Below are positions 1 to 64,000 of a stretch of DNA of 64,000 nt, piece by piece; positions within the stretch are counted from its first letter, which is position 1; the number at the start of each line of letters is the position of its first letter. Below the pieces are notes generated by a model. The model was given only the letters and a program-made list of their open reading frames with translations, was not told where the DNA came from and made no database searches. The translations under genes and the position numbers were made by a program. The stretch is from Dendrobates tinctorius (lineage: Eukaryota). The stretch lies in assembly GCF_039654945.1 (NCBI RefSeq), contig NW_027361819.1, positions 4,278,001-4,342,000 of the forward strand, in the 5' to 3' direction.

Positions 1-78
1 GGACAGAACGAACAGAACCGGCGCAGCCTCCTGCTGATTTATAGGCACCTGGGCCCAATGGGTGGAGCGCTGGTCTTA

Positions 79-642
79 GGCCTCTTTCACACTTCAGTCT
101 TTTTTGCATCAGTCACAATCCGTCAAAATGTGAAAACACGGATCCAGTGCAGATTGTCCAAAAATTGGTGCACCGGATCCGTTTTATTCGACGGATCCAT
201 TGCAGCAGCCACTGTAGGAAATTTAAAGGAATGGGAGTCGTTCGTTCGAGGGAGAGAGAGAGAAAGAGAACTTTCTGTGCCAGAACGGCTTCCTTCTGGG
301 CATGCTCAGGTGAAAAAGCGGAATCCGTTGCTGGATTCCGTCATGTGACAGACGGCGACGGATCCGTCACACATAGGCGTCCATTACTGCAGACGACGGA
401 CGGCGATCCGTTGCTGTCCGACTTTTCGACAGAGACAAAAAATGTTCCTGTGGGCGTTTCCCCCGACTTTCCGACGGATCAGTCGCATGATGGACGAAAC
501 AGATGTCCATCCATCGCAATCCGTCAGCAATACAAGTCTATGGGGAAAAAGACGGATCCAGCGGACAAATCCGTCGGATCCGTATTTTTCTCCTAACAAC
601 GGATTTTGACTGACGCCAAAAGACTGAAGTGTGAAACAGGCC
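79..642. mobile_element. MITE, PIF/Harbinger-like (copies 31453-32016, 62930-63493)
   Basis: Long imperfect TIRs GGCCTCTTTCACACTTCAGTCTTTT... / ...AAAAGACTGAAGTGTGAAACAGGCC, TTA on both flanks, internal GACGGATCCG motifs. Confidence 0.85.
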
Positions 643-658
643 TTAGGAGACAGAACAT

Positions 659-1993
659 GTGCTCGGCTGCTCTCACGGCTCTGTCTCGTGCTCCACCACT
701 CTCAGGGCTCTGTCATGCGCTCCTCCGCTCTCAGGGCTCTGTCGTGTGCTCCTCCGCTCTCAGGGCTCTGTCGTGTGCTCCATCGCTCTCACGGCTCTGT
801 CGTGGGCTCCGCCGCTCTCACGGCTCTGTCGTGGGCTCCGCCGCTCTCAGGGCTCTGTCGTGGGCTCCACCGCTCTCACGGCTCTGTCGTGGGCTCCGCC
901 GCTCTCACGGCTCTGTCGTGGGCTCCGCCGCTCTCACGGCTCTGTCGTGGGCTCCCCACTCTCACGGCTCTGTCATGCGCTCTGCCGCTCTCACGGCTCC
1001 TTCTTGCGCTCCACCGCTCTCACGGCTCTTTCTTGCGCTCCGCCGCTCTCACGGCTCCTTCTTGCGCTCCGCCGCTCTAACGGCTCCATCTTGCGCTCCG
1101 CCGCTCTCACGGCTCCATCTTGCGCTCCGCCGCTCTCACGACTCCGTCTTTGGATCTGCCGCTCTCACGGCTCCGTCTTGCGCTCCGCCGCTCTCACGGC
1201 TCCTTCTTGCGCTCCCCGCTCTCACGGCTCCTTCTTGCGCTCCGCCGCTCTCACGGCTCCTTCTTGCGCTCCGCCGCTCTCACGACTCCGTCTTTGGATC
1301 TGCCGCTCTCACGGCTCCGTCTTGCGCTCCGCCGCTCTCACGGCTCCTTCTTGCGCTCCCCGCTCTCACGGCTCCTTCTTGCGCTCCCCGCTCTCACGGC
1401 TCTGTCGTGTGCTCCGCCGCTCTCACGGCTCCTTCTTGCGCTCCACGCTCTCACGGCTCCGTCTTGCGCTCCCCGCTCTCACGGCTCTGTCGTGTGCTCC
1501 GCCGCTCTCACGGCTCCTTCTTGCGCTCCCCGCTCTCACGGCTCCTTCTTGCGCTCCCCGCTCTCACGGCTCTGTCGTGTGCTCCGCCGCTCTCACGGCT
1601 CCTTCTTGCACTCCACGCTCTCACGGCTCCGTCTTGCGCTCCCCGCTCTCACGGCTCCGTCTTGCGCTCCGCCGCTCTCATGGCTCTGTCTTGCGCTCCC
1701 CGCTCTCACGGCTCCGTCTTGCGCTCCGCTGCTCTCACGGCTCCGACGTGCGCTCCGCCGCTCTCACGGCTCCGTCTTGCGCTCCGTCGCTCTCACGGCT
1801 CCGTCTTGCGCTCCGCCGCTCTCACGGCTCCATATTCCGCTCTGCCGCTCTCACGGCTCCGTCTTGTGATCTGCCGCTCTCACTGCTCCGTCTTGCACTT
1901 TGCCGCTCTCACGGCTCCGTCTTGCGCTCCGCCGCTCTCACGGCTCCGTCTTGCGCTCCGCCGCTCTCACGGCTCCGTCTTGTTCTCCGCCGC
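659..1993. repeat. GC-rich minisatellite, 28/29 bp unit (GCTCCGCCGCTCTCACGGCTCCGTCTTGC); copies ~32033-33424 and 63510-64000
   Basis: Direct tandem repeats. Unit 2 is 57 bp (28+29) longer than unit 1. Confidence 0.95.
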
Positions 1994-2708
1994 AGCAGAG
2001 CAATGTTTAATATGTGGACGTGCCGTCCAGGGAGGTTTTCTTACATAAATGTATATCAGACCACAAAAAAATATTAAATCATTGTGTGAAAATTTCTTGA
2101 AATTTATTGATGAGGATTTTTTGCGCAGCGCCCTATAGATCTAGCAGAGTAAGGGTGTGTGCACACGTTGCGGATGCTGTGCGGATTTTTCTGTGCAGAA
2201 TCTGCATCTCTTGGCAGAATCCACAGGTCAAAATCCGCGCGTTTTTATGCGGATTTCCTGCGGATTTATTGTGGATTTCGGCTGCATTTTTACACCTGCG
2301 GATTTCTATAATGGAATGAGTGTAAAAACCGCTGCGGAATGCACACAAAGAATTGAACCGCTGCGGAATGCACACAAAGAATTGACATGCTGCGGACTCC
2401 GTGCGGAATTTTCCGCAGCATGTGCACAGCCAGTTTTTTTTTTACATAGGTTACCATTGTATTGTAAATCACTTGCAGATCTGCAGAGGATCCGCAACAT
2501 GTGTGTGGCGCCCCCAGGAGTATGGTCGCCACAGTGGCATTGCCCTCCTCCAGGGAGGGTGATGTCGTGCGTGGAGGCAATGAAGGGTCTCTCTGACAGT
2601 TAATCTCTACATACAACACAGTTCACACTCCAGGCCAGCAGAGGGAGCTCTGAACCTGAATTGGGGGAGGAGTGCTCTCTGGGGGCCAGGAAGGGAAATG
2701 AGGAGTTA

Positions 2709-3859
2709 AGCTATGTGCACACGCTGCAGATTCATCTGCGTTTTTTTCTGCGCAGATCCGCAGGTAAAACCGCAGGTCAAGTGATCTGCGGATTATCCTG
2801 CGGATTTGCCCTGCGGTTTCACACCTCTACTATGGTAAAGGTGTGAAACCGCTGCGGAAAACGCCCAAACAATTGACATGCTGCAGTGTTATGAATGAGT
2901 CACCGTAGGAGGCAAAAGCAGAAATACAAGCTAAGTCCAGAAAACCAGAGAAGTTGGCAACTATCAGATTGCAGACCCCTGAACCTATCAACACAACTAG
3001 CAGTAGCCGTGGGGGGCTCCTACGATGCCCTAGACCCCTCGATCACAGCCGGAGAGATACATAGGCCTAAAGAAAGAAAGGGGAAATCTAAACTGCCCCA
3101 GAGCAGACCCCAAAGCAATAGGCAGCCCCCAACATATAATGACGGTGAAGCAAGATGAAAATACTAACACAGATAGAAAGATAGACTGAGCAAAGACGGG
3201 GCCCCAAAACTACCTAGATAGGAAAGGACAGGAAGGCTGCTGTCTGCAATCTGCCAAAAACCTATCAGAGACAAAAGCCAACAAGCTGATATGAAAAAGG
3301 CCCTGAAGCAGCTAGGCTTCAAAAACTGAATCAGCACTCAGGTATTTTCAGAAGACAGAGCTAAATGAATTCAGCACACCCCAGCAGGGAATGGCAGAAA
3401 TCCAGAAAAACAAAGCAAAAACAAAGTCAAAGCACAAAAGCAAAAGGCCGAGCAGCAAACTTAGCTTTGGAGGAGCAGGAATTCAGACTGGTCTCCAAGG
3501 ATCCCACAGAGAAATCACCCGCAGGGCAGAAGGGCGTCGGCAGCCTTATATCCACTCCGTAACTCCACTCAGCCAGTCACAATCATCAGCCTCAGGTGTT
3601 TGACAATCAGGTTCACTACCTTTCTTTACCAGGAGAGGGAGTTCCTCGGGCCTCAGTAATGAAGGGGAAAATGAACTCACAACACTGCAGTTTGTAAACC
3701 GCAGCAAAACCGCGCGGAAAAAACCGCACCGTGAGCACAGCTTTTTTGAAACCCCATAGGGTTTCATTGTACTGTACTTTGTCAGCGGAACTGCTGCGTT
3801 TCCGCAGGGGCAAAACCGCTGCAGAAACGCAGCAGAATCCGCACCGTGTGCACATAGCC
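2709..3859. mobile_element. Harbinger-like MITE inserted in the solo LTR; copy 34140-35290
   Basis: TIRs (A)GCTATGTGCACACG / CGTGTGCACATAGCC with TTA on both flanks. Confidence 0.75.
2887..3684. mobile_element. ~0.8 kb solo LTR-like insertion (family Y); copy 34318-35115
   Basis: TGTTATG...CACAACA termini flanked by an exact 6 bp direct repeat CTGCAG (2881-2886 and 3685-3690). Confidence 0.7.
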
Positions 3860-4557
3860 TTAGTGTGAGGACTCAGGAGGGCAACGAGTGTAGACGTGTG
3901 GAGAGAAGCTGGAGGTTGAGCTGAGGACAGAGAGCTCCCTCCCAGTGAGAGCGCATGATCTGGAGCCTGGTCTCCACGGTTGTATGGATACTGAAGGTCC
4001 TGCAACAGAAACCAGAGGAGTAGGAAGCTGTAAATGCTCTATTCCCAACTAAGACTCGGAGACACAACAGCGACGGGTGAGCCAAGAGAGATAGAGGGCT
4101 ACAGCTGTCAGCCATACGAGGTAGTTCTAAGAGATGATAAGAAGGAGGAACTTCAGAGTAACACTGTACTGCATGTACCTCAAGCCAGCGCCACGGACCG
4201 AGTCACCGCTGCTGTGACAACCCCCTCTGAGAGACCGGCCCGGTACCGAGTACCCCACAGCCCTGGGAGGGCGACCCACGTGCACAGACCCTAATAGAAA
4301 TTGACTCGTTGCGGATGTGAAACTCGGGGTTTACACGGAGTATACAGGCGTCCAGGGCAGGAGATTCCTATAAATCCTTCTACTTATTAGACGTTGAGTT
4401 TTTGATGCAGTGAAAATCCCCAGAGTCACAAACTCATCGTGTGAACACGGCCGCAAACATTTTCCTAACAGCATCGAAGCCGCCGCTGATTCCAGCCTAA
4501 GGCCATGTTCACATACAGCGATGAGAGGCACAGGAAACATTTTATATCGCACCTTAA

Positions 4558-4904
4558 GGCTATGTGCACACGCTGCGGATTCTGCTGCGGATCCGCAGTG
4601 TTTCAGGCTCTGCAGCAGATTTAGCTGCGGTGTACAGTACCATTGTTTTCAATGGTAAAATGAAAATCGCTGTGCACATGCTGCGGATATTTCCGTGCGG
4701 TTTTGCTGCGGGTTCAAATTGCAGCATGTCAATTCTTTGTGCGGATTCCGCTGCGGTTTCACACCTTCTCCATTGTAGAGGTGTGAAACCGCAGGCTAAT
4801 CCGCAGGTAAACCACAAGTCTTCTGACCTGAGAATTTACCTGCGGATTTTTCCAAATCCGAGTGGAAAAATCCACAGGATCAAAATCTACGTGTGCACAT
4901 AGCC
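4558..4904. mobile_element. Harbinger-like MITE; copy 35989-36335
   Basis: TIRs GGCTATGTGCACACG / CGTGTGCACATAGCC, TAA/TTA flanks, internal TGCGGA repeats. Confidence 0.85.
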
Positions 4905-4920
4905 TTATGGCGCTGGTGCC

Positions 4921-4967
4921 GGGAATTTCACCCCATCACGCTGGAACATTCTGGGCCTTTCGCTTCC
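4921..4967. promoter_or_regulatory. Candidate immune enhancer motifs: NF-kB-like GGGAATTTCA plus Ets-IRF composite GGAAGCGAAA (minus); copy 36352-36398
   Basis: Motif matches only. They lie in non-TE-looking DNA; the unit-2 copy is ~7 kb upstream of the copy-1 CARD exon. Confidence 0.3.
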
Positions 4968-5334
4968 TAGATTATAAATTTGTTGAAATGTTATATATCT
5001 CATAAATAAGATATTCTTTTCTCAGAGGAAACATAATGGTCTTTTCCAACATATATGTCAGTTTGTTTTTTCAGTTTTTTTTCCAATAAATTTATAAAAA
5101 GTCCAAAAAATCTAGAAACCAAAACCATTCATCCCAACTTTACAGAAGGAAAAAAGGGACAAATTATGTGGCGCATGTAGCGGCAATTTTGGCTACGCCC
5201 CTGGTCACACCCCCAAGCCACACGCCCATTTACCATTTCTTTCTCCCATGGCTGGAGGAGTTGTCAGAGGGGCGCTGGCAGTGAGGGAAGTTTAGCAGAC
5301 GCTTGAGGCTGCTGGGCATAGACCCAAATCCAGG

Positions 5335-6066
5335 ATTGTCCACTGTATCCGGGGCTGTCCGCTGTATCCGGGGCTGTCCGCTGTATCCGGGGTTTGTCCA
5401 CTCTATCCGGGGGGCTGTCCGCTCTATCCGGGCTGTCCGCTCTATCCGGGGGCTGTCCGCTCTATCTGGGGGCTGTCCGCTCTATCTGGGGGCTGTCCGC
5501 TCTATCTGGGACATGTCCACTGTATCCGGGGCTGTCCGCTGTATCCGGGACTGTCCGCTGTATTCGGGGGCTGTCCACTCTATCCGGTGGGCTGTCCGCT
5601 GTATCCAGGGGCTGTCCGCTGTATCCGGGGGCTGTCCACTGTATCCGGGGGCTGTCCACTGTATCCGGGGGCTGTCCACTGTATCCGGGACTGTCCACTG
5701 TATCCGGGGCTGTCCACTCTATCCGGTGGGCTGTCCGCTGTATCCTGGTCCATCCGCTGTATCCGGGGCTGTCCGCTGTATCCGGGGGCTGTCCACTGTA
5801 TCCAGGGGCTGTCCGCTGTATCCGGGGGCTGTCCACTCTATCCGGTGGGCTGTCCACTCTATCCGGTGGGCTGTCCGCTGTATCCGGGGCTGTCCACTGT
5901 ATCCGGGGGCTGTCCACTGTATCCGGGACTGTCCACTGTATACGGGGCTGTCCACTCTATCCGGTGGGCTGTCCGCTGTATCCTGGTCCATCCGCTGTAT
6001 CCGGGGCTGTCCGCTGTATCCGGGGGCTGTCCACTGTATCCAGGGGCTGTCCGCTGTATCCGGGGC
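5335..6066. repeat. Minisatellite, 20/21 bp unit (GGGGCTGTCCGCTGTATCCG); copy ~36767-37636
   Basis: Direct tandem repeats. Unit 2 is ~138 bp longer. Confidence 0.95.
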
Positions 6067-6318
6067 CTCCGGTGCAGATTCCTGTGTCTCTGGTACAGAT
6101 CAGTGCTCCCTGGCGGATGGACCGGAGGCCACGAATCTCTGACCTTCCAGCGTCCCCTGCGGCTTTTGCTCCCCCAGGGCCGGAGCGACGTCCTCTGTGC
6201 ACCCGACTCCTCTCTAGTTGGAACCTGTGGATTATTTCTTGTTCTTCATTCACAGTCGGAGCCGCCAGAACTTTCTCATCTTTCTGTAGCGTCACTATAT
6301 GACGTCTGGTGTCTGTAA

Positions 6319-6465
6319 GGCCGTGTTCACACGGTGCAGAAATACTGCGTTTCTTGTTTTCTGCAGGATCCGCACCAATCTGCACAATAACAATCTTCTC
6401 CCCCTTATGTGATGAGTTTTTAATGTGTTTTTTATAGGACAGAAAAGCTTTGATTCTTAATAAAG
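6319..6465. mobile_element. Truncated Harbinger-like MITE end
   Basis: taa|GGCCGTGTTCACACGGTGCAG terminus; no partner TIR found downstream. Confidence 0.45.
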
Positions 6466-7232
6466 TATGGACACTGATGGTCCTGCAGCAGACACCGGTG
6501 GAGTAGTGGGCTGTAAATGCACTACTCCCATCCAAGACTTGAGGGCACAACAGCAACATTGATAGTGAGCCGGGACTCAGGAGTGAGGAGTCCCCGAAGC
6601 AGGCTCCAGCTGTCTGCCGTACAAGTAGAGTTCTTGGGAACATCTGTCAGGAGGCACTCCAGTGTAACTCAGTACTAGGAGATCTTCACACTTAAAGGCG
6701 CTATAGGGGAGACGTTCAGAAAGGCACATGTTGGCGGAGCGTTGGAAGGGAGCATTCCATCTGACCTGGAGGTTGACTGAGTCCCTGACCCGGAGGACAC
6801 GGCACGGAGGCAGGCACCTGTGTGTACTACAGACTGTGAGTAAAGCTTTGGAACTACAAGCCCCGGTGTCCTCCATTCATTCCCGTGCCAACACACCCAG
6901 CACTGCTACATCTGGGTACCAGCTTCTACACCGCTTGTGCCTCTCCTCTCCCCCTACATCCACACTGCCCTGGGGCTACAGCTCCACCTGTGGGGAGCTT
7001 CACCATCTTGGCTGCAACACACCACCAGCCCCAGTGGATCTGTCTGCAGCGTCGGCCTAACATCTCACTTGCCGAGCACCACAGGTGGCGTCACGAACTA
7101 TTCATCTAGCTACATTTCACATCTTCCTATTACTTGGGTGCCCAGGGCCACGGTCCGGGTCACTGCTGCTGTGACACATCCCACTGATACCAGCCCGGTA
7201 CCGAGTACCCCACAGCCCTGGGAGGGCGGCCC
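6466..7232 (+). mobile_element. Partial solo LTR-like element (family X); copy ~38036-38802
   Basis: Ends in CCGGTACCGAGTACCCCACAGCCCTGGGAGGGCGGCCCA. Reverse-complement homology to 16615-17370 and 25004-25740. Confidence 0.7.
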
Positions 7233-9052
7233 ATTAACTTAGTGGCCATCCCAGTTGGGGAGGAGGTAAGTGGGCTCAGGAAGCAAGTCCCTGGTTGTTA
7301 GGCATTTACCATGAAGCTAATGGAGAACTAATAAGTATTGTTGAGAAGGCCACAATTTGGAGAGTGTGTAGCCACAAAAGATTTAAGGGATCAAGAAGAT
7401 CCAGGAACGAGTTCTACAGAAATTGACCAATACTAATAATTGCCGGAGTGCGGCAATAGAAGGAGAACCAATAAGAAGACGCCTTCCACCATCGGTGACT
7501 ACCTGCCGTAGCATAGTCAGAGCTGAGGGAGGCGAAATTCCCCTAGAAGGAATGGGCTGTGGGTCAACATGTAAAACTGGACTTCTAACTGTGCGGATTT
7601 GGCAGCCTAACAAATCTTGTTGGAAGACTGCAGCGCAGCCAATCAAAAAGCTTTAAGGCTGTTGGCACTTCTGGCCTCATCACAGCCATGCCAACTAACG
7701 GCATGGCTGCAACTGGCTGGCACACCATGTGACTCAGCCTGACGCTGTCAAATAAAAAAAAAAAAAAAAATATAAAATAACCGACATGGGGTCCCCCTAT
7801 TTTGTATAACCAGCTAAGGCAAAGCAGACAGCTGGTGTGGCTATTAATAAGCTCCATGATGCACCAATTCTGGCACTTAGCCTAGGCTCTTCCCGATTGC
7901 CCTGGTGCACTTGTGTTGGCATTATACTTTAAGACACCCTTCTCATGGCCTCCATAATGTGTGGGGAACTTACTTTAGAATGACTGCAATGTTGTTAGCC
8001 ATGTTCTTTATTGACCTCTTCGAATAGTATTTTTATTTTGGGGGTAGGGGCCCAGCTAGGATTTCTGCGTTGGGGGCCCCATGATTTTTTTTGTATGCTT
8101 CTACCTGAGAGCTATAGCTTTTTTACTTTTCCATCCCCATCGCAGTATGAGGACTGGTATTCTGCAGGACAAGTTGTAGTGTTGAAGGACATCATTCACT
8201 TTGTCGCAATGTACTAGACACTGGGAACAACAATTTCAAGTGCGTTGAACTGGCAAAAAAAAAAAAAATAATAATTTCCCCGTTAACTTTTCAGGTTTAC
8301 AGCCTTTATTGTGAGGTAAAAATGACATGACAATTCTCCAGGTCAGTACGGGATCCTCGCCAAAAAAAAAAAAAAAAAAAATTTGAAAACTCTGAGAAAT
8401 ATTTCAATTCAATATTTCCTTTACAGCAGCCCAACAGATGAGGATATACTCCACCCTGGGGGTAGATAGGACAGGTGGAAGTTATAGTTTAGCCCTGAGC
8501 CTCCACCTCCTTGTACTTTGAGATCTGAGCCGTAGGAGAAGCCCTAGGGATTTTCTTGTTACAGAAGGAATGGTTTAGTATTAAACCTGTTTCCCCAATG
8601 TGGAGGCAGCAGGGTACAGCCACAGCCCTGTAACAGTCTAGTAAAAGCTTAAAAATACAGAGGGGAGGAGCTTGGGTCACCATCTATAGAGCGCAATTCT
8701 CACTGTCCTATCAGCTCGCAGGGTGGAGAAGATCCGCGTGGGGTTACAGTCTCATTCGTCACTTCCTGTCCAACGGAGTTTTAGCTTTTAGCTTACATTT
8801 CTGAAGATATAATAACTCCCCTTTATCCTGGATGTAGTATTTGTGGTGAGTAGAAGAAATGAAGGCATTTTCCAGGAGTATTTTTGGTTTTCTCTGAATG
8901 GAGGAAGAGCTGAGGTGTAATAACTGTGAAGCTGCGCTCCTGCTGCCCGGACTGAGAGGTGACAAAGCCACGCGGGGGAAGCCGGACATTTACTGCGATG
9001 TGTCCTCCTCTACAGACAGAGCTGATCCAATTCATATGGGGTCGATCTCACC

Positions 9053-9187
9053 TGTGAACAGGCCTCCCTGGCTGACAGATGTAGCAAAGCTGAGGTTTCC
9101 TTAATCACTAACAGGTAAATACAACCTGTTAGTGATTCAGGAAACCTCAGCTTTGCTACATCTGTCAGCCAGGGAGGCCTGTTCACA
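9053..9187. repeat. Near-perfect palindrome, 64 bp arms with a 7 nt loop; copy 40631-40765
   Basis: TGTGAACAGGCC...CACTAACAGGT-aaataca-ACCTGTTAGTG...GGCCTGTTCACA. One mismatch in copy 1, five in copy 2. Confidence 0.92.
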
Positions 9188-10793
9188 AGTCGACACTTAA
9201 AAGCAACCCGCCATGTTTAGTTACTGCCCTCCAATTGCCACCGTGGCTCAGTTCCGAGTGACGGTTCTCTTCCCCCCCCCCCCCCATGTTAGAAGCCACA
9301 GTGTCATGTGGAGAGAGCAGTAGAACTAAACCACACCTTCTCTTCCTTTTCTGTGCTATGGGATAGGACCGTCAGGGAAGGCATGGCTTCAACTTATCAC
9401 TGCTCTCCACATGACATTGGTTATTTCCTCAGCCACAAAATGCGTGAGAAAGTTACTAGTCTGGCCCAGAGTAGAGTACCCCTTTAAGCAATAGCTTTAC
9501 CATAAGGGCATGGAATCAAAACACTGACCAACAGCACGTCTTCAGATTGAAAACCGCTCTTGACATTAGTTCTGCTTCGGCACTGAAGTATACCCTGAAT
9601 TAAAGTGCTTGGCTATTTCTCAATGCCAATGGGTTTTTAGCTGAGAACAGTGTCTTATTCTGGATGACCAGACCTTTACCCATCTAGTGTTAGTTCATAA
9701 AAGCTTTAGTCCTAAATCCTCATTTAAAGATTTTGTGGCACAGACCCAAAATAGAAATTGAAGCCAGGACATCATGGCGAACAGCTCCAAAGATGAACGC
9801 CTCCTCACCAACTTGCCATAATTCACACAAGTTATGGCTAAGGATAGAGAGAGTATCCTCCAACACTTGGAAGAAAATACATTTTGAAAGTGGAAACCAT
9901 TTTGGGTTCAGGATGCTGTGCCAAGCTTCAAATAAGATAAAGAGCATGGTTTCCAACCACCAAGATTTTCAGAATTAAAGGATGCACAAACTGCGAGTTT
10001 TTAAATATGCATTTAATACATTGGTGTAAAGCTTACATCATAGGAACATATTACCAGACATCACCAGAGACCTTAGAGAGCCATCAAAGCTTAGAAGCGC
10101 ATTTACTATAATAGAGCAAAACTACAGAGAAGATGCGATTAGTGGAAAGTTAAATGGTTGGTGGAAGCACAGATCATGTCTTGCCCCAGTATCACATTCA
10201 TAGAGCACCAAGAACTGGAGGAACCAACACTGATCTTCTGCCAATGAGACATCTATAGCTGGGACCAGACCACTGGCGAATACGTGAACTTGTCACAGAA
10301 GTAATAAGGATCCCCAGAACACCTGATCAGTGGTCACATCACTGCCAAACAAACATCTTAGTTCTGCTATTGACCAAAGAATGATAATCCAGGAGAAGAG
10401 TTCATGAATTCTGAGTCCAGAGGATGGCTTTGTAGGACGGTCCCATGTCCTCATCACAATATGCTTTCAGTGAGACTGATGGAGCCTAAATGAAGGAAGA
10501 CAAAACTCAGTTTCTGGATTATTACATAGGAGCTCTCAATAGCAGTTTGATAAGTTAGATGTAAAGAGGAAAGATGACTTAGTATAGAGGGCAAGACAAG
10601 GCTTAATTATATATTGCTTGGATTTCATTGCTGGGAGGAGCCATGAGCCTGTGAGTCCTACTGACACCACCCACACTGCCGATTGGCTGCTCTCCTCAGA
10701 TGAGTATACATGTGACGGGTCAGCAGGACTCAGGCTCACTAGTGGTCCGGACAGCAATTTAGACATACACATGGATTCACCTGATTAAAGCTG

Positions 10794-10799
10794 TTTATT
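10794..10799 (-). terminator. Candidate polyadenylation signal AATAAA, ~43 nt after the stop (copy 2 ~42367-42372)
   Basis: tttatt on the + strand in both copies. An alternative ATTAAA lies at 10012-10017. Confidence 0.35.
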
Positions 10800-10841
10800 T
10801 TGTAGCTGTGGAAATTACTTACAGTTCTTGTGTTACTGATC

Positions 10842-13800
10842 CTAGGAGATATTAAACATTTCCTTTAAGCTGTTGAGGGCATCTTCTCCAGTCATTACCT
10901 TCCAGTCTTCAGGCAGTCTTGCAGGTTCTGCATAAAATTCTTTAGCAAATTCTCTGTTAAATTTGGCGAAAATGAATTTCCAGTAATCTGAGGACTTAAT
11001 GCTGGGGTCGGGTTGGATGGTCCAGTCTGGATAGTACGTGCGATACTCTTTGTATAGGTGAAGTTTACAACCAGTGTCTAAATTACTGAATGAATTTTCA
11101 GACACAACAGATGACGTACAAATGTCGGTCACTAATTTTTTTCCTCTTTCCCATCTGTAATGTCCTAAACCTTGAGGTCTATGGACAGATGCAAAGTGTT
11201 CGGTATGGTCGGCACCTTCAGCCTCACAGGGGACTTTACAGAATGGACACTGATGTCCACATCCAATCACCTTACTGAACAGCTCATCCTGAGGCTTCAG
11301 CTTGAGTTTGGAGAGCAAGTCTGGGAAAGTCATGGACTTAAGCTGTGCCAAGATCTGTTGTTGTGTAGATGCAAGAAAATCCTGACTACTAGTGGAGAAC
11401 TGACGAACATCAATTGTGTTATTGAAAGCCGTGATTGCCATTGCTTCCGGTGAAATCACAAGCTTTTCATCCAACGCCTTCTGGACATTTTCTAAGAATC
11501 GAGGAATGTCTTCACTCTCCAGAATGGTCTCATCTCTAAGGACGTCCTTCACATCTTTGAGGACCGAGCTGATGAGAACTGCCTGTAATGGTTGTAGAGT
11601 TGCTCGCTCCTCATACATTTCTTTAATTTTATTTTGGATCCATTCTTTACAGAAGGTTTCATAAAATTTTGTATATTCAACATATTTTTTCAAAGACAAT
11701 TCATCCAGTAAGTCCTTCAGTAGACTGTACTGGAAAAAGCTTCGACTTTTGAATATTTGGTTGCTTGAATCCTCTAAAATGTCATCCACCATCTTCTTCC
11801 CCAGATGACTGTAAACGTAATCGATTATTGCGGGGCTTAGACACTTTGTGCAGAACTGTTTGACTCTGCTTTGTGATTCATCTTTTGCTTTAAAAACATC
11901 AAGAAATACAGTCAGATAATCCGGCTTCAGGTTGTCCAGACACGTTTTAGGGTCGTTCCTTTCTATAAAACGATCGTGCATCTGTTGAAATCTGGTTGAT
12001 GCTTTTCTAAAAATAAAGAGCTTGATATCCAACTCAAACTGCAATGTGAAGTGGAGATTTTTATTATGTTCATCTTCAAGTTTTCTATTAATCATCTGCA
12101 GAGTTTCCTGGCAATAAGTGTCATCATAGTCCTCATTGGTGTTCTCCATCTCGCTGACGTTTCTGTCGCACATTTCTATAAGTGAAGTAGCAAGATGATC
12201 AAGCTCGTCATAAGATTCTTTTTTTTTCCCAGCCATTTGTTCCCATATTTTCGAAAACCAATGCAGATCTATATGGCTTTCATAAATAATAAAGTTACTG
12301 TGTTGATCAGCCAACGTATTCTCAGCCAACAACGCTTCATTTATATCCGGTCCTTTGTGGCTCATGTCATTTCTAAGTTGTCGGAGAATCGCATCACTCA
12401 CTTTACATCTCTCCAGTTTCTCAATTTGTAAATCTGACAGAGTCTTCTCCCACATGGCATTAAATTCACGTTTTACTTCTTCATCTCTCAGTTCATGGTC
12501 CTTCTCTCTGCAGGTTTTCAAGAGTCCATCAATTTTCTCTTCAATCAACGCCTGGTACTTCTTCTTGATGTCCCGAATCTTTAGTTTCCCCTTTTGAATA
12601 GAAAGTGTTTTTCGATACTTGTCTATCGCATTTCTCCTGAGCTCTCTTCTTAGACCTGTAATGCTCTTTTTAAAATCTTCCCGATGTCTTTCTATCAAAT
12701 TAAGGTTTTCCAAATCCCCTTCATAATATTTCTCCAACAGGTCGATCATTTTCTTCTCCTCTTTATGCAGCAGTTGATCCAGATCTTTGATTGTCTCGTT
12801 GGTGTTTTCATCAAAATTGTGAGTCGGTTGATTCTTAATGTTCGTTTCTTTCCTCATTACCCAATTATGGACCTCTTTAGTAAAATGCCATTCCCACTGA
12901 GAGAACTGCATCGACAGCTTATTATAAGCTTCAGCCACCAGACTGTTCCTGAAGCTGAAGATGAATTTCTCATTTTTGACAGCATTCCACAAGTTTTTCA
13001 CCCACTTACAAAAGTCTGGTATTCTTAAAGCCTTGTCTAGTGTCTTGGTTTGTAGGAATTCTAACAGATATTTTTTAAGTTCTGAAACGTGTTCACTGTA
13101 CCCAGAGTTTACAGGAGCCATTGGTGGGACCCCCTGCCACAGCCCGGGGATGTACCAGCTGTGTTTGTCCAAGTCATAGTCCATGACATCACTGAATTTG
13201 TCAAAGCCACTTTTCTTTTCCATTTTTGCAGCCACTTTTGTCATTTCATTTAATTGTTCTAGGAGTTTCTTCCGGTCTCTAATATTCTTGTCATGTGCGG
13301 ACACGTCGCTCACGTTCTGATGGACAAACTGGCAATTTGGTTTCTTGCCAACTTCTTTCATCCTTAGAAATGCATGGACAACTATCTGTAAAATATCCTT
13401 CATCTCTGTGGTATTTTCCATGGCCATATTCACTATAGTGATGTCACTCAGCCCAACCACGAGTGTGGCCAACTCATTGTCATGTTCATAACTGTCCTCC
13501 AGAGAAAACAATTCAGGAGCCTTCAACCCTTCAGTGTCGATCACCAGAATAAATTCACAACCCATCATCTCCTGAAAGTTCTCCTTCACTTTAATGAGAG
13601 TCATGAAGGCTCCTCGTGTGCATCGTCCACTGGCCACAGGGAACTGTAGACCAAACATGGTGTTCAGGAGGGTGGACTTCCCTGTACTCTGCACTCCCAG
13701 CACAGTTATCACCCTCATCCTGCATTGTCCTCCAGTCTTCTTGTTCAGCTTAGTCAGGACATCAGTTATCCATTTTAAGGGAATATTGGAGGCATCTCCA

Positions 13801-15550
13801 TCAATCAGCTCCAATGGAAACCCATCCAACAAGAGATCCGCAGCAGTGCCTGGAAGGTGACGGAACCTTTTAGCAGATTCATTTTTTACTGTAGAATATT
13901 CAGCTTCATAAAACTGTCCTAACTCACGAATAAAATGCTCAATACCTAATGAACTCTCGGAAATTCTCTTGTCAAGCTGCTTCAGTTCTTGGGCATTGTC
14001 TGCTGCATAAGATTGGTTGCATATCTCTTTATATTCAGCTTGTAGCTTGGATACATTTATTCTTGCAATTAAATCAAGCTCAAACTTCATCCATTTAAGA
14101 AAATATTGTTTCTCATCTCTAGATAAATGTGCAAGTACATTAATAAATAGAGTCATGGCTCCAGGGAGAGCATGCTTATTTTGTTCACTATGAAGTAAAT
14201 GACGTTTTGCCTTTATCTTTGACCGATATATTTCCTGATCTTCTCCACCTTGTTTTTTCATTCTGCAGAATTCCTTTTCTAATGTAGACAACTTTTTCCA
14301 CAGGTCTCCTTGCAGGGTTAAGCTTTCATTCTTAAACCTTTCTACACTTTCTATCATTGAGGTGATGTTCAGAGCATAGTCGCTTGTTCTCAGAAATTCG
14401 GGAGAAGCTTCGTCTATATGGATGTTAAGATCAGAGACTTCTTTAGTAATACCTTTTACTTTTACTAGTTTAGGATTTTTTCTCAGTAGACCATTAATGA
14501 TTTTTTGAACCTTGTTCATGAACTCTGCATCGTTCATGGTGGATGATTTTAGAACAACATTAGCTTTCTCAATCTTTAGGAGAGACATTAGGTTTTGCAT
14601 GTGTTGCTTTGTCTCTGGGTCAACACCTTTGTCTTTACCCGGAGTGACAATGAAATAAAACTTTGTGTCAGAGGGACTGAAGGAGGATAGTAACCTGAAT
14701 TGTCTCTCACACATACCATCAATAAATATGAAGGTGGCTGATGAGATCCGAGTGAGGAAGGTGAACTGCTCCCAGTTGGACTCCAGGTCTCCACGTAGAT
14801 TGGCCACAGCAATCGGCTCTGGGAAGGCATCAGATTTCCCACAAGGAAAGTACCAGGACATTTCCACCAGCCCGTCAGATATCTTCCTCTCAATGTTTCC
14901 TCCATCCATGTTGTCATGTATGAAAAACTCATGATGTTGTTGAGCTGGGTTAAGAACTTGGTTTAAGATCTTAGATTTGGATAACTTATTTGGCCCCAAC
15001 CTGACAAATGAGAAGATCGGCATCTCAATATTCACCACGTTGTCTTCTCTGAACCCTTTACTATCTGCTAGAGACTGAGGTCTCCATTTCTTCACAATAT
15101 CTCTCATTGCCCAACGCATGAAGATGGATCCTGAACCATCACCAGAGGGAAGCAAAAGAGGAACTGGAAACTGGCACATGGACATTTTGGATACGAGTTC
15201 TTGCTGGAGACATTCATCTGAACAGCTGAGGACAGCGCACAGAACATCCAGAGGGTGAATAGATTTCGATTTCTGATTTTGCATAGTTTTACTGGTGAAC
15301 AAATCCAATGACTCATCATCTGCACTTGATCCCAGGTTTAATAGGTCATCAAGTTCTGTTTTTCTTGCATTTCTGTGCAAAGCTATAATATTCATTAGGA
15401 AATGTCCAGGAAGGTCTGCTGTGGTTTTAGGCTTCTGATAATGTAGATTTTCTGGACCGATGCTCAAAATGTCCCTCAGCGTAAACTTTGAATTTCTAGA
15501 CTTCTCCATTCCCAGTTCAACCAGGAGCTCCTTAAATGTTTTTTGTTTGC
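10842..15550 (-). CDS. Large terminal coding exon of a very large interferon-inducible GTPase (GVIN1/VLIG/URGCP-like), copy 1
   Basis: Uninterrupted 1555 aa ORF with G1 GVQSTGKS (13674-13697), G2 CTRG, G3 DTEG, HQNV, family motifs HPLDVLCAV and MSMCQFPVPLLLP, and C-terminal CPFCKVPC..H..H..HRPQG. A splice acceptor (long poly-T + TATAG, AG at 15552-15551) extends the frame 41 nt upstream of the Met at 15509 (GC + KQKTFKELLVELG). Confidence 0.93.
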
Positions 15551-15551
15551 C

Positions 15552-15585
<34 letters not shown>

Positions 15586-16614
15586 ACAAATCGTCTAAAG
15601 TTAGTATTTGATGCACCAAGTATATAATAAAAAAAAAAAAAAAAGTTATCCAGACCCCTTTAGTTTTTCTAACTCCATTTCTGTAGCTTACCACCATTTG
15701 TCATTTCAATAAGCCAACAGCAGAAAGGCTCGTCGTCCCATCTGCTCTGTCCCACAGACTAGTTCTACCAATACTGCCCCCACCATCTGTTCATTGCCAT
15801 AAATGCGTTCAGAGCTCTCCTCCTACACAGTGTGCAGAGTTATGAACTTTGTATTTTTCTTGTCATTTCATTATTGCTCATCTCCATTCTTGGAAGTCCA
15901 GAGGGTTACTAAACAATATATAATAAAGCAACAGTTTTGTCTTGACAATCTGGGTGCAGAAATATTCTGCAACTAAAGTGTAAAGTTTCCATTTTTTAGA
16001 GAATAAGGAGCCAAAACAGCTCAATGAACAAAACCCATTTCTGACATTTCCACAGATCTCAAGATGAGAGAATATATATATTAGGAAAAAAACAAAACAA
16101 AATACCAGTAGTGATGATTGCCTTGGACAAGACTATTAACACTGTAGTGCCTACCTCAATAAACATGTGTCACGAATAAAGTCATGCCGGCTCAGACGAT
16201 GCCCAGATTAACAAGGTCCGCGTCACATGTTGAAGAACCAGGACGATCTGATAAATGGGCTATTGGAACAAACCATTCATGGCCAAGGCACGAGAATCTG
16301 GATCTGATGAAATGCTACTATAACAGCAGACCAAGTGAGAGGATATATGAAGCGTATGAGGAAATCTGGATGTGGATACAAGACCTGCATGTCCACTGAG
16401 AAACAACTAGTCACCCAACATTTCAATGTCAAAGAAAAAGGCCATTATCACAACTTGAGATTGATGAACTGCACTGCAGATCCACCTAACATGAAGACCC
16501 GGAAGAACATGTGCAACTCCCTGAAGATCCTGATCCAAGCCTGCAACCAGAGAGGACTGCAGCCGATCTGAAACAGAAGATCTTAGATAAAAATTAATAC
16601 CAAAGATAGACAAT

Positions 16615-17850
16615 TGGGTCACCCTCCCAGGGCAGCGGGGTACTTGATACCAGGTCGGTGCAAGGGGGGGGGGGGGGAACGTGTCACAGCAGCGGTGACC
16701 CGGTCCATGGCCCTGGGCACCCAAATCAATGGTGGTTTTCAATGTAATAGTTTGTGACGCCACCTGTGGTGTTCGGCAAGCGAGATGTTAGGCCGACGCT
16801 GCATGCAGATCTGCTGGGACTGATGATATGGTGCAGCAAAGATGGTGTAGCTCCCCACAGGTGGAGCTGTAGTCCCAGGGCAGTGTAGCTGTGAGATTAG
16901 AGGAGAGGCACGAATGGTGTGGAGAATGGTACCCAGGTGTAGCAGTGCTGAAGGTTTTAGCACACAAATGAATGGAGGACACCAGGGCTTGCAGTTTCAA
17001 AGCTTTACTCACAGTCCGCGGTGCACACTGGTACCTGCCGTGTCCTCCGGGGCAGAGACTCAACCTCCCGGGCAAGTCAGGACTCTCCTCTCCAACACTC
17101 CGCCAACATGTACCCTTCTGAATGACTCCTCTATAGCGCCTTGTGGTGTGAAGCACCCCAGTACTTAGTTACCCTGGAAAGCCTCTTACTAGATGTTCCC
17201 TAGAACTCTCCTTGTACGGCAGACAGCTGTAGCCTACTTCGGGGACTCGCCCTCTCCCGAGCCCCAGCTCTCCATACAATTTCTGTTGTGCCCCAAGTCT
17301 TGGATGGGAGTAGTGCATTTACAGCCTACTACTCCACCAGTGTCTGCTGCAGAACCATAAGTGTCCATACAACCTCGGGGACCGGGCCCCAGCCTTGCAC
17401 TGAGAACCTATAGGCAGGGTTCCTCTTCCAACCCACGTCTCCTCTGTTCTCTCTACTCCTTGGTTCTGTAGTGGTCTCTCTTTCCTATGGAATCTTAGGC
17501 TACAGTTCTAAGTCTTTCTCCTTCTCTCGGACCCGTCCTCAGACTCTCCCGACTGTCCTTCTCCCGCCTGACCTCCCAGACTGACTTCAGACTGAACTGT
17601 AATTCTAAACCTTCCCAATCTTTTATATGGATCTCAACTCCACCCACCTCCCAGCACATCCAGTGTTCCAAGCAGGGAACCACCAAAGGTGCTCTGCTAC
17701 TCTAAACACTGAGCCGCAATGTGGTTGTGCAGAACTACCCTGTTGTGTTGGAGCGTGGAAAGGAGTTTCCAACTTTCCCAGACGGTGGGGCACTACACCT
17801 TAGGAGAAGGTGCAGTACCTCTGTGGCGACTGAGCCTCAGGGGCACCACA
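16615..17850 (-). mobile_element. Solo LTR-like element (family X) inside the R4-like element; copy 48180-49430
   Basis: TGGGTCACCCTCCCAGGG...GGGGCACCACA termini; collinear with 25004-26264. No intact TSD. Confidence 0.75.
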
Positions 17851-18568
17851 CTGCCAAGGCTCAGCTGAAACACCAGACAGTATGATAGAAGATGCGAATA
17901 GAGCATTTTTATCAATACCTACCACAACTCAAACTAATGTACTGATCTATGCTACTGCCTCATCAATCATGGAAATGCTTGACTATACAATCAGCAAGAA
18001 AAGTACATGCCCCCTTGGAAAAGGAGACTGGAGACAAAGATCAAGGTGACACAAAGGGAAGTCAGCCAACTAAGAAATACAGAAGGGTGTAAAGATCAAG
18101 AATAAGACCAAGCTGGACAAGTACAGAGGCCTGACCCCAACTGAGGCCCTAGAGACTGCTAAACAGAGGCTCACCGCACTCGCTGCAAGACTAGGGAGAT
18201 ACAATAGAGAAGCTGAGGCCAAGAAGATAAATGCTCTTTTCTCCAGAGAACTATGCAAGGTGTACTCCCAACTACAGAGGAACAGCACAAAGGCTGCAAC
18301 TCCACCAATAGCAGAGACTGAATACTGGAGGAACAGATGGGAGAACACCAGTGCAACATGGCTGCAAGATCTGAGAATGAAACAGCAACCACCTAGAGCA
18401 AGTACCAGTCACCATTACAGAAGCGGACATCCAACAGCGGGTCAAGAACATGAAGAGCTGGACAGCACCTGGCCCAGACATGATCCTCACCTACTGGCTA
18501 GAGAAACATCAGTACATGAACACATGGCAAATCAGATAAACCAACTGCTAGAAGAAGGCCACCACACA

Positions 18569-20559
18569 CAGGGGCGTATCCAGGGGGGGGCAGCCGGGGC
18601 ATATGCCCCGGGCGCAGCTGTCAGGGGGCGCCATCTGGCCGCCTGATGCGGCAGTCCAAGGAGGAGAGTCGAGACTCCCCGTCAGCGGCATTCTGCCGCC
18701 CCCACACTCAGATGATTCTCCCGTTCTCTGTCTGAGCCGGCTGTCAAACTGACAGCTGGCGCAGAAAGTGCTGCGCGTCGGTGTACTAGCGTCTTCAGAC
18801 GCCAGTACATACATGTGACTGTCTGTCAAATCACTTGTTCTGTAAGCGCCAGTGCCGCGGTGTCTCACCGCCGCTGGCACTTCCGCATCAATGAAGCACC
18901 AGCAGCGTGATCAGGTCACATGATCACACTGCTGACGTCACACGCCGGCGGCCGGCTCTTCAGAGGCGAAGACTCAGGCAGGGAGGCAGGGGGGGGGACG
19001 CTAGCGGCTATATGGAGTCAGTGCAAGGGAAGATTGGGCCCAGACAGTGTGTGAGGAGCAAGGCCATGGATGGTGCAGACATATTCATGTGGTGTGGTGG
19101 AGAAAGATGAACATATGGGGGGGAAGGAGAAACCTAAGGACATTATGGGGGAACCTGAAGATCTTATGGGGGAAACCTGAGGACATTATGGGGGAACCTG
19201 AAGATATTATGGGGGGGGAACCTGAGGACATTATGGGGGGGGACCTGAGGACATTATGGGGATAAGGGAACATAATGTGTGGGGGGATTTTGAGTGGGGA
19301 GGGGAAAACAATGTGTGGGGGGATTTGGAGTAAGGATATTTAATGTGTGAGGATTTGGAGTGGGGATGGGGGATACTTGTGTGTGGGGAGATTGAGGACA
19401 TAAATGAAGAGTATGTATGAGGGCATGTATGAGGAAACAGTATGGGGGGATGGGTGCAGGCACAGTATGGCGAGTGGGTGATGGGTGCAGACAGTATAGG
19501 GAGCCAAGCGGGTAAATGCATGTGGACACATTATGAGTAGCGATGGAAAAAAATCTATGTGGACACAATATGGGGAGTGAGGGTGATGGGATGTGTGCAG
19601 ACACAGTATGGGGAGTCAGGGGGTATGTGTGAGCAGACAGTATAGAGTGTGAGGGGGTAATAATATGAGGAGACAGTATGGTGAACAGGGGGATGTTAGA
19701 GGAGACAGTATGAGGAGGGAGGGGAATAGTGTGAGGCAACAGTATATTGCAGATATTTTTATTTCGGAGCATTATAATGACACTTCTATCTTTAAGGGCA
19801 TCATGTGGAGATTTGCTGCAGAAGACCGGAGAAGATGGAAGTCTGCAGAGGCCGCTGTGGATGAGAAAACTCATCAAGGGGTCTGGACAAGAAGAAAAGA
19901 ACAACTCCAGAGACGTCATCTATAAGGTACCTGGATGTAAATATTTGTGATACTAATTCTCATGTTTTTATTTGTCAGGAGCATTACAGGGGTTGTCCAG
20001 GTTTGTGCTGAGTCTGCAGACATTCTATGTGACTGCAGACTTCTGAATTCTCACAGTGCTCACTGAACGTGGTTAGGATTCTCTCGTGCCGGTAATTTAC
20101 ATACATGCGGTCACATGCTGACTAGACATGTGTGGCCTCACTCAATGATAATGACAGAGCGAGGCCGGGCACGTCTAGTCAGAATGTGGCCAGAAGTATA
20201 TAAATCACATACTTGTGCTGACATGACCGTGTACTCTTGCCACCGGTACGGGAGAATCCTAAGTGTGCAGTGCATTTGTTGTGAGAATTCAGAAGCTGCA
20301 ATGTCAGGATTCAGCTCTGCAGGCTCCAGTAGTTATCACATGGACACTTCACTATGAAAATCGCATACTTATGGTCTTGTGATGAGCTTCTCTTCCTGCT
20401 TCTTTCAGTTTTTCATTGAACATTGAGATCATTAGGGAGAACAGCTCGTCAGTACATGACTAAGGTTGGAAATCGCTTATGTACTGGGGAAGGGGGGGGG
20501 GGGGGGGCGGCCGAACCGACTTCTTGCCCCGGGTGCCAGAAAGCCTAGATACACCTCTG
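18569..20559. mobile_element. Non-autonomous hAT-type DNA transposon inside the R4-like RT; copy 50149-52137
   Basis: Exact 8 bp TSD ACCACACA (18561-18568 and 20560-20567) and imperfect TIR CAGGGGCGTATC / GATACACCTCTG. Internal ~21 bp GGGGGAACCTGAGGACATTAT repeats. Confidence 0.85.
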
Positions 20560-21169
20560 ACCACACAGGTTGGCTAACACAAGGAACAGTGCTGATCATG
20601 AAGGATCCTCACGAAAGGAACAGTTCCATCTGGCTACCGCCCGATAACCTGCCTTACAACATGGAAACTCCTGTCAGGCATCATAGCCACCAAGATACAG
20701 AACCATATGAACCAGTACATGAATCCAGCTCAGAAAGGCATTGGGACCAACACCAGAGGCTCTAAGCACCAGCTCCTAGTAGATTGGTCTGTCTGGATCT
20801 TGAGTGACTGCTCTATCTCAGCACAGCCTGGACTGACTACAGGAAAGCCCATGACTCAAATGCCACACACGGATCTGTGAATGCTTGGCTCTCTACAATG
20901 TCAACAGGAAATTAAGAACCTTCCTCAAACTCAATGGGGCTATGGAAAAACATTGGAAGTCAACTCAAGACAACTAGCGCAAATGGCCATCAAATGCGGC
21001 ATATACCAAGGTGATGCACTGTCCCCATTGCTGTTCTGCATAGGCTTGAACCCCCTCAGTTAGTTAATTACAGAGTCTGGCTATGGATACAAAGTTCAAG
21101 AGTGGAAGCACCATCAGCCACCTCCTCTACATGGATGACAAAGTTATATGCGAAAAACGAATGAGATAT

Positions 21170-22108
21170 CAATATCTAACAAACCGAACATTCAGTGTCT
21201 GCCTCTCCCACACCACCTCCTCACCTTGCCCCCTGTGTCAGTGTTCCTCAAGGCTCAGTTCTAGGACCCCTACTCTTCTCCATCTACACCTTCAGCCTGG
21301 GACAGCTCATAGAATCCCACGGTTTGCAGCATCATCACTAAGCTGATGACACAGATTATTATTTATTATAGCGCCATTTATTCCATGGCGCTTTACATAA
21401 TACATACAAGTACAGTAATCTTAAACAATACAAGTCACGACTGGTACGGGATGAGAGGACCCTGCCCGCGAGGGCTCACAAGCTACAAACGCAGATCTAC
21501 CTATCTGCACTTGATCCTCACCTCCTTACCAAAATCCCACAGTGTCTGCTTTTTCAGCTTTCTTCTCTGCTCACTTTCTACAACTGAACTTGGACAAAAC
21601 AAAAATTCATAATCTTTCACCCCCCACCCCCCATCTCACTCTACCCCTCCACCAGACCCATCCATCAATGTCAATGGCTGCTCACTTTCCCCAGTCCTGC
21701 ACGCTCGGTGCCTTGGGGTGATCCTCGACTCTGCCCTCTTTCAAGCCACATAGCCAAACCCTTGCTTCCTCCTGCCATCTCAAACTCAAAAATATTTCCT
21801 GGATCTATGCATTCCTTGACACCACAAAAACACTAGTGCACACCCTTATCTCGCCTACCATAGAAACCTTCAAAGAGAACTTGAAGACCCACCTCTTCTG
21901 ACAAGCCTACAACGATCCTCAGTCTACAGAACCGCCGTACGACCAGCTCTACCTGCTCCTAGAGAATCCTCACCCATCCCTTGTAGACAGCCCTTGCGGG
22001 CAGGGTCCTCTCCCCTTCTGTACTTGTGTCTTGTATATTGTACTTTTCTATATTTACCCCTTTTCACTTGTAAAGCGCCATGAAATAAATGGCACTATAA
22101 AAATGTAT
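21170..22108 (+). mobile_element. 5'-truncated, internally deleted L2-clade LINE fragment with an inverted L2-tail/SINE piece at ~21355-21490; copy ~52748-53684
   Basis: Encodes [21 protein letters not shown] and FKENLKTHLF. 3' tail GTAAAGCGCCATGAAATAAATGGCACTATA; its reverse complement occurs at ~21367-21396. Confidence 0.75.
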
Positions 22109-24142
22109 AGTTCACTGATCCACCTGACAAGGATCTACAGTGAAGACATCGGGATGTCCTTCGGACTGGAGACGTGCAGCCGGTGGGTAAAGTGAGGCAA
22201 GGTAGTCAAGACTGAGTGGAGTTACCAGAAGGGCATGTAGCAGATGTACAGACATGCTACAAGGACCTAGACATCCCACAGGGATACAGTAACCATGATG
22301 AGGAGGCAAGGAAAGCAGCAACATTCAAATATCAAAAGGTAAGACAAGTCCTGAAGAGCCAGCTCAATGGGAAGAATAAAATTCACACCATCAATACATA
22401 TGCCATGCCAGTTATCAGATACCCTGCTGGCATAGTGTGCTGGCCAAAAGAATAGATGGAGGCTGCAGATGTAACGACACGAAAGCTCCTCACAATGCAT
22501 GGAGGTCTCCACCCCAAGTCTAGCACCCAAAGATTGTATACCAACAGAAAGGAGGGTGGTCGAGGCTTGATAAGCATCTAAGCCACCATCACAGATGAAA
22601 CAAGGAGTATTCAGGAATACATCAGAAGAATCGTACCAAAAGATGAGATGCTGATAGAAAGCCTAAGGCAACAACAAGTCTGGAAACAGGATCATGAAGC
22701 GCCATGGCTAGACAAGCCACTGCATGGGATGTACCATCGACAGAAAATGGTGGTGGTTGACATGGAGACGTCCTACCAATGGCTGGAGAAAGCTGGACTC
22801 AGACAGCACAGAGGCGCTAATCATAGCAGCACAAGAGCAAGAACTAAGTAACAGATCCATAGAAGCAGGAGTCTACCACACAAGACAAGACCCAAGGTGC
22901 AGACTATGCAAAGAAACCTCAGAACCAGTCCAACACATAGTGGCAGGATGCAAAATGCAAGAACAGCATATACTGAATGCCACAACCAAGTAGAGGAAAT
23001 TGTATACAGGAACATCTGCACAGCATATGGGCTAAGACCCCTCAAGACCAGGTGGGAGACCCAAGAGAAAGTGGTGGAGAATGAAAAGGCTAAAATCCTG
23101 TGGGACTTCAAAATCCAGATGGATAAGCAGGTGTTGGCTAACCAACCAGACATTGTGATAGTAGACAAGGATCAGAAGACAGCAATGATAATAGATGTTG
23201 CTGTCACTTGGCACTGCCACATCAGAAAGAATGAATATGAGAAGCTGGAGAAAAACCAGGGCCTCAAAGGAGAACTGGAGAAGATGTGGAAGGTGAAGGC
23301 CACAGTGATTTCAGTGGTGATAGGAGGACTTGGAGCAGTGACTCCTAAGTTGGAAGAATGGCTACAACAGATCCCAGGAGCAACAGCTGAGCTCTGTCCA
23401 TAAAAGCGCAATGCTGGGAACAACTAAGAGCCTGTGCAGAACCCTCAAACTCCCAGGCCTCTGGTAGAAGATCTGAGAATGAGGAAGGACAACAAAGACC
23501 ACCCCAGTGGGGGAGAGAAGGAAGTTTTTAATTATGTATTATATATTTCTGACCCTCCTCAGTGTGATATAGTATATAGTAATATGGCCACTTTGTTCTC
23601 TCTTGATATTCGCTTTGAGAAACTGCTGCGAGTCACCACTGCTGGTGAAATCACAGATCTGTGGTGATCGAGCTTTGAGGTGGACCTGCCCATCTGGAAT
23701 CAAGTGGCTGACATATCACTTTCTAGCACCCTGGTTGAATACTTGTTTATACGCATCAATAACGGCCATTGTTGGGTTCAATAAATGCCGTGACAGACCT
23801 TCATCCAACAGCAAGGCTCATGTCATGAGTGGTCTTTTTGCATGACAGCCATCAGCACAGAAGGCCAAGGCCTTGTTTCAGCCTGGAGGCTCAGAGCTTT
23901 GGGAGCGGCACAAGGCAGTTATCCATGTTCCCTCACAATTTCCTGAACACTTTTTAAACTGTTCTTAATGCGGCCAAGAGACAAGATTGTAAGTGGGTGT
24001 AGCCGAGACGTACGTTTATTTTTGCCATGGTGGACATACCACACAGCATCACCGAGGCAGTTACCAGGCAGATTGCTTGGTGGGTGGAGCCTCCAGGTGA
24101 CCTATAAATAGCTGTAATAGTTTTTCCAGTCAGTGTTTCAGC

Positions 24143-24435
24143 AAGGGCCCCAGAAGGCAGCCACCAGCCCAGCCAGGGCCCCGCCAGAGGGCAGCCACCA
24201 GCCCAGCCAGGGCCCCGCCAGAGGGCAGCCACCAGCCCAGCCAGGGCCCCGCCAGAGGGCAGCCACCAGCCCAGCCAGGGCCCCGCCAGAGGGCAGCCAC
24301 CAGCCCAGCCAGGGCCCCGCCAGAGGGCAGCCACCAGCCCAGCCAGGGCCCCGCCAGAGGGCAGCCACCAGCCCAGCCAGGGCCCCGCCAGAGGGCAGCC
24401 ACCAGCCCAGCCAGGGCCCCGCCAGAGGGCAGCCA
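24143..24435. repeat. 34 bp minisatellite (CAGCCAGGGCCCCGCCAGAGGGCAGCCACCAGCC); copy ~55720-55912
   Basis: Perfect tandem units. Eight intact cores plus one degenerate in unit 1; six in unit 2. Confidence 0.95.
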
Positions 24436-25003
24436 GTGAACATGTGAGGAGATTATTTTTTCCCCCCTTCCAGTGGGCAGAGTAGAGATGGACCGACCAG
24501 AAGCCTTTGGATTGCATGAGAACTTGGACCCTTCAGGAAGATGGCATTCGTTGGTCTGCACAGCACCCTTAGGCTACCAGAATACTATGCTGTGGACACA
24601 GGAGGAGTACAGGCTGGGAGAGTAGTCCCCTATAATGGAGAATGGAAAACTGGAACCCTACAACATAAGGAAGGCCAGAGGAGGCCAGGATATGGGGGTC
24701 TGCTGGGGAACATCACCCTTGTGGGATAGAAGTAGACTATTGTGTCAGCTTGGATAACAGGATGAGCTCTGTTCACACTCGCCGTTTATCACGCCTCATA
24801 TGTGCCGTTTCCTGCATCTGTCTAAGTGTTGCCCGTCTGAGGAACTTTGTCATCTGCACATGTAATACAGCTGAAAATATTACTAGTATCCATATGACCG
24901 CTGCAGCCAATTACTGGGCTCAGTGGTAATTCCCATAAGCCCCCAAAACGCTGAGTCTAGTTCTTAGAAAGCATTGTAACACCAAATCGTACCAGCATGT
25001 AAC

Positions 25004-26264
25004 TGGGTCGCCCTCCCAGGGCTGTGGGGTACTCGGTACCGGGCCAGTGTCAGGGGGATGCGTGTCACAGCAGCGGTAACCCGGTCTGTGGCCCTGGGCG
25101 CTCAAATCAATGGTGGTTTTGTGGTTAATGTAATAGTTTGTGACGCCACCTGTGGTGTTTGGCAAGGGAGGTGTTAAGCTAGCGCTGCATGTAGATCCGC
25201 TGGGACTGATGGTGTGGTGCAGCAAAGATGGTGTATCTCCCCACAGGTGAAGCTGTAGTCCCAGGGCAGTGTAGGTGCAATGGATGAGGAGAGGCACAGA
25301 ATGGTGTGGATGCTGGTACCCAGATGTAGCAGTGCTGAAGGTGTTAGCAACGAATGAATGGCGGACACCAGGACTTGCAGTTTCAAAGCTTTACTCACAG
25401 TCCGTGGTACACACTGGTGCCTGCCTCCACGCTGTGTCCTCCGGGGTAGAGACTCAATCAACCTCCCGGGCAAGTCAGGGCTCTCCTCTCCAACATGTAC
25501 CTTCCTGAACGACTCCGCCAATGCGCCTTGTGGTGTGAAGCACTCCAGTACTTAGTTACCCTGGAATACCTCCTTACAGATGTTCTTAGAACTCTCCTTG
25601 TACGGCAGACAGCTGTAGCCTGCTTCGGGGACGCCTCGCTCCCGGCTCTGTGTTGCTGTTGTGCCTCAAGTCTTGGATGGGAGTAATGCATTTACAGCCT
25701 ACTACTCCACCGGTGTCTGCTGCAGAACCATAAGTGTCCATACAACCTCAGGGACCGGGCCCCGGCCTTGCGCTGAGAACCTATAGGCAGGGTTCCTCTT
25801 CCAACCCACGTCTCCTCTGTTCTCCTACTCCTTCGTTCCGTACTTGTCTTTCTCTCCTATGGAAGCTTAGGTTGCAGTTCTACATCTCTCTCCCGTGCCA
25901 GCTGGCTCAGGTTACTGAGGCAGCTGCAGCACTCCTTCCTCCATCCCTTCTTCCAGGGATCCTCTCCTGTCTGAGTGACTTCCTACTCCACTGACCTCCA
26001 ATTCTAAACCTTCCCAACCTTTTATATGAATCTGAACTCCACCCACCTAACAGCACATCCAGTGTTCCATGCAGGGAACCACCAAAGGTGCTCTGCTACT
26101 CTCTAAGCACTGAGCCGCTATGTGGTTGTGCAGAACTACCCTGTTGTGTGGGGTGCGAGTGTTGGAGTGTGGAAAGGAGTTCCCAACTTACCAGGATGGT
26201 GGGGTACCACACCTTAGGAGATGGTGCAGTACTTCTGTGGCGACTGAGCCTCAGGGGCGCCACA
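25004..26264 (-). mobile_element. Complete solo LTR-like element (family X, 1261 bp); copy 56481-57741
   Basis: TG...CA termini (TGGGTCGCCC...GGGGCGCCACA) with an exact 4 bp TSD TAAC (25000-25003 and 26265-26268). No coding capacity recognised. Confidence 0.82.
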
Positions 26265-26835
26265 TAACTCACTGAAGGATTTCGCTCTGCTCACCAGTTT
26301 ATCATGAGATTCTCACATTCCCAGCCACATACAGACTAGCTTTTCTTCCTGCTTCTCAGTGAGGCACGGGCTGTAATGTTTCACTGAACATTTAGAGAAT
26401 GATGAAGAGCAGCTCATCAGCACGTGACCAAGTGTGCAAGTCACATATGAGTGGTCACTTGTCTAATCAAACATATACCGTGTATAGGAGGAGGCTCCAA
26501 ACTGAAAACCTAGATCTGGCTCCGATTCAGGATGATGGAGAAACTTCAGAAACCAATTTTATTATCCCAAAAGTATTTTTTTTCTTCATGCCATGCAAAC
26601 AAAGTCCATTATTCAGGTGGAAGAATTCAAAATAATGGATGAGACAAAGGTCTCCTCCTCTACATCCAATGGTGGTGACACTTCCCCCCCCCCCCCCCAT
26701 CAAGATTGAAAATCTTTCAAAATCGATTAGGTCATGGGACCAGATTGATAGGAGGGAGCTCCGGCGTCCTCCATTAGGGGATCTAGAGCCGTAAAGTGGA
26801 TGTGCCGTAATAAGACAATGGTGGCTGCATGAAAG

Positions 26836-27852
26836 TGGGTCGCCCTCCCAGGGCTGTGGGGTACTTGGTACCGGGCCGGTGTCAGCGGGATGTGTCACAG
26901 TGGCGGTGACCCGGTCCGTGGCCCTGGGCGCTCAAGTAATGGGGGAATTGAAATGGTGGAATGTGGTTGAATAGTTCGTGACGCCACCTGTTGTGTTCAG
27001 CAAGGGAGGTGTTAAGCCGATGCTGCATGCAGATCCTCTGGGACTGATGGTATGGTCCAGCAAAGATGTAAAAGCTCCCCACAGGTGAAGCTGTAGCCCC
27101 AGGGCAGTGTAGATGTGGTTGGCACGGGGATGTAGCAGTGCCGGAAGGGTTGGAAGCAGACAGACACAGCGGGGTGCAATTTCTGTACCTTTACTTGATA
27201 AATGCAGACCAGGGTCCTGATTACAGATGGTACCGGAGCAGGCTAGCCTGGAAGCAACTCAGGGATTCTCCCTCAGCAGATGGGCTGTGCAGTCTCCTTC
27301 CTAGCGCTTATTTGAGGGATCTCCAGTACTGAGTTACACTGAAGTTCCTCCTGTCAGATGTTCCCAAGAACTCTATTTGTACGGCAGACAGCTGTAGCCT
27401 GTTCCAGGGACTCCTCACTCCTAAGTCCCAGCTTACTATCAGTGTTGCTGTTGTGCCCTCAAGTCTTAGATGGGAGTAGGGCATTTACAGCCTCCTACTC
27501 CTCTGGTGTCTGCTGTAGGACCATCAGTGTCCATACAGCCATGGAGACCAGGCTCCAGTTCATGCGCTCTTGCAGGAGACAAGCTCTTCCTCTCAGCTCT
27601 ATCTCAGCGCTCCTTCCTCACGTCTGCACACTTCACCCTCTGCAGACTAACTGACCACTCCTTCCTCTTGGCCCTCAGAGAGCACTCCTCCCCTTAATTC
27701 CAGTTCAGAGTCTCCCTGCTGGCCTGGAGTGGAACTGTGTTGCATGTATTGGTTAACTGCGAGAGAGACCCTTCACTGCTTCCAAGCCTGGCATTACCCT
27801 CCCTGGAGGAAGGTAAAGCCACTGTGGCAGCCATACTCCTGGGGGCACCACA
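26836..27852 (-). mobile_element. Solo LTR-like element (family X, shorter subfamily); copy 58313-59329
   Basis: TGGGTCGCCCTCCCAGGG...GGGGGCACCACA termini. Its end region resembles the 2504-4278 copy. Confidence 0.75.
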
Positions 27853-28199
27853 TTAGCATCAAGAAACCAACCATCTACAGATGCTTCAAGATCATGAATG
27901 CAGAGAAACAAGAGCTACCAATCATCAAGAGCCTAGTTAGAAACAATGAGTGGATAAACCCCAGAGGCCCCAATAAAAGATAAGTCAGAGTACTGAGGCC
28001 ATGTCATCAGTAACAAGACTACGGTTGTTGGATGGCGTCTTTCCTACTTCATGGATAATTAAATCCGCATTGTCCATTCCAGCTACTAGACTGGTTTACT
28101 TCCATTAACTAGTTACAAAAAAAAAATAAAAAATTCCTCCATCTCAGGAAGCAAATTGTTCTCAAAACCTCCATCCAGGATTTCTTTCAATAGAGGAAC

Positions 28200-28609
28200 T
28201 TAAAGTTTGATGTGAGGGGAACGCTTCTTTATCCTCTTAATATATTGTAGTCATCATATTCTATAGCGCTGCGTACTTACAATTGCTCATTTTGCCTTTC
28301 TACCCAAATAATAATTTTCTATTCTCTGCTCTATGTAGACACAGGAGGTCTCTTGTTCCTGAAAAACCTCATTCTCCCCCTGACAAAGCTGCTCCCTCCT
28401 CCCCCTCACGTTCCCTTTTGCAGTGATGAGTCCTACTACAGGGAAAATTGACCTCTTAGCTACTCCGTTTTTTTTTGTTTTTTTTAATCACTTGATTTCA
28501 CAGACTTAATGGAAAAGAAGAATTATCCAGGTAGAAAGGAGGAATGGGCAACTGATGACTGCAATATTTTAAGAGGATAACAATTCTGATGGTAAGTGGG
28601 CTTCTTTAA
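28200..28609. mobile_element. Degenerate TTAA-flanked MITE (T2/Kolobok-like); copy ~59676-60085
   Basis: TTAAAG...CTTTAA ends and internal inverted pair TTATCCTCTTAATATATTGTAGTCATCA / TGATGACTGCAATATTTTAAGAGGATAA. Confidence 0.5.
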
Positions 28610-29151
28610 GTTTAGCCAATTGGTGCAGAAAATCCAAAGAAACAAAAAGATAAAAAAAAAAAAAAAAAAGCACCAAATCATGTACATTGTGTGTATAGTT
28701 CAACATGAAAAATTTTGGTGAAGCGTCCTCCAACAATCACAGTACACATTTTGTACAAGGCATTGTACTGAGGGGCATGAAACTAAAGTTCTTTATGCTG
28801 CCTAGAAGTATATGGTCGGCAGCACAAGGACAATCTATAGAACTACTGTACAGACTTTAACAACCGGCACCAGGTGACTGTCCAATAACAGCACAATTTG
28901 CATGAAGCCCCCGGATAATCCTTCAGGGCACATGATTTTCTATAAATATTTAAAAAAAAAACAAAAACGGTGACATTTCGGTCTAATTGGACCATGAGAC
29001 TCAGATTTAAGTTTTTTTTGTGCTTCTGTTTTTCCTACATCCCTAAACTTATTCCCCTGCACCCCTCAACATAGTTTTTTTCCCCATATTTTGCCATTAA
29101 TGGATTGTGCAAGTTTGATCTCCCCCAACATAATGGAAGTAGGATACTCAC

Positions 29152-29434
29152 TGTCCTGGAGATGTTCAGATACAGATGACAATCCTGGGAATCTGGGAAT
29201 CATGTTCTGTAGATGATTCAGGAACTTCTGGCAGGCCTCTTCTCCCTTGTGAAGAATCAGGTCCATCAGACTAAGGGTTTTCTCCACCGGACTCACAACT
29301 TCGCACAGATTTCCATGTTCTTCAGAAGTTATAAGCTGGAGAGAGTTCACTTCATCCATGAAACCATCGACGTCCTTCTCAAACACCTCGGAGAATTTCC
29401 ATCTCAGACGGTGGATGGTCTTGGATGCCGCCAT
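29152..29434 (-). CDS. CARD (death-fold) coding exon, 94 codons + 1 nt; predicted first coding exon of the GTPase gene, copy 1
   Basis: MAASKTIHRLRWKFSEVFEKDVDGFMDEVNSLQLITSEEHGNL...EKTLSLMDLILHKGEEACQKFLNHLQ has the CARD pattern (LIT.EE, L.D.I..KGEEAC..FL..L). Acceptor tctcttacatttttcgcag precedes 29451, there is an in-frame TGA before the ATG, Kozak atcATGG is strong, and the donor A|GTGAGT is at 29151 (phase 1). Confidence 0.85.
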
Positions 29435-29753
29435 GATAACTGAAGGTCAGCCTGCGAAAAATGTAAGAGATCAGTTACTACTGCATGAACAGATGGACAC
29501 CGTCCTAAAGAAAAGTATAAAAACTGAGCACTGTGCAATAATATAACGAGGCGCTCATGCCACAGCGAGATACGGACCTTCGAGAAGAGACAAGGGGACA
29601 ACTAGGGAAGAACAGGGAAGAGTTTTCCTGGCTGACCAAGGGGAAGCCAGCAAAAGAGGCAACCATGGATGGACAAGGGGGTGGGAAGAAAAAAAAAAAG
29701 TTAGAGATGAGGACAAAGGGGTGGCTGCAGACAAATACCAATGAAAAAAACAT

Positions 29754-29982
29754 GGTGGCTCAGTGGTTATTACTGTAGTCTTACAGTCCTGGGTTCAAAT
29801 CCCACCTAGGACAACATCTGCAAGGCGTCTATGTTCTCCCCCTGTTCCATGGATTTCCTCCAGGTTCTCCGGTTTCCTCTCAGTCTAAAGACATACTGAT
29901 AAGTAATCTAGATTGTGAGCCCCAATGGGGACAGCAATGATAATGTCTGTAAAGCTGTGGAATTAATGGTGCCATACAATAG
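29754..29982 (+). mobile_element. tRNA-derived SINE (V-SINE-like) with L2-type tail; copy ~61227-61455
   Basis: Pol III A box TGGCTCAGTGG, B box GGTTCAAATCC, V-domain-like ATGTTCTCCCC..TTTCCTCC..CTCCGGTTTCCTC..AAAGACAT, and tail CTAGATTGTGAGCCCC..TGTAAAGC. Confidence 0.78.
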
Positions 29983-30239
29983 AGGAAAATAAATAAAAAT
30001 AAGATTGGGGTGAGAGCAAGCAAGGTGGTTAGAGTAGATGACAGTGAAAGACAAGGGGTGGCAACAAGGCAGGAGGCACCCTAGGGGGAATAGGGAAAGA
30101 CTGGAGAAGGCGGCCCTCAAGTAGAGATCAGGGAAGGATGCAGAAGAGGACAGAGGATATTTAAAAGAACGAAGGGGAAAAAAAAAAAAAAAAAACAAAA
30201 AAAAACACAAGCAAGGCCATGTGCCAACATAGTGATTCC

Positions 30240-30548
30240 TGAGCAGAATTGCACACGCTGCTCCCGTGAAGACACATGCGGTTTTTGACGCGCCTTTTTA
30301 AGCGTTTGTCAAGCGTTTTTGCCCATACAATTGATGGTATGTGGACTCGCACGAGATTCCACAAAATTGATGAACATGCTGCTCTTTACCGATAAGTGAT
30401 TCCACAGCGGTAAAAAACGCACCATTGGCACAACATGTGCATTCTCAGTTAGGAATCCATGGAATGCATTTAAGCGTTTCTGCGGCAGAATCGTGCATTT
30501 AAAATCGCCGCGGAAACGCTTAAAAAGCGCTCCGTGGGCACACAGCCT
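30240..30548. mobile_element. Degenerate Harbinger-like MITE; copy ~61721-62029
   Basis: TGCACACG / CGTGGGCACACAGCC end remnants and internal AAACGC/GCGTTT inverted motifs. Confidence 0.5.
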
Positions 30549-31239
30549 CAAGGTTTCAAAGGACAAGGTCATCGAAGAACAAGGGAAAAGGTTGGAGAAG
30601 AGAGACGAGCGCTGCAGAGGAAGACGCTCCGGAGGAGGAGCCAACACTAGCGGGGTTTCACCACAACGCTCAGTTTATTCAATAGCTCTTGGAATAAAAT
30701 AAAAGTTCCATAATTAGATGTGATTATTATAACAAAAAAAAAAAAAAAAACACCACACAGATACATGCAATGTCAGGGGAGATTATAAAACCTGAACTAA
30801 AGCGATATTTGCAGCGCTGAGCTTTAACAGATCAGGTGCAGATTGAATTTTGTACGATAACTGAGAAGACACTGGATTAAAGACTTCATTGTTCGATGAT
30901 CGTTAAACTCCCCAAGACCATGTTCACATGTTGCATTTTTTGCAGCTCTTTTAATAAAAAAAAATTAAAGTCTGCGCTTAACATCTCCAGCAAAAGCCCT
31001 GAGGTCACAGATCTCCTGCACGCTGGGTTTTTGTTCCAGACTGAGAACTGAGATCTGCGGCACCTTAGAAATCAGTGAGAAAGTTAAGGAAAAAAAAAAG
31101 AGACCCACAGGCTTCGCTGGCTGCATTTTGGGGTGATCAAATCATGCACTGTAATGAGTTACATAATCAGCACAAAAAAAAACAAAACACAACAACAACG
31201 TATGAACATAGTCCAAGGACACTGTGCAACACCACTGCA

Positions 31240-31255
31240 CCAACAGGGGGCGCCA
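31240..31255 (+). promoter_or_regulatory. Candidate CTCF site CCAACAGGGGGCGCCA; copy ~62713-62728
   Basis: Close match to the CTCF core consensus CCASYAGRKGGCRS; one per tandem unit. Confidence 0.4.
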
Positions 31256-34200
31256 CCCTGGTGCCTACAATCATACTGCAGGCAAAGCCCCATCTCTGGG
31301 TCACAGCAGAACCAAGAGCCCTGACCCACAATCCCCAGCACTCACCTTCTATGTGGAGTCCGGCACAAGGCTGAGGACAGAACGAACAGAACCGGCGCAG
31401 CCTCCTGCTGATTTATAGGCACCTGGGCCCAATGGGTGGAGCGCTGGTCTTAGGCCTCTTTCACACTTCAGTCTTTTTTGCATCAGTCACAATCCGTCAA
31501 AATGTGAAAACACGGATCCAGTGCAGATTGTCCAAAAATTGGTGCACCGGATCCGTTTTATTCGACGGATCCATTGCAGCAGCCACTGTAGGAAATTTAA
31601 AGGAATGGGAGTCGTTCGTTCGAGGGAGAGAGAGAGAAAGAGAACTTTCTGTGCCAGAACGGCTTCCTTCTGGGCATGCTCAGGTGAAAAAGCGGAATCC
31701 GTTGCTGGATTCCGTCATGTGACAGACGGCGACGGATCCGTCACACATAGGCGTCCATTACTGCAGACGACGGACGGCGATCCGTTGCTGTCCGACTTTT
31801 CGACAGAGACAAAAAATGTTCCTGTGGGCGTTTCCCCCGACTTTCCGACGGATCAGTCGCATGATGGACGAAACAGATGTCCATCCATCGCAATCCGTCA
31901 GCAATACAAGTCTATGGGGAAAAAGACGGATCCAGCGGACAAATCCGTCGGATCCGTATTTTTCTCCTAACAACGGATTTTGACTGACGCCAAAAGACTG
32001 AAGTGTGAAACAGGCCTTAGGAGACAGAACATGTGCTCGGCTGCTCTCACGGCTCTGTCTCGTGCTCCACCACTCTCAGGGCTCTGTCATGCGCTCCTCC
32101 GCTCTCAGGGCTCTGTCGTGTGCTCCTCCGCTCTCAGGGCTCTGTCGTGTGCTCCATCGCTCTCACGGCTCTGTCGTGGGCTCCGCCGCTCTCACGGCTC
32201 TGTCGTGGGCTCCGCCGCTCTCAGGGCTCTGTCGTGGGCTCCACCGCTCTCACGGCTCTGTCGTGGGCTCCGCCGCTCTCACGGCTCTGTCGTGGGCTCC
32301 GCCGCTCTCACGGCTCTGTCGTGGGCTCCCCGCTCTCACGGCTCTGTCATGCGCTCTGCCGCTCTCACGGCTCCTTCTTGCGCTCCACCGCTCTCACGGC
32401 TCCTTCTTGCGCTCCGCCGCTCTCACGGCTCCTTCTTGCGCTCCGCCGCTCTAACGGCTCCATCTTGCGCTCCGCCGCTCTCACGGCTCCATCTTGCGCT
32501 CCGCCGCTCTCACGACTCCGTCTTTGGATCTGCCGCTCTCACGGCTCCGTCTTGCGCTCCGCCGCTCTCACGGCTCCTTCTTGCGCTCCGCCGCTCTCAC
32601 GGCTCCTTCTTGCGCTCCCCGCTCTCACGGCTCCTTCTTGCGCTCCGCCGCTCTCACGGCTCCATCTTGCGCTCCGCCGCTCTCACGACTCCGTCTTTGG
32701 ATCTGCCGCTCTCACGGCTCCGTCTTGCGCTCCGCCGCTCTCACGGCTCCTTCTTGCGCTCCCCGCTCTCACGGCTCCTTCTTGCGCTCCCCGCTCTCAC
32801 GGCTCTGTCGTGTGCTCCGCCGCTCTCACGGCTCCTTCTTGCGCTCCACGCTCTCACGGCTCCGTCTTGCGCTCCCCGCTCTCACGGCTCTGTCGTGTGC
32901 TCCGCCGCTCTCACGGCTCCTTCTTGCGCTCCCCGCTCTCACGGCTCCTTCTTGCGCTCCCCGCTCTCACGGCTCTGTCGTGTGCTCCGCCGCTCTCACG
33001 GCTCCTTCTTGCACTCCACGCTCTCACGGCTCCGTCTTGCGCTCCCCGCTCTCACGGCTCCGTCTTGCGCTCCGCCGCTCTCATGGCTCTGTCTTGCGCT
33101 CCCCGCTCTCACGGCTCTGTCTTGCGCTCCCCGCTCTCACGGCTCCGTCTTGCGCTCCGCTGCTCTCACGGCTCCGACGTGCGCTCCGCCGCTCTCACGG
33201 CTCCGTCTTGCGCTCCGTCGCTCTCACGGCTCCGTCTTGCGCTCCGCCGCTCTCACGGCTCCATATTCCGCTCTGCCGCTCTCACGGCTCCGTCTTGTGA
33301 TCTGCCGCTCTCACTGCTCCGTCTTGCACTTTGCCGCTCTCACGGCTCCGTCTTGCGCTCCGCCGCTCTCACGGCTCCGTCTTGCGCTCCGCCGCTCTCA
33401 CGGCTCCGTCTTGTTCTCCGCCGCAGCAGAGCAATGTTTAATATGTGGACGTGCCGTCCAGGGAGGTTTTCTTACATAAATGTATATCAGACCACAAAAA
33501 AATATTAAATCATTGTGTGAAAATTTCTTGAAATTTATTGATGAGGATTTTTTGCGCAGCGCCCTATAGATCTAGCAGAGTAAGGGTGTGTGCACACGTT
33601 GCGGATGCTGTGCGGATTTTTCCGCGCAGAATCTGCATCTCTTGGCAGAATCCACAGGTCAAAATCCGCGCGTTTTTATGCGGATTTCCTGCGGATTTAT
33701 TGTGGATTTCGGCTGCATTTTTACACCTGCGGATTTCTATAATGGAATGAGTGTAAAAACCGCTGCGGAATGCACACAAAGAATTGAACCGCTGCGGAAT
33801 GCACACAAAGAATTGACATGCTGCGGACTCCGTGCGGAATTTTCCGCAGCATGTGCACAGCCAGTTTTTTTTTTACATAGGTTACCATTGTATTGTAAAT
33901 CACTTGCAGATCTGCAGAGGATCCGCAACATGTGTGTGGCGCCCCCAGGAGTATGGTCGCCACAGTGGCATTGCCCTCCTCCAGGGAGGGTGATGTCGTG
34001 CGTGGAGGCAATGAAGGGTCTCTCTGACAGTTAATCTCTACATACAACACAGTTCACACTCCAGGCCAGCAGAGGGAGCTCTGAACCTGAATTGGGGGAG
34101 GAGTGCTCTCTGGGGGCCAGGAAGGGAAATGAGGAGTTAAGCTATGTGCACACGCTGCAGATTCATCTGCGTTTTTTTCTGCGCGGATCCGCAGGTAAAA

Positions 34201-37200
34201 CCGCAGGTCAAGTGATCTGCGGATTATCCTGCGGATTTGCCCTGCGGTTTCACACCTCTACTATGGTAAAGGTGTGAAACCGCTGCGGAAAACGCCCAAA
34301 CAATTGACATGCTGCAGTGTTATGAATGAGTCACCGTAGGAGGCAAAAGCAGAAATACAAGCTAAGTCCAGAAAACCAGAGAAGTTGGCAACTATCAGAT
34401 TGCAGACCCCTGAACCTATCAACACAACTAGCAGTAGCCGTGGGGGGCTCCTACGATGCCCTAGACCCCTCGATCACAGCCGGAGAGATACATAGGCCTA
34501 AAGAAAGAAAGGGGAAATCTAAACTGCCCCAGAGCAGACCCCAAAGCAATAGGCAGCCCCCAACATATAATGACGGTGAAGCAAGATGAAAATACTAACA
34601 CAGATAGAAAGATAGACTGAGCAAAGACGGGGCCCCAAAACTACCTAGATAGGAAAGGACAGGAAGGCTGCTGTCTGCAATCTGCCAAAAACCTATCAGA
34701 GACAAAAGCCAACAAGCTGATATGAAAAAGGCCCTGAAGCAGCTAGGCTTCAAAAACTGAATCAGCACTCAGGTATTTTCAGAAGACAGAGCTAAATGAA
34801 TTCAGCACACCCCAGCAGGGAATGGCAGAAATCCAGAAAAACAAAGCAAAAACAAAGTCAAAGCACAAAAGCAAAAGGCCGAGCAGCAAACTTAGCTTTG
34901 GAGGAGCAGGAATTCAGACTGGTCTCCAAGGATCCCACAGAGAAATCACCCGCAGGGCAGAAGGGCGTCGGCAGCCTTATATCCACTCCGTAACTCCACT
35001 CAGCCAGTCACAATCATCAGCCTCAGGTGTTTGACAATCAGGTTCACTACCTTTCTTTACCAGGAGAGGGAGTTCCTCGGGCCTCAGTAATGAAGGGGAA
35101 AATGAACTCACAACACTGCAGTTTGTAAACCGCAGCAAAACCGCGCGGAAAAAAACGCACCGTGAGCACAGCTTTTTTGAAACCCCATAGGGTTTAATTG
35201 TACTGTACTTTGTCAGCGGAACTGCTGCGTTTCCGCAGGGGCAAAACCGCTGCAGAAACGCAGCAGAATCCGCACCGTGTGCACATAGCCTTAGTGTGAG
35301 GACTCAGGAGGGCAACGAGTGTAGACGTGTGGAGAGAAGCTGGAGGTTGAGCTGAGGACAGAGAGCTCCCTCCCAGTGAGAGCGCATGATCTGGAGCCTG
35401 GTCTCCACGGTTGTATGGATACTGAAGGTCCTGCAACAGAAACCAGAGGAGTAGGAAGCTGTAAATGCTCTATTCCCAACTAAGACTCGGAGACACAACA
35501 GCGACGGGTGAGCCAAGAGAGATAGAGGGCTACAGCTGTCAGCCATACGAGGTAGTTCTAAGAGATGATAAGAAGGAGGAACTTCAGAGTAACACTGTAC
35601 TGCATGTACCTCAAGCCAGCGCCACGGACCGAGTCACCGCTGCTGTGACAACCCCCTCTGAGAGACCGGCCCGGTACCGAGTACCCCACAGCCCTGGGAG
35701 GGCGACCCACGTGCACAGACCCTAATAGAAATTGACTCGTTGCGGATGTGAAACTCGGGGTTTACACGGAGTATACAGGCGTCCAGGGCAGGAGATTCCT
35801 ATAAATCCTTCTACTTATTAGACGTTGAGTTTTTGATGCAGTGAAAATCCCCAGAGTCACAAACTCATCGTGTGAACACGGCCGCAAACATTTTCCTAAC
35901 AGCATCGAAGCCGCCGCTGATTCCAGCCTAAGGCCATGTTCACATACAGCGATGAGAGGCACAGGAAACATTTTATATCGCACCTTAAGGCTATGTGCAC
36001 ACGGTGCGGATTCTGCTGCGGATCCGCAGTGTTTCAGGCTCTGCAGCAGATTTAGCTGCGGTGTACAGTACCATTGTTTTCAATGGTAAAATGAAAATCG
36101 CTGTGCACATGCTGCGGATATTTCCGTGCGGTTTTGCTGCGGGTTCAAATTGCAGCATGTCAATTCTTTGTGCAGAATCCGCTGCAGTTTCACACCTTCT
36201 CCATTGTAGAGGTGTGAAACCGCAGGCTAATCCGCAGGTAAACCACAAGTCTTCTGACCTGAGAATTTACCTGCGGATTTTTCCAAATCCGAGTGGAAAA
36301 ATCCACAGGATCAAAATCTACGTGTGCACATAGCCTTATGGCGCTGGTGCCGGGAATTTCACCCCATCACGCTGGAACATTCTGGGCCTTTCGCTTCCTA
36401 GATTATAAATTTGTTGAAATGTTATATATCTCATAAATAAGATATTCTTTTCTCAGAGGAAACATAATGGTCTTTTCCAACATATATGTCAGTTTGTTTT
36501 TTCAGTTTTTTTTTCCAATAAATTTATAAAAAGTCCAAAAAATCTAGAAACCAAAACCATTCATCCCAACTTTACAGAAGGAAAAAAGGGACAAATTATG
36601 TGGCGCATGTAGCGGCAATTTTGGCTACGCCCCTGGTCACACCCCCAAGCCACACGCCCATTTACCATTTCTTTCTCCCATGGCTGGAGGAGTTGTCAGA
36701 GGGGCGCTGGCAGTGAGGGAAGTTTAGCAGACGCTTGAGGCTGCTGGGCATAGACCCAAATCCAGGATTGTCCACTGTATCCGGGGCTGTCCGCTGTATC
36801 CGGGGCTGTCCGCTGTATCCGTGGCTGTCCGCTGTATCCGGGGTTTGTCCACTCTATCCGGGGGGCTGTCCGCTGTATCCGGGGCTGTCCGCTGTATCCG
36901 GGGCTGTCCGCTGTATCCGGGGGCTGTCCGCTCTATCCGGGGGCTGTCCGCTCTATCCGGGGGCTGTCCGCTCTATCCGGGGGCTGTCCGCTCTATCCGG
37001 GGGCTGTCCGCTCTATCTGGGGGCTGTCCGCTGTATCTGGGACATGTCCACTGTATCCAGGGCTGTCCGCTGTATCCGGGACTGTCCGCTGTATTCGGGG
37101 GCTGTCCACTCTATCCGGTGGGCTGTCCGCTGTATCCAGGGGCTGTCCGCTGTATCCGGGGGCTGTCCACTGTATCCGGGGGCTGTCCACTGTATCCGGG

Positions 37201-40200
37201 GGCTGTCCACTGTATCCGGGACTGTCCACTGTATCCGGGGCTGTCCACTCTATCCGGTGGGCTGTCCGCTGTATCCTGGTCCATCCGCTGTATCCGGGGC
37301 TGTCCGCTGTATCCGGGGGCTGTCCACTGTATCCGGGGGCTGTCCGCTGTATCCGGGGGCTGTCCACTCTATCCGGTGGGCTGTCCGCTGTATCCAGGGG
37401 CTGTCCGCTGTATCCGGGGGCTGTCCACTGTATCCGGGGGCTGTCCACTGTATCCGGGGGCTGTCCACTGTATCCGGGACTGTCCACTGTATCCGGGACT
37501 GTCCACTGTATCCGGGGCTGTCCACTCTATCCGGTGGGCTGTCCGCTGTATCCTGGTCCATCCGCTGTATCCGGGGCTGTCCGCTGTATCCGGGGGCTGT
37601 CCACTGTATCCAGGGGCTGTCCGCTGTATCCGGGGCCTCCGGTGCAGATTCCTGTGTCTCTGGTACAGATCAGTGCTCCCTGGCGGATGGACCGGAGGCC
37701 ACGAATCTCTGACCTTCCAGCGTCCCCTGCGGCTTTTGCTCCCCCAGGGCCGGAGCGACGTCCTCTGTGCACCCGACTCCTCTCTAGTTGGAACCTGTGG
37801 ATTATTTCTTGTTCTTCATTCACAGTCGGAGCCGCCAGAACTTTCTCATCTTTCTGTAGCGTCACTATATGACGTCTGGTGTCTGTAAGGCCGTGTTCAC
37901 ACGGTGCAGAAATACTGTGTTTCTTGTTTTCTGCAGGATCCGCACCAATCTGCACAATAACTATCTTCTCCCCCTTATGTGATGAGTTTTTAATGTGTTT
38001 TTTATAGGACAGAAAAGCTTTGATTCTTAATAAATTATGGACACTGATGGTCCTGCAGCAGACACCGGTGGAGTAGTGGGCTGTAAATGCACTACTCCCA
38101 TCTAAGACTTGAGGGCACAACAGCAACATTGATAGTGAGCCGGGACTCAGGAGTGAGGAGTCCCCGAAGCAGGCTCCAGCTGTCTGCCGTACAAGTAGAG
38201 TTCTTGGGAACATCTGTCAGGAGGCACTCCAGTGTAACTCAGTACTAGGAGATCTTCACACTTAAAGGCGCTATAGGGGAGACGTTCAGAAAGGCACATG
38301 TTGGCGGAGCGTTGGAAGGGAGCATTCCATCTGACCTGGAGGTTGACTGAGTCCCTGACCCGGAGGACACGGCACGGAGGCAGGCACCGGTGTGTACTAC
38401 AGACTGTGAGTAAAGCTTTGGAACTACAAGCCCCGGTGTCCTCCATTCATTCCCGTGCCAACACACCCAGCACTGCTACATCTGGGTACCAGCTTCTACA
38501 CCGCTTGTGCCTCTCCTCTTCCCCTACATCCACACTGCCCTGGGGCTACAGCTCCACCTGTGGGGAGCTTCACCATCTTGGCTGCAACACACCACCAGCC
38601 CCAGTGGATCTGTCTGCAGTGTCGGCCTAACATCTCACTTGCCGAGCACCACAGGTGGCGTCACGAACTATTCATCTAGCTACATTTCACATCTTCCTAT
38701 TACTTGGGTGCCCAGGGCCACGGTCCGGGTCACTGCTGCTGTGACACATCCCACTGATACCAGCCCGGTACCGAGTACCCCACAGCCCTGGGAGGGCAGC
38801 CCATTAACTTAGTGGCCATCCCAGCTGGGGAGGTGGTAAGTGGGCTCAGGAAGCAAGTCCCTGGTTGTTAGGCATTTACCATGAAGCTAATGGAGAACTA
38901 ATAAGTATTGTTGAGAAGGCCACAAGTTGGAGAGTGTGTAGCCACAAAAGATTTAAGGGATCAAGAAGATCCAGGAACGAGTTCTACAGAAATTGACCAA
39001 TACTAATAATTGCCGGAGTGCAGCAATAGAAGGAGAACCAATAAGAAGACGCCTTCCACCATCGGTGACTACCTGCCGTAGCATAGTCAGAGCTGAGGGA
39101 GGCGAAATTCCCCTAGGCAGCTAGAAGGAATGGGCTGTGGGTCAACATGTAAAACTGGACTTCTAACTGTGCGGATTTGGCAGCCTAACAAATCTTGTTG
39201 GAAGACTGCAGCGCAGCCAATCAAAAAGCTTTAAGGCTGTTGGCACTTCTGGCCTCATCACAGCCATGCCAACTAACGGCATGGCTGCGAATGGCTGGCA
39301 CACCATGTGACTCAGCCTGACGATGTCAAATAAATAAAAAAAATAAATAAACCGACATGGGGTCCCCCTATTTTGTATAACCAGCTAAGGCAAAGCAGAC
39401 AGCTGGTGTGGCTATTAATAAGCTCCATGATGCACCAATTCTGGCACTTAGCCTAGGCTCTTCCCGATTGCCCTGGTGCGCTTGTGTTGGCATTATACTT
39501 TAAGACACCCTTCTCATGGCCTCCATAATGTGTGGGGAACTTACTTTAGAATGACTGCAATGTTGTTAGCCATGTTCTTTATTGACCTCTTCGAATAGTA
39601 TTTTTATTTTGGGGGTAGGGGCCCAGCTAGGATTTCTGCGTTGGGGGCCCCATGATTTTTTTTTGTATGCTTCTACCTGAGAGCTATAGCTTTTTTACTT
39701 TTCCATCCCCATCGCAGTATGAGGACTGGTATTCTGCAGGACAAGTTGTAGTGTTGAAGGACATCATTCACTTTGCCGCAATGTACTAGACACTGGGAAC
39801 AGCAATTTCAAGTGCGTTGAACTGGCAAAAAAAGTAATTTCCCCGTTAACTTTTCAGTTTGTTTACAGCCTTTATTGTGAGGTAAAAATGACATGACAAT
39901 TCTCCAGGTCAGTACGGGATCCTCGCCAAAATCCTCTAGCAAAAAAAAAAATAAAAAAAATTGAAAACTCTGAGAAATATTTCAATTCAATATTTCCTTT
40001 ACAGCAGCCCAACAGATGAGGATATACTCCTCCCTGGGGGTAGATAGGACAGGTGGAAGTTATAGTTTAGCCCTGAGCCTCCACCTCCTTGTACTTTGAG
40101 ATCTGAGCCGTAGGAGAAGCCCTAGGGATTTTCTTGTTACAGAAGGAATGGTTTAGTATTAAACCTGTTTCCCCAATGTGGAGGCAGCAGGGTACAGCCA

Positions 40201-42414
40201 CAGCCCTGTAACAGTCTAGTAAAAGCTTAAAAATACAGAGGGGAGGAGCTTGGGTCACCATCTATAGAGCGCAATTCTCACTGTCCTATCAGCTCGCAGG
40301 GTGGAGAAGATCCGCGTGGGGTTACAGTCTCATTCGTCACTTCCTGTCCAACGGAATTTTAGCTTTTAGCTTACATTTCTGAAGATATAATAACTCCCCT
40401 TTATCCTGGATGTAGTATTTGTGGTGAGTAGAAGAAATGAAGGCATTTTCCAGGAGTATTTTTGGTTTTCTCTGAATGGAGGAAGAGCTGAGGTGTAATA
40501 ATTGTGAAGCTGCGCTCCTGCTGCCCGGACTGAGAGGTGACAAAGCCACGCGGGGGAAGCCGGACATTTACTGCGATGTGTCCTCCTCTACAGACAGAGC
40601 TGATCCAATTCATATGGGGTCGATCTCACCTGTGAACAAGCCTCCCTGGCTGACAGATGTAGCAGAGCTGAGGTTTCCTTAATCACTAACAGGTAAATAC
40701 AACATGTTAGTGATTCAGGAAACCTCAGCTTTGCTACATCTGTCAGCCAGGGAGGCCTGCTCACAAGTCGACACTTAAAAGCAACCCGCCATGTTTAGTT
40801 ACTGCCCTCCAATTGCCACCGTGGCTCAGTTCCGAGTGACGGTTCTCTTCCCCCCCCCCATGTTAGAAGCCACAGTGTCATGTGGAGAAGAGCAGTAGAA
40901 CTAAACCACACCTTCTCTTCCTTTTCTGTGCTATGGGATAGGACCGTCAGGGAAGGCATGGCTTCAACTTATCACTGCTCTCCACATGACATTGGTTATT
41001 TCCTCAGCCACAAAATGCGTGAGAAAGTTACTAGTCTGGCCCAGAGTAGAGTACCCCTTTAAGCAATAGCTTTACCATAAGGGCATGGAATCAAAACACT
41101 GACCAACAGCACGTCTTCAGATTGAAAACCGCTCTTGACATTAGTTCTGCTTCGGCACTGAAGTATACCCTGAATTAAAGTGCTTGGCTATTTCTCAATG
41201 CCAATGGGTTTTTAGCTGAGAACAGTGTCTTATTCTGGATGACCAGACCTTTACCCATCTAGTGTTAGTTCATAAAAGCTTTAGTCCTAAATCCTCATTT
41301 AAAGATTTTGTAGCAGACCCAAAATAGAAATTGAAGCCAGGACATCATGGCGAACAGCTCCAAAGATGAACGCCTCCTCACCAACTTGCCATAATTCACA
41401 CAAGTTATGGCTAAGGATAGAGAGAGTATCCTCCAACACTTGGAAGAAAATACATTTTGAAAGTGGAAACCATTTTGGGTTCAGGATGCTGTGCCAAGCT
41501 TCAAATAAGATAAAGAGCATGGTTTCCAACCACCAAGATTTTCAGAATTAAAGGATGCACAAACTGCGAGTTTTTAAATATGCATTTAATACATTGGTGT
41601 AAAGCTTACATCATAGGAACATATTACCAGACATCACCAGAGACCTTAGAGAGCCATCAAAGCTTAGAAGTGCATTTACTATAATAGAGCAAAACTACAG
41701 AGAAGATGCGATTAGTGGAAAGTTAAATGGTTGGTGGAAGCACAGATCATGTCTTGCCCCAGTATCACATTCATAGAGCACCAAGAACTGGAGGAACCAA
41801 CACTGATCTTCTGCCAATGAGACATCTATAGCTGGGACCAGACCATTGGCGAATACTTGAACTTGTCACAGAAGTAATAAGGATCCCCAGAACACCTGAT
41901 CAGTGGTCACATCACTGCCAAACAAACATCTTAGTTATGCTATTGACCAAAGAATGATCATCCAGGAGACGAGTTCATGAATTCTGAGTTCAGAGGATGG
42001 CTTTGTAGGACAGTCCCATGTCCTCATCACAATATGCTTTCAGTGAGACTGATGGAGCCTAAAAGAAGGAAGGCAAAACTCAGTTTCTGGATTATTACAT
42101 AGGAGCTCTCAATAGCAGTTTGATAAGTTAGATGTAAAGAGGAAAGATGACTTCGTATAGAGGGCAAGACGAGGCTTAATTATATACTGCATGGATTTCA
42201 TTGCTGGGAGGAGCTATGAGCCTGTGAGTCCTACTGACCCCACCCACACTGCCGATTGGCTGCTCTCCTCAGATGAGTATACATGTGACGGGTCAGCAGG
42301 ACTCAGGCTCACTAGTGGTCCGGACAGCAATTTAGACATACACATGGATTCACCTGATTAAAGCTGTTTATTTTGTTGCTGTGGAAATTACTTACAGTTC
42401 TTGTGTTGCTGATC

Positions 42415-45400
42415 CTAGGAGATATTAAACATTTCCTTTAAGCTGTTGAGGGCATCTTCTCCAGTCATTACCTTCCAGTCTTCAGGCAGTCTTGCAGGTT
42501 CTGCATAAAATTCTTTAGCAAATTCTCTGTTAAATTTGGCGAAAATGAATTTCCAGTAATCTGAGGACTTAATGCTGGGGTCGGGTTGGATGGTCCAGTC
42601 TGGATAGTACGTGCGATACTCTTTGTATAGGTGAAGTTTACAACCAGTGTCTAAATTACTGAATGAATTTTCAGACACAACAGATGACGTACAAATGTCG
42701 GTCACTAATTTTTTTCCTCCTTCCCATCTGTAATGTCCTAAACCTTGAGGTCTATGGACAGATGCAAAGTGTTCGGTATGGTCAGCACCTTCAGCCTCAC
42801 AGGGGACTTTACAGAATGGACACTGATGTCCACATCCAATCACCTTACTGAACAGCTCATCCTGAGGCTTCAGCTTGAGTTTGGAGAGCAAGTCTGGGAA
42901 AGTCATGGACTTAAGCTGTGCCAAGATCTGTTGTTGTGTAGATGCAAGAAAATCCTGACTACTAGTGGAGAACTGACGAACATCAATTGTGTTATTGAAA
43001 GCCGTGATTGCCATTGCTTCCGGTGAAATCACAAGCTTTTCATCCAACGCCTTCTGGACATTTTCTAAGAATCGAGGAATGTCTTCACTCTCCAGAATGG
43101 TCTCATCTCTAAGGACGTCCTTCACATCTTTGAGGACCGAGCTGATGAGAACTGCCTGTAATGGTTGTAGAGTTGCTCGCTCCTCATACATTTCTTTAAT
43201 TTTATTTTGGATCCATTCTTTACAGAAGGTTTCATAAAATTTTGTATATTCAACATATTTTTTCAAAGACAATTCATCCAGTAAGTCCTTCAGTAGACTG
43301 TACTGGAAAAAGCTTCGACTTTTGAATATTTGGTTGCTTGAATCCTCTAAAATGTCATCCACCATCTTCTTCCCCAGATGACTGTAAACGTAATCGATTA
43401 TTGCGGGGCTTAGACACTTCGTGCAGAACTGTTTGACTCTGCTTTGTGATTCATCTTTTGCTTTGAAAACATCAAGAAATACAGTCAGATAATCCGGCTT
43501 CAGGTTGTCCAGACACGTTTTAGGGTCGTTCCTTTCTATAAAGCGATCGTGCATCTGTTGAAATCTGGTTGATGCTTTTCTAAAAATAAAGAGCTTGATG
43601 TCCAACTCAAACTGCAATGTGAAGTGGAGATTTTTATTCTGTTCATCTTCAAGTTTTCTATTAATCATCTGCAGAATTTCCTGGCAATAAGTGTCATCAT
43701 AGTCCTCATTGGTGTTCTCCATCTCGCTGACGTTTCTGTCGCACATTTCTATAAGTGAAGTAGCAAGATGATCAAGCTCGTCATAAGATTCTTTTTTTTC
43801 CCCAGCCATTTGTTCCCATATTTTCGAAAACCAATGCTGATCTATATGGCTTTCATAAATAATAAAGTTACTGTGTTGATCAGCCAACGTATTCTCAGCC
43901 AACAACGCTTCATTTATATCCGGTCCTTTGTGGCTCATGTCATTTCTAAGTTGTCGGAGAATCGCATCACTCACTTTACATCTCTCCAGTTTCTCAATTT
44001 GTAAATCTGACAGAGTCTTCTCCCACATGGCATTAAATTCACGTTTTACTTCTTCATCACTCAGCTTACGGTCCTTCTCTCTGCAGGTTTTCAAGAGTCC
44101 ATCGATTTTCTCTTCAATCAACGCCTGGTACTTCGTCTTGATGTCCCGAATCTTTAGGTTCCCCTTTTGTACAGAAAGTGTTTTTCGATACTTGTCTATC
44201 GCATTTCTCCTGAGCTCTCTTCTTAGACCTGTAATGCTCTTTTTAAAATCTTCCCGATGTTTTTCTATCAAATTAAGGTTTTCCAAATCCCCTTCATAAT
44301 ATTTCTCCAACCGATCGATCATTTTCTTCTCCTCTTTATGCAGCAGTTGATCCAGATCTTTGATTGTCTCGTTAGTGTTTTCATCAAAATTGTGAGTCGG
44401 TTGATTCTTAATGTTCGTTTCTTTCCTCATTACCCAATTATGGACCTCTTTAGTAAAATTCCATTCCCACTGAGAGAACTGCATCGACAGCTTATTATAA
44501 GCTTCAGCCACCAGACTGTTCCTGAAGCTGAAGATGAATTTCTCATTTTTGACAGCATTCCACAAGTTTTTCACCCACTTACAAAAGTCTGGTATTGTTA
44601 AGGCCTTGTCTAGTGTTTTGGTTTGTAGGAATTCTAACAGATATTTTTTAAGTTCTGAAACGTGTTCACTGTACCCAGAGTTTACAGGAGCCATTGGTGG
44701 GACCCCCTTCCACAGCCCGGGGATGTACCAGCTGTGTTTGTCCAAGTCATAGTCCATGACATCACTGAATTTGTCAAAGCCACTTTTCTTTTCCATTTTT
44801 GCAGCCACTTTTGTCATTTCATTTAATTGTTCTAGGAGTTTCTTCCGGTCTCTAATATTCTTGTCATGTGCGGACACGTCGCTCACGTTCTGATGGACAA
44901 ACTGGCAATTTGGTTTCTTGCCAACTTCTTTCATCCTTAGAAATGCATGGACAACTATCTGTAAAATATCCTTCATCTCTGTGGTATTTTCCATGGCCAT
45001 ATTCACTATAGTGATGTCACTCAGCCCAACCACGAGTGTGGCCAACTCATTGTCATGTTCATAACTGTCCTCCAGAGAAAACAATTCAGGAGCCTTCAAC
45101 CCTTCAGTGTCGATCACCAGAATAAATTCACAACCCATCATCTCCTGAAAGTTCTCCTTCACTTTAATGAGAGTCATGAAGGCTCCTCGTGTGCATCGTC
45201 CACTGGCCACAGGGAACTGTAGACCAAACATGGTGTTCAGGAGGGTGGACTTCCCTGTACTCTGCACTCCCAGCACAGTTATCACCCTCATCCTGCATTG
45301 TCCTCCAGTCTTCTTGTTCAGCTTAGTCAGGACATCAGTTATCCATTTTAAGGGAATATTGGAGGCATCTCCATCAATCAGCTCCAATGGAAACCCATCC

Positions 45401-47123
45401 AACAAGAGATCCGCAGCAGTGCCTGGAAGGTGACGGAACCTTTTAGCAGATTCATTTTTTACTGTAGAATATTCAGCTTCATAAAACTGTCCTAACTCCC
45501 GAATAAAATGCTCAATACCTAATGAACTCTCAGAAATTCTCTTGTCAAGCTGCTTCAGTTCTTGGGCATTGTCTGCTGCATAAGATTGGCTGCACATCTC
45601 TTTATATTCAGCCTGTAGCTTGGATACATTTATTCTTGCAATTAAATCAAGCTCAAACTTCATCCATTTAAGAAAATATTGTTTCTCATCTCTAGATAAA
45701 TGTGCAAGTACATTAATAAATAGAGTCATGGCTCCAGGGAGAGCATGCTTATTTTGTTCACTATGAAGTAAATGACGTTTTGCCTTTATCTTTGACCGAT
45801 ATATTTCCTGATCTTCTTCACCTTGTTTTTTCATTCTGCAGAATTCCTTTTCTAATGTAGACAACTTTTTCCACAGATCTCCTTGCAGGGTTAAGCTTTC
45901 ATTCTTAAACCTTTCTACACTTTCTATCATTGAGGTGATGTTCAGAGCATAGTCGCTTGTTCTCAGAAATTCGGGAGAAGCTTCGTCTATATGGATGTTA
46001 AGATCAGAGACTTCTTTAGTAATACCTTTTACTTTTACTAGTTTAGGATTTTTTCTCAGTAGACCATTAATGATTTTTTGAACCTTGTTCATGAACTCTG
46101 CATCGTTCATGGTGGATGATTTTAGAACAACATTAGCTTTCTCAATCTTTAGGAGAGACATTAGGTTTTGCATGTGTTGCTTTGTCTCTGGGTCAACACC
46201 TTTGTCTTTACCCGGAGTGACAATGAAATAAAACTTTGTGTCAGAGGGACTGAAGGAGGATAGTAACCTGAATTGTCTCTCACACATACTATCAATAAAT
46301 ATGAAGGTGGCCGATGAGATCCGAGTGAGGAAGGTGAACTGCTCCCAGTTGGACTCCAGGTCTCCACGTAGATTGGCCACAGCAATCGGCTCTGGGAAGG
46401 CATCAGATTTCCCACAAGGAAAGTACCAGGACATTTCCACCAGCCCGTCAGATATCTTCCTCTCAATGTTTCCTCCATCCATGTTGTCATGTATGAAAAA
46501 CTCATGATGTTGTTGAGCTGGGTTAAGAACTTGGTTTAAGATCTTAGATTTGGATAACTTATTTGGCCCCAACCTGACAAATGAGAAGATTGGTATCTTA
46601 ATATTCACCACGTTGTCTTCTCTGAACCCTTTACTATCTGCTAGAGACTGAGGTCTCCATTTCTTCACAATATCTCTCATTGCCCAACGCATGAAGATGG
46701 ATCCTGAACCATCACCAGAGGGAAGCAAAAGAGGAACTGGAAACTGGCACATGGACATTTTGGATACGAGTTCTTGCTGGAGACATTCATCTGAACAGCT
46801 GAGGACAGCGCACAGAACATCCAGAGGGTGAATAGATTTCGATTTCTGATTTTGCATAGTTTTACTGGTGAACAAATCCAATGACTCATCATCTGCACTT
46901 GATCCCAGGTTTAATAGGTCATCAAGTTCTGTTTTTCTTGCATTTCTGTGCAAAGCTATAATATTCATTAGGAAATGTCCAGGAAGGTCTGCTGTGGTTT
47001 TAGGCTTCTGATAATGTAGATTTTCTGGACCGATGCTCAAAATGTCCCTCAGCGTAAACTTTGAATTTCTAGACTTCTCCATTCCCAGTTCAACCAGGAG
47101 CTCCTTAAATGTTTTTTGTTTGC
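42415..47123 (-). CDS. Large terminal coding exon of GVIN1/VLIG/URGCP-like GTPase, copy 2
   Basis: Intact 1555 aa ORF with the same GTPase motifs and the same poly-T/TATAG acceptor (AG at 47125-47124). 22 aa differ from copy 1. Confidence 0.93.
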
Positions 47124-50100
47124 CTATAAAAAAAAAAAAAAAAAAAAAATTACAAATCGTCTAAAGTTAGTATTTGATGCACCAAGTATAGAATAAAAAA
47201 AAAAAAAAAGTTATCCAGACCCCTTTAGTTTTTCTAACTCCATTTCTGTAGCTTACCACCATTTGTCATTTCAATAAGCCAACAGCAGAAAGGCTCGTCG
47301 TCCCATCTGCTCTGTCCCACAGACTAGTTCTACCAATACTGCCCCCACCATCTGTTCATTGCCATAAATGCGTTCAGAGCTCTCCTCCTACACAGTGTGA
47401 AGAGTTATGAACTTTGTATTTTTCTTGTCATTTCATTATTGCCCATCTCCATTCTTGGAAGTCCAGAGGGTTACTAAACAATATATAATAAAGCAACAGT
47501 TTTGTCTTGACAATCTGGGTGCAGAAATATTCTGCAACTAAAGTGTAAAGTTTCCATTTTTTAGAGAATAAGGAGCCAAAACAGCTCAATGAACAAAACC
47601 CATTTCTGACATTTCCACAGATCTCAAGATGAGAGAATATATATATTAGGAAAAAAACAAAACAAAATACCAGTAGTGATGATTGCCTTGGACAAGACTA
47701 TTAACACTGTAGTGCCTACCTCAATAAACATGTGTCACGAATAAAGTCATGCCGGCTCAGACGATGCCCAGATTAACAAGGTCCGCGTCACATGTTGAAG
47801 AACCAGGACGATCTGATAAATGGGCTATTGGAACAAACCATTCATGGCCAAGGCACGAGAATCTGGATCTGATGAAATGCTACTATAACAGCAGACCAAG
47901 TGAGAGGATATATGAAGCGTATGAGGAAATCTGGATGTGGATACAAGACCTGCATGTCCACTGAGAAACAACTAGTCACCCAACATTTCAATGTCAAAGA
48001 AAAAGGCCATTATCACAACTTGAGATTGATGAACTGCACTGCAGATCCACCTAACATGAAGACCCGGAAGAACATGTGCAACTCCCTGAAGATCCTGATC
48101 CAAGCCTGCAACCAGAGAGGACTGCAGCCGATCTGAAACAGAAGATCTTAGATAAAAATTAATACCAAAGATAGACAATTGGGTCACCCTCCCAGGGCAG
48201 CGGGGTACTTGATACCAGGTCGGTGCAAGGGGGGGGGGGGGGGGAACGTGTCACAGCAGCGGTGACCCGGTCCATGGCCCTGGGCACCCAAATCAATGGT
48301 GGTTTTCAATGTAATAGTTTGTGACGCCACCTGTGGTGTTCGGCAAGCGAGATGTTAGGCCGACGCTGCATGCAGATCTGCTGGGACTGATGATATGGTG
48401 CAGCAAAGATGGTGTAGCTCCCCACAGGTGGAGCTGTAGTCCCAGGGCAGTGTAGCTGTGAGATTAGAGGAGAGGCACGAATGGTGTGGAGAATGGTACC
48501 CAGGTGTAGCAGTGCTGAAGGTTTTAGCACACAAATGAATGGAGGACACCAGGGCTTGCAGTTTCAAAGCTTTACTCACAGTCCGCGGTGCACACTGGTA
48601 CCTGCTGTGTCCTCCGGGGCAGAGACTCAACCTCCCGGGCAAGTCAGGACTCTCCTCTCCAACACTCCGCCAACATGTACCCTTCTGAATGACTCCTCTA
48701 TAGCGCCTTGTGGTGTGAAGCACCCCAGTACTTAGTTACCCTGGAAAGCCTCTTACTAGATGTTCCCTAGAACTCTCCTTGTACGGCAGACAGCTGTAGC
48801 CTACTTCGGGGACTCGCCCTCTCCCGAGCCCCAGCTCTCCATACAATTTCTGTTGTGCCCCAAGTCTTGGATGGGAGTAGTGCATTTACAGCCAACTACT
48901 CCACCAGTGTCTGCTGCAGAACCATAAGTGTCCATACAACCTCGGGGACCGGGCCCCAGCCTTGCACTGAGAACCTATAGGCAGGGTTCCTCTTCCAACC
49001 CACGTCTCCTCTGTTCTCTCTACTCCTTGGTTCTGTAGTGGTCTCTCTTTCCTATGGAATCTTAGGCTACAGTTCTAAGTCTTTCTCCTTCTCTCGGACC
49101 CGTCCTCAGACTCTCCCGACTGTCCTTCTCCCGCCTGACCTCCCAGACTGACTTCAGACTGAACTGTAATTCTAAACCTTCCCAATCTTTTATATGGATC
49201 TCAACTCCACCCACCTCCCAGCACATCCAGTGTTCCAAGCAGGGAACCACCAAAGGTGCTCTGCTACTCTAAACACTGAGCCGCAATGTGGTTGTGCAGA
49301 ACTACCCTGTTGTGTTGGGTGTGAGTGTTGGAGCGTGGAAAGGAGTTTCCAACTTTCCCAGACGGTGGGGCACTACACCTTAGGAGAAGGTGCAGTACCT
49401 CTGTGGCGACTGAGCCTCAGGGGCACCACACTGCCAAGGCTCAGCTGAAACACCAGACAGTATGATAGAAGATGCGAATAGAGCATTTTTATCAATACCT
49501 ACCACAACTCAAACTAATGTACTGATCTATGCTACTGCCTCATCAATCATGGAAATGCTTGACTATACAATCAGCAAGAAAAGTACATGCCCCCTTGGAA
49601 AAGGAGACTGGAGACAAAGATCAAGGTGACACAAAGGGAAGTCAGCCAACTAAGAAATACAGAAGGGTGTAAAGATCAAGAATAAGACCAAGCTGGACAA
49701 GTACAGAGGCCTGACCCCAACTGAGGCCCTAGAGACTGCTAAACAGAGGCTCACCGCACTCGCTGCAAGACTAGGGAGATACAATAGAGAAGCTGAGGCC
49801 AAGAAGATAAATGCTCTTTTCTCCAGAGAACTATGCAAGGTGTACTCCCAACTACAGAGGAACAGCACAAAAGCTGCAACTCCACCAATAGCAGAGACTG
49901 AATACTGGAGGAACAGATGGGAGAACACCAGTGCAACATGGTTGCAAGATCTGAGAATGAAACAGCAACCACCTAGAGCAAGTACCAGTCACCATTACAG
50001 AAGCGGACATCCAACAGCGGGTCAAGAACATGAAGAGCTGGACAGCACCTGGCCCAGACATGATCCTCACCTACTGGCTAGAGAAACATCAGTACATGAA

Positions 50101-53100
50101 CACATGGCAAATCAGATAAACCAACTGCTAGAAGAAGGCCACCACACACAGGGGCGTATCCAGGGGGGGGCAGCCGGGGCATATGCCCCGGGCGCAGCTG
50201 TCAGGGGGCGCCATCTGGCCGCCTGATGCGGCAGTCCAAGGAGGAGAGTCGAGACTCCCCGTCAGCGGCATTCTGCCGCCCCCACACTCAGATGATTCTC
50301 CCGTTCTCTGTCTGAGCCGGCTGTCAAACTGACAGCTGGCGCAGAAAGTGCTGCGCGTCGGTGTACTAGCGTCTTCAGACGCCAGTACATACATGTGACT
50401 GTCTGTCAAATCACTTGTTCTGTAAGCGCCAGTGCCGCGGTGTCTCACCGCCGCTGGCACTTCCGCATCAATGAAGCACCAGCAGCGTGATCAGGTCACA
50501 TGATCACACTGCTGACGTCACACGCCGGCGGCCGGCTCTTCAGAGGCGAAGACTCAGGCAGGGAGGCAGGGGGGGGACGCTAGCGGCTATATGGAGTCAG
50601 TGCAAGGGAAGATTGGGCCCAGACAGTGTGTGAGGAGCAAGGCCATGGATGGTGCAGACATATTCATGTGGTGTGGTGGAGAAAGATGAACATATGGGGG
50701 GGGGGGAAGGAGAAACCTAAGGACATTATGGGGGAACCTGAAGATCTTATGGGGGAAACCTGAGGACATTATGGGGGAACCTGAAGATATTATGGGGGGG
50801 GAACCTGAGGACATTATGGGGGGGGACCTGAGGACATTATAGGGATAAGGGAACATAATGTGTGGGGGGATTTTGAGTGGGGAGGGGAAAACAATGTGTG
50901 GGGGGATTTGGAGTAAGGATATTTAATGTGTGAGGATTTGGAGTGGGGATGGGGGATACTTGTGTGTGGGGAGATTGAGGACATAAATGAAGAGTATGTA
51001 TGAGGGCATGTATGAGGAAACAGTATGGGGGGATGGGTGCAGGCACAGTATGGCGAGTGGGTGATGGGTGCAGACAGTATAGGGAGCCAAGCGGGTAAAT
51101 GCATGTGGACACATTATGAGTAGCGATGGAAAAAAATCTATGTGGACACAATATGGGGAGTGAGGGTGATGGGATGTGTGCAGACACAGTATGGGGAGTC
51201 AGGGGGTATGTGTGAGCAGACAGTATAGAGTGTGAGGGGGTAATAATATGAGGAGACAGTATGGTGAACAGGGGGATGTTAGAGGAGACAGTATGAGGAG
51301 GGAGGGGAATAGTGTGAGGCAACAGTATATTGCAGATATTTTTATTTCGGAGCATTATAATGACACTATCTTTAAGGGCATCATGTGGAGATTTGCTGCA
51401 GAAGACCGGAGAAGATGGAAGTCTGCAGAGGCCGCTGTGGATGAGAAAACTCATCAAGGGGTCTGGACAAGAAGAAAAGAACAACTCCAGAGACGTCATC
51501 TATAAGGTACCTGGATGTAAATATTTGTGATACTAATTCTCATGTTTTTATTTGTCAGGAGCATTACAGGGGTTGTCCAGGTTTGTGCTGAGTCTGCAGA
51601 CATTCTATGTGACTGCAGACTTCTGAATTCTCACAGTGCTCACTGAACGTGGTTAGGATTCTCTCGTGCCGGTAATTTACATACATGCGGTCACATGCTG
51701 ACTAGACATGTGTGGCCTCACTCAATGATAATGACAGAGCGAGGCCGGGCACGTCTAGTCAGAATGTGGCCAGAAGTATATAAATCACATACTTGTGCTG
51801 ACATGACCGTGTACTCTTGCCACCGGTACGGGAGAATCCTAAGTGTGCAGTGCATTTGTTGTGAGAATTCAGAAGCTGCAATGTCAGGATTCAGCTCTGC
51901 AGGCTCCAGTAGTTATCACATGGACACTTCACTATGAAAATCGCATACTTATGGTCTTGTGATGAGCTTCTCTTCCTGCTTCTTTCAGTTTTTCATTGAA
52001 CATTGAGATCATTAGGGAGAACAGCTCGTCAGTACATGACTAAGTTTGGAAATCGCTTATGTACTGGGGAAGGGGGGGGGGGGGGCGGCCGAACCGACTT
52101 CTTGCCCCGGGTGCCAGAAAGCCTAGATACACCTCTGACCACACAGGTTGGCTAACACAAGGAACAGTGCTGATCATGAAGGATCCTCACGAAAGGAACA
52201 GTTCCATCTGGCTACCGCCCGATAACCTGCCTTACAACATGGAAACTCCTGTCAGGCATCATAGCCACCAAGATACAGAACCATATGAACCAGTACATGA
52301 ATCCAGCTCAGAAAGGCATTGGGACCAACACCAGAGGCTCTAAGCACCAGCTCCTAGTAGATTGGTCTGTCTGGATCTTGAGTGACTGCTCTATCTCAGC
52401 ACAGCCTGGACTGACTACAGGAAAGCCCATGACTCAAATGCCACACACGGATCTGTGAATGCTTGGCTCTCTACAATGTCAACAGGAAATTAAGAACCTT
52501 CCTCAAACTCAATGGGGCTATGGAAAAACATTGGAAGTCAACTCAAGACAACTAGCGCAAATGGCCATCAAATGCGGCATATACCAAGGTGATGCACTGT
52601 CCCCATTGCTGTTCTGCATAGGCTTGAACCCCCTCAGTTAGTTAATTACAGAGTCTGGCTATGGATACAAAGTTCAAGAGTGGAAGCACCATCAGCCACC
52701 TCCTCTACATGGATGACAAAGTTATATGCGAAAAACGAATGAGATATCAATATCTAACAAACCGAACATTCAGTGTCTGCCTCTCCCACACCACCTCCTC
52801 ACCTTGCCCCCTGTGTCAGTGTTCCTCAAGGCTCAGTTCTAGGACCCCTACTCTTCTCCATCTACACCTTCAGCCTGGGACAGCTCATAGAATCCCACGG
52901 TTTGCAGCATCATCACTAAGCTGATGACACAGATTATTATTTATTATAGCGCCATTTATTCCATGGCGCTTTACATAATACATACAAGTACAGTAATCTT
53001 AAACAATACAAGTCACGACTGGTACGGGATGAGAGGACCCTGCCCGCGAGGGCTCACAAGCTACAAACGCAGATCTACCTATCTGCACTTGATCCTCACC

Positions 53101-56100
53101 TCCTTACCAAAATCCCACAGTGTCTGCTTTTTCAGCTTTCTTCTCTGCTCACTTTCTACAACTGAACTTGGACAAAACAAAAATTCATAATCTTTCACCC
53201 CCCACCCCCCATCTCACTCTACCCCTCCACCAGACCCATCCATCAATGTCAATGGCTGCTCACTTTCCCCAGTCCTGCACGCTCGGTGCCTTGGGGTGAT
53301 CCTCGACTCTGCCCTCTTTCAAGCCACATAGCCAAACCCTTGCTTCCTCCTGCCATCTCAAACTCAAATATTTCCTGGATCTATGCATTCCTTGACACCA
53401 CAAAAACACTAGTGCACACCCTTATCTCGCCTACCATAGAAACCTTCAAAGAGAACTTGAAGACCCACCTCTTCTGACAAGCCTACAACGATCCTCAGTC
53501 TACAGAACCGCCGTACGACCAGCTCTACCTGCTCCTAGAGAATCCTCACCCATCCCTTGTAGACAGCCCTTGCGGGCAGGGTCCTCTCCCCTTCTGTACT
53601 TGTGTCTTGTATATTGTACTTTTCTATATTTACCCCTTTTCACTTGTAAAGCGCCATGAAATAAATGGCACTATAAAAATGTATAGTTCACTGATCCACC
53701 TGACAAGGATCTACAGTGAAGACATCGGGATGTCCTTCGGACTGGAGACGTGCAGCCGGTGGGTAAAGTGAGGCAAGGTAGTCAAGACTGAGTGGAGTTA
53801 CCAGAAGGGCATGTAGCAGATGTACAGACATGCTACAAGGACCTAGACATCCCACAGGGATACAGTAACCATGATGAGGAGGCAAGGAAAGCAGCAACAT
53901 TCAAATATCAAAAGGTAAGACAAGTCCTGAAGAGCCAGCTCAATGGGAAGAATAAAATTCACACCATCAATACATATGCCATGCCAGTTATCAGATACCC
54001 TGCTGGCATAGTGTGCTGGCCAAAAGAATAGATGGAGGCTGCAGATGTAACGACACGAAAGCTCCTCACAATGCATGGAGGTCTCCACCCCAAGTCTAGC
54101 ACCCAAAGATTGTATACCAACAGAAAGGAGGGTGGTCGAGGCTTGATAAGCATCTAAGCCACCATCACAGATGAAACAAGGAGTATTCAGGAATACATCA
54201 GAAGAATCGTACCAAAAGATGAGATGCTGATAGAAAGCCTAAGGCAACAACAAGTCTGGAAACAGGATCATGAAGCGCCATGGCTAGACAAGCCACTGCA
54301 TGGGATGTACCATCGACAGAAAATGGTGGTGGTTGACATGGAGAAGTCCTACCAATGGCTGGAGAAAGCTGGACTCAGACAGCACAGAGGCGCTAATCAT
54401 AGCAGCACAAGAGCAAGAACTAAGTAACAGATCCATAGAAGCAGGAGTCTACCACACAAGACAAGACCCAAGGTGCAGACTATGCAAAGAAACCTCAGAA
54501 CCAGTCCAACACATAGTGGCAGGATGCAAAATGCAAGAACAGCATATACTGAATGCCACAACCAAGTAGAGGAAATTGTATACAGGAACATCTGCACAGC
54601 ATATGGGCTAAGACCCCTCAAGACCAGGTGGGAGACCCAAGAGAAAGTGGTGGAGAATGAAAAGGCTAAAATCCTGTGGGACTTCAAAATCCAGATGGAT
54701 AAGCAGGTGTTGGCTAACCAACCAGACATTGTGATAGTAGACAAGGATCAGAAGACAGCAATGATAATAGATGTTGCTGTCACTTGGCACTGCCACATCA
54801 GAAAGAATGAATATGAGAAGCTGGAGAAAAACCAGGGCCTCAAAGGAGAACTGGAGAAGATGTGGAAGGTGAAGGCCACAGTGATTTCAGTGGTGATAGG
54901 AGGACTTGGAGCAGTGACTCCTAAGTTGGAAGAATGGCTACAACAGATCCCAGGAGCAACAGCTGAGCTCTGTCCATAAAAGCGCAATGCTGGGAACAAC
55001 TAAGAGCCTGTGCAGAACCCTCAAACTCCCAGGCCTCTGGTAGAAGATCTGAGAATGAGGAAGGACAACAAAGACCACCCCAGTGGGGGAGAGAAGGAAG
55101 TTTTTAATTATGTATTATATATTTCTGACCCTCCTCAGTGTGATATAGTATATAGTAATATGGCCACTTTGTTCTCTCTTGATATTCGCTTTGAGAAACT
55201 GCTGCGAGTCACCACTGCTGGTGAAATCACAGATCTGTGGTGATCGAGCTTTGAGGTGGACCTGCCCATCTGGAATCAAGTGGCTGACATATCACTTTCT
55301 AGCACCCTGGTTGAATACTTGTTTATACGCATCAATAACGGCCATTGTTGGGTTCAATAAATGCCGTGACAGACCTTCATCCAACAGCAAGGCTCATGTC
55401 ATGAGTGGTCTTTTTGCATGACAGCCATCAGCACAGAAGGCCAAGGCCTTGTTTCAGCCTGGAGGCTCAGAGCTTTGGGAGCGGCACAAGGCAGTTATCC
55501 ATGTTCCCTCACAATTTCCTGAACACTTTTTAAACTGTTCTTAATGCGGCCAAGAGACAAGATTGTAAGTGGGTGTAGCCGAGACGTACGTTTATTTTTG
55601 CCATGGTGGACATACCACACAGCATCACCGAGGCAGTTACCAGGCAGATTGCTTGGTGGGTGGAGCCTCCAGGTGACCTATAAATAGCTGTAATAGTTTT
55701 TCCAGTCAGTGTTTCAGCAAGGGCCCCGCCAGAGGGCAGCCACCAGCCCAGCCAGGGCCCCGCCAGAGGGCAGCCACCAGCCCAGCCAGGGCCCCGCCAG
55801 AGGGCAGCCACCAGCCCAGCCAGGGCCCCGCCAGAGGGCAGCCACCAGCCCAGCCAGGGCCCCGCCAGAGGGCAGCCACCAGCCCAGCCAGGGCCCCGCC
55901 AGAGGGCAGCCAGTGAACATGTGAGGAGATTATTTTTTCCCCCCTTCCAGTGGGCAGAGTAGAGATGGACCGACCAGAAGCCTTTGGATTGCATGAGAAC
56001 TTGGACCCTTCAGGAAGATGGCATTCGTTGGTCTGCACAGCACCCTTAGGCTACCAGAATACTATGCTGTGGACACAGGAGGAGTACAGGCTGGGAGAGT

Positions 56101-59100
56101 AGTCCCCTATAATGGAGAATGGAAAACTGGAACCCTACAACATAAGGAAGGCCAGAGGAGGCCAGGATATGGGGGTCTGCTGGGGAACATCACCCTTGTG
56201 GGATAGAAGTAGACTATTGTGTCAGCTTGGATAACAGGATGAGCTCTGTTCACACTCGCCGTTTATCACGCCTCATATGTGCCGTTTCCTGCATCTGTCT
56301 AAGTGTTGCCCGTCTGAGGAACTTTGTCATCTGCACATGTAATACAGCTGAAAATATTACTAGTATCCATATGACCGCTGCAGCCAATTACTGGGCTCAG
56401 TGGTAATTCCCATAAGCCCCCAAAACGCTGAGTCTAGTTCTTAGAAAGCATTGTAACACCAAATCGTACCAGCATGTAACTGGGTCGCCCTCCCAGGGCT
56501 GTGGGGTACTCGGTACCGGGCCAGTGTCAGGGGGATGCGTGTCACAGCAGCGGTAACCCGGTCTGTGGCCCTGGGCGCTCAAATCAATGGTGGTTTTGTG
56601 GTTAATGTAATAGTTTGTGACGCCACCTGTGGTGTTTGGCAAGGGAGGTGTTAAGCTAGCGCTGCATGTAGATCCGCTGGGACTGATGGTGTGGTGCAGC
56701 AAAGATGGTGTATCTCCCCACAGGTGAAGCTGTAGTCCCAGGGCAGTGTAGGTGCAATGGATGAGGAGAGGCACAGAATGGTGTGGATGCTGGTACCCAG
56801 ATGTAGCAGTGCTGAAGGTGTTAGCAACGAATGAATGGCGGACACCAGGACTTGCAGTTTCAAAGCTTTACTCACAGTCCGTGGTACACACTGGTGCCTG
56901 CCTCCACGCTGTGTCCTCCGGGGTAGAGACTCAATCAACCTCCCGGGCAAGTCAGGGCTCTCCTCTCCAACATGTACCTTCCTGAACGACTCCGCCAATG
57001 CGCCTTGTGGTGTGAAGCACTCCAGTACTTAGTTACCCTGGAATACCTCCTTACAGATGTTCTTAGAACTCTCCTTGTACGGCAGACAGCTGTAGCCTGC
57101 TTCGGGGACGCCTCGCTCCCGGCTCTGTGTTGCTGTTGTGCCTCAAGTCTTGGATGGGAGTAATGCATTTACAGCCTACTACTCCACCGGTGTCTGCTGC
57201 AGAACCATAAGTGTCCATACAACCTCAGGGACCGGGCCCCGGCCTTGCGCTGAGAACCTATAGGCAGGGTTCCTCTTCCAACCCACGTCTCCTCTGTTCT
57301 CCTACTCCTTCGTTCCGTACTTGTCTTTCTCTCCTATGGAAGCTTAGGTTGCAGTTCTACATCTCTCTCCCGTGCCAGCTGGCTCAGGTTACTGAGGCAG
57401 CTGCAGCACTCCTTCCTCCATCCCTTCTTCCAGGGATCCTCTCCTGTCTGAGTGACTTCCTACTCCACTGACCTCCAATTCTAAACCTTCCCAACCTTTT
57501 ATATGAATCTGAACTCCACCCACCTAACAGCACATCCAGTGTTCCATGCAGGGAACCACCAAAGGTGCTCTGCTACTCTCTAAGCACTGAGCCGCTATGT
57601 GGTTGTGCAGAACTACACTGTTGTGTGGGGTGCGAGTGTTGGAGTGTGGAAAGGAGTTCCCAACTTACCAGGATGGTGGGGTACCACACCTTAGGAGAAG
57701 GTGCAGTACTTCTGTGGCGACTGAGCCTCAGGGGCGCCACATAACTCACTGAAGGATTTCGCTCTGCTCACCAGTTTATCATGAGATTCTCACATTCCCA
57801 GCCACATACAGACTAGCTTTTCTTCCTGCTTCTCAGTGAGGCACGGGCTGTAATGTTTCACTGAACATTTAGAGAATGATGAAGAGCAGCTCATCAGCAC
57901 GTGACCAAGTGTGCAAGTCACATATGAGTGGTCACTTGTCTAATCAAACATATACCGTGTATAGGAGGAGGCTCCAAACTGAAAACCTAGATCTGGCTCC
58001 GATTCAGGATGATGGAGAAACTTCAGAAACCAATTTTATTATCCCCAAAGTATTTTTTTTCTTCATGCCATGCAAACAAAGTCCATTATTCAGGTGGAAG
58101 AATTCAAAATAATGGATGAGACAAAGGTCTCCTCCTCTACATCCAATGGTGGTGACACTTCCCCCCCCCCCCCCCATCAAGATTGAAAATCTTTCAAAAT
58201 CGATTAGGTCATGGGACCAGATTGATAGGAGGGAGCTCCGGCGTCCTCCATTAGGGGATCTAGAGCCGTAAAGTGGATGTGCCGTAATAAGACAATGGTG
58301 GCTGCATGAAAGTGGGTCGCCCTCCCAGGGCTGTGGGGTACTTGGTACCGGGCCGGTGTCAGCGGGATGTGTCACAGTGGCGGTGACCCGGTCCGTGGCC
58401 CTGGGCGCTCAAGTAATGGGGGAATTGAAATGGTGGAATGTGGTTGAATAGTTCGTGACGCCACCTGTTGTGTTCAGCAAGGGAGGTGTTAAGCCGATGC
58501 TGCATGCAGATCCTCTGGGACTGATGGTATGGTCCAGCAAAGATGTAAAAGCTCCCCACAGGTGAAGCTGTAGCCCCAGGGCAGTGTAGATGTGGTTGGC
58601 ACGGGGATGTAGCAGTGCCGGAAGGGTTGGAAGCAGACAGACACAGCGGGGTGCAATTTCTGTACCTTTACTTGATAAATGCAGACCAGGGTCCTGATTA
58701 CAGATGGTACCGGAGCAGGCTAGCCTGGAAGCAACTCAGGGATTCTCCCTCAGCAGATGGGCTGTGCAGTCTCCTTCCTAGCGCTTATTTGAGGGATCTC
58801 CAGTACTGAGTTACACTGAAGTTCCTCCTGTCAGATGTTCCCAAGAACTCTACTTGTACGGCAGACAGCTGTAGCCTGTTCCAGGGACTCCTCACTCCTA
58901 AGTCCCAGCTTACTATCAGTGTTGCTGTTGTGCCCTCAAGTCTTAGATGGGAGTAGGGCATTTACAGCCTCCTACTCCTCTGGTGTCTGCTGTAGGACCA
59001 TCAGTGTCCATACAGCCATGGAGACCAGGCTCCAGTTCATGCGCTCTTGCAGGAGACAAGCTCTTCCTCTCAGCTCTATCTCAGCGCTCCTTCCTCACGT

Positions 59101-60624
59101 CTGCACACTTCACCCTCCGCAGACTAACTGACCACTCCTTCCTCTTGGCCCTCAGAGAGCACTCCTCCCCTTAATTCCAGTTCAGAGTCCCCCTGCTGGC
59201 CTGGAGTGGAACTGTGTTGCATGTATTGGTTAACTGCGAGAGAGACCCTTCACTACTTCCAAGCCTGGCATTACCCTCCCTGGAGGAAGGTAAAGCCACT
59301 GTGGCAGCCATACTCCTGGGGGCACCACATTAGCATCAAGAAACCAACCATCTACAGATGCTTCAAGATCATGAATGCAGAGAAACAAGAGCTACCAATC
59401 ATCAAGAGCCTAGTTAGAAACAATGCGTGGATAAACCCCAGAGGCCCCAATAAAAGATAAGTCAGAGTACTGAGGCCATGTCATCAGTAACAAGACTACG
59501 GTTGTTGGATGGCGTCTTTCCTACTTCATGGATAATTAAATCCGCATTGTCCATTCCAGCTACTAGACTGGTTTACTTCCATTAACTAGTTACAAAAAAA
59601 AATAAAAAATTCCTCCATCTCAGGAAGCAAATTGTTCTCAAAACCTCCATCCAGGATTTCTTTCAATAGAGGAACTTAAAGTTTGATGTGAGGGGAACGC
59701 TTCTTTATCCTCTTAATATATTGTAGTCATCATATTCTATAGCGCTGCGTACTTACAATTGCTCATTTTGCCTTTCTACCCAAATAATAATTTTCTATTC
59801 TCTGCTCTATGTAGACACAGGAGGTCTCTTGTTCCTGAAAAACCTCATTCTCCCCCTGACAAAGCTGCTCCCTCCTCCCCCTCATGTTCCCTTTTGCAGT
59901 GATGAGTCCTACTACAGGGAAAATTGACCTCATAGCTCCTCAGTTTTTTTTGTTTTTTTTAATCACTTGATTTCACAGACTTAATGGGAAAAAAGAATTA
60001 TCCAGGTAGAAAGGAGGAATGGGCAACTGATGACTGCAATATTTTAAGAGGATAACAATTCTGATGGTAAGTGGGCTTCTTTAAGTTTAGCCAATTGGTG
60101 CAGAAAATCCAAAGAAACAAAAAGATAAAAAAAAAAAAAAAGCACCAAATCATGTACATTGTGTGTATAGTTCAACATGAAAAATTTTGGTGAAGCGTCC
60201 TCCAACAATCACAGTACACATTTTGTACAAGGCATTGTACTGAGGGGCATGAAACTAAAGTTCTTTATGCTGCCTAGAAGTATATGGTCGGCAGCACAAG
60301 GACAATCTATAGAACTACTGTACAGACTTTAACAACCGGCACCAGGTGACTGTCCAATAACAGCACAATTTGCATGAAGCCCCCGGATAATCCTTCAGGG
60401 CACATGATTTTCTATAAATATTTAAAAAAAAAAAAAAAAACGGTGACATTTCGGTCTAATTGGACCATGAGACTCAGATTTAAGTTTTTTTTGTGCTTCT
60501 GTTTTTCCTACATCCCTAAACTTATTCCCCTGCACCCCTCAACATAGTTTTTTTCCCCATATTTTGCCATTAATGGATTGTGCAAGTTTGATCTCCCCCA
60601 ACATAATGGAAGTAGGATACTCAC

Positions 60625-60907
60625 TGTCCTGGAGATGTTCAGATACAGATGACAATCCTGGGAATCTGGGAATCATGTTCTGTAGATGATTCAGGAACTT
60701 CTGGCAGGCCTCTTCTCCCTTGTGAAGAATCAGGTCCATCAGACTAAGGGTTTTCTCCACCGGACTCACAACTTCGCACAGATTTCCATGTTCTTCAGAA
60801 GTTATAAGCTGGAGAGAGTTCACTTCATCCATGAAACCATCCACGTCCTTCTCAAACACCTCGGAGAATTTCCATCTCAGACGGTGGATGGTCTTGGATG
60901 CCGCCAT
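60625..60907 (-). CDS. CARD coding exon, copy 2
   Basis: Protein-identical to copy 1 (one synonymous GTC/GTG change). Donor GTGAGT at 60624; exon begins at 60924. Confidence 0.85.
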
Positions 60908-62851
60908 GATAACTGAAGGTCAGCCTGCGAAAAATGTAAGAGATCAGTTACTACTGCATGAACAGATGGACACCGTCCTAAAGAAAAGTATAAAAACTGA
61001 GCACTGTGCAATAATATAACGAGGCGCTCATGCCACAGCGAGATACGGACCTTCGAGAAGAGACAAGGGGACAACTAGGGAAGAACAGGGAAGAGTTTTC
61101 CTGGCTGACCAAGGGGAAGCCAGCAAAAGAGGCAACCATGGATGGACAAGGGGGTGGGAAGAAAAAAAAAAAGTTAGAGATGAGGACAAAGGGGTGGCTG
61201 CAGACAAATACCAATGAAAAAAACATGGTGGCTCAGTGGTTATTACTGTAGTCTTGCAGTCCTGGGTTCAAATCCCACCTAGGACAACATCTGCAAGGCG
61301 TCTATGTTCTCCCCCTGTTCCATGGATTTCCTCCAGGTTCTCCGGTTTCCTCTCAGTCTAAAGACATACTGATAAGTAATCTAGATTGTGAGCCCCAATG
61401 GGGACAGCAATGATAATGTCTGTAAAGCTGTGGAATTAATGGTGCCATACAATAGAGGAAAATAGATAAAAATAAGATTGGGGTGAGGGGCAAGCAAGAT
61501 GGTTAGAGTAGATGACATAGTGAAAGACAAGGGGTGGCAACAAAGCAGGAGGCACCCTAGGGGGAATAGGGAAAGAGTGGAGAAGGCGGCCCTCAAGTAG
61601 AGATAAGGGAAGGATGCAGAAGAGGACAGAGGATATTTAAAAGAACGAAGGGAAAAAAAAAAAAACAAAACAAAAAAAAAAAAAAACACAAGCAAGGCCA
61701 TGTGCCAACATAGTGATTCCTGAGCAGAATTGCACACGCTGCTCCCGTGAAGACACATGCGGTTTTTGACGCGCCTTTTTAAGCGTTTGTCAAGCGTTTT
61801 TGCCCATACAATTGATGGTATGTGGACTCGCACGCGATTCCACAAAATTGATGAACATGCTGCTCTTTACCGATAAGTGATTCCACAGCGGTAAAAAACG
61901 CACCATTGGCACAACATGTGCATTCTCAGTTAGGAATCCATGGAATGCATTTAAGCGTTTCTGCGGCAGAATCGTGCATTTAAAATCGCCGCGGAAACGC
62001 TTAATAAGCGCTCCGTGGGCACACAGCCTCAAGGTTTCAAAGGACAAGGTCATCGAAGAACAAGGGAAAAGGTTGGAGAAGAGAGACGAGCGCTGCAGAG
62101 GAAGACACTCCGGAGGAGGAGCCAACACTAGCGGGGTTTCACCACAACGCTCAGTTTATTCAATAGCTCTTGGAATAAAATAAAAGTTCCATAATTAGAT
62201 GTGATTAACAAAAACAAAAAAAAACAAAAACAGATACATGCAATCTCAGGGGAGATTATAAAACCTGAACTAAAGCGATATTTGCAGCGCGGAGCTTTAA
62301 CAGATCAGGTGCAGATTGAATTTTGTACGATAACTGAGAAGACACTGGATTAAAGACTTCATTGTTCGATGATCGTTAAACTCCCCAAGACCATGTTCAC
62401 ATGTTGCATTTTTTGCAGCTTTTTTAAATAAAAAAAATAAAGTCTGCGCTTAACATCTCCAGCAAAAGCCCTGAGGTCACAGATCTCCTGCACGCTGGGT
62501 TTTTGTTCCAGACTGAGAACTGAGATCTGCGGCACCTTAGAAATCAGTGAGAAAGTTAAGGGAAAAAAAAAAGTGACCCACAGGCTTCGCTGGCTGCATT
62601 TTGGGGTGATCAAATCATGCACTGTAATGAGTTACATAATCAGCACAAAAAAAACCAAAACACAACAACAACGTATGAACATAGTCCAAGGACACTGTGC
62701 AACACCACTGCACCAACAGGGGGCGCCACCCTGGTGCCTACAATCATACTGCAGGCAAAGCCCCCCCCATCTCTGGGTCACAGCAGAACCAAGAGCCCTG
62801 ACCCACAATCCCCAGCACTCACCTTCTATGTGGAGTCCAGCACAAGGCTGA

Positions 62852-64000
62852 GGACAGAACGAACAGAACCGGCGCAGCCTCCTGCTGATTTATAGGCACC
62901 TGGGCCCAATGGGTGGAGCGCTGGTCTTAGGCCTCTTTCACACTTCAGTCTTTTTTGCATCAGTCACAATCCGTCAAAATGTGAAAACACGGATCCAGTG
63001 CAGATTGTCCAAAAATTGGTGCACCGGATCCGTTTTATTCGACGGATCCATTGCAGCAGCCACTGTAGGAAATTTAAAGGAATGGGAGTCGTTCGTTCGA
63101 GGGAGAGAGAGAGAAAGAGAACTTTCTGTGCCAGAACGGCTTCCTTCTGGGCATGCTCAGGTGAAAAAGCGGAATCCGTTGCTGGATTCCGTCATGTGAC
63201 AGACGGTGACGGATCCGTCACACATAGGCGTCCATTACTGCAGACGACGGACGGCGATCCGTTGCTGTCCGACTTTTCAACAGAGACAAAAAATGTTCCT
63301 ATGGGCGTTTCCCCCGACTTTCCGACGGATCAGTCGCATGATGGACGAAACAGATGTCCATCCATCGCAATCCGTCAGCAATACAAGTCTATGGGGAAAA
63401 AGACGGATCCAGCGGACAAATCTGTCGGATCCGTATTTTTCTCCTAACGACGGATTTTGACTGACGCCAAAAGACTGAAGTGTGAAACAGGCCTTAGGAG
63501 ACAGAACATGTGCTCGGCTGCTCTCACATCTCTGTCTCGTGCTCCACCTCTCTCACATCTCTGTCTCGTGCTCCACCTCTCTCACGGCTCTGTCGTGTGC
63601 TCCTCCGCTCTCAGGGCTCTGTCGTGCGCTCCTCCGCTCTCAGGGCTCTGTCGTGCGCTCCTCCGCTCTCAGGGCTCTGTCGTGTGCTCCACCGCTCTCA
63701 CGGCTCTGTCGTGCGCTCCTCCGCTCTCAGGGCTCTGTCGTGCGCTCCTCCGCTCTCAGGGCTCTGTCGTGTGCTCCACCGCTCTCACAGCTCTGTCGTG
63801 TGCTCCACCGCTCTCACGGCTCTGTCATGTGCTCCACCGCTCTCACGGCTCTGTCGTGTGCTCCACCGCTCTCAGGGCTCTGTCGTGTGCTCCACCGCTC
63901 TCAGGGCTCTGTCGTGGCTCCACCGCTCTCACGGCTCTGTCGTGTGCTCCACCGCTCTCACGGCTCTGTCGTGTGCTTCACCGCTCTCAGGGCTCTGTCG
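62852..64000. repeat. Start of tandem unit 3 (truncated by window)
   Basis: Same MITE and minisatellite start as units 1 and 2, with private SNPs and a different order of minisatellite variants. Confidence 0.93.

Follow-up and report, generated by a model that had tools for sequence, protein, structure and literature searches.

A Dendrobates tinctorius tandem array of intact CARD-VLIG GTPase genes whose units show mosaic divergence

Introduction

Among interferon-inducible large GTPases, the VLIG/GVIN proteins (mouse Gvin1/VLIG-1, human GVINP1 and URGCP) form the fourth class (PMC8286824). The proteins encoded by a gene array of Dendrobates tinctorius, described here, have the same domain order (URGCP_N, URGCP, URGCP_GTPase, GVIN1, GVIN1_C), and nearly all of their coding sequence is likewise contained in a single giant exon. 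Unlike the described family members, the frog protein has an additional N-terminal CARD that is supplied by a separate exon. Among anuran homologues, annotation of a CARD is common but not universal. The frog protein is also smaller (1663 aa) than the mammalian VLIGs (200-285 kDa).

The mouse IRG and GBP clusters consist of interferon-inducible GTPase paralogues arranged head to tail, and have been shaped by lineage-specific gain, birth-and-death evolution and gene conversion. The frog array resembles these clusters, and lineage-specific immune arrays in general, in its head-to-tail paralogues and lineage-specific gain of copies. However, copies are 99.5% identical over all 31 kb of the unit, introns and intergenic DNA included, and the array is thus younger and more homogeneous than the classical clusters. 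The closest counterpart is in Ranitomeya imitator, where two neighbouring copies encode orthologous 1663-aa CARD-VLIG proteins (XP_069591620 and XP_069591621, or P0127 and P0002). Human minisatellites of the MS32 type are associated with recombination hot spots. A GC-rich 20-mer minisatellite of the frog unit sits exactly where divergence between units switches, although this is one coincidence only.

Results

Layout of the array

The window (the whole 64-kb stretch of DNA that was analysed) contains no Ns. Self-BLAST and MAFFT alignment identified two complete units and the beginning of a third, all in the same orientation:

1..31374: unit 1 (31,374 bp), with an arbitrary start that is the start of the window
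31375..62851: unit 2 (31,477 bp), which directly follows unit 1 in the same orientation
62852..64000: unit 3, of which the first 1149 nt lie within the window

Alignments continue unbroken across both unit boundaries, and thus there is no spacer between units. Units 1 and 2 were compared in full at the DNA level, as was the start of unit 3; the third complete copy was compared as protein. Between units 1 and 2 there are 164 substitutions (0.52% outside minisatellites) and 38 indel events (407 nt in sum). All indels of at least 19 nt fall inside three minisatellites, and the largest elsewhere is 13 nt. Thus, all interspersed-repeat insertions are common to both units. The single orientation, contiguity and high identity across genic and intergenic DNA are those of a tandem duplication.

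A third distinct 1663-aa copy (c3, XP_073403544) is annotated by RefSeq on the gap-free HiFi contig that carries the genes of units 1 and 2. This contig of GCA_039654945.1 (7,132,936 bp) has at least three distinct complete CARD-GTPase loci. The CDS spans of the three array genes are 18,593, 18,493 and 18,495 bp, and the first two correspond exactly to the coordinates in the window. The assembly is a contig-level hifiasm assembly from HiFi reads of ~19-kb libraries (PMC11152451), so the head-to-tail joins depend on read overlap rather than on scaffolding.

The gene in each unit

Each unit encodes one intact gene on the minus strand with two coding exons, one for the CARD and the other a 1555-codon URGCP/GVIN GTPase exon:

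29152..29451, minus strand: CARD exon of the unit-1 gene (Pfam CARD PF00619, E 1.2e-7), identical to the start of RefSeq protein P0122
10823..15550, minus strand: large exon of the unit-1 gene (URGCP, URGCP_GTPase), corresponding to P0122 / XP_073403545
60625..60924, minus strand: CARD exon of the unit-2 gene, with one synonymous difference from unit 1
42396..47123, minus strand: large exon of the unit-2 gene (ORF 47082-42415), corresponding to P0001 / XP_073403547

In unit 1, the CARD exon has its acceptor (cag/G) at 29452/29451, its ATG at 29434 and a phase-1 donor after 29152 (ACA/gtgagt). The large exon follows an acceptor (ttatag/GC) at 15551/15550. Its ORF extends from 15509 to 10842, with the stop codon at 10844-10842, and the exon ends in the 3'UTR with a donor after 10823. 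The phase-1 donor and the acceptor preserve the frame across the join between CARD and GTPase, and the RefSeq models are spliced identically. In fact, both window genes are already in RefSeq, annotated exactly as found here.

The GTPase ORFs of units 1 and 2 are open over all 1555 codons and align without gaps, with 22 residue differences, and the CARD exon protein is the same in both. Exons were queried against Pfam one by one; the joined protein was taken from the RefSeq models. The match to CARD scores 32 bits, above the cut-off of 23.9. URGCP (PF25496) was identified in the GTPase exon with an E of 3.5e-107. Both copies match URGCP_GTPase (PF25683) over 396/396 profile positions (E 5e-206), with an intact P-loop motif (GVQSTGKS). 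Matches to PF26773, PF25974 and PF26772 are precomputed on the identical RefSeq proteins, which have the C-terminal GVIN1 and GVIN1_C domains. Overall, the 1663-aa product is a CARD plus URGCP/GVIN protein ("very large inducible GTPase"). The region immediately C-terminal to the GTPase (codons 921-1150) is helical.

Other long ORFs (606-2048, 5303-6302 and others) lack Pfam matches and were set aside as minisatellite artefacts. An Rfam scan of unit 1 returned no matches.

Transcription and splicing

The array genes are transcribed. RNA-like contigs of samples X1, X4 and X7 cover 10000-15545 and end at the acceptor of the large exon. They also reveal an intron in the 3'UTR:

10486..10822, minus strand: 337-nt 3'UTR intron of the unit-1 gene (GTAAGT...TTTAG), which begins 20 nt past the stop codon

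The corresponding joint (10484 to 10822/3, with CT..AC ends) is present in contigs from X7 and X1, loose ends agree with it in X4, and depth dips at 10600-10799. An alternative splice at 14235, considered from an X7 contig, was rejected due to the absence of a GT donor. It probably reflects branching of the graph at the variant site 14245.

The 5' region and promoter presumably lie at 29435-31374 or beyond. The ISRE consensus GAAANNGAAAST was not found within the window, and matches to a looser IRF core in the same 64 kb are confined to the coding exon, at a frequency expected by chance. Interferon-type promoter motifs were therefore dropped from consideration.

Minisatellites and interspersed repeats

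Three minisatellites, among them the GC-rich 29-mer and 20-mer, differ in length between the units:

661..1993: 29-mer minisatellite of unit 1, 46.3 copies
32035..33424: its unit-2 allele, 48.3 copies
63509 onwards: its unit-3 allele, with a different consensus
5337..6065: 20-mer minisatellite of unit 1, 36.9 copies
36769..37635: its unit-2 allele, 43.9 copies
24150..24435: 34-mer minisatellite in the intron of unit 1, 8.4 copies
55715..55912: its unit-2 allele, 5.8 copies

Self-alignment also identified a ~1.2-kb interspersed repeat, with at least four copies per unit in the same places in units 1 and 2. In unit 1 these are:

16612..17850, plus strand: one copy
6465..7233, minus strand; 25001..26264, plus strand; 26833..27558, plus strand: other copies, 79-84% alike

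A weak remnant of a LINE reverse transcriptase is also common to both units at the same place.

The structural part of an earlier sequence-only reading of this DNA is consistent with these results. It proposed at least three units in one orientation without a spacer, intact GTPase ORFs and CARD exons in both units, unit-specific minisatellite alleles, and an amplification that followed the insertion of every transposable element, all of which were taken to be shared. Each of these claims held.

Mosaic divergence between units 1 and 2

Divergence between units 1 and 2 is far from uniform across eight segments (chi-square p 2.3e-20). Non-CpG divergence is 0.078-0.10% in two blocks and 0.66-1.19% in two others, a ~10-fold contrast, and GC and CpG density are similar in most blocks. 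Three of the blocks are:

15510..26000: low-divergence block with 10 substitutions over 10.2 kb (non-CpG 0.078%), made up mostly of the intron that separates the CARD and GTPase exons
6066..15509: high-divergence block (0.86-1.05% in total), which takes in the coding exon, the 3'UTR and the 3' flank
29435..31374: block with the highest divergence (1.39%, or 1.19% at non-CpG sites), located upstream of the CARD exon

Within the low-divergence block, the probability of finding seven or fewer substitutions at 16001-26000, where 50.9 are expected, is 1.6e-14. The 20-mer minisatellite marks a switch from ~0.1% to ~0.8% divergence. Over the unique positions 1-660, units 1 and 2 are identical and unit 3 is different at five sites. 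Substitutions are also clustered locally (e.g., 12486-12599 and 30727-30744).

The dS of the coding exon between units 1 and 2 is 0.019. Given this value and the ~10-fold heterogeneity among blocks, we infer that parts of the units have long been separate. The description of the array as very young, made in the sequence-only reading, is thus not sustained. Positive selection over the whole gene was rejected (omega 0.31). Codons 921-1150 have 12 nonsynonymous versus two synonymous codon changes (Fisher p 0.016, for a region picked post hoc).

Other copies, individuals and relatives

The groupings of the three copies by derived residues contradict one another. Unit 1 and c3 have derived states in common at 606, 1083 and 1116, whereas units 1 and 2 have them in common at 687 and 1419. 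Block-wise heterogeneity and conflicting signal among copies are the pattern expected of sequence exchange.

Comparison with other samples was limited to 10000-15999 and used Logan contigs, in which bubbles are popped. Nearly all differences between units 1 and 2 in this interval reappear, differently combined, in contigs from other samples, so these SNPs are not private to a unit as had been supposed. The variant sites recur in four samples, and both letters are present inside single samples. Some of the variant mosaics in those samples may be assembly chimeras, as popped bubbles could produce them. In X2, depth is ~9-11 on variant-specific contigs and ~17-20 on shared contigs (classes of ~10, 19 and 26). 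Depth in X2 was rejected as a measurement of copy number because the window is without single-copy flank.

In a protein tree, the D. tinctorius copies form one clade with support of 100/100 and tips of 0.003-0.008. The R. imitator pair is separate, and its longer tips (0.023 and 0.05) indicate an independent, older duplication.

Discussion

Origin of the array

The results support a real, D. tinctorius-specific tandem array of intact immune-type genes, and this much of the sequence-only reading stands; a single very young amplification does not. Two observations, the mosaic divergence and the contradictory groupings by shared derived residues, support exchange between units. We consider it probable that this is a genuine species-specific array with a period of ~31.4 kb and at least three intact, transcribed genes, the units of which have exchanged sequence since duplication. 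It would have originated by segmental tandem duplication after the split of Dendrobates and Ranitomeya, and later than every interspersed-repeat insertion now within the unit. It would not be the product of one fresh burst. Later, unequal crossing-over and/or gene conversion would have operated between units, leaving some blocks of units 1 and 2 ~0.08-0.1% apart and others, including the coding exon, ~1% apart. Such exchange would also place the same variants in different combinations across copies and individuals. With the rate assumed to be 1e-9 per site per year, an age of a few 1e5 years would follow for the young blocks and one of several million years for the old blocks. The best reading is that the array is millions of years old in parts, with units that are still being reshuffled.

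It is conceivable, if unlikely, that the array functions as an active recombination cassette that diversifies a CARD-VLIG innate sensor/effector and varies within populations, as do NLR or KIR arrays. The GC-rich minisatellites at the unit edges would then seed unequal exchange, and the products would be new combinations of a few variant residues, concentrated at codons 921-1150.

The blocks with ~1% divergence need not be old if the duplication is only as young as the 0.08% blocks and the remainder was imported later, by conversion from diverged members of the cluster. The local clusters of substitutions fit such imports, and there are other CARD-VLIG paralogues on the array contig (e.g., P0004, with 88% identity). 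However, of the ~12 residues found in unit 2 alone, P0004 has only one (1114 K), and 11 match no sampled paralogue or orthologue. P0004 was rejected as the source of the unit-2 changes for this reason. Furthermore, the diverged tract is ~9.4 kb long and includes non-coding flank, yet differs by only ~1%, far below the divergence of an 88% paralogue. Import of this kind is therefore quite unlikely.

Assembly artefact is very unlikely as an account of the whole array. In such an artefact, the locus would have a single copy or fewer copies than the contig shows, and some units would be alleles, joined because hifiasm ran allelic haplotypes together or went round a loop in the repeat graph. It would explain why differences between units look like segregating variants in other samples, and the X2 depths fit just two sequence types at equal dose. 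The array record is also a small (7.1-Mb) contig. The unit exceeds the length of the HiFi reads (PMC11152451), and there are few differences to anchor reads within the 10-kb low-divergence block, so the number or order of units may be wrong, and the assembler could have erred in the unit count within the contig. However, three distinct complete loci and the start of unit 3 on one gap-free contig are more than two haplotypes can supply, which makes falsely concatenated haplotypes unlikely as the full explanation. A head-to-tail join in a string graph requires reads that cross the boundary, so at least one junction should be true. CDS spans and minisatellite alleles vary among all three copies, and the independent adjacent pair in R. 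imitator makes tandem duplication at this locus plausible biology.

A single very recent burst, with all differences private and post-duplication and their uneven density due to local mutation rate, is strongly disfavoured: it accords with the high overall identity, the absence of unit-specific repeat insertions and the intact genes, but the tenfold contrast persists with CpG sites removed and at similar GC, the coding exon has diverged more than the intron (constraint would predict the reverse), the groupings implied by shared derived states contradict one another, supposedly private variants reappear in other individuals, and unit 3 departs from units 1 and 2 at sites where these two agree.

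Implications

The finding is otherwise ordinary, as immune GTPases are expected to form lineage-specific tandem arrays and the genes were in RefSeq. The genes may have a role in immunity. In populations of Rana sierrae that are recovering from chytrid fungus, the strongest signal of directional selection came from a GVINP1-like region (PMC13074149). At the array locus, short-read genotyping and selection scans in dendrobatids would be confounded by paralogous variants. Among the classes of interferon-linked GTPases, GVIN/VLIG is the least understood, and a near-identical array with expressed, CARD-bearing genes is a natural system for the study of copy gain, exchange and diversification.

Organization of the repeat array

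We identified by self-BLAST two full repeat units and the start of a third, in the same orientation, in a window that contains no Ns. The features of the array are as follows.

1-31374: unit 1, head to tail with unit 2
31375-62851: unit 2, head to tail with units 1 and 3
62852-window end: unit 3 (1149 nt visible)
661-1993 (unit 1), 32035-33424 (unit 2): 29-mer minisatellite, 46.3 and 48.3 copies
5337-6065 (unit 1), 36769-37635 (unit 2): 20-mer minisatellite, 36.9 and 43.9 copies
24150-24435 (unit 1), 55715-55912 (unit 2): 34-mer minisatellite, 8.4 and 5.8 copies
10842-15509 (unit 1), 42415-47082 (unit 2), minus strand: 1555-codon ORF (Pfam URGCP, URGCP_GTPase)
29451-29152 (unit 1), 60924-60625 (unit 2), minus strand: CARD exon (PF00619, 32 bits; cut-off 23.9)

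Both unit boundaries are crossed by an unbroken BLAST alignment (24238-32522 vs 55715-63999), and therefore the units adjoin without spacer. Aligned with MAFFT, units 1 and 2 differ by 164 substitutions and 38 indel events (407 nt in total). All indels of at least 19 nt lie inside the three minisatellites, and the largest elsewhere is 13 nt. A ~1.2-kb interspersed element is present at least four times per unit, in copies that are 79-84% alike, along with other repeat fragments and a weak LINE reverse transcriptase remnant; all lie at identical positions in units 1 and 2. The sequence-only reading is thus borne out in its description of the array (spacer-free units, shared transposable element insertions, minisatellite alleles that differ per unit, intact GTPase ORFs and CARD exons).

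The first 660 unique bases are identical in units 1 and 2 and differ at only 5 sites in unit 3, and the adjacent 29-mer minisatellite has in unit 3 (63509-64000) a consensus clearly unlike that of units 1 and 2. A 141-nt palindrome (9050-9190, with an equivalent in unit 2) is located in the gene's 3' flank and has 92% identity to its reverse complement. A 228-codon ATG ORF on the minus strand of both units (5957-6643 and 37527-38213) adjoins and slightly overlaps the 20-mer minisatellite. No Pfam family matches it, and it is probably spurious.

Gene carried by each unit

Both 1555-codon ORFs are open and have full-length Pfam matches, to URGCP at E 3.5e-107 and to URGCP_GTPase at E 5e-206, with 22 residue differences and no gaps between them. 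The CARD exon is located ~13.6 kb upstream of the large ORF exon. Its donor (ACA/gtgagt, phase 1) and the large-exon acceptor (ttatag/GC at 15551/15550) preserve an uninterrupted frame as far as the ATG at 15509. We searched the CARD and GTPase exons with profiles one by one; the joined model is that of RefSeq, whose proteins use exactly this exon join. Many anurans have annotated proteins with the CARD plus URGCP/GVIN architecture, and therefore the fusion is old and already in databases; our literature search found no published account of it.

The unit-1 and unit-2 genes are identical to the RefSeq proteins P0122 (XP_073403545) and P0001 (XP_073403547). A third protein, P0123 (XP_073403544; hereafter c3), has 14 residue differences to unit 1 and 27 to unit 2. 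Each protein has 1663 aa, and all three genes are on one 7,132,936-bp record of the D. tinctorius assembly (GCA_039654945.1), with CDS spans of 18,593, 18,493 and 18,495 bp, the first two coinciding exactly with the window coordinates.

Could the assembler have concatenated allelic haplotypes rather than paralogous units? The assembly is a contig-level hifiasm product built from HiFi reads >10 kb; the libraries were of ~19 kb and haplotigs were purged aggressively (PMC11152451). The window therefore lies inside one ungapped contig, whose head-to-tail joins we infer to rest on overlapping reads, not scaffolding. Against the array, the reads are shorter than one unit and a 10-kb low-divergence block offers few anchoring differences. 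However, three distinct, structurally complete loci and a unit-3 start distinct from units 1 and 2 exceed the two haplotypes of a single-copy gene, so the array is very likely real, a grade that covers the tandem duplication itself rather than the exact number or order of units. In the DNA-like run X2, contig depths of ~9-11 (variant-specific) and 17-20 (shared) do not separate alleles from paralogues.

Transcription and a 3'UTR intron

Four public runs from four samples of the species (X1, X2, X4 and X7) were aligned on 10000-15999; all public runs with this stretch are Logan contig sets. X4, X7 and X1 behave like transcriptomes, with coverage of 10000-15545 that ends at the predicted acceptor, a depth dip at 10600-10799 and, in X4 and X7, zero depth at 15600-15999. 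The RNA-like contigs contain a joint 10484->10822/3 with ends CT..AC (GT..AG on the minus strand), and the genomic sequence there has the canonical ends of a 337-nt intron (10822-10486; unit-2 equivalent 42059-42395) that starts 20 nt past the stop codon. The coverage, the stop at the acceptor and the spliced joint indicate that the gene is transcribed in at least three samples. X1 has both letters at nearly every exon difference between units 1 and 2, and therefore both variant types are expressed.

Spliced RNA-like contigs from three runs back this 3'UTR intron. A cluster of substitutions lies partly inside it (10491-10666) and, in its earlier part (10273-10439), in the downstream 3'UTR exon. 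One X7 contig leaves the large exon at 14235 and continues for ~210 nt in sequence that is GC-rich and unrelated; as position 14235 lacks a GT donor, this is probably a de Bruijn branch beside variant 14245. One low-depth (6x) X2 contig skips 98 nt of the coding exon (11055-11154), and may be either an artefact of contig building or a frame-broken copy with this deletion at another place in the same individual. RNA-like runs X9-X15 of a second, related species (organism B) hold 25-29% of the 31-mers of 10000-15999, and a close orthologue appears to be expressed there too.

Mosaic divergence and probable exchange between units

Outside the minisatellites, mean divergence of units 1 and 2 is 0.52%, distributed in strongly distinct blocks (chi-square p 2.3e-20).

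Divergence between units 1 and 2 by block
1-5336: 0.22%
6066-10841: 1.05%
coding exon: 0.86%
16001-26000: 0.07% (7 substitutions vs 50.9 expected, P = 1.6e-14)
26001-29065: 0.49%
29435-31374: 1.39%

The contrast does not track GC or CpG density and is still ~tenfold after removal of CpG-context sites (0.078-0.10% vs 0.66-1.19%). The exon has diverged more than the intron, the reverse of the expectation from constraint (Nei-Gojobori dS = 0.019, dN = 0.0059, omega = 0.31). One block boundary falls on the 20-mer minisatellite, a single coincidence that is suggestive. Anuran substitution rates are ~1e-9 per site per year; if this assumed rate applies, the young blocks would be a few hundred thousand years old and the old ones several million.

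Nine dendrobatid relatives served to polarise the amino acid positions at which the three copies differ. About 11 derived changes are private to unit 2 and fall at positions that do not otherwise vary. The derived residues at 606, 1083 and 1116 are common to unit 1 and c3, those at 687 and 1419 to units 1 and 2, and no single tree explains the groupings. In the protein tree the D. tinctorius copies form a clade (support 100/100) whose tips measure 0.003-0.008, compared with ~0.08 for the path to Ranitomeya, placing duplication, or the last homogenisation, after the Dendrobates/Ranitomeya split; this gives the same order of magnitude as the rate-based ages. R. imitator has its own independent pair, and a second paralogue lineage (P0004, 88% identical) predates the split of these genera.

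Variant sites in contigs of the other samples (10000-15999) correspond almost one for one to unit-1/unit-2 differences, with the unit-2 letter, in combinations that differ among X2, X4 and X7. Within X1 both letters occur at nearly every listed site; elsewhere they occur together at few (11847 and 12531 in X4; 10364 and 11847 in X7). Bubble-popping in contigs may exaggerate this mixing. Among the rows listed, the only further variants are 13500 (C>A) and 13575 (A>G), found in neither window unit; they suggest that the population has additional sequence types, either other copies or other alleles.

The mosaic, the conflicting residue groupings and the varying combinations of variants fit inter-unit exchange: some blocks of the array members would have been long separate and others recently homogenised, with unequal crossing-over and/or gene conversion among at least three units as the putative source. 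They do not point to a single, very recent burst after which each unit gained mutations of its own. Thus, the sequence-only reading stands as to a real array of intact genes with exchange between units, and fails where it took the array to be very young (blocks differ ~tenfold and exon dS is 0.019) and its SNPs to be private to units, since they recur in other samples in other combinations. Its further proposals, ongoing expansion and copy-number variation between individuals, keep the standing of hypotheses.

Function and significance

Function we infer from family membership only. VLIG/GVIN proteins are the fourth class of interferon-inducible large GTPases (PMC8286824), and the CARD would permit homotypic recruitment into CARD signalling assemblies. 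No ISRE consensus was identified in the 64-kb window, but we located neither the first exon nor the promoter, and the gene may still be interferon-inducible. Just C-terminal to the GTPase, codons 921-1150 (12060-12750) have 12 nonsynonymous and 2 synonymous codon changes, vs 10 and 14 elsewhere (Fisher p 0.016 for a region picked post hoc; regional omega 0.67). Amino acid differences between the copies cluster in this helical region; the majority arose in unit 2 only, as derived residues where other dendrobatids are invariant.

The species-specific array is real; its genes are intact and expressed, and its units show a history of exchange. Such tandem arrays are a known kind among immune GTPases, and these genes are already in RefSeq. 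The relevance of the array is chiefly twofold: Rana sierrae recovering from chytrid has a GVINP1-like selection signal (PMC13074149), and, in practice, paralogous variants at this locus will look like heterozygosity.

Follow-up and report, generated by a model that had tools for sequence, protein, structure and literature searches.

A tandemly amplified gene of Dendrobates tinctorius predicted to join a CARD to a VLIG-type GTPase

Several described proteins share parts of the design considered here. Mammalian GVIN1 (VLIG-1; mouse Gvin1, human GVIN1) is about 2400 aa long and combines a VLIG-type G domain with URGCP and GVIN1 domains, and its coding sequence lies almost wholly in one giant exon; to our knowledge, no CARD has been reported in it. 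Human URGCP (URG4), at about 930 aa, contains the URGCP and VLIG-type GTPase Pfam families and is without a CARD and without the GVIN1 C-terminal domains. Mammalian CARD6 has an N-terminal CARD followed by a URGCP domain, and zebrafish Gbp4 and other GBP-CARD fusions link an interferon-type large GTPase to a CARD that is C-terminal, not N-terminal. Among IFN-induced GTPases, the VLIG family counts as the fourth class (PMC8286824), and human GVIN1 forms a coat around cytosolic Burkholderia, in a paper that does not mention a CARD (bioRxiv 10.1101/2025.03.24.645074).

The window analysed here, 64,000 nt of Dendrobates tinctorius DNA, contains nothing but an array of CARD-VLIG gene copies. Their product shares with GVIN1 the three domain types and the giant exon, with URGCP two Pfam families and the source of its public name, and with CARD6 the order of CARD and URGCP. 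The resemblance to the GBP-CARD fusions is in our reading one of design logic, a functional analogy and not membership: a zebrafish GBP-NLRP1-like CARD (PDB 4irl) is among the structural matches of the frog CARD, but the GTPases belong to different families, a Pfam scan of the window protein giving no match to the GBP-type GTPase domain (PF02263) at E≤1. We consider it highly probable that the window is best explained as a tandemly amplified D. tinctorius gene with two complete units and the promoter of a third, a judgement that covers this account as a whole.

Gene structure and transcripts

Each gene consists of three exons: a short TATA-driven 5′UTR exon, a CARD exon and a giant exon. The features of copy 1 are as follows.

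31411–31417, minus strand: TATAAAT box, letters read directly; about 40–46 nt before the farthest 5′ position observed in RNA
31346–31371, minus strand: exon 1, non-coding 5′UTR, extent as observed in RNA contigs
29452–31345, minus strand: intron 1, 1894 nt; joint in RNA contigs, splice signals checked
29152–29451, minus strand: exon 2, the CARD exon (Pfam, predicted fold, RNA contigs)
15551–29151, minus strand: intron 2, 13,601 nt with GT..AG ends, the AG preceded by a long poly-T tract
10842–15550, minus strand: coding part of exon 3, 1568 codons plus 2 bases, stop at 10842–10844
continuing below 10842, minus strand: 3′UTR of exon 3

Exon 1, which may really begin as much as about 15 nt upstream of its observed extent, ends in the donor GAAG/GTGAGT (the slash marks the exon boundary). 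Exon 2 holds 17 nt of 5′UTR, the ATG, a 94-codon CARD and one extra base that gives it a phase-1 end. Its ATG (29434–29432) had been credited in an earlier note on this DNA with a strong Kozak context and an in-frame upstream stop, and it does have A at −3, G at +4 and an in-frame TGA at 29449–29447. The phase-1 donor and acceptor described in that note are present as well, the former as GAC A/GTGAGT with 29152 the last exon base, the latter as 29 T in a row followed by ATAG/GCAAACAA with 15550 the first exon base. The spliced frame is 4992 nt long, a multiple of three, with a single stop at its end, and encodes 1663 aa that read ...SEHLQD-S-KQKTFKELLVELG-MEKSRN across the junction; the in-frame join of CARD and giant exon that had been proposed from the letters is thus open, and it is also supported by RNA contigs and by identity to a public protein. 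Exon 3 contributes 4709 of the 4992 coding nt, so that the coding sequence lies essentially in one giant exon, a feature of the VLIG family. Within intron 2, copy 1 carries interspersed repeats together with a 34-bp minisatellite; the ORFs of this intron gave no Pfam match.

The type of the sequencing runs that bear on transcription is not on record, and we infer their RNA origin from spliced contigs and adapter read-through. In RNA contigs the CARD exon is bounded exactly at 29151–29450/29453, and in runs X15 and X16 29450 is joined directly to 31345, leaving out 1894 nt that are bordered by GT..AG on the minus strand; one contig stops at 31371 and passes into Illumina adapter sequence. Past the CARD donor, a loose end of 12 nt (TTTTTTGTTTG+C) matches within the window only 15539–15550 and 47112–47123, which are the predicted acceptors of copies 1 and 2, and contigs bounded at the predicted sites with an overhang unique to these acceptors bear out the splice that had been predicted. 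The exon 2–exon 3 junction in RNA is known only from this 12-nt overhang together with an 810-nt overhang known by length alone, reads having been aligned to at most 6 kb at a time against an intron of 13.6 kb; the 810-nt overhang is in a 1127-nt contig of run X14 that extends beyond the CARD donor and has zero differences from copy 1. In run X16, 100% of the sampled words of 14900–15550, the start of exon 3, are present. Because the RNA variant at 29369 (G>C; runs X13, X15 and X16) equals the copy-2 base, transcripts of copy-2 type are present in these three runs; each copy type is transcribed, with splicing at the predicted sites.

The main product might still be something other than the fusion, namely a CARD-only protein made through retention of intron 2, with the giant exon translated alone from an ATG at 15509. 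With intron 2 retained, the frame would run to a stop at 29066 and yield 122 aa, the CARD profile search returned CARD-only matches of 107–195 aa, and numerous frog models in public databases, about 1550 aa long, begin at the internal ATG. However, RNA depth in X13 drops from thousands on the CARD exon to about 7–30 just past the donor, with other runs similar, contigs pass from the CARD donor into exon-3 sequence, and the junction residues (..D-S-KxKxF..) are kept across anurans and align with shark and CARD6 sequence. We regard separate products as extremely unlikely and take the fusion as the main one.

Domains of the product and its relation to CARD6

The 94-codon peptide is, to judge from its Pfam match and predicted fold, a true CARD, so that its earlier identification as such holds up in both profile and structure checks. 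In both copies it matches PF00619 at E=6.2e-8, scoring 33 bits where the curated threshold is 23.9, and AlphaFold2 models it as a six-helix bundle with helix 1 broken (helices 3–9/11–18, 22–31, 37–44, 49–63, 65–78 and 83–97; pLDDT 75, with 82–87 over residues 11–70). The Foldseek PDB matches listed for this model are almost all CARDs, the best being ARC (TM-score by target 0.86, rmsd 1.5 Å). A profile built from 27 anuran N-termini places the CARDs of ARC, NLRC4, ICEBERG, caspase-1 and NOD1 nearest among solved structures, at E=1e-6 to 1e-3, and strongly matches multi-CARD FIIND/UPA (CARD8/NLRP1-like) proteins; because the similarity to solved CARDs is weak (best profile E=1e-6), no CARD partner can be named.

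By its sequence, the gene is a member of the VLIG/GVIN/URGCP family. Exon 3 is predicted to encode URGCP_N/URGCP, VLIG-type GTPase, GVIN1 and GVIN1_C domains, with URGCP N-terminal and the helical GVIN1/GVIN1_C domains C-terminal to the G domain, as in the family. URGCP_GTPase (PF25683) matches over its full length (profile 1–396) at E=5.1e-206 and 2.9e-206 in the two copies and URGCP at E=3.5e-107, and the Pfam families precomputed for the identical public protein are PF26773, PF25974 and PF26772. The G1 motif or P-loop (GVQSTGKS, residues 713–720) and the G3 motif (DTEG, 766–769) are both intact, which agrees, as far as G1 and G3 go, with the earlier reading of a GVIN1/URGCP-like giant exon with intact catalytic motifs. 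From the N-terminus, the 1663-aa product comprises CARD, URGCP, a VLIG-type (dynamin-like) GTPase and a GVIN1-type helical region that ends in a Cys/His-rich motif.

The earlier note had left two alternatives, a full-length CARD6-like architecture or a lineage-specific system, and the former is supported by the CARD profile and by alignment over both domains. The frog CARD profile matches wombat and bat CARD6 at E about 2–3e-9, and in a BLAST alignment of the frog and wombat proteins the CARD is 34% identical and a stretch of about 390 aa of URGCP 37% identical, the aligned start of exon 3 reading KQKTFKELL in the frog and RRKTFKEIL in CARD6. CARD6 differs from the frog protein in having a 180-aa insert between CARD and URGCP, and the CARD6 sequences tested (about 1000–1060 aa) gave no Pfam match to URGCP_GTPase, GVIN1 or GVIN1_C. 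These comparisons indicate that mammalian CARD6 is a truncated, GTPase-less relative keeping the CARD plus URGCP. A URGCP-domain tree, whose root is arbitrary, follows the species tree and places CARD6 on a long branch between the sauropsid CARD-VLIGs and the rest; orthology of CARD6 with the frog gene is consistent with this tree but falls short of proof, as neither URGCP nor GVIN1 of mammals was among the sequences in it.

The tandem array and the distribution of the architecture

The tandem units are about 31.5 kb each and 98.6–99% identical over about 26 kb. The features of copy 2 and of the third copy are as follows.

62888–62894, minus strand: TATAAAT box of copy 2, in an identical promoter string
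62823–62848, minus strand: exon 1 (5′UTR) of copy 2, placed by homology; donor and promoter strings identical to copy 1
60625–60924, minus strand: exon 2 (CARD) of copy 2; CARD protein identical to copy 1
47124–60624, minus strand: intron 2 of copy 2, 13,501 nt
42415–47123, minus strand: coding part of exon 3 of copy 2
27–44, minus strand: TATA-region promoter block belonging to a third copy, exact 18-mer match; gene body left of the window

Both copies keep the signals, as had been claimed, the donor, acceptor and frame of copy 2 being identical. The CARD exons differ by a single synonymous change in codon 22, and over the coding sequence there are 41 substitutions with a pN/pS of 0.36, both frames being open and residues 607 to 899 having zero amino-acid differences. 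The 18-mer promoter block of copy 1 is found again at 62878 and at 27, and window positions 1–6064 are 95–96% identical to 31375–37478.

A unit identity this high is near the divergence expected of haplotypes, and DNA runs containing the sequence may be the source of the assembly itself; the pair might then be an artefact of assembly, with one gene or two alleles set in tandem, or one member might be a dying duplicate. An artefact sits poorly with copies that differ in 41 coding positions, in the length of intron 2 (13,601 nt in copy 1, 13,501 nt in copy 2) and in minisatellite structure, with the third promoter copy at the start of the window and with the presence of both variants in RNA in proportions that differ among runs, and the two intact frames and their pN/pS speak against a dying duplicate. 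In frogs, moreover, large tandem VLIG arrays are normal, and a single genome has many paralogues. We judge it very unlikely that the pair is an artefact or includes a dying duplicate.

The gene had been described as hidden, but the public annotation of the same genome already includes exactly this protein: the joined product of copy 2 is 100% identical over 1663 aa to the independently predicted D. tinctorius protein P0001, named 'up-regulator of cell proliferation-like', whose annotated CDS spans 18,493 nt (42415–60907). The copy 1 product differs from this model at 22 residues. The idea of a lineage-specific system is refuted, since the architecture is annotated from sharks to reptiles; proteins with CARD, URGCP and GTPase are found in sharks, chimaera, coelacanth, all three amphibian orders (salamanders, caecilians and many frogs), turtles, squamates and tuatara, and an alignment to a shark protein, at 40%, runs end to end with the CARD included. 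The earlier note had itself made novelty depend on the architecture being new to amphibians, where at database level it already exists. Public models of about 1660–1760 aa in Ranitomeya, Phyllobates, Rana, Bufo, Ambystoma, Rhinatrema, Latimeria, Chiloscyllium, Callorhinchus, Chelonia, Podarcis and Sphenodon have the same CARD-URGCP-URGCP_GTPase-GVIN1-GVIN1_C order, without architectural difference from the window genes, and bear automatic names only ('interferon-induced very large GTPase 1-like', 'up-regulator of cell proliferation-like').

Possible functions

A motif scan of the roughly 750 bp that precede exon 1 in each copy found neither an ISRE core (GAAANNGAAA) nor a GAS (TTCN2-4GAA), the ISRE-core matches lying only inside the coding exon. 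Interferon induction of the frog gene is therefore unsupported here, although such a scan cannot exclude it.

Both pathogen sensing and the CARD partners of the frog protein we infer rather than observe. One possible scheme is that the protein would self-assemble in a GTP-dependent manner on a pathogen or membrane surface, much as human GVIN1 coats cytosolic bacteria, and that this would bring the N-terminal CARDs together. Once clustered, they could nucleate homotypic filaments with a partner of the caspase-1/ASC/NLRC4 or the NOD1/RIPK2 type, so that coat formation would be coupled directly to inflammasome-like or NF-kB signalling. We hold this proposal as a whole tentatively, at slightly short of an even chance.

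Alternatively, the CARD may be a regulatory or adaptor module and not a caspase-activating trigger, as proposed for mammalian CARD6. It would then tether the GTPase to RIPK2/NOD-type complexes or the cytoskeleton, or auto-inhibit the GTPase, and no inflammasome-like platform would form. Among named mammalian proteins, CARD6 is the nearest relative in CARD and URGCP domain alike; it reportedly binds RIPK2 and microtubules, its knockout is said to leave NOD signalling intact, and we know of no demonstration that it activates caspases. Among solved relatives, moreover, the CARDs of NOD1 and ARC rank as high as those of caspase-1 and NLRC4. However, the frog protein retains the full GTPase and the GVIN1 C-terminus, both missing from CARD6, and the strong matches of its CARD profile extend to the FIIND/UPA proteins. 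In turtles and ray-finned fishes, furthermore, paralogous VLIGs carry a PYRIN domain in the corresponding place at the N-terminus, an arrangement that points to death-fold signalling of the inflammasome type. An adaptor role seems to us unlikely, if still a serious contender.

The literature searched yielded no description of a CARD-VLIG fusion. The CARD-first form is nonetheless the common form of the family in non-mammalian jawed vertebrates, old and widespread, and the modest interest that remains in the CARD-VLIG gene is the unstudied link that it offers from giant GTPases to death-fold signalling.

A CARD exon joined to a giant GTPase exon

An ORF scan of the window returned the following open reading frames:

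10842-15509, minus strand: large ORF of copy 1, 1555 aa
29066-29434, minus strand: small ORF of copy 1, 122 aa, 13.6 kb upstream of the large ORF
42415-47082 and 60539-60907, minus strand: ORF pair of copy 2, 31.5 kb from copy 1

The earlier note had read each pair as one gene in which a CARD exon splices in frame onto a giant exon encoding a very large inducible GTPase (VLIG). This observation is confirmed and proved correct to the base, because start, donor, acceptor and joined frame check out in both copies. The start ATG of the small ORF has A at -3 and G at +4, with an in-frame TGA ahead of it, and the GTGAGT donor is reached after 94 codons and one extra base. Upstream of the first ATG of the large ORF another 13 codons are open, back to a run of 29 T and ATAG, after which the exon opens with GC. 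Joining 29152 to 15550 in copy 1 yields 4992 nt, or 1663 codons, with a single terminal stop; the copy-2 join (60625 to 47123) is also one open frame of 1663 codons with a single terminal stop, and the donor and acceptor strings are the same in the two copies.

A 661-nt stretch, 45% of it CARD exon, had 42-58% of its words in four sequencing runs of D. tinctorius (X13-X16, type not on record), and the contigs of these runs were aligned to positions 26200-31900. The contigs cover 29151-29450/29453 and then stop, thus marking the edges of the CARD exon, and depth is in the hundreds or thousands within the exon but close to background on either side. A joint from 29450 to 31345 splices out the 1894 nt of intron 1 (GT..AG on the minus strand) and connects the CARD exon with a short exon upstream; one contig runs into Illumina adapter at 31371, and a TATAAAT box lies at 31417-31411. 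Given this joint and the TATA box, the gene therefore has three exons. At the other end of the CARD exon, an X16 contig runs past the donor into TTTTTTGTTTG before a shared C. The 12-mer made up of this string and the C has just two matches in the 64-kb window, 15539-15550 and 47112-47123, which are the opening 12 bases of the two giant exons. The junction between exons 2 and 3 was thus read as a 12-nt overhang, as distinct from a contig aligned on both sides. Sequence beyond the donor, recorded by length only, amounts to 810 nt in a 1127-nt X14 contig and 91 nt in an X15 contig, and all sampled words of 14900-15550 are present in X16. The only exon variant seen in the RNA, 29369 G>C, is the copy-2 base and is synonymous (codon 22). 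Copy-2-type transcripts were found in X13, X15 and X16 and a difference-free copy-1-type contig in X14; both copies are transcribed.

Elsewhere in introns 1 and 2, four patches (26200-26390, 26773-27536, 28110-28300 and 29638-29828) stand out by a very high summed depth of RNA words, reaching 18,600 in X13, and by many short contigs with internal joints. These patches resemble interspersed repeats that are transcribed, as opposed to exons of the CARD-VLIG gene.

The description of the gene as hidden is refuted. The top database match to the large ORF is a 1663-aa D. tinctorius protein named 'up-regulator of cell proliferation-like', with CARD, URGCP_N, URGCP, URGCP_GTPase, GVIN1 and GVIN1_C domains. 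The copy-2 product is identical to it (1663/1663 residues), and copy 1 differs from it at 22 residues. The public annotation of GCA_039654945.1 already carries the gene, since this model and an annotated span of 18,493 nt, exactly 42415-60907, rule out an unannotated one. A full-text search of the searchable library found no paper describing a CARD-VLIG fusion. Gene and architecture are already known at the database level and their biology is unstudied; as a discovery the gene adds nothing, because the public model exists, and its value is that of a pointer.

The CARD fold and the spread of the architecture

The structural interpretation in the earlier note is also supported. The 94-aa peptide matches the Pfam CARD family (33 bits against a curated threshold of 23.9, E=6.2e-8), and the large ORF scores E=3.5e-107 against URGCP and E=5e-206 against URGCP_GTPase, which is the VLIG-type G domain. 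The G1 motif GVQSTGKS (residues 713-720) and the G3 motif DTEG (766-769) are intact. As a single sequence the CARD finds only weak matches in the PDB (best E=0.0026), and profile and fold searches were needed. The profile search of PDB sequences ranks ARC, NLRC4, ICEBERG, caspase-1 and NOD1. An AlphaFold2 model built from an alignment of 27 anuran N-termini (mean pLDDT 75; residues 11-70 at 82-87) is a six-helix bundle with helix 1 split into 3-9 and 11-18, and a broken first helix is a hallmark of CARDs. The Foldseek PDB matches listed are almost all CARDs (ARC, caspase-1, NOD1, zebrafish GBP-NLRP1-like, APAF-1, RIP2, CARD8), the best with a TM-score by target of 0.86 and an rmsd of 1.5 A. 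Thus, Pfam, model and fold search all identify the peptide as a death-fold domain of the CARD type.

We searched 1.8 billion representative proteins with a profile of anuran CARD exons. Among the matches in which URGCP and URGCP_GTPase follow an N-terminal CARD are a 1758-aa protein of the lizard Hemicordylus and a 1712-aa protein of the shark Chiloscyllium named 'interferon-induced very large GTPase 1'; a further match, of 1422 aa from the lizard Pogona, is identified by name. Frog and shark proteins are 40% identical end to end, CARD included. A search seeded with the shark protein recovered CARD-bearing VLIGs from several sharks, Callorhinchus, Latimeria, Ambystoma, Lissotriton, Rhinatrema, many turtles, many squamates and Sphenodon. 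This common order of domains from sharks to reptiles excludes a lineage-specific invention, which the earlier note had allowed for, and the architecture is accordingly ancestral to jawed vertebrates.

In this family the N-terminal exon seems to serve as an exchangeable module for signalling or targeting (P0360, P0381, P0327, P0317, P0336 and others, database proteins with swapped modules). In ray-finned fish paralogues, as in many teleosts, the CARD is mostly replaced by fibronectin-III domains, and PYRIN domains occur in some turtle, sturgeon and paddlefish paralogues, being N-terminal in those of green turtle, paddlefish and sturgeon. TRIM RING/B-box plus PYRIN (Mauremys) and immunoglobulin domains (turtles) are found as well. 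The top match of the CARD profile, the 3390-aa database protein P0121, has two complete units of URGCP plus GTPase; automatic annotation has most likely fused two tandem genes here. Strong matches were also obtained to three multi-death-fold proteins, P0126 (Bufo gargarizans, 1917 aa), P0128 (Acipenser ruthenus, 1797 aa) and P0129 (1254 aa). One of these has 10 CARDs, 3 PYRINs and FIIND-UPA, another 5 IRF DNA-binding domains, FIIND-UPA and a CARD, and another 7 CARDs with 2 death domains. Either these are inflammasome-type proteins of an unusual kind, or their gene models have been merged.

Divergence of the tandem copies

Between the units, identity is 98.6-99% in the gene itself and about 95% in the intergenic minisatellite region. 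At the left edge of the window, positions 27-44 repeat the promoter/TATA block exactly; the array therefore continues to the left with at least a third gene unit. The repeats are:

661-1993, 32030-33424, also 62.9-64 kb: 29-bp minisatellite, about 46 copies, upstream of each gene unit
5337-6065 and about 36760-37640: 20-bp minisatellite, about 37 copies, 238-bp higher-order period, intergenic, downstream of each gene
24150-24435: 34-bp repeat, 8.4 copies, 99% identity, intron 2 of copy 1

The unit-against-unit blast alignment breaks at 24150-24435, and the ORF across the 34-bp repeat is 33 codons shorter in copy 2; this repeat probably accounts for the 100 nt by which the two copies differ in intron 2 length. 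Ten long ORFs in intron 2 and intergenic DNA matched no Pfam family. The plus-strand ORFs of 470-500 aa at 606-2077 and 31980-33508, also without a Pfam match, were rejected as genes because they are read-through of the 29-bp minisatellite.

Coding differences between the copies number 41, with 17 synonymous and 24 non-synonymous, and the resulting pN/pS of 0.36 does not support gene-wide positive selection. None of the non-synonymous differences falls in the CARD or the G core, and 17 of the 24 lie in residues 900-1256 (window 12060-13140), a helical segment just after the G domain. Only this segment approaches neutrality (pN/pS 0.78, with 0.05-0.41 in the rest of the protein; comparing non-synonymous with synonymous changes inside and outside it, Fisher p=0.012). 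Recent tandem amplification with amino-acid changes clustered in one helical segment fits pathogen-driven turnover of the gene family.

CARD6 and a possible signalling role

Mammalian CARD6, reportedly 'structurally related to interferon-inducible GTPases', is matched by the anuran CARD profile in wombat and bat. Two regions of the frog protein align with wombat CARD6, the CARD at 34% identity (E=4e-12) and the URGCP domain at 37% (E=1e-60); the second alignment takes in residues from the start of exon 3. In a maximum-likelihood tree of 32 URGCP domains, built without mammalian URGCP and GVIN1, sequences follow the species tree, all anurans form one clade, and the long CARD6 branch joins the tree between sauropsids and the rest. 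This position is as expected of a fast-evolving mammalian orthologue, although it is not proof of one. Together, these data suggest that mammalian CARD6 is a remnant of the CARD-VLIG design.

To our knowledge, VLIGs are the least studied of the four families of interferon-induced GTPases, and it was only in 2025 that a first function was reported for them, the GVIN1 coat. They are listed as the fourth class of such GTPases (PMC8286824), and human GVIN1 assembles a coat on cytosolic Burkholderia and blocks actin tails, in a paper that does not mention a CARD (bioRxiv 10.1101/2025.03.24.645074). Judged by family membership, the frog protein is a VLIG-type giant GTPase. Its GTP-dependent assembly might cluster the N-terminal CARDs, and the cluster could then seed a CARD filament together with a partner of caspase-1/ASC/NLRC4 or NOD1/RIPK2 type. 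We consider this the most economical mechanism, with a chance of being right that approaches even. Its main rival is an adaptor or regulatory role for the frog CARD like that proposed for CARD6; the wombat and bat proteins share CARD and URGCP with the frog protein, these being their only domains, but are without its GTPase domain. A GAS search and a search for the exact ISRE core gave no match in the promoters of either copy (a degenerate GAAAGAGAAC at about 31640, with two mismatches, was left uncounted), and promoter motifs thus lend no support to a possible interferon induction of the frog gene.

A broader and rather unlikely reading of the clustering mechanism is that CARD-VLIGs and the PYRIN-VLIG paralogues of turtles and ray-finned fishes are single-chain 'coat-to-inflammasome' sensors, in which the GTP-driven coat on a cytosolic pathogen would itself nucleate death-fold filaments. 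Such sensors would be ancestral in jawed vertebrates, and mammals would keep only split relics, namely a CARD6 that lacks the GTPase and a GVIN1 that lacks the CARD. For testing this idea, frogs would be a natural system, given their large, recently amplified arrays.

Most non-mammalian VLIGs begin with a CARD and some with a PYRIN domain, which, with CARD6 as a remnant, suggests a direct link between giant-GTPase assembly and death-fold signalling. We found no paper stating this link in the searchable library. It is one that work in mammals would not reveal, and it should be readily testable with frog, shark or turtle proteins.
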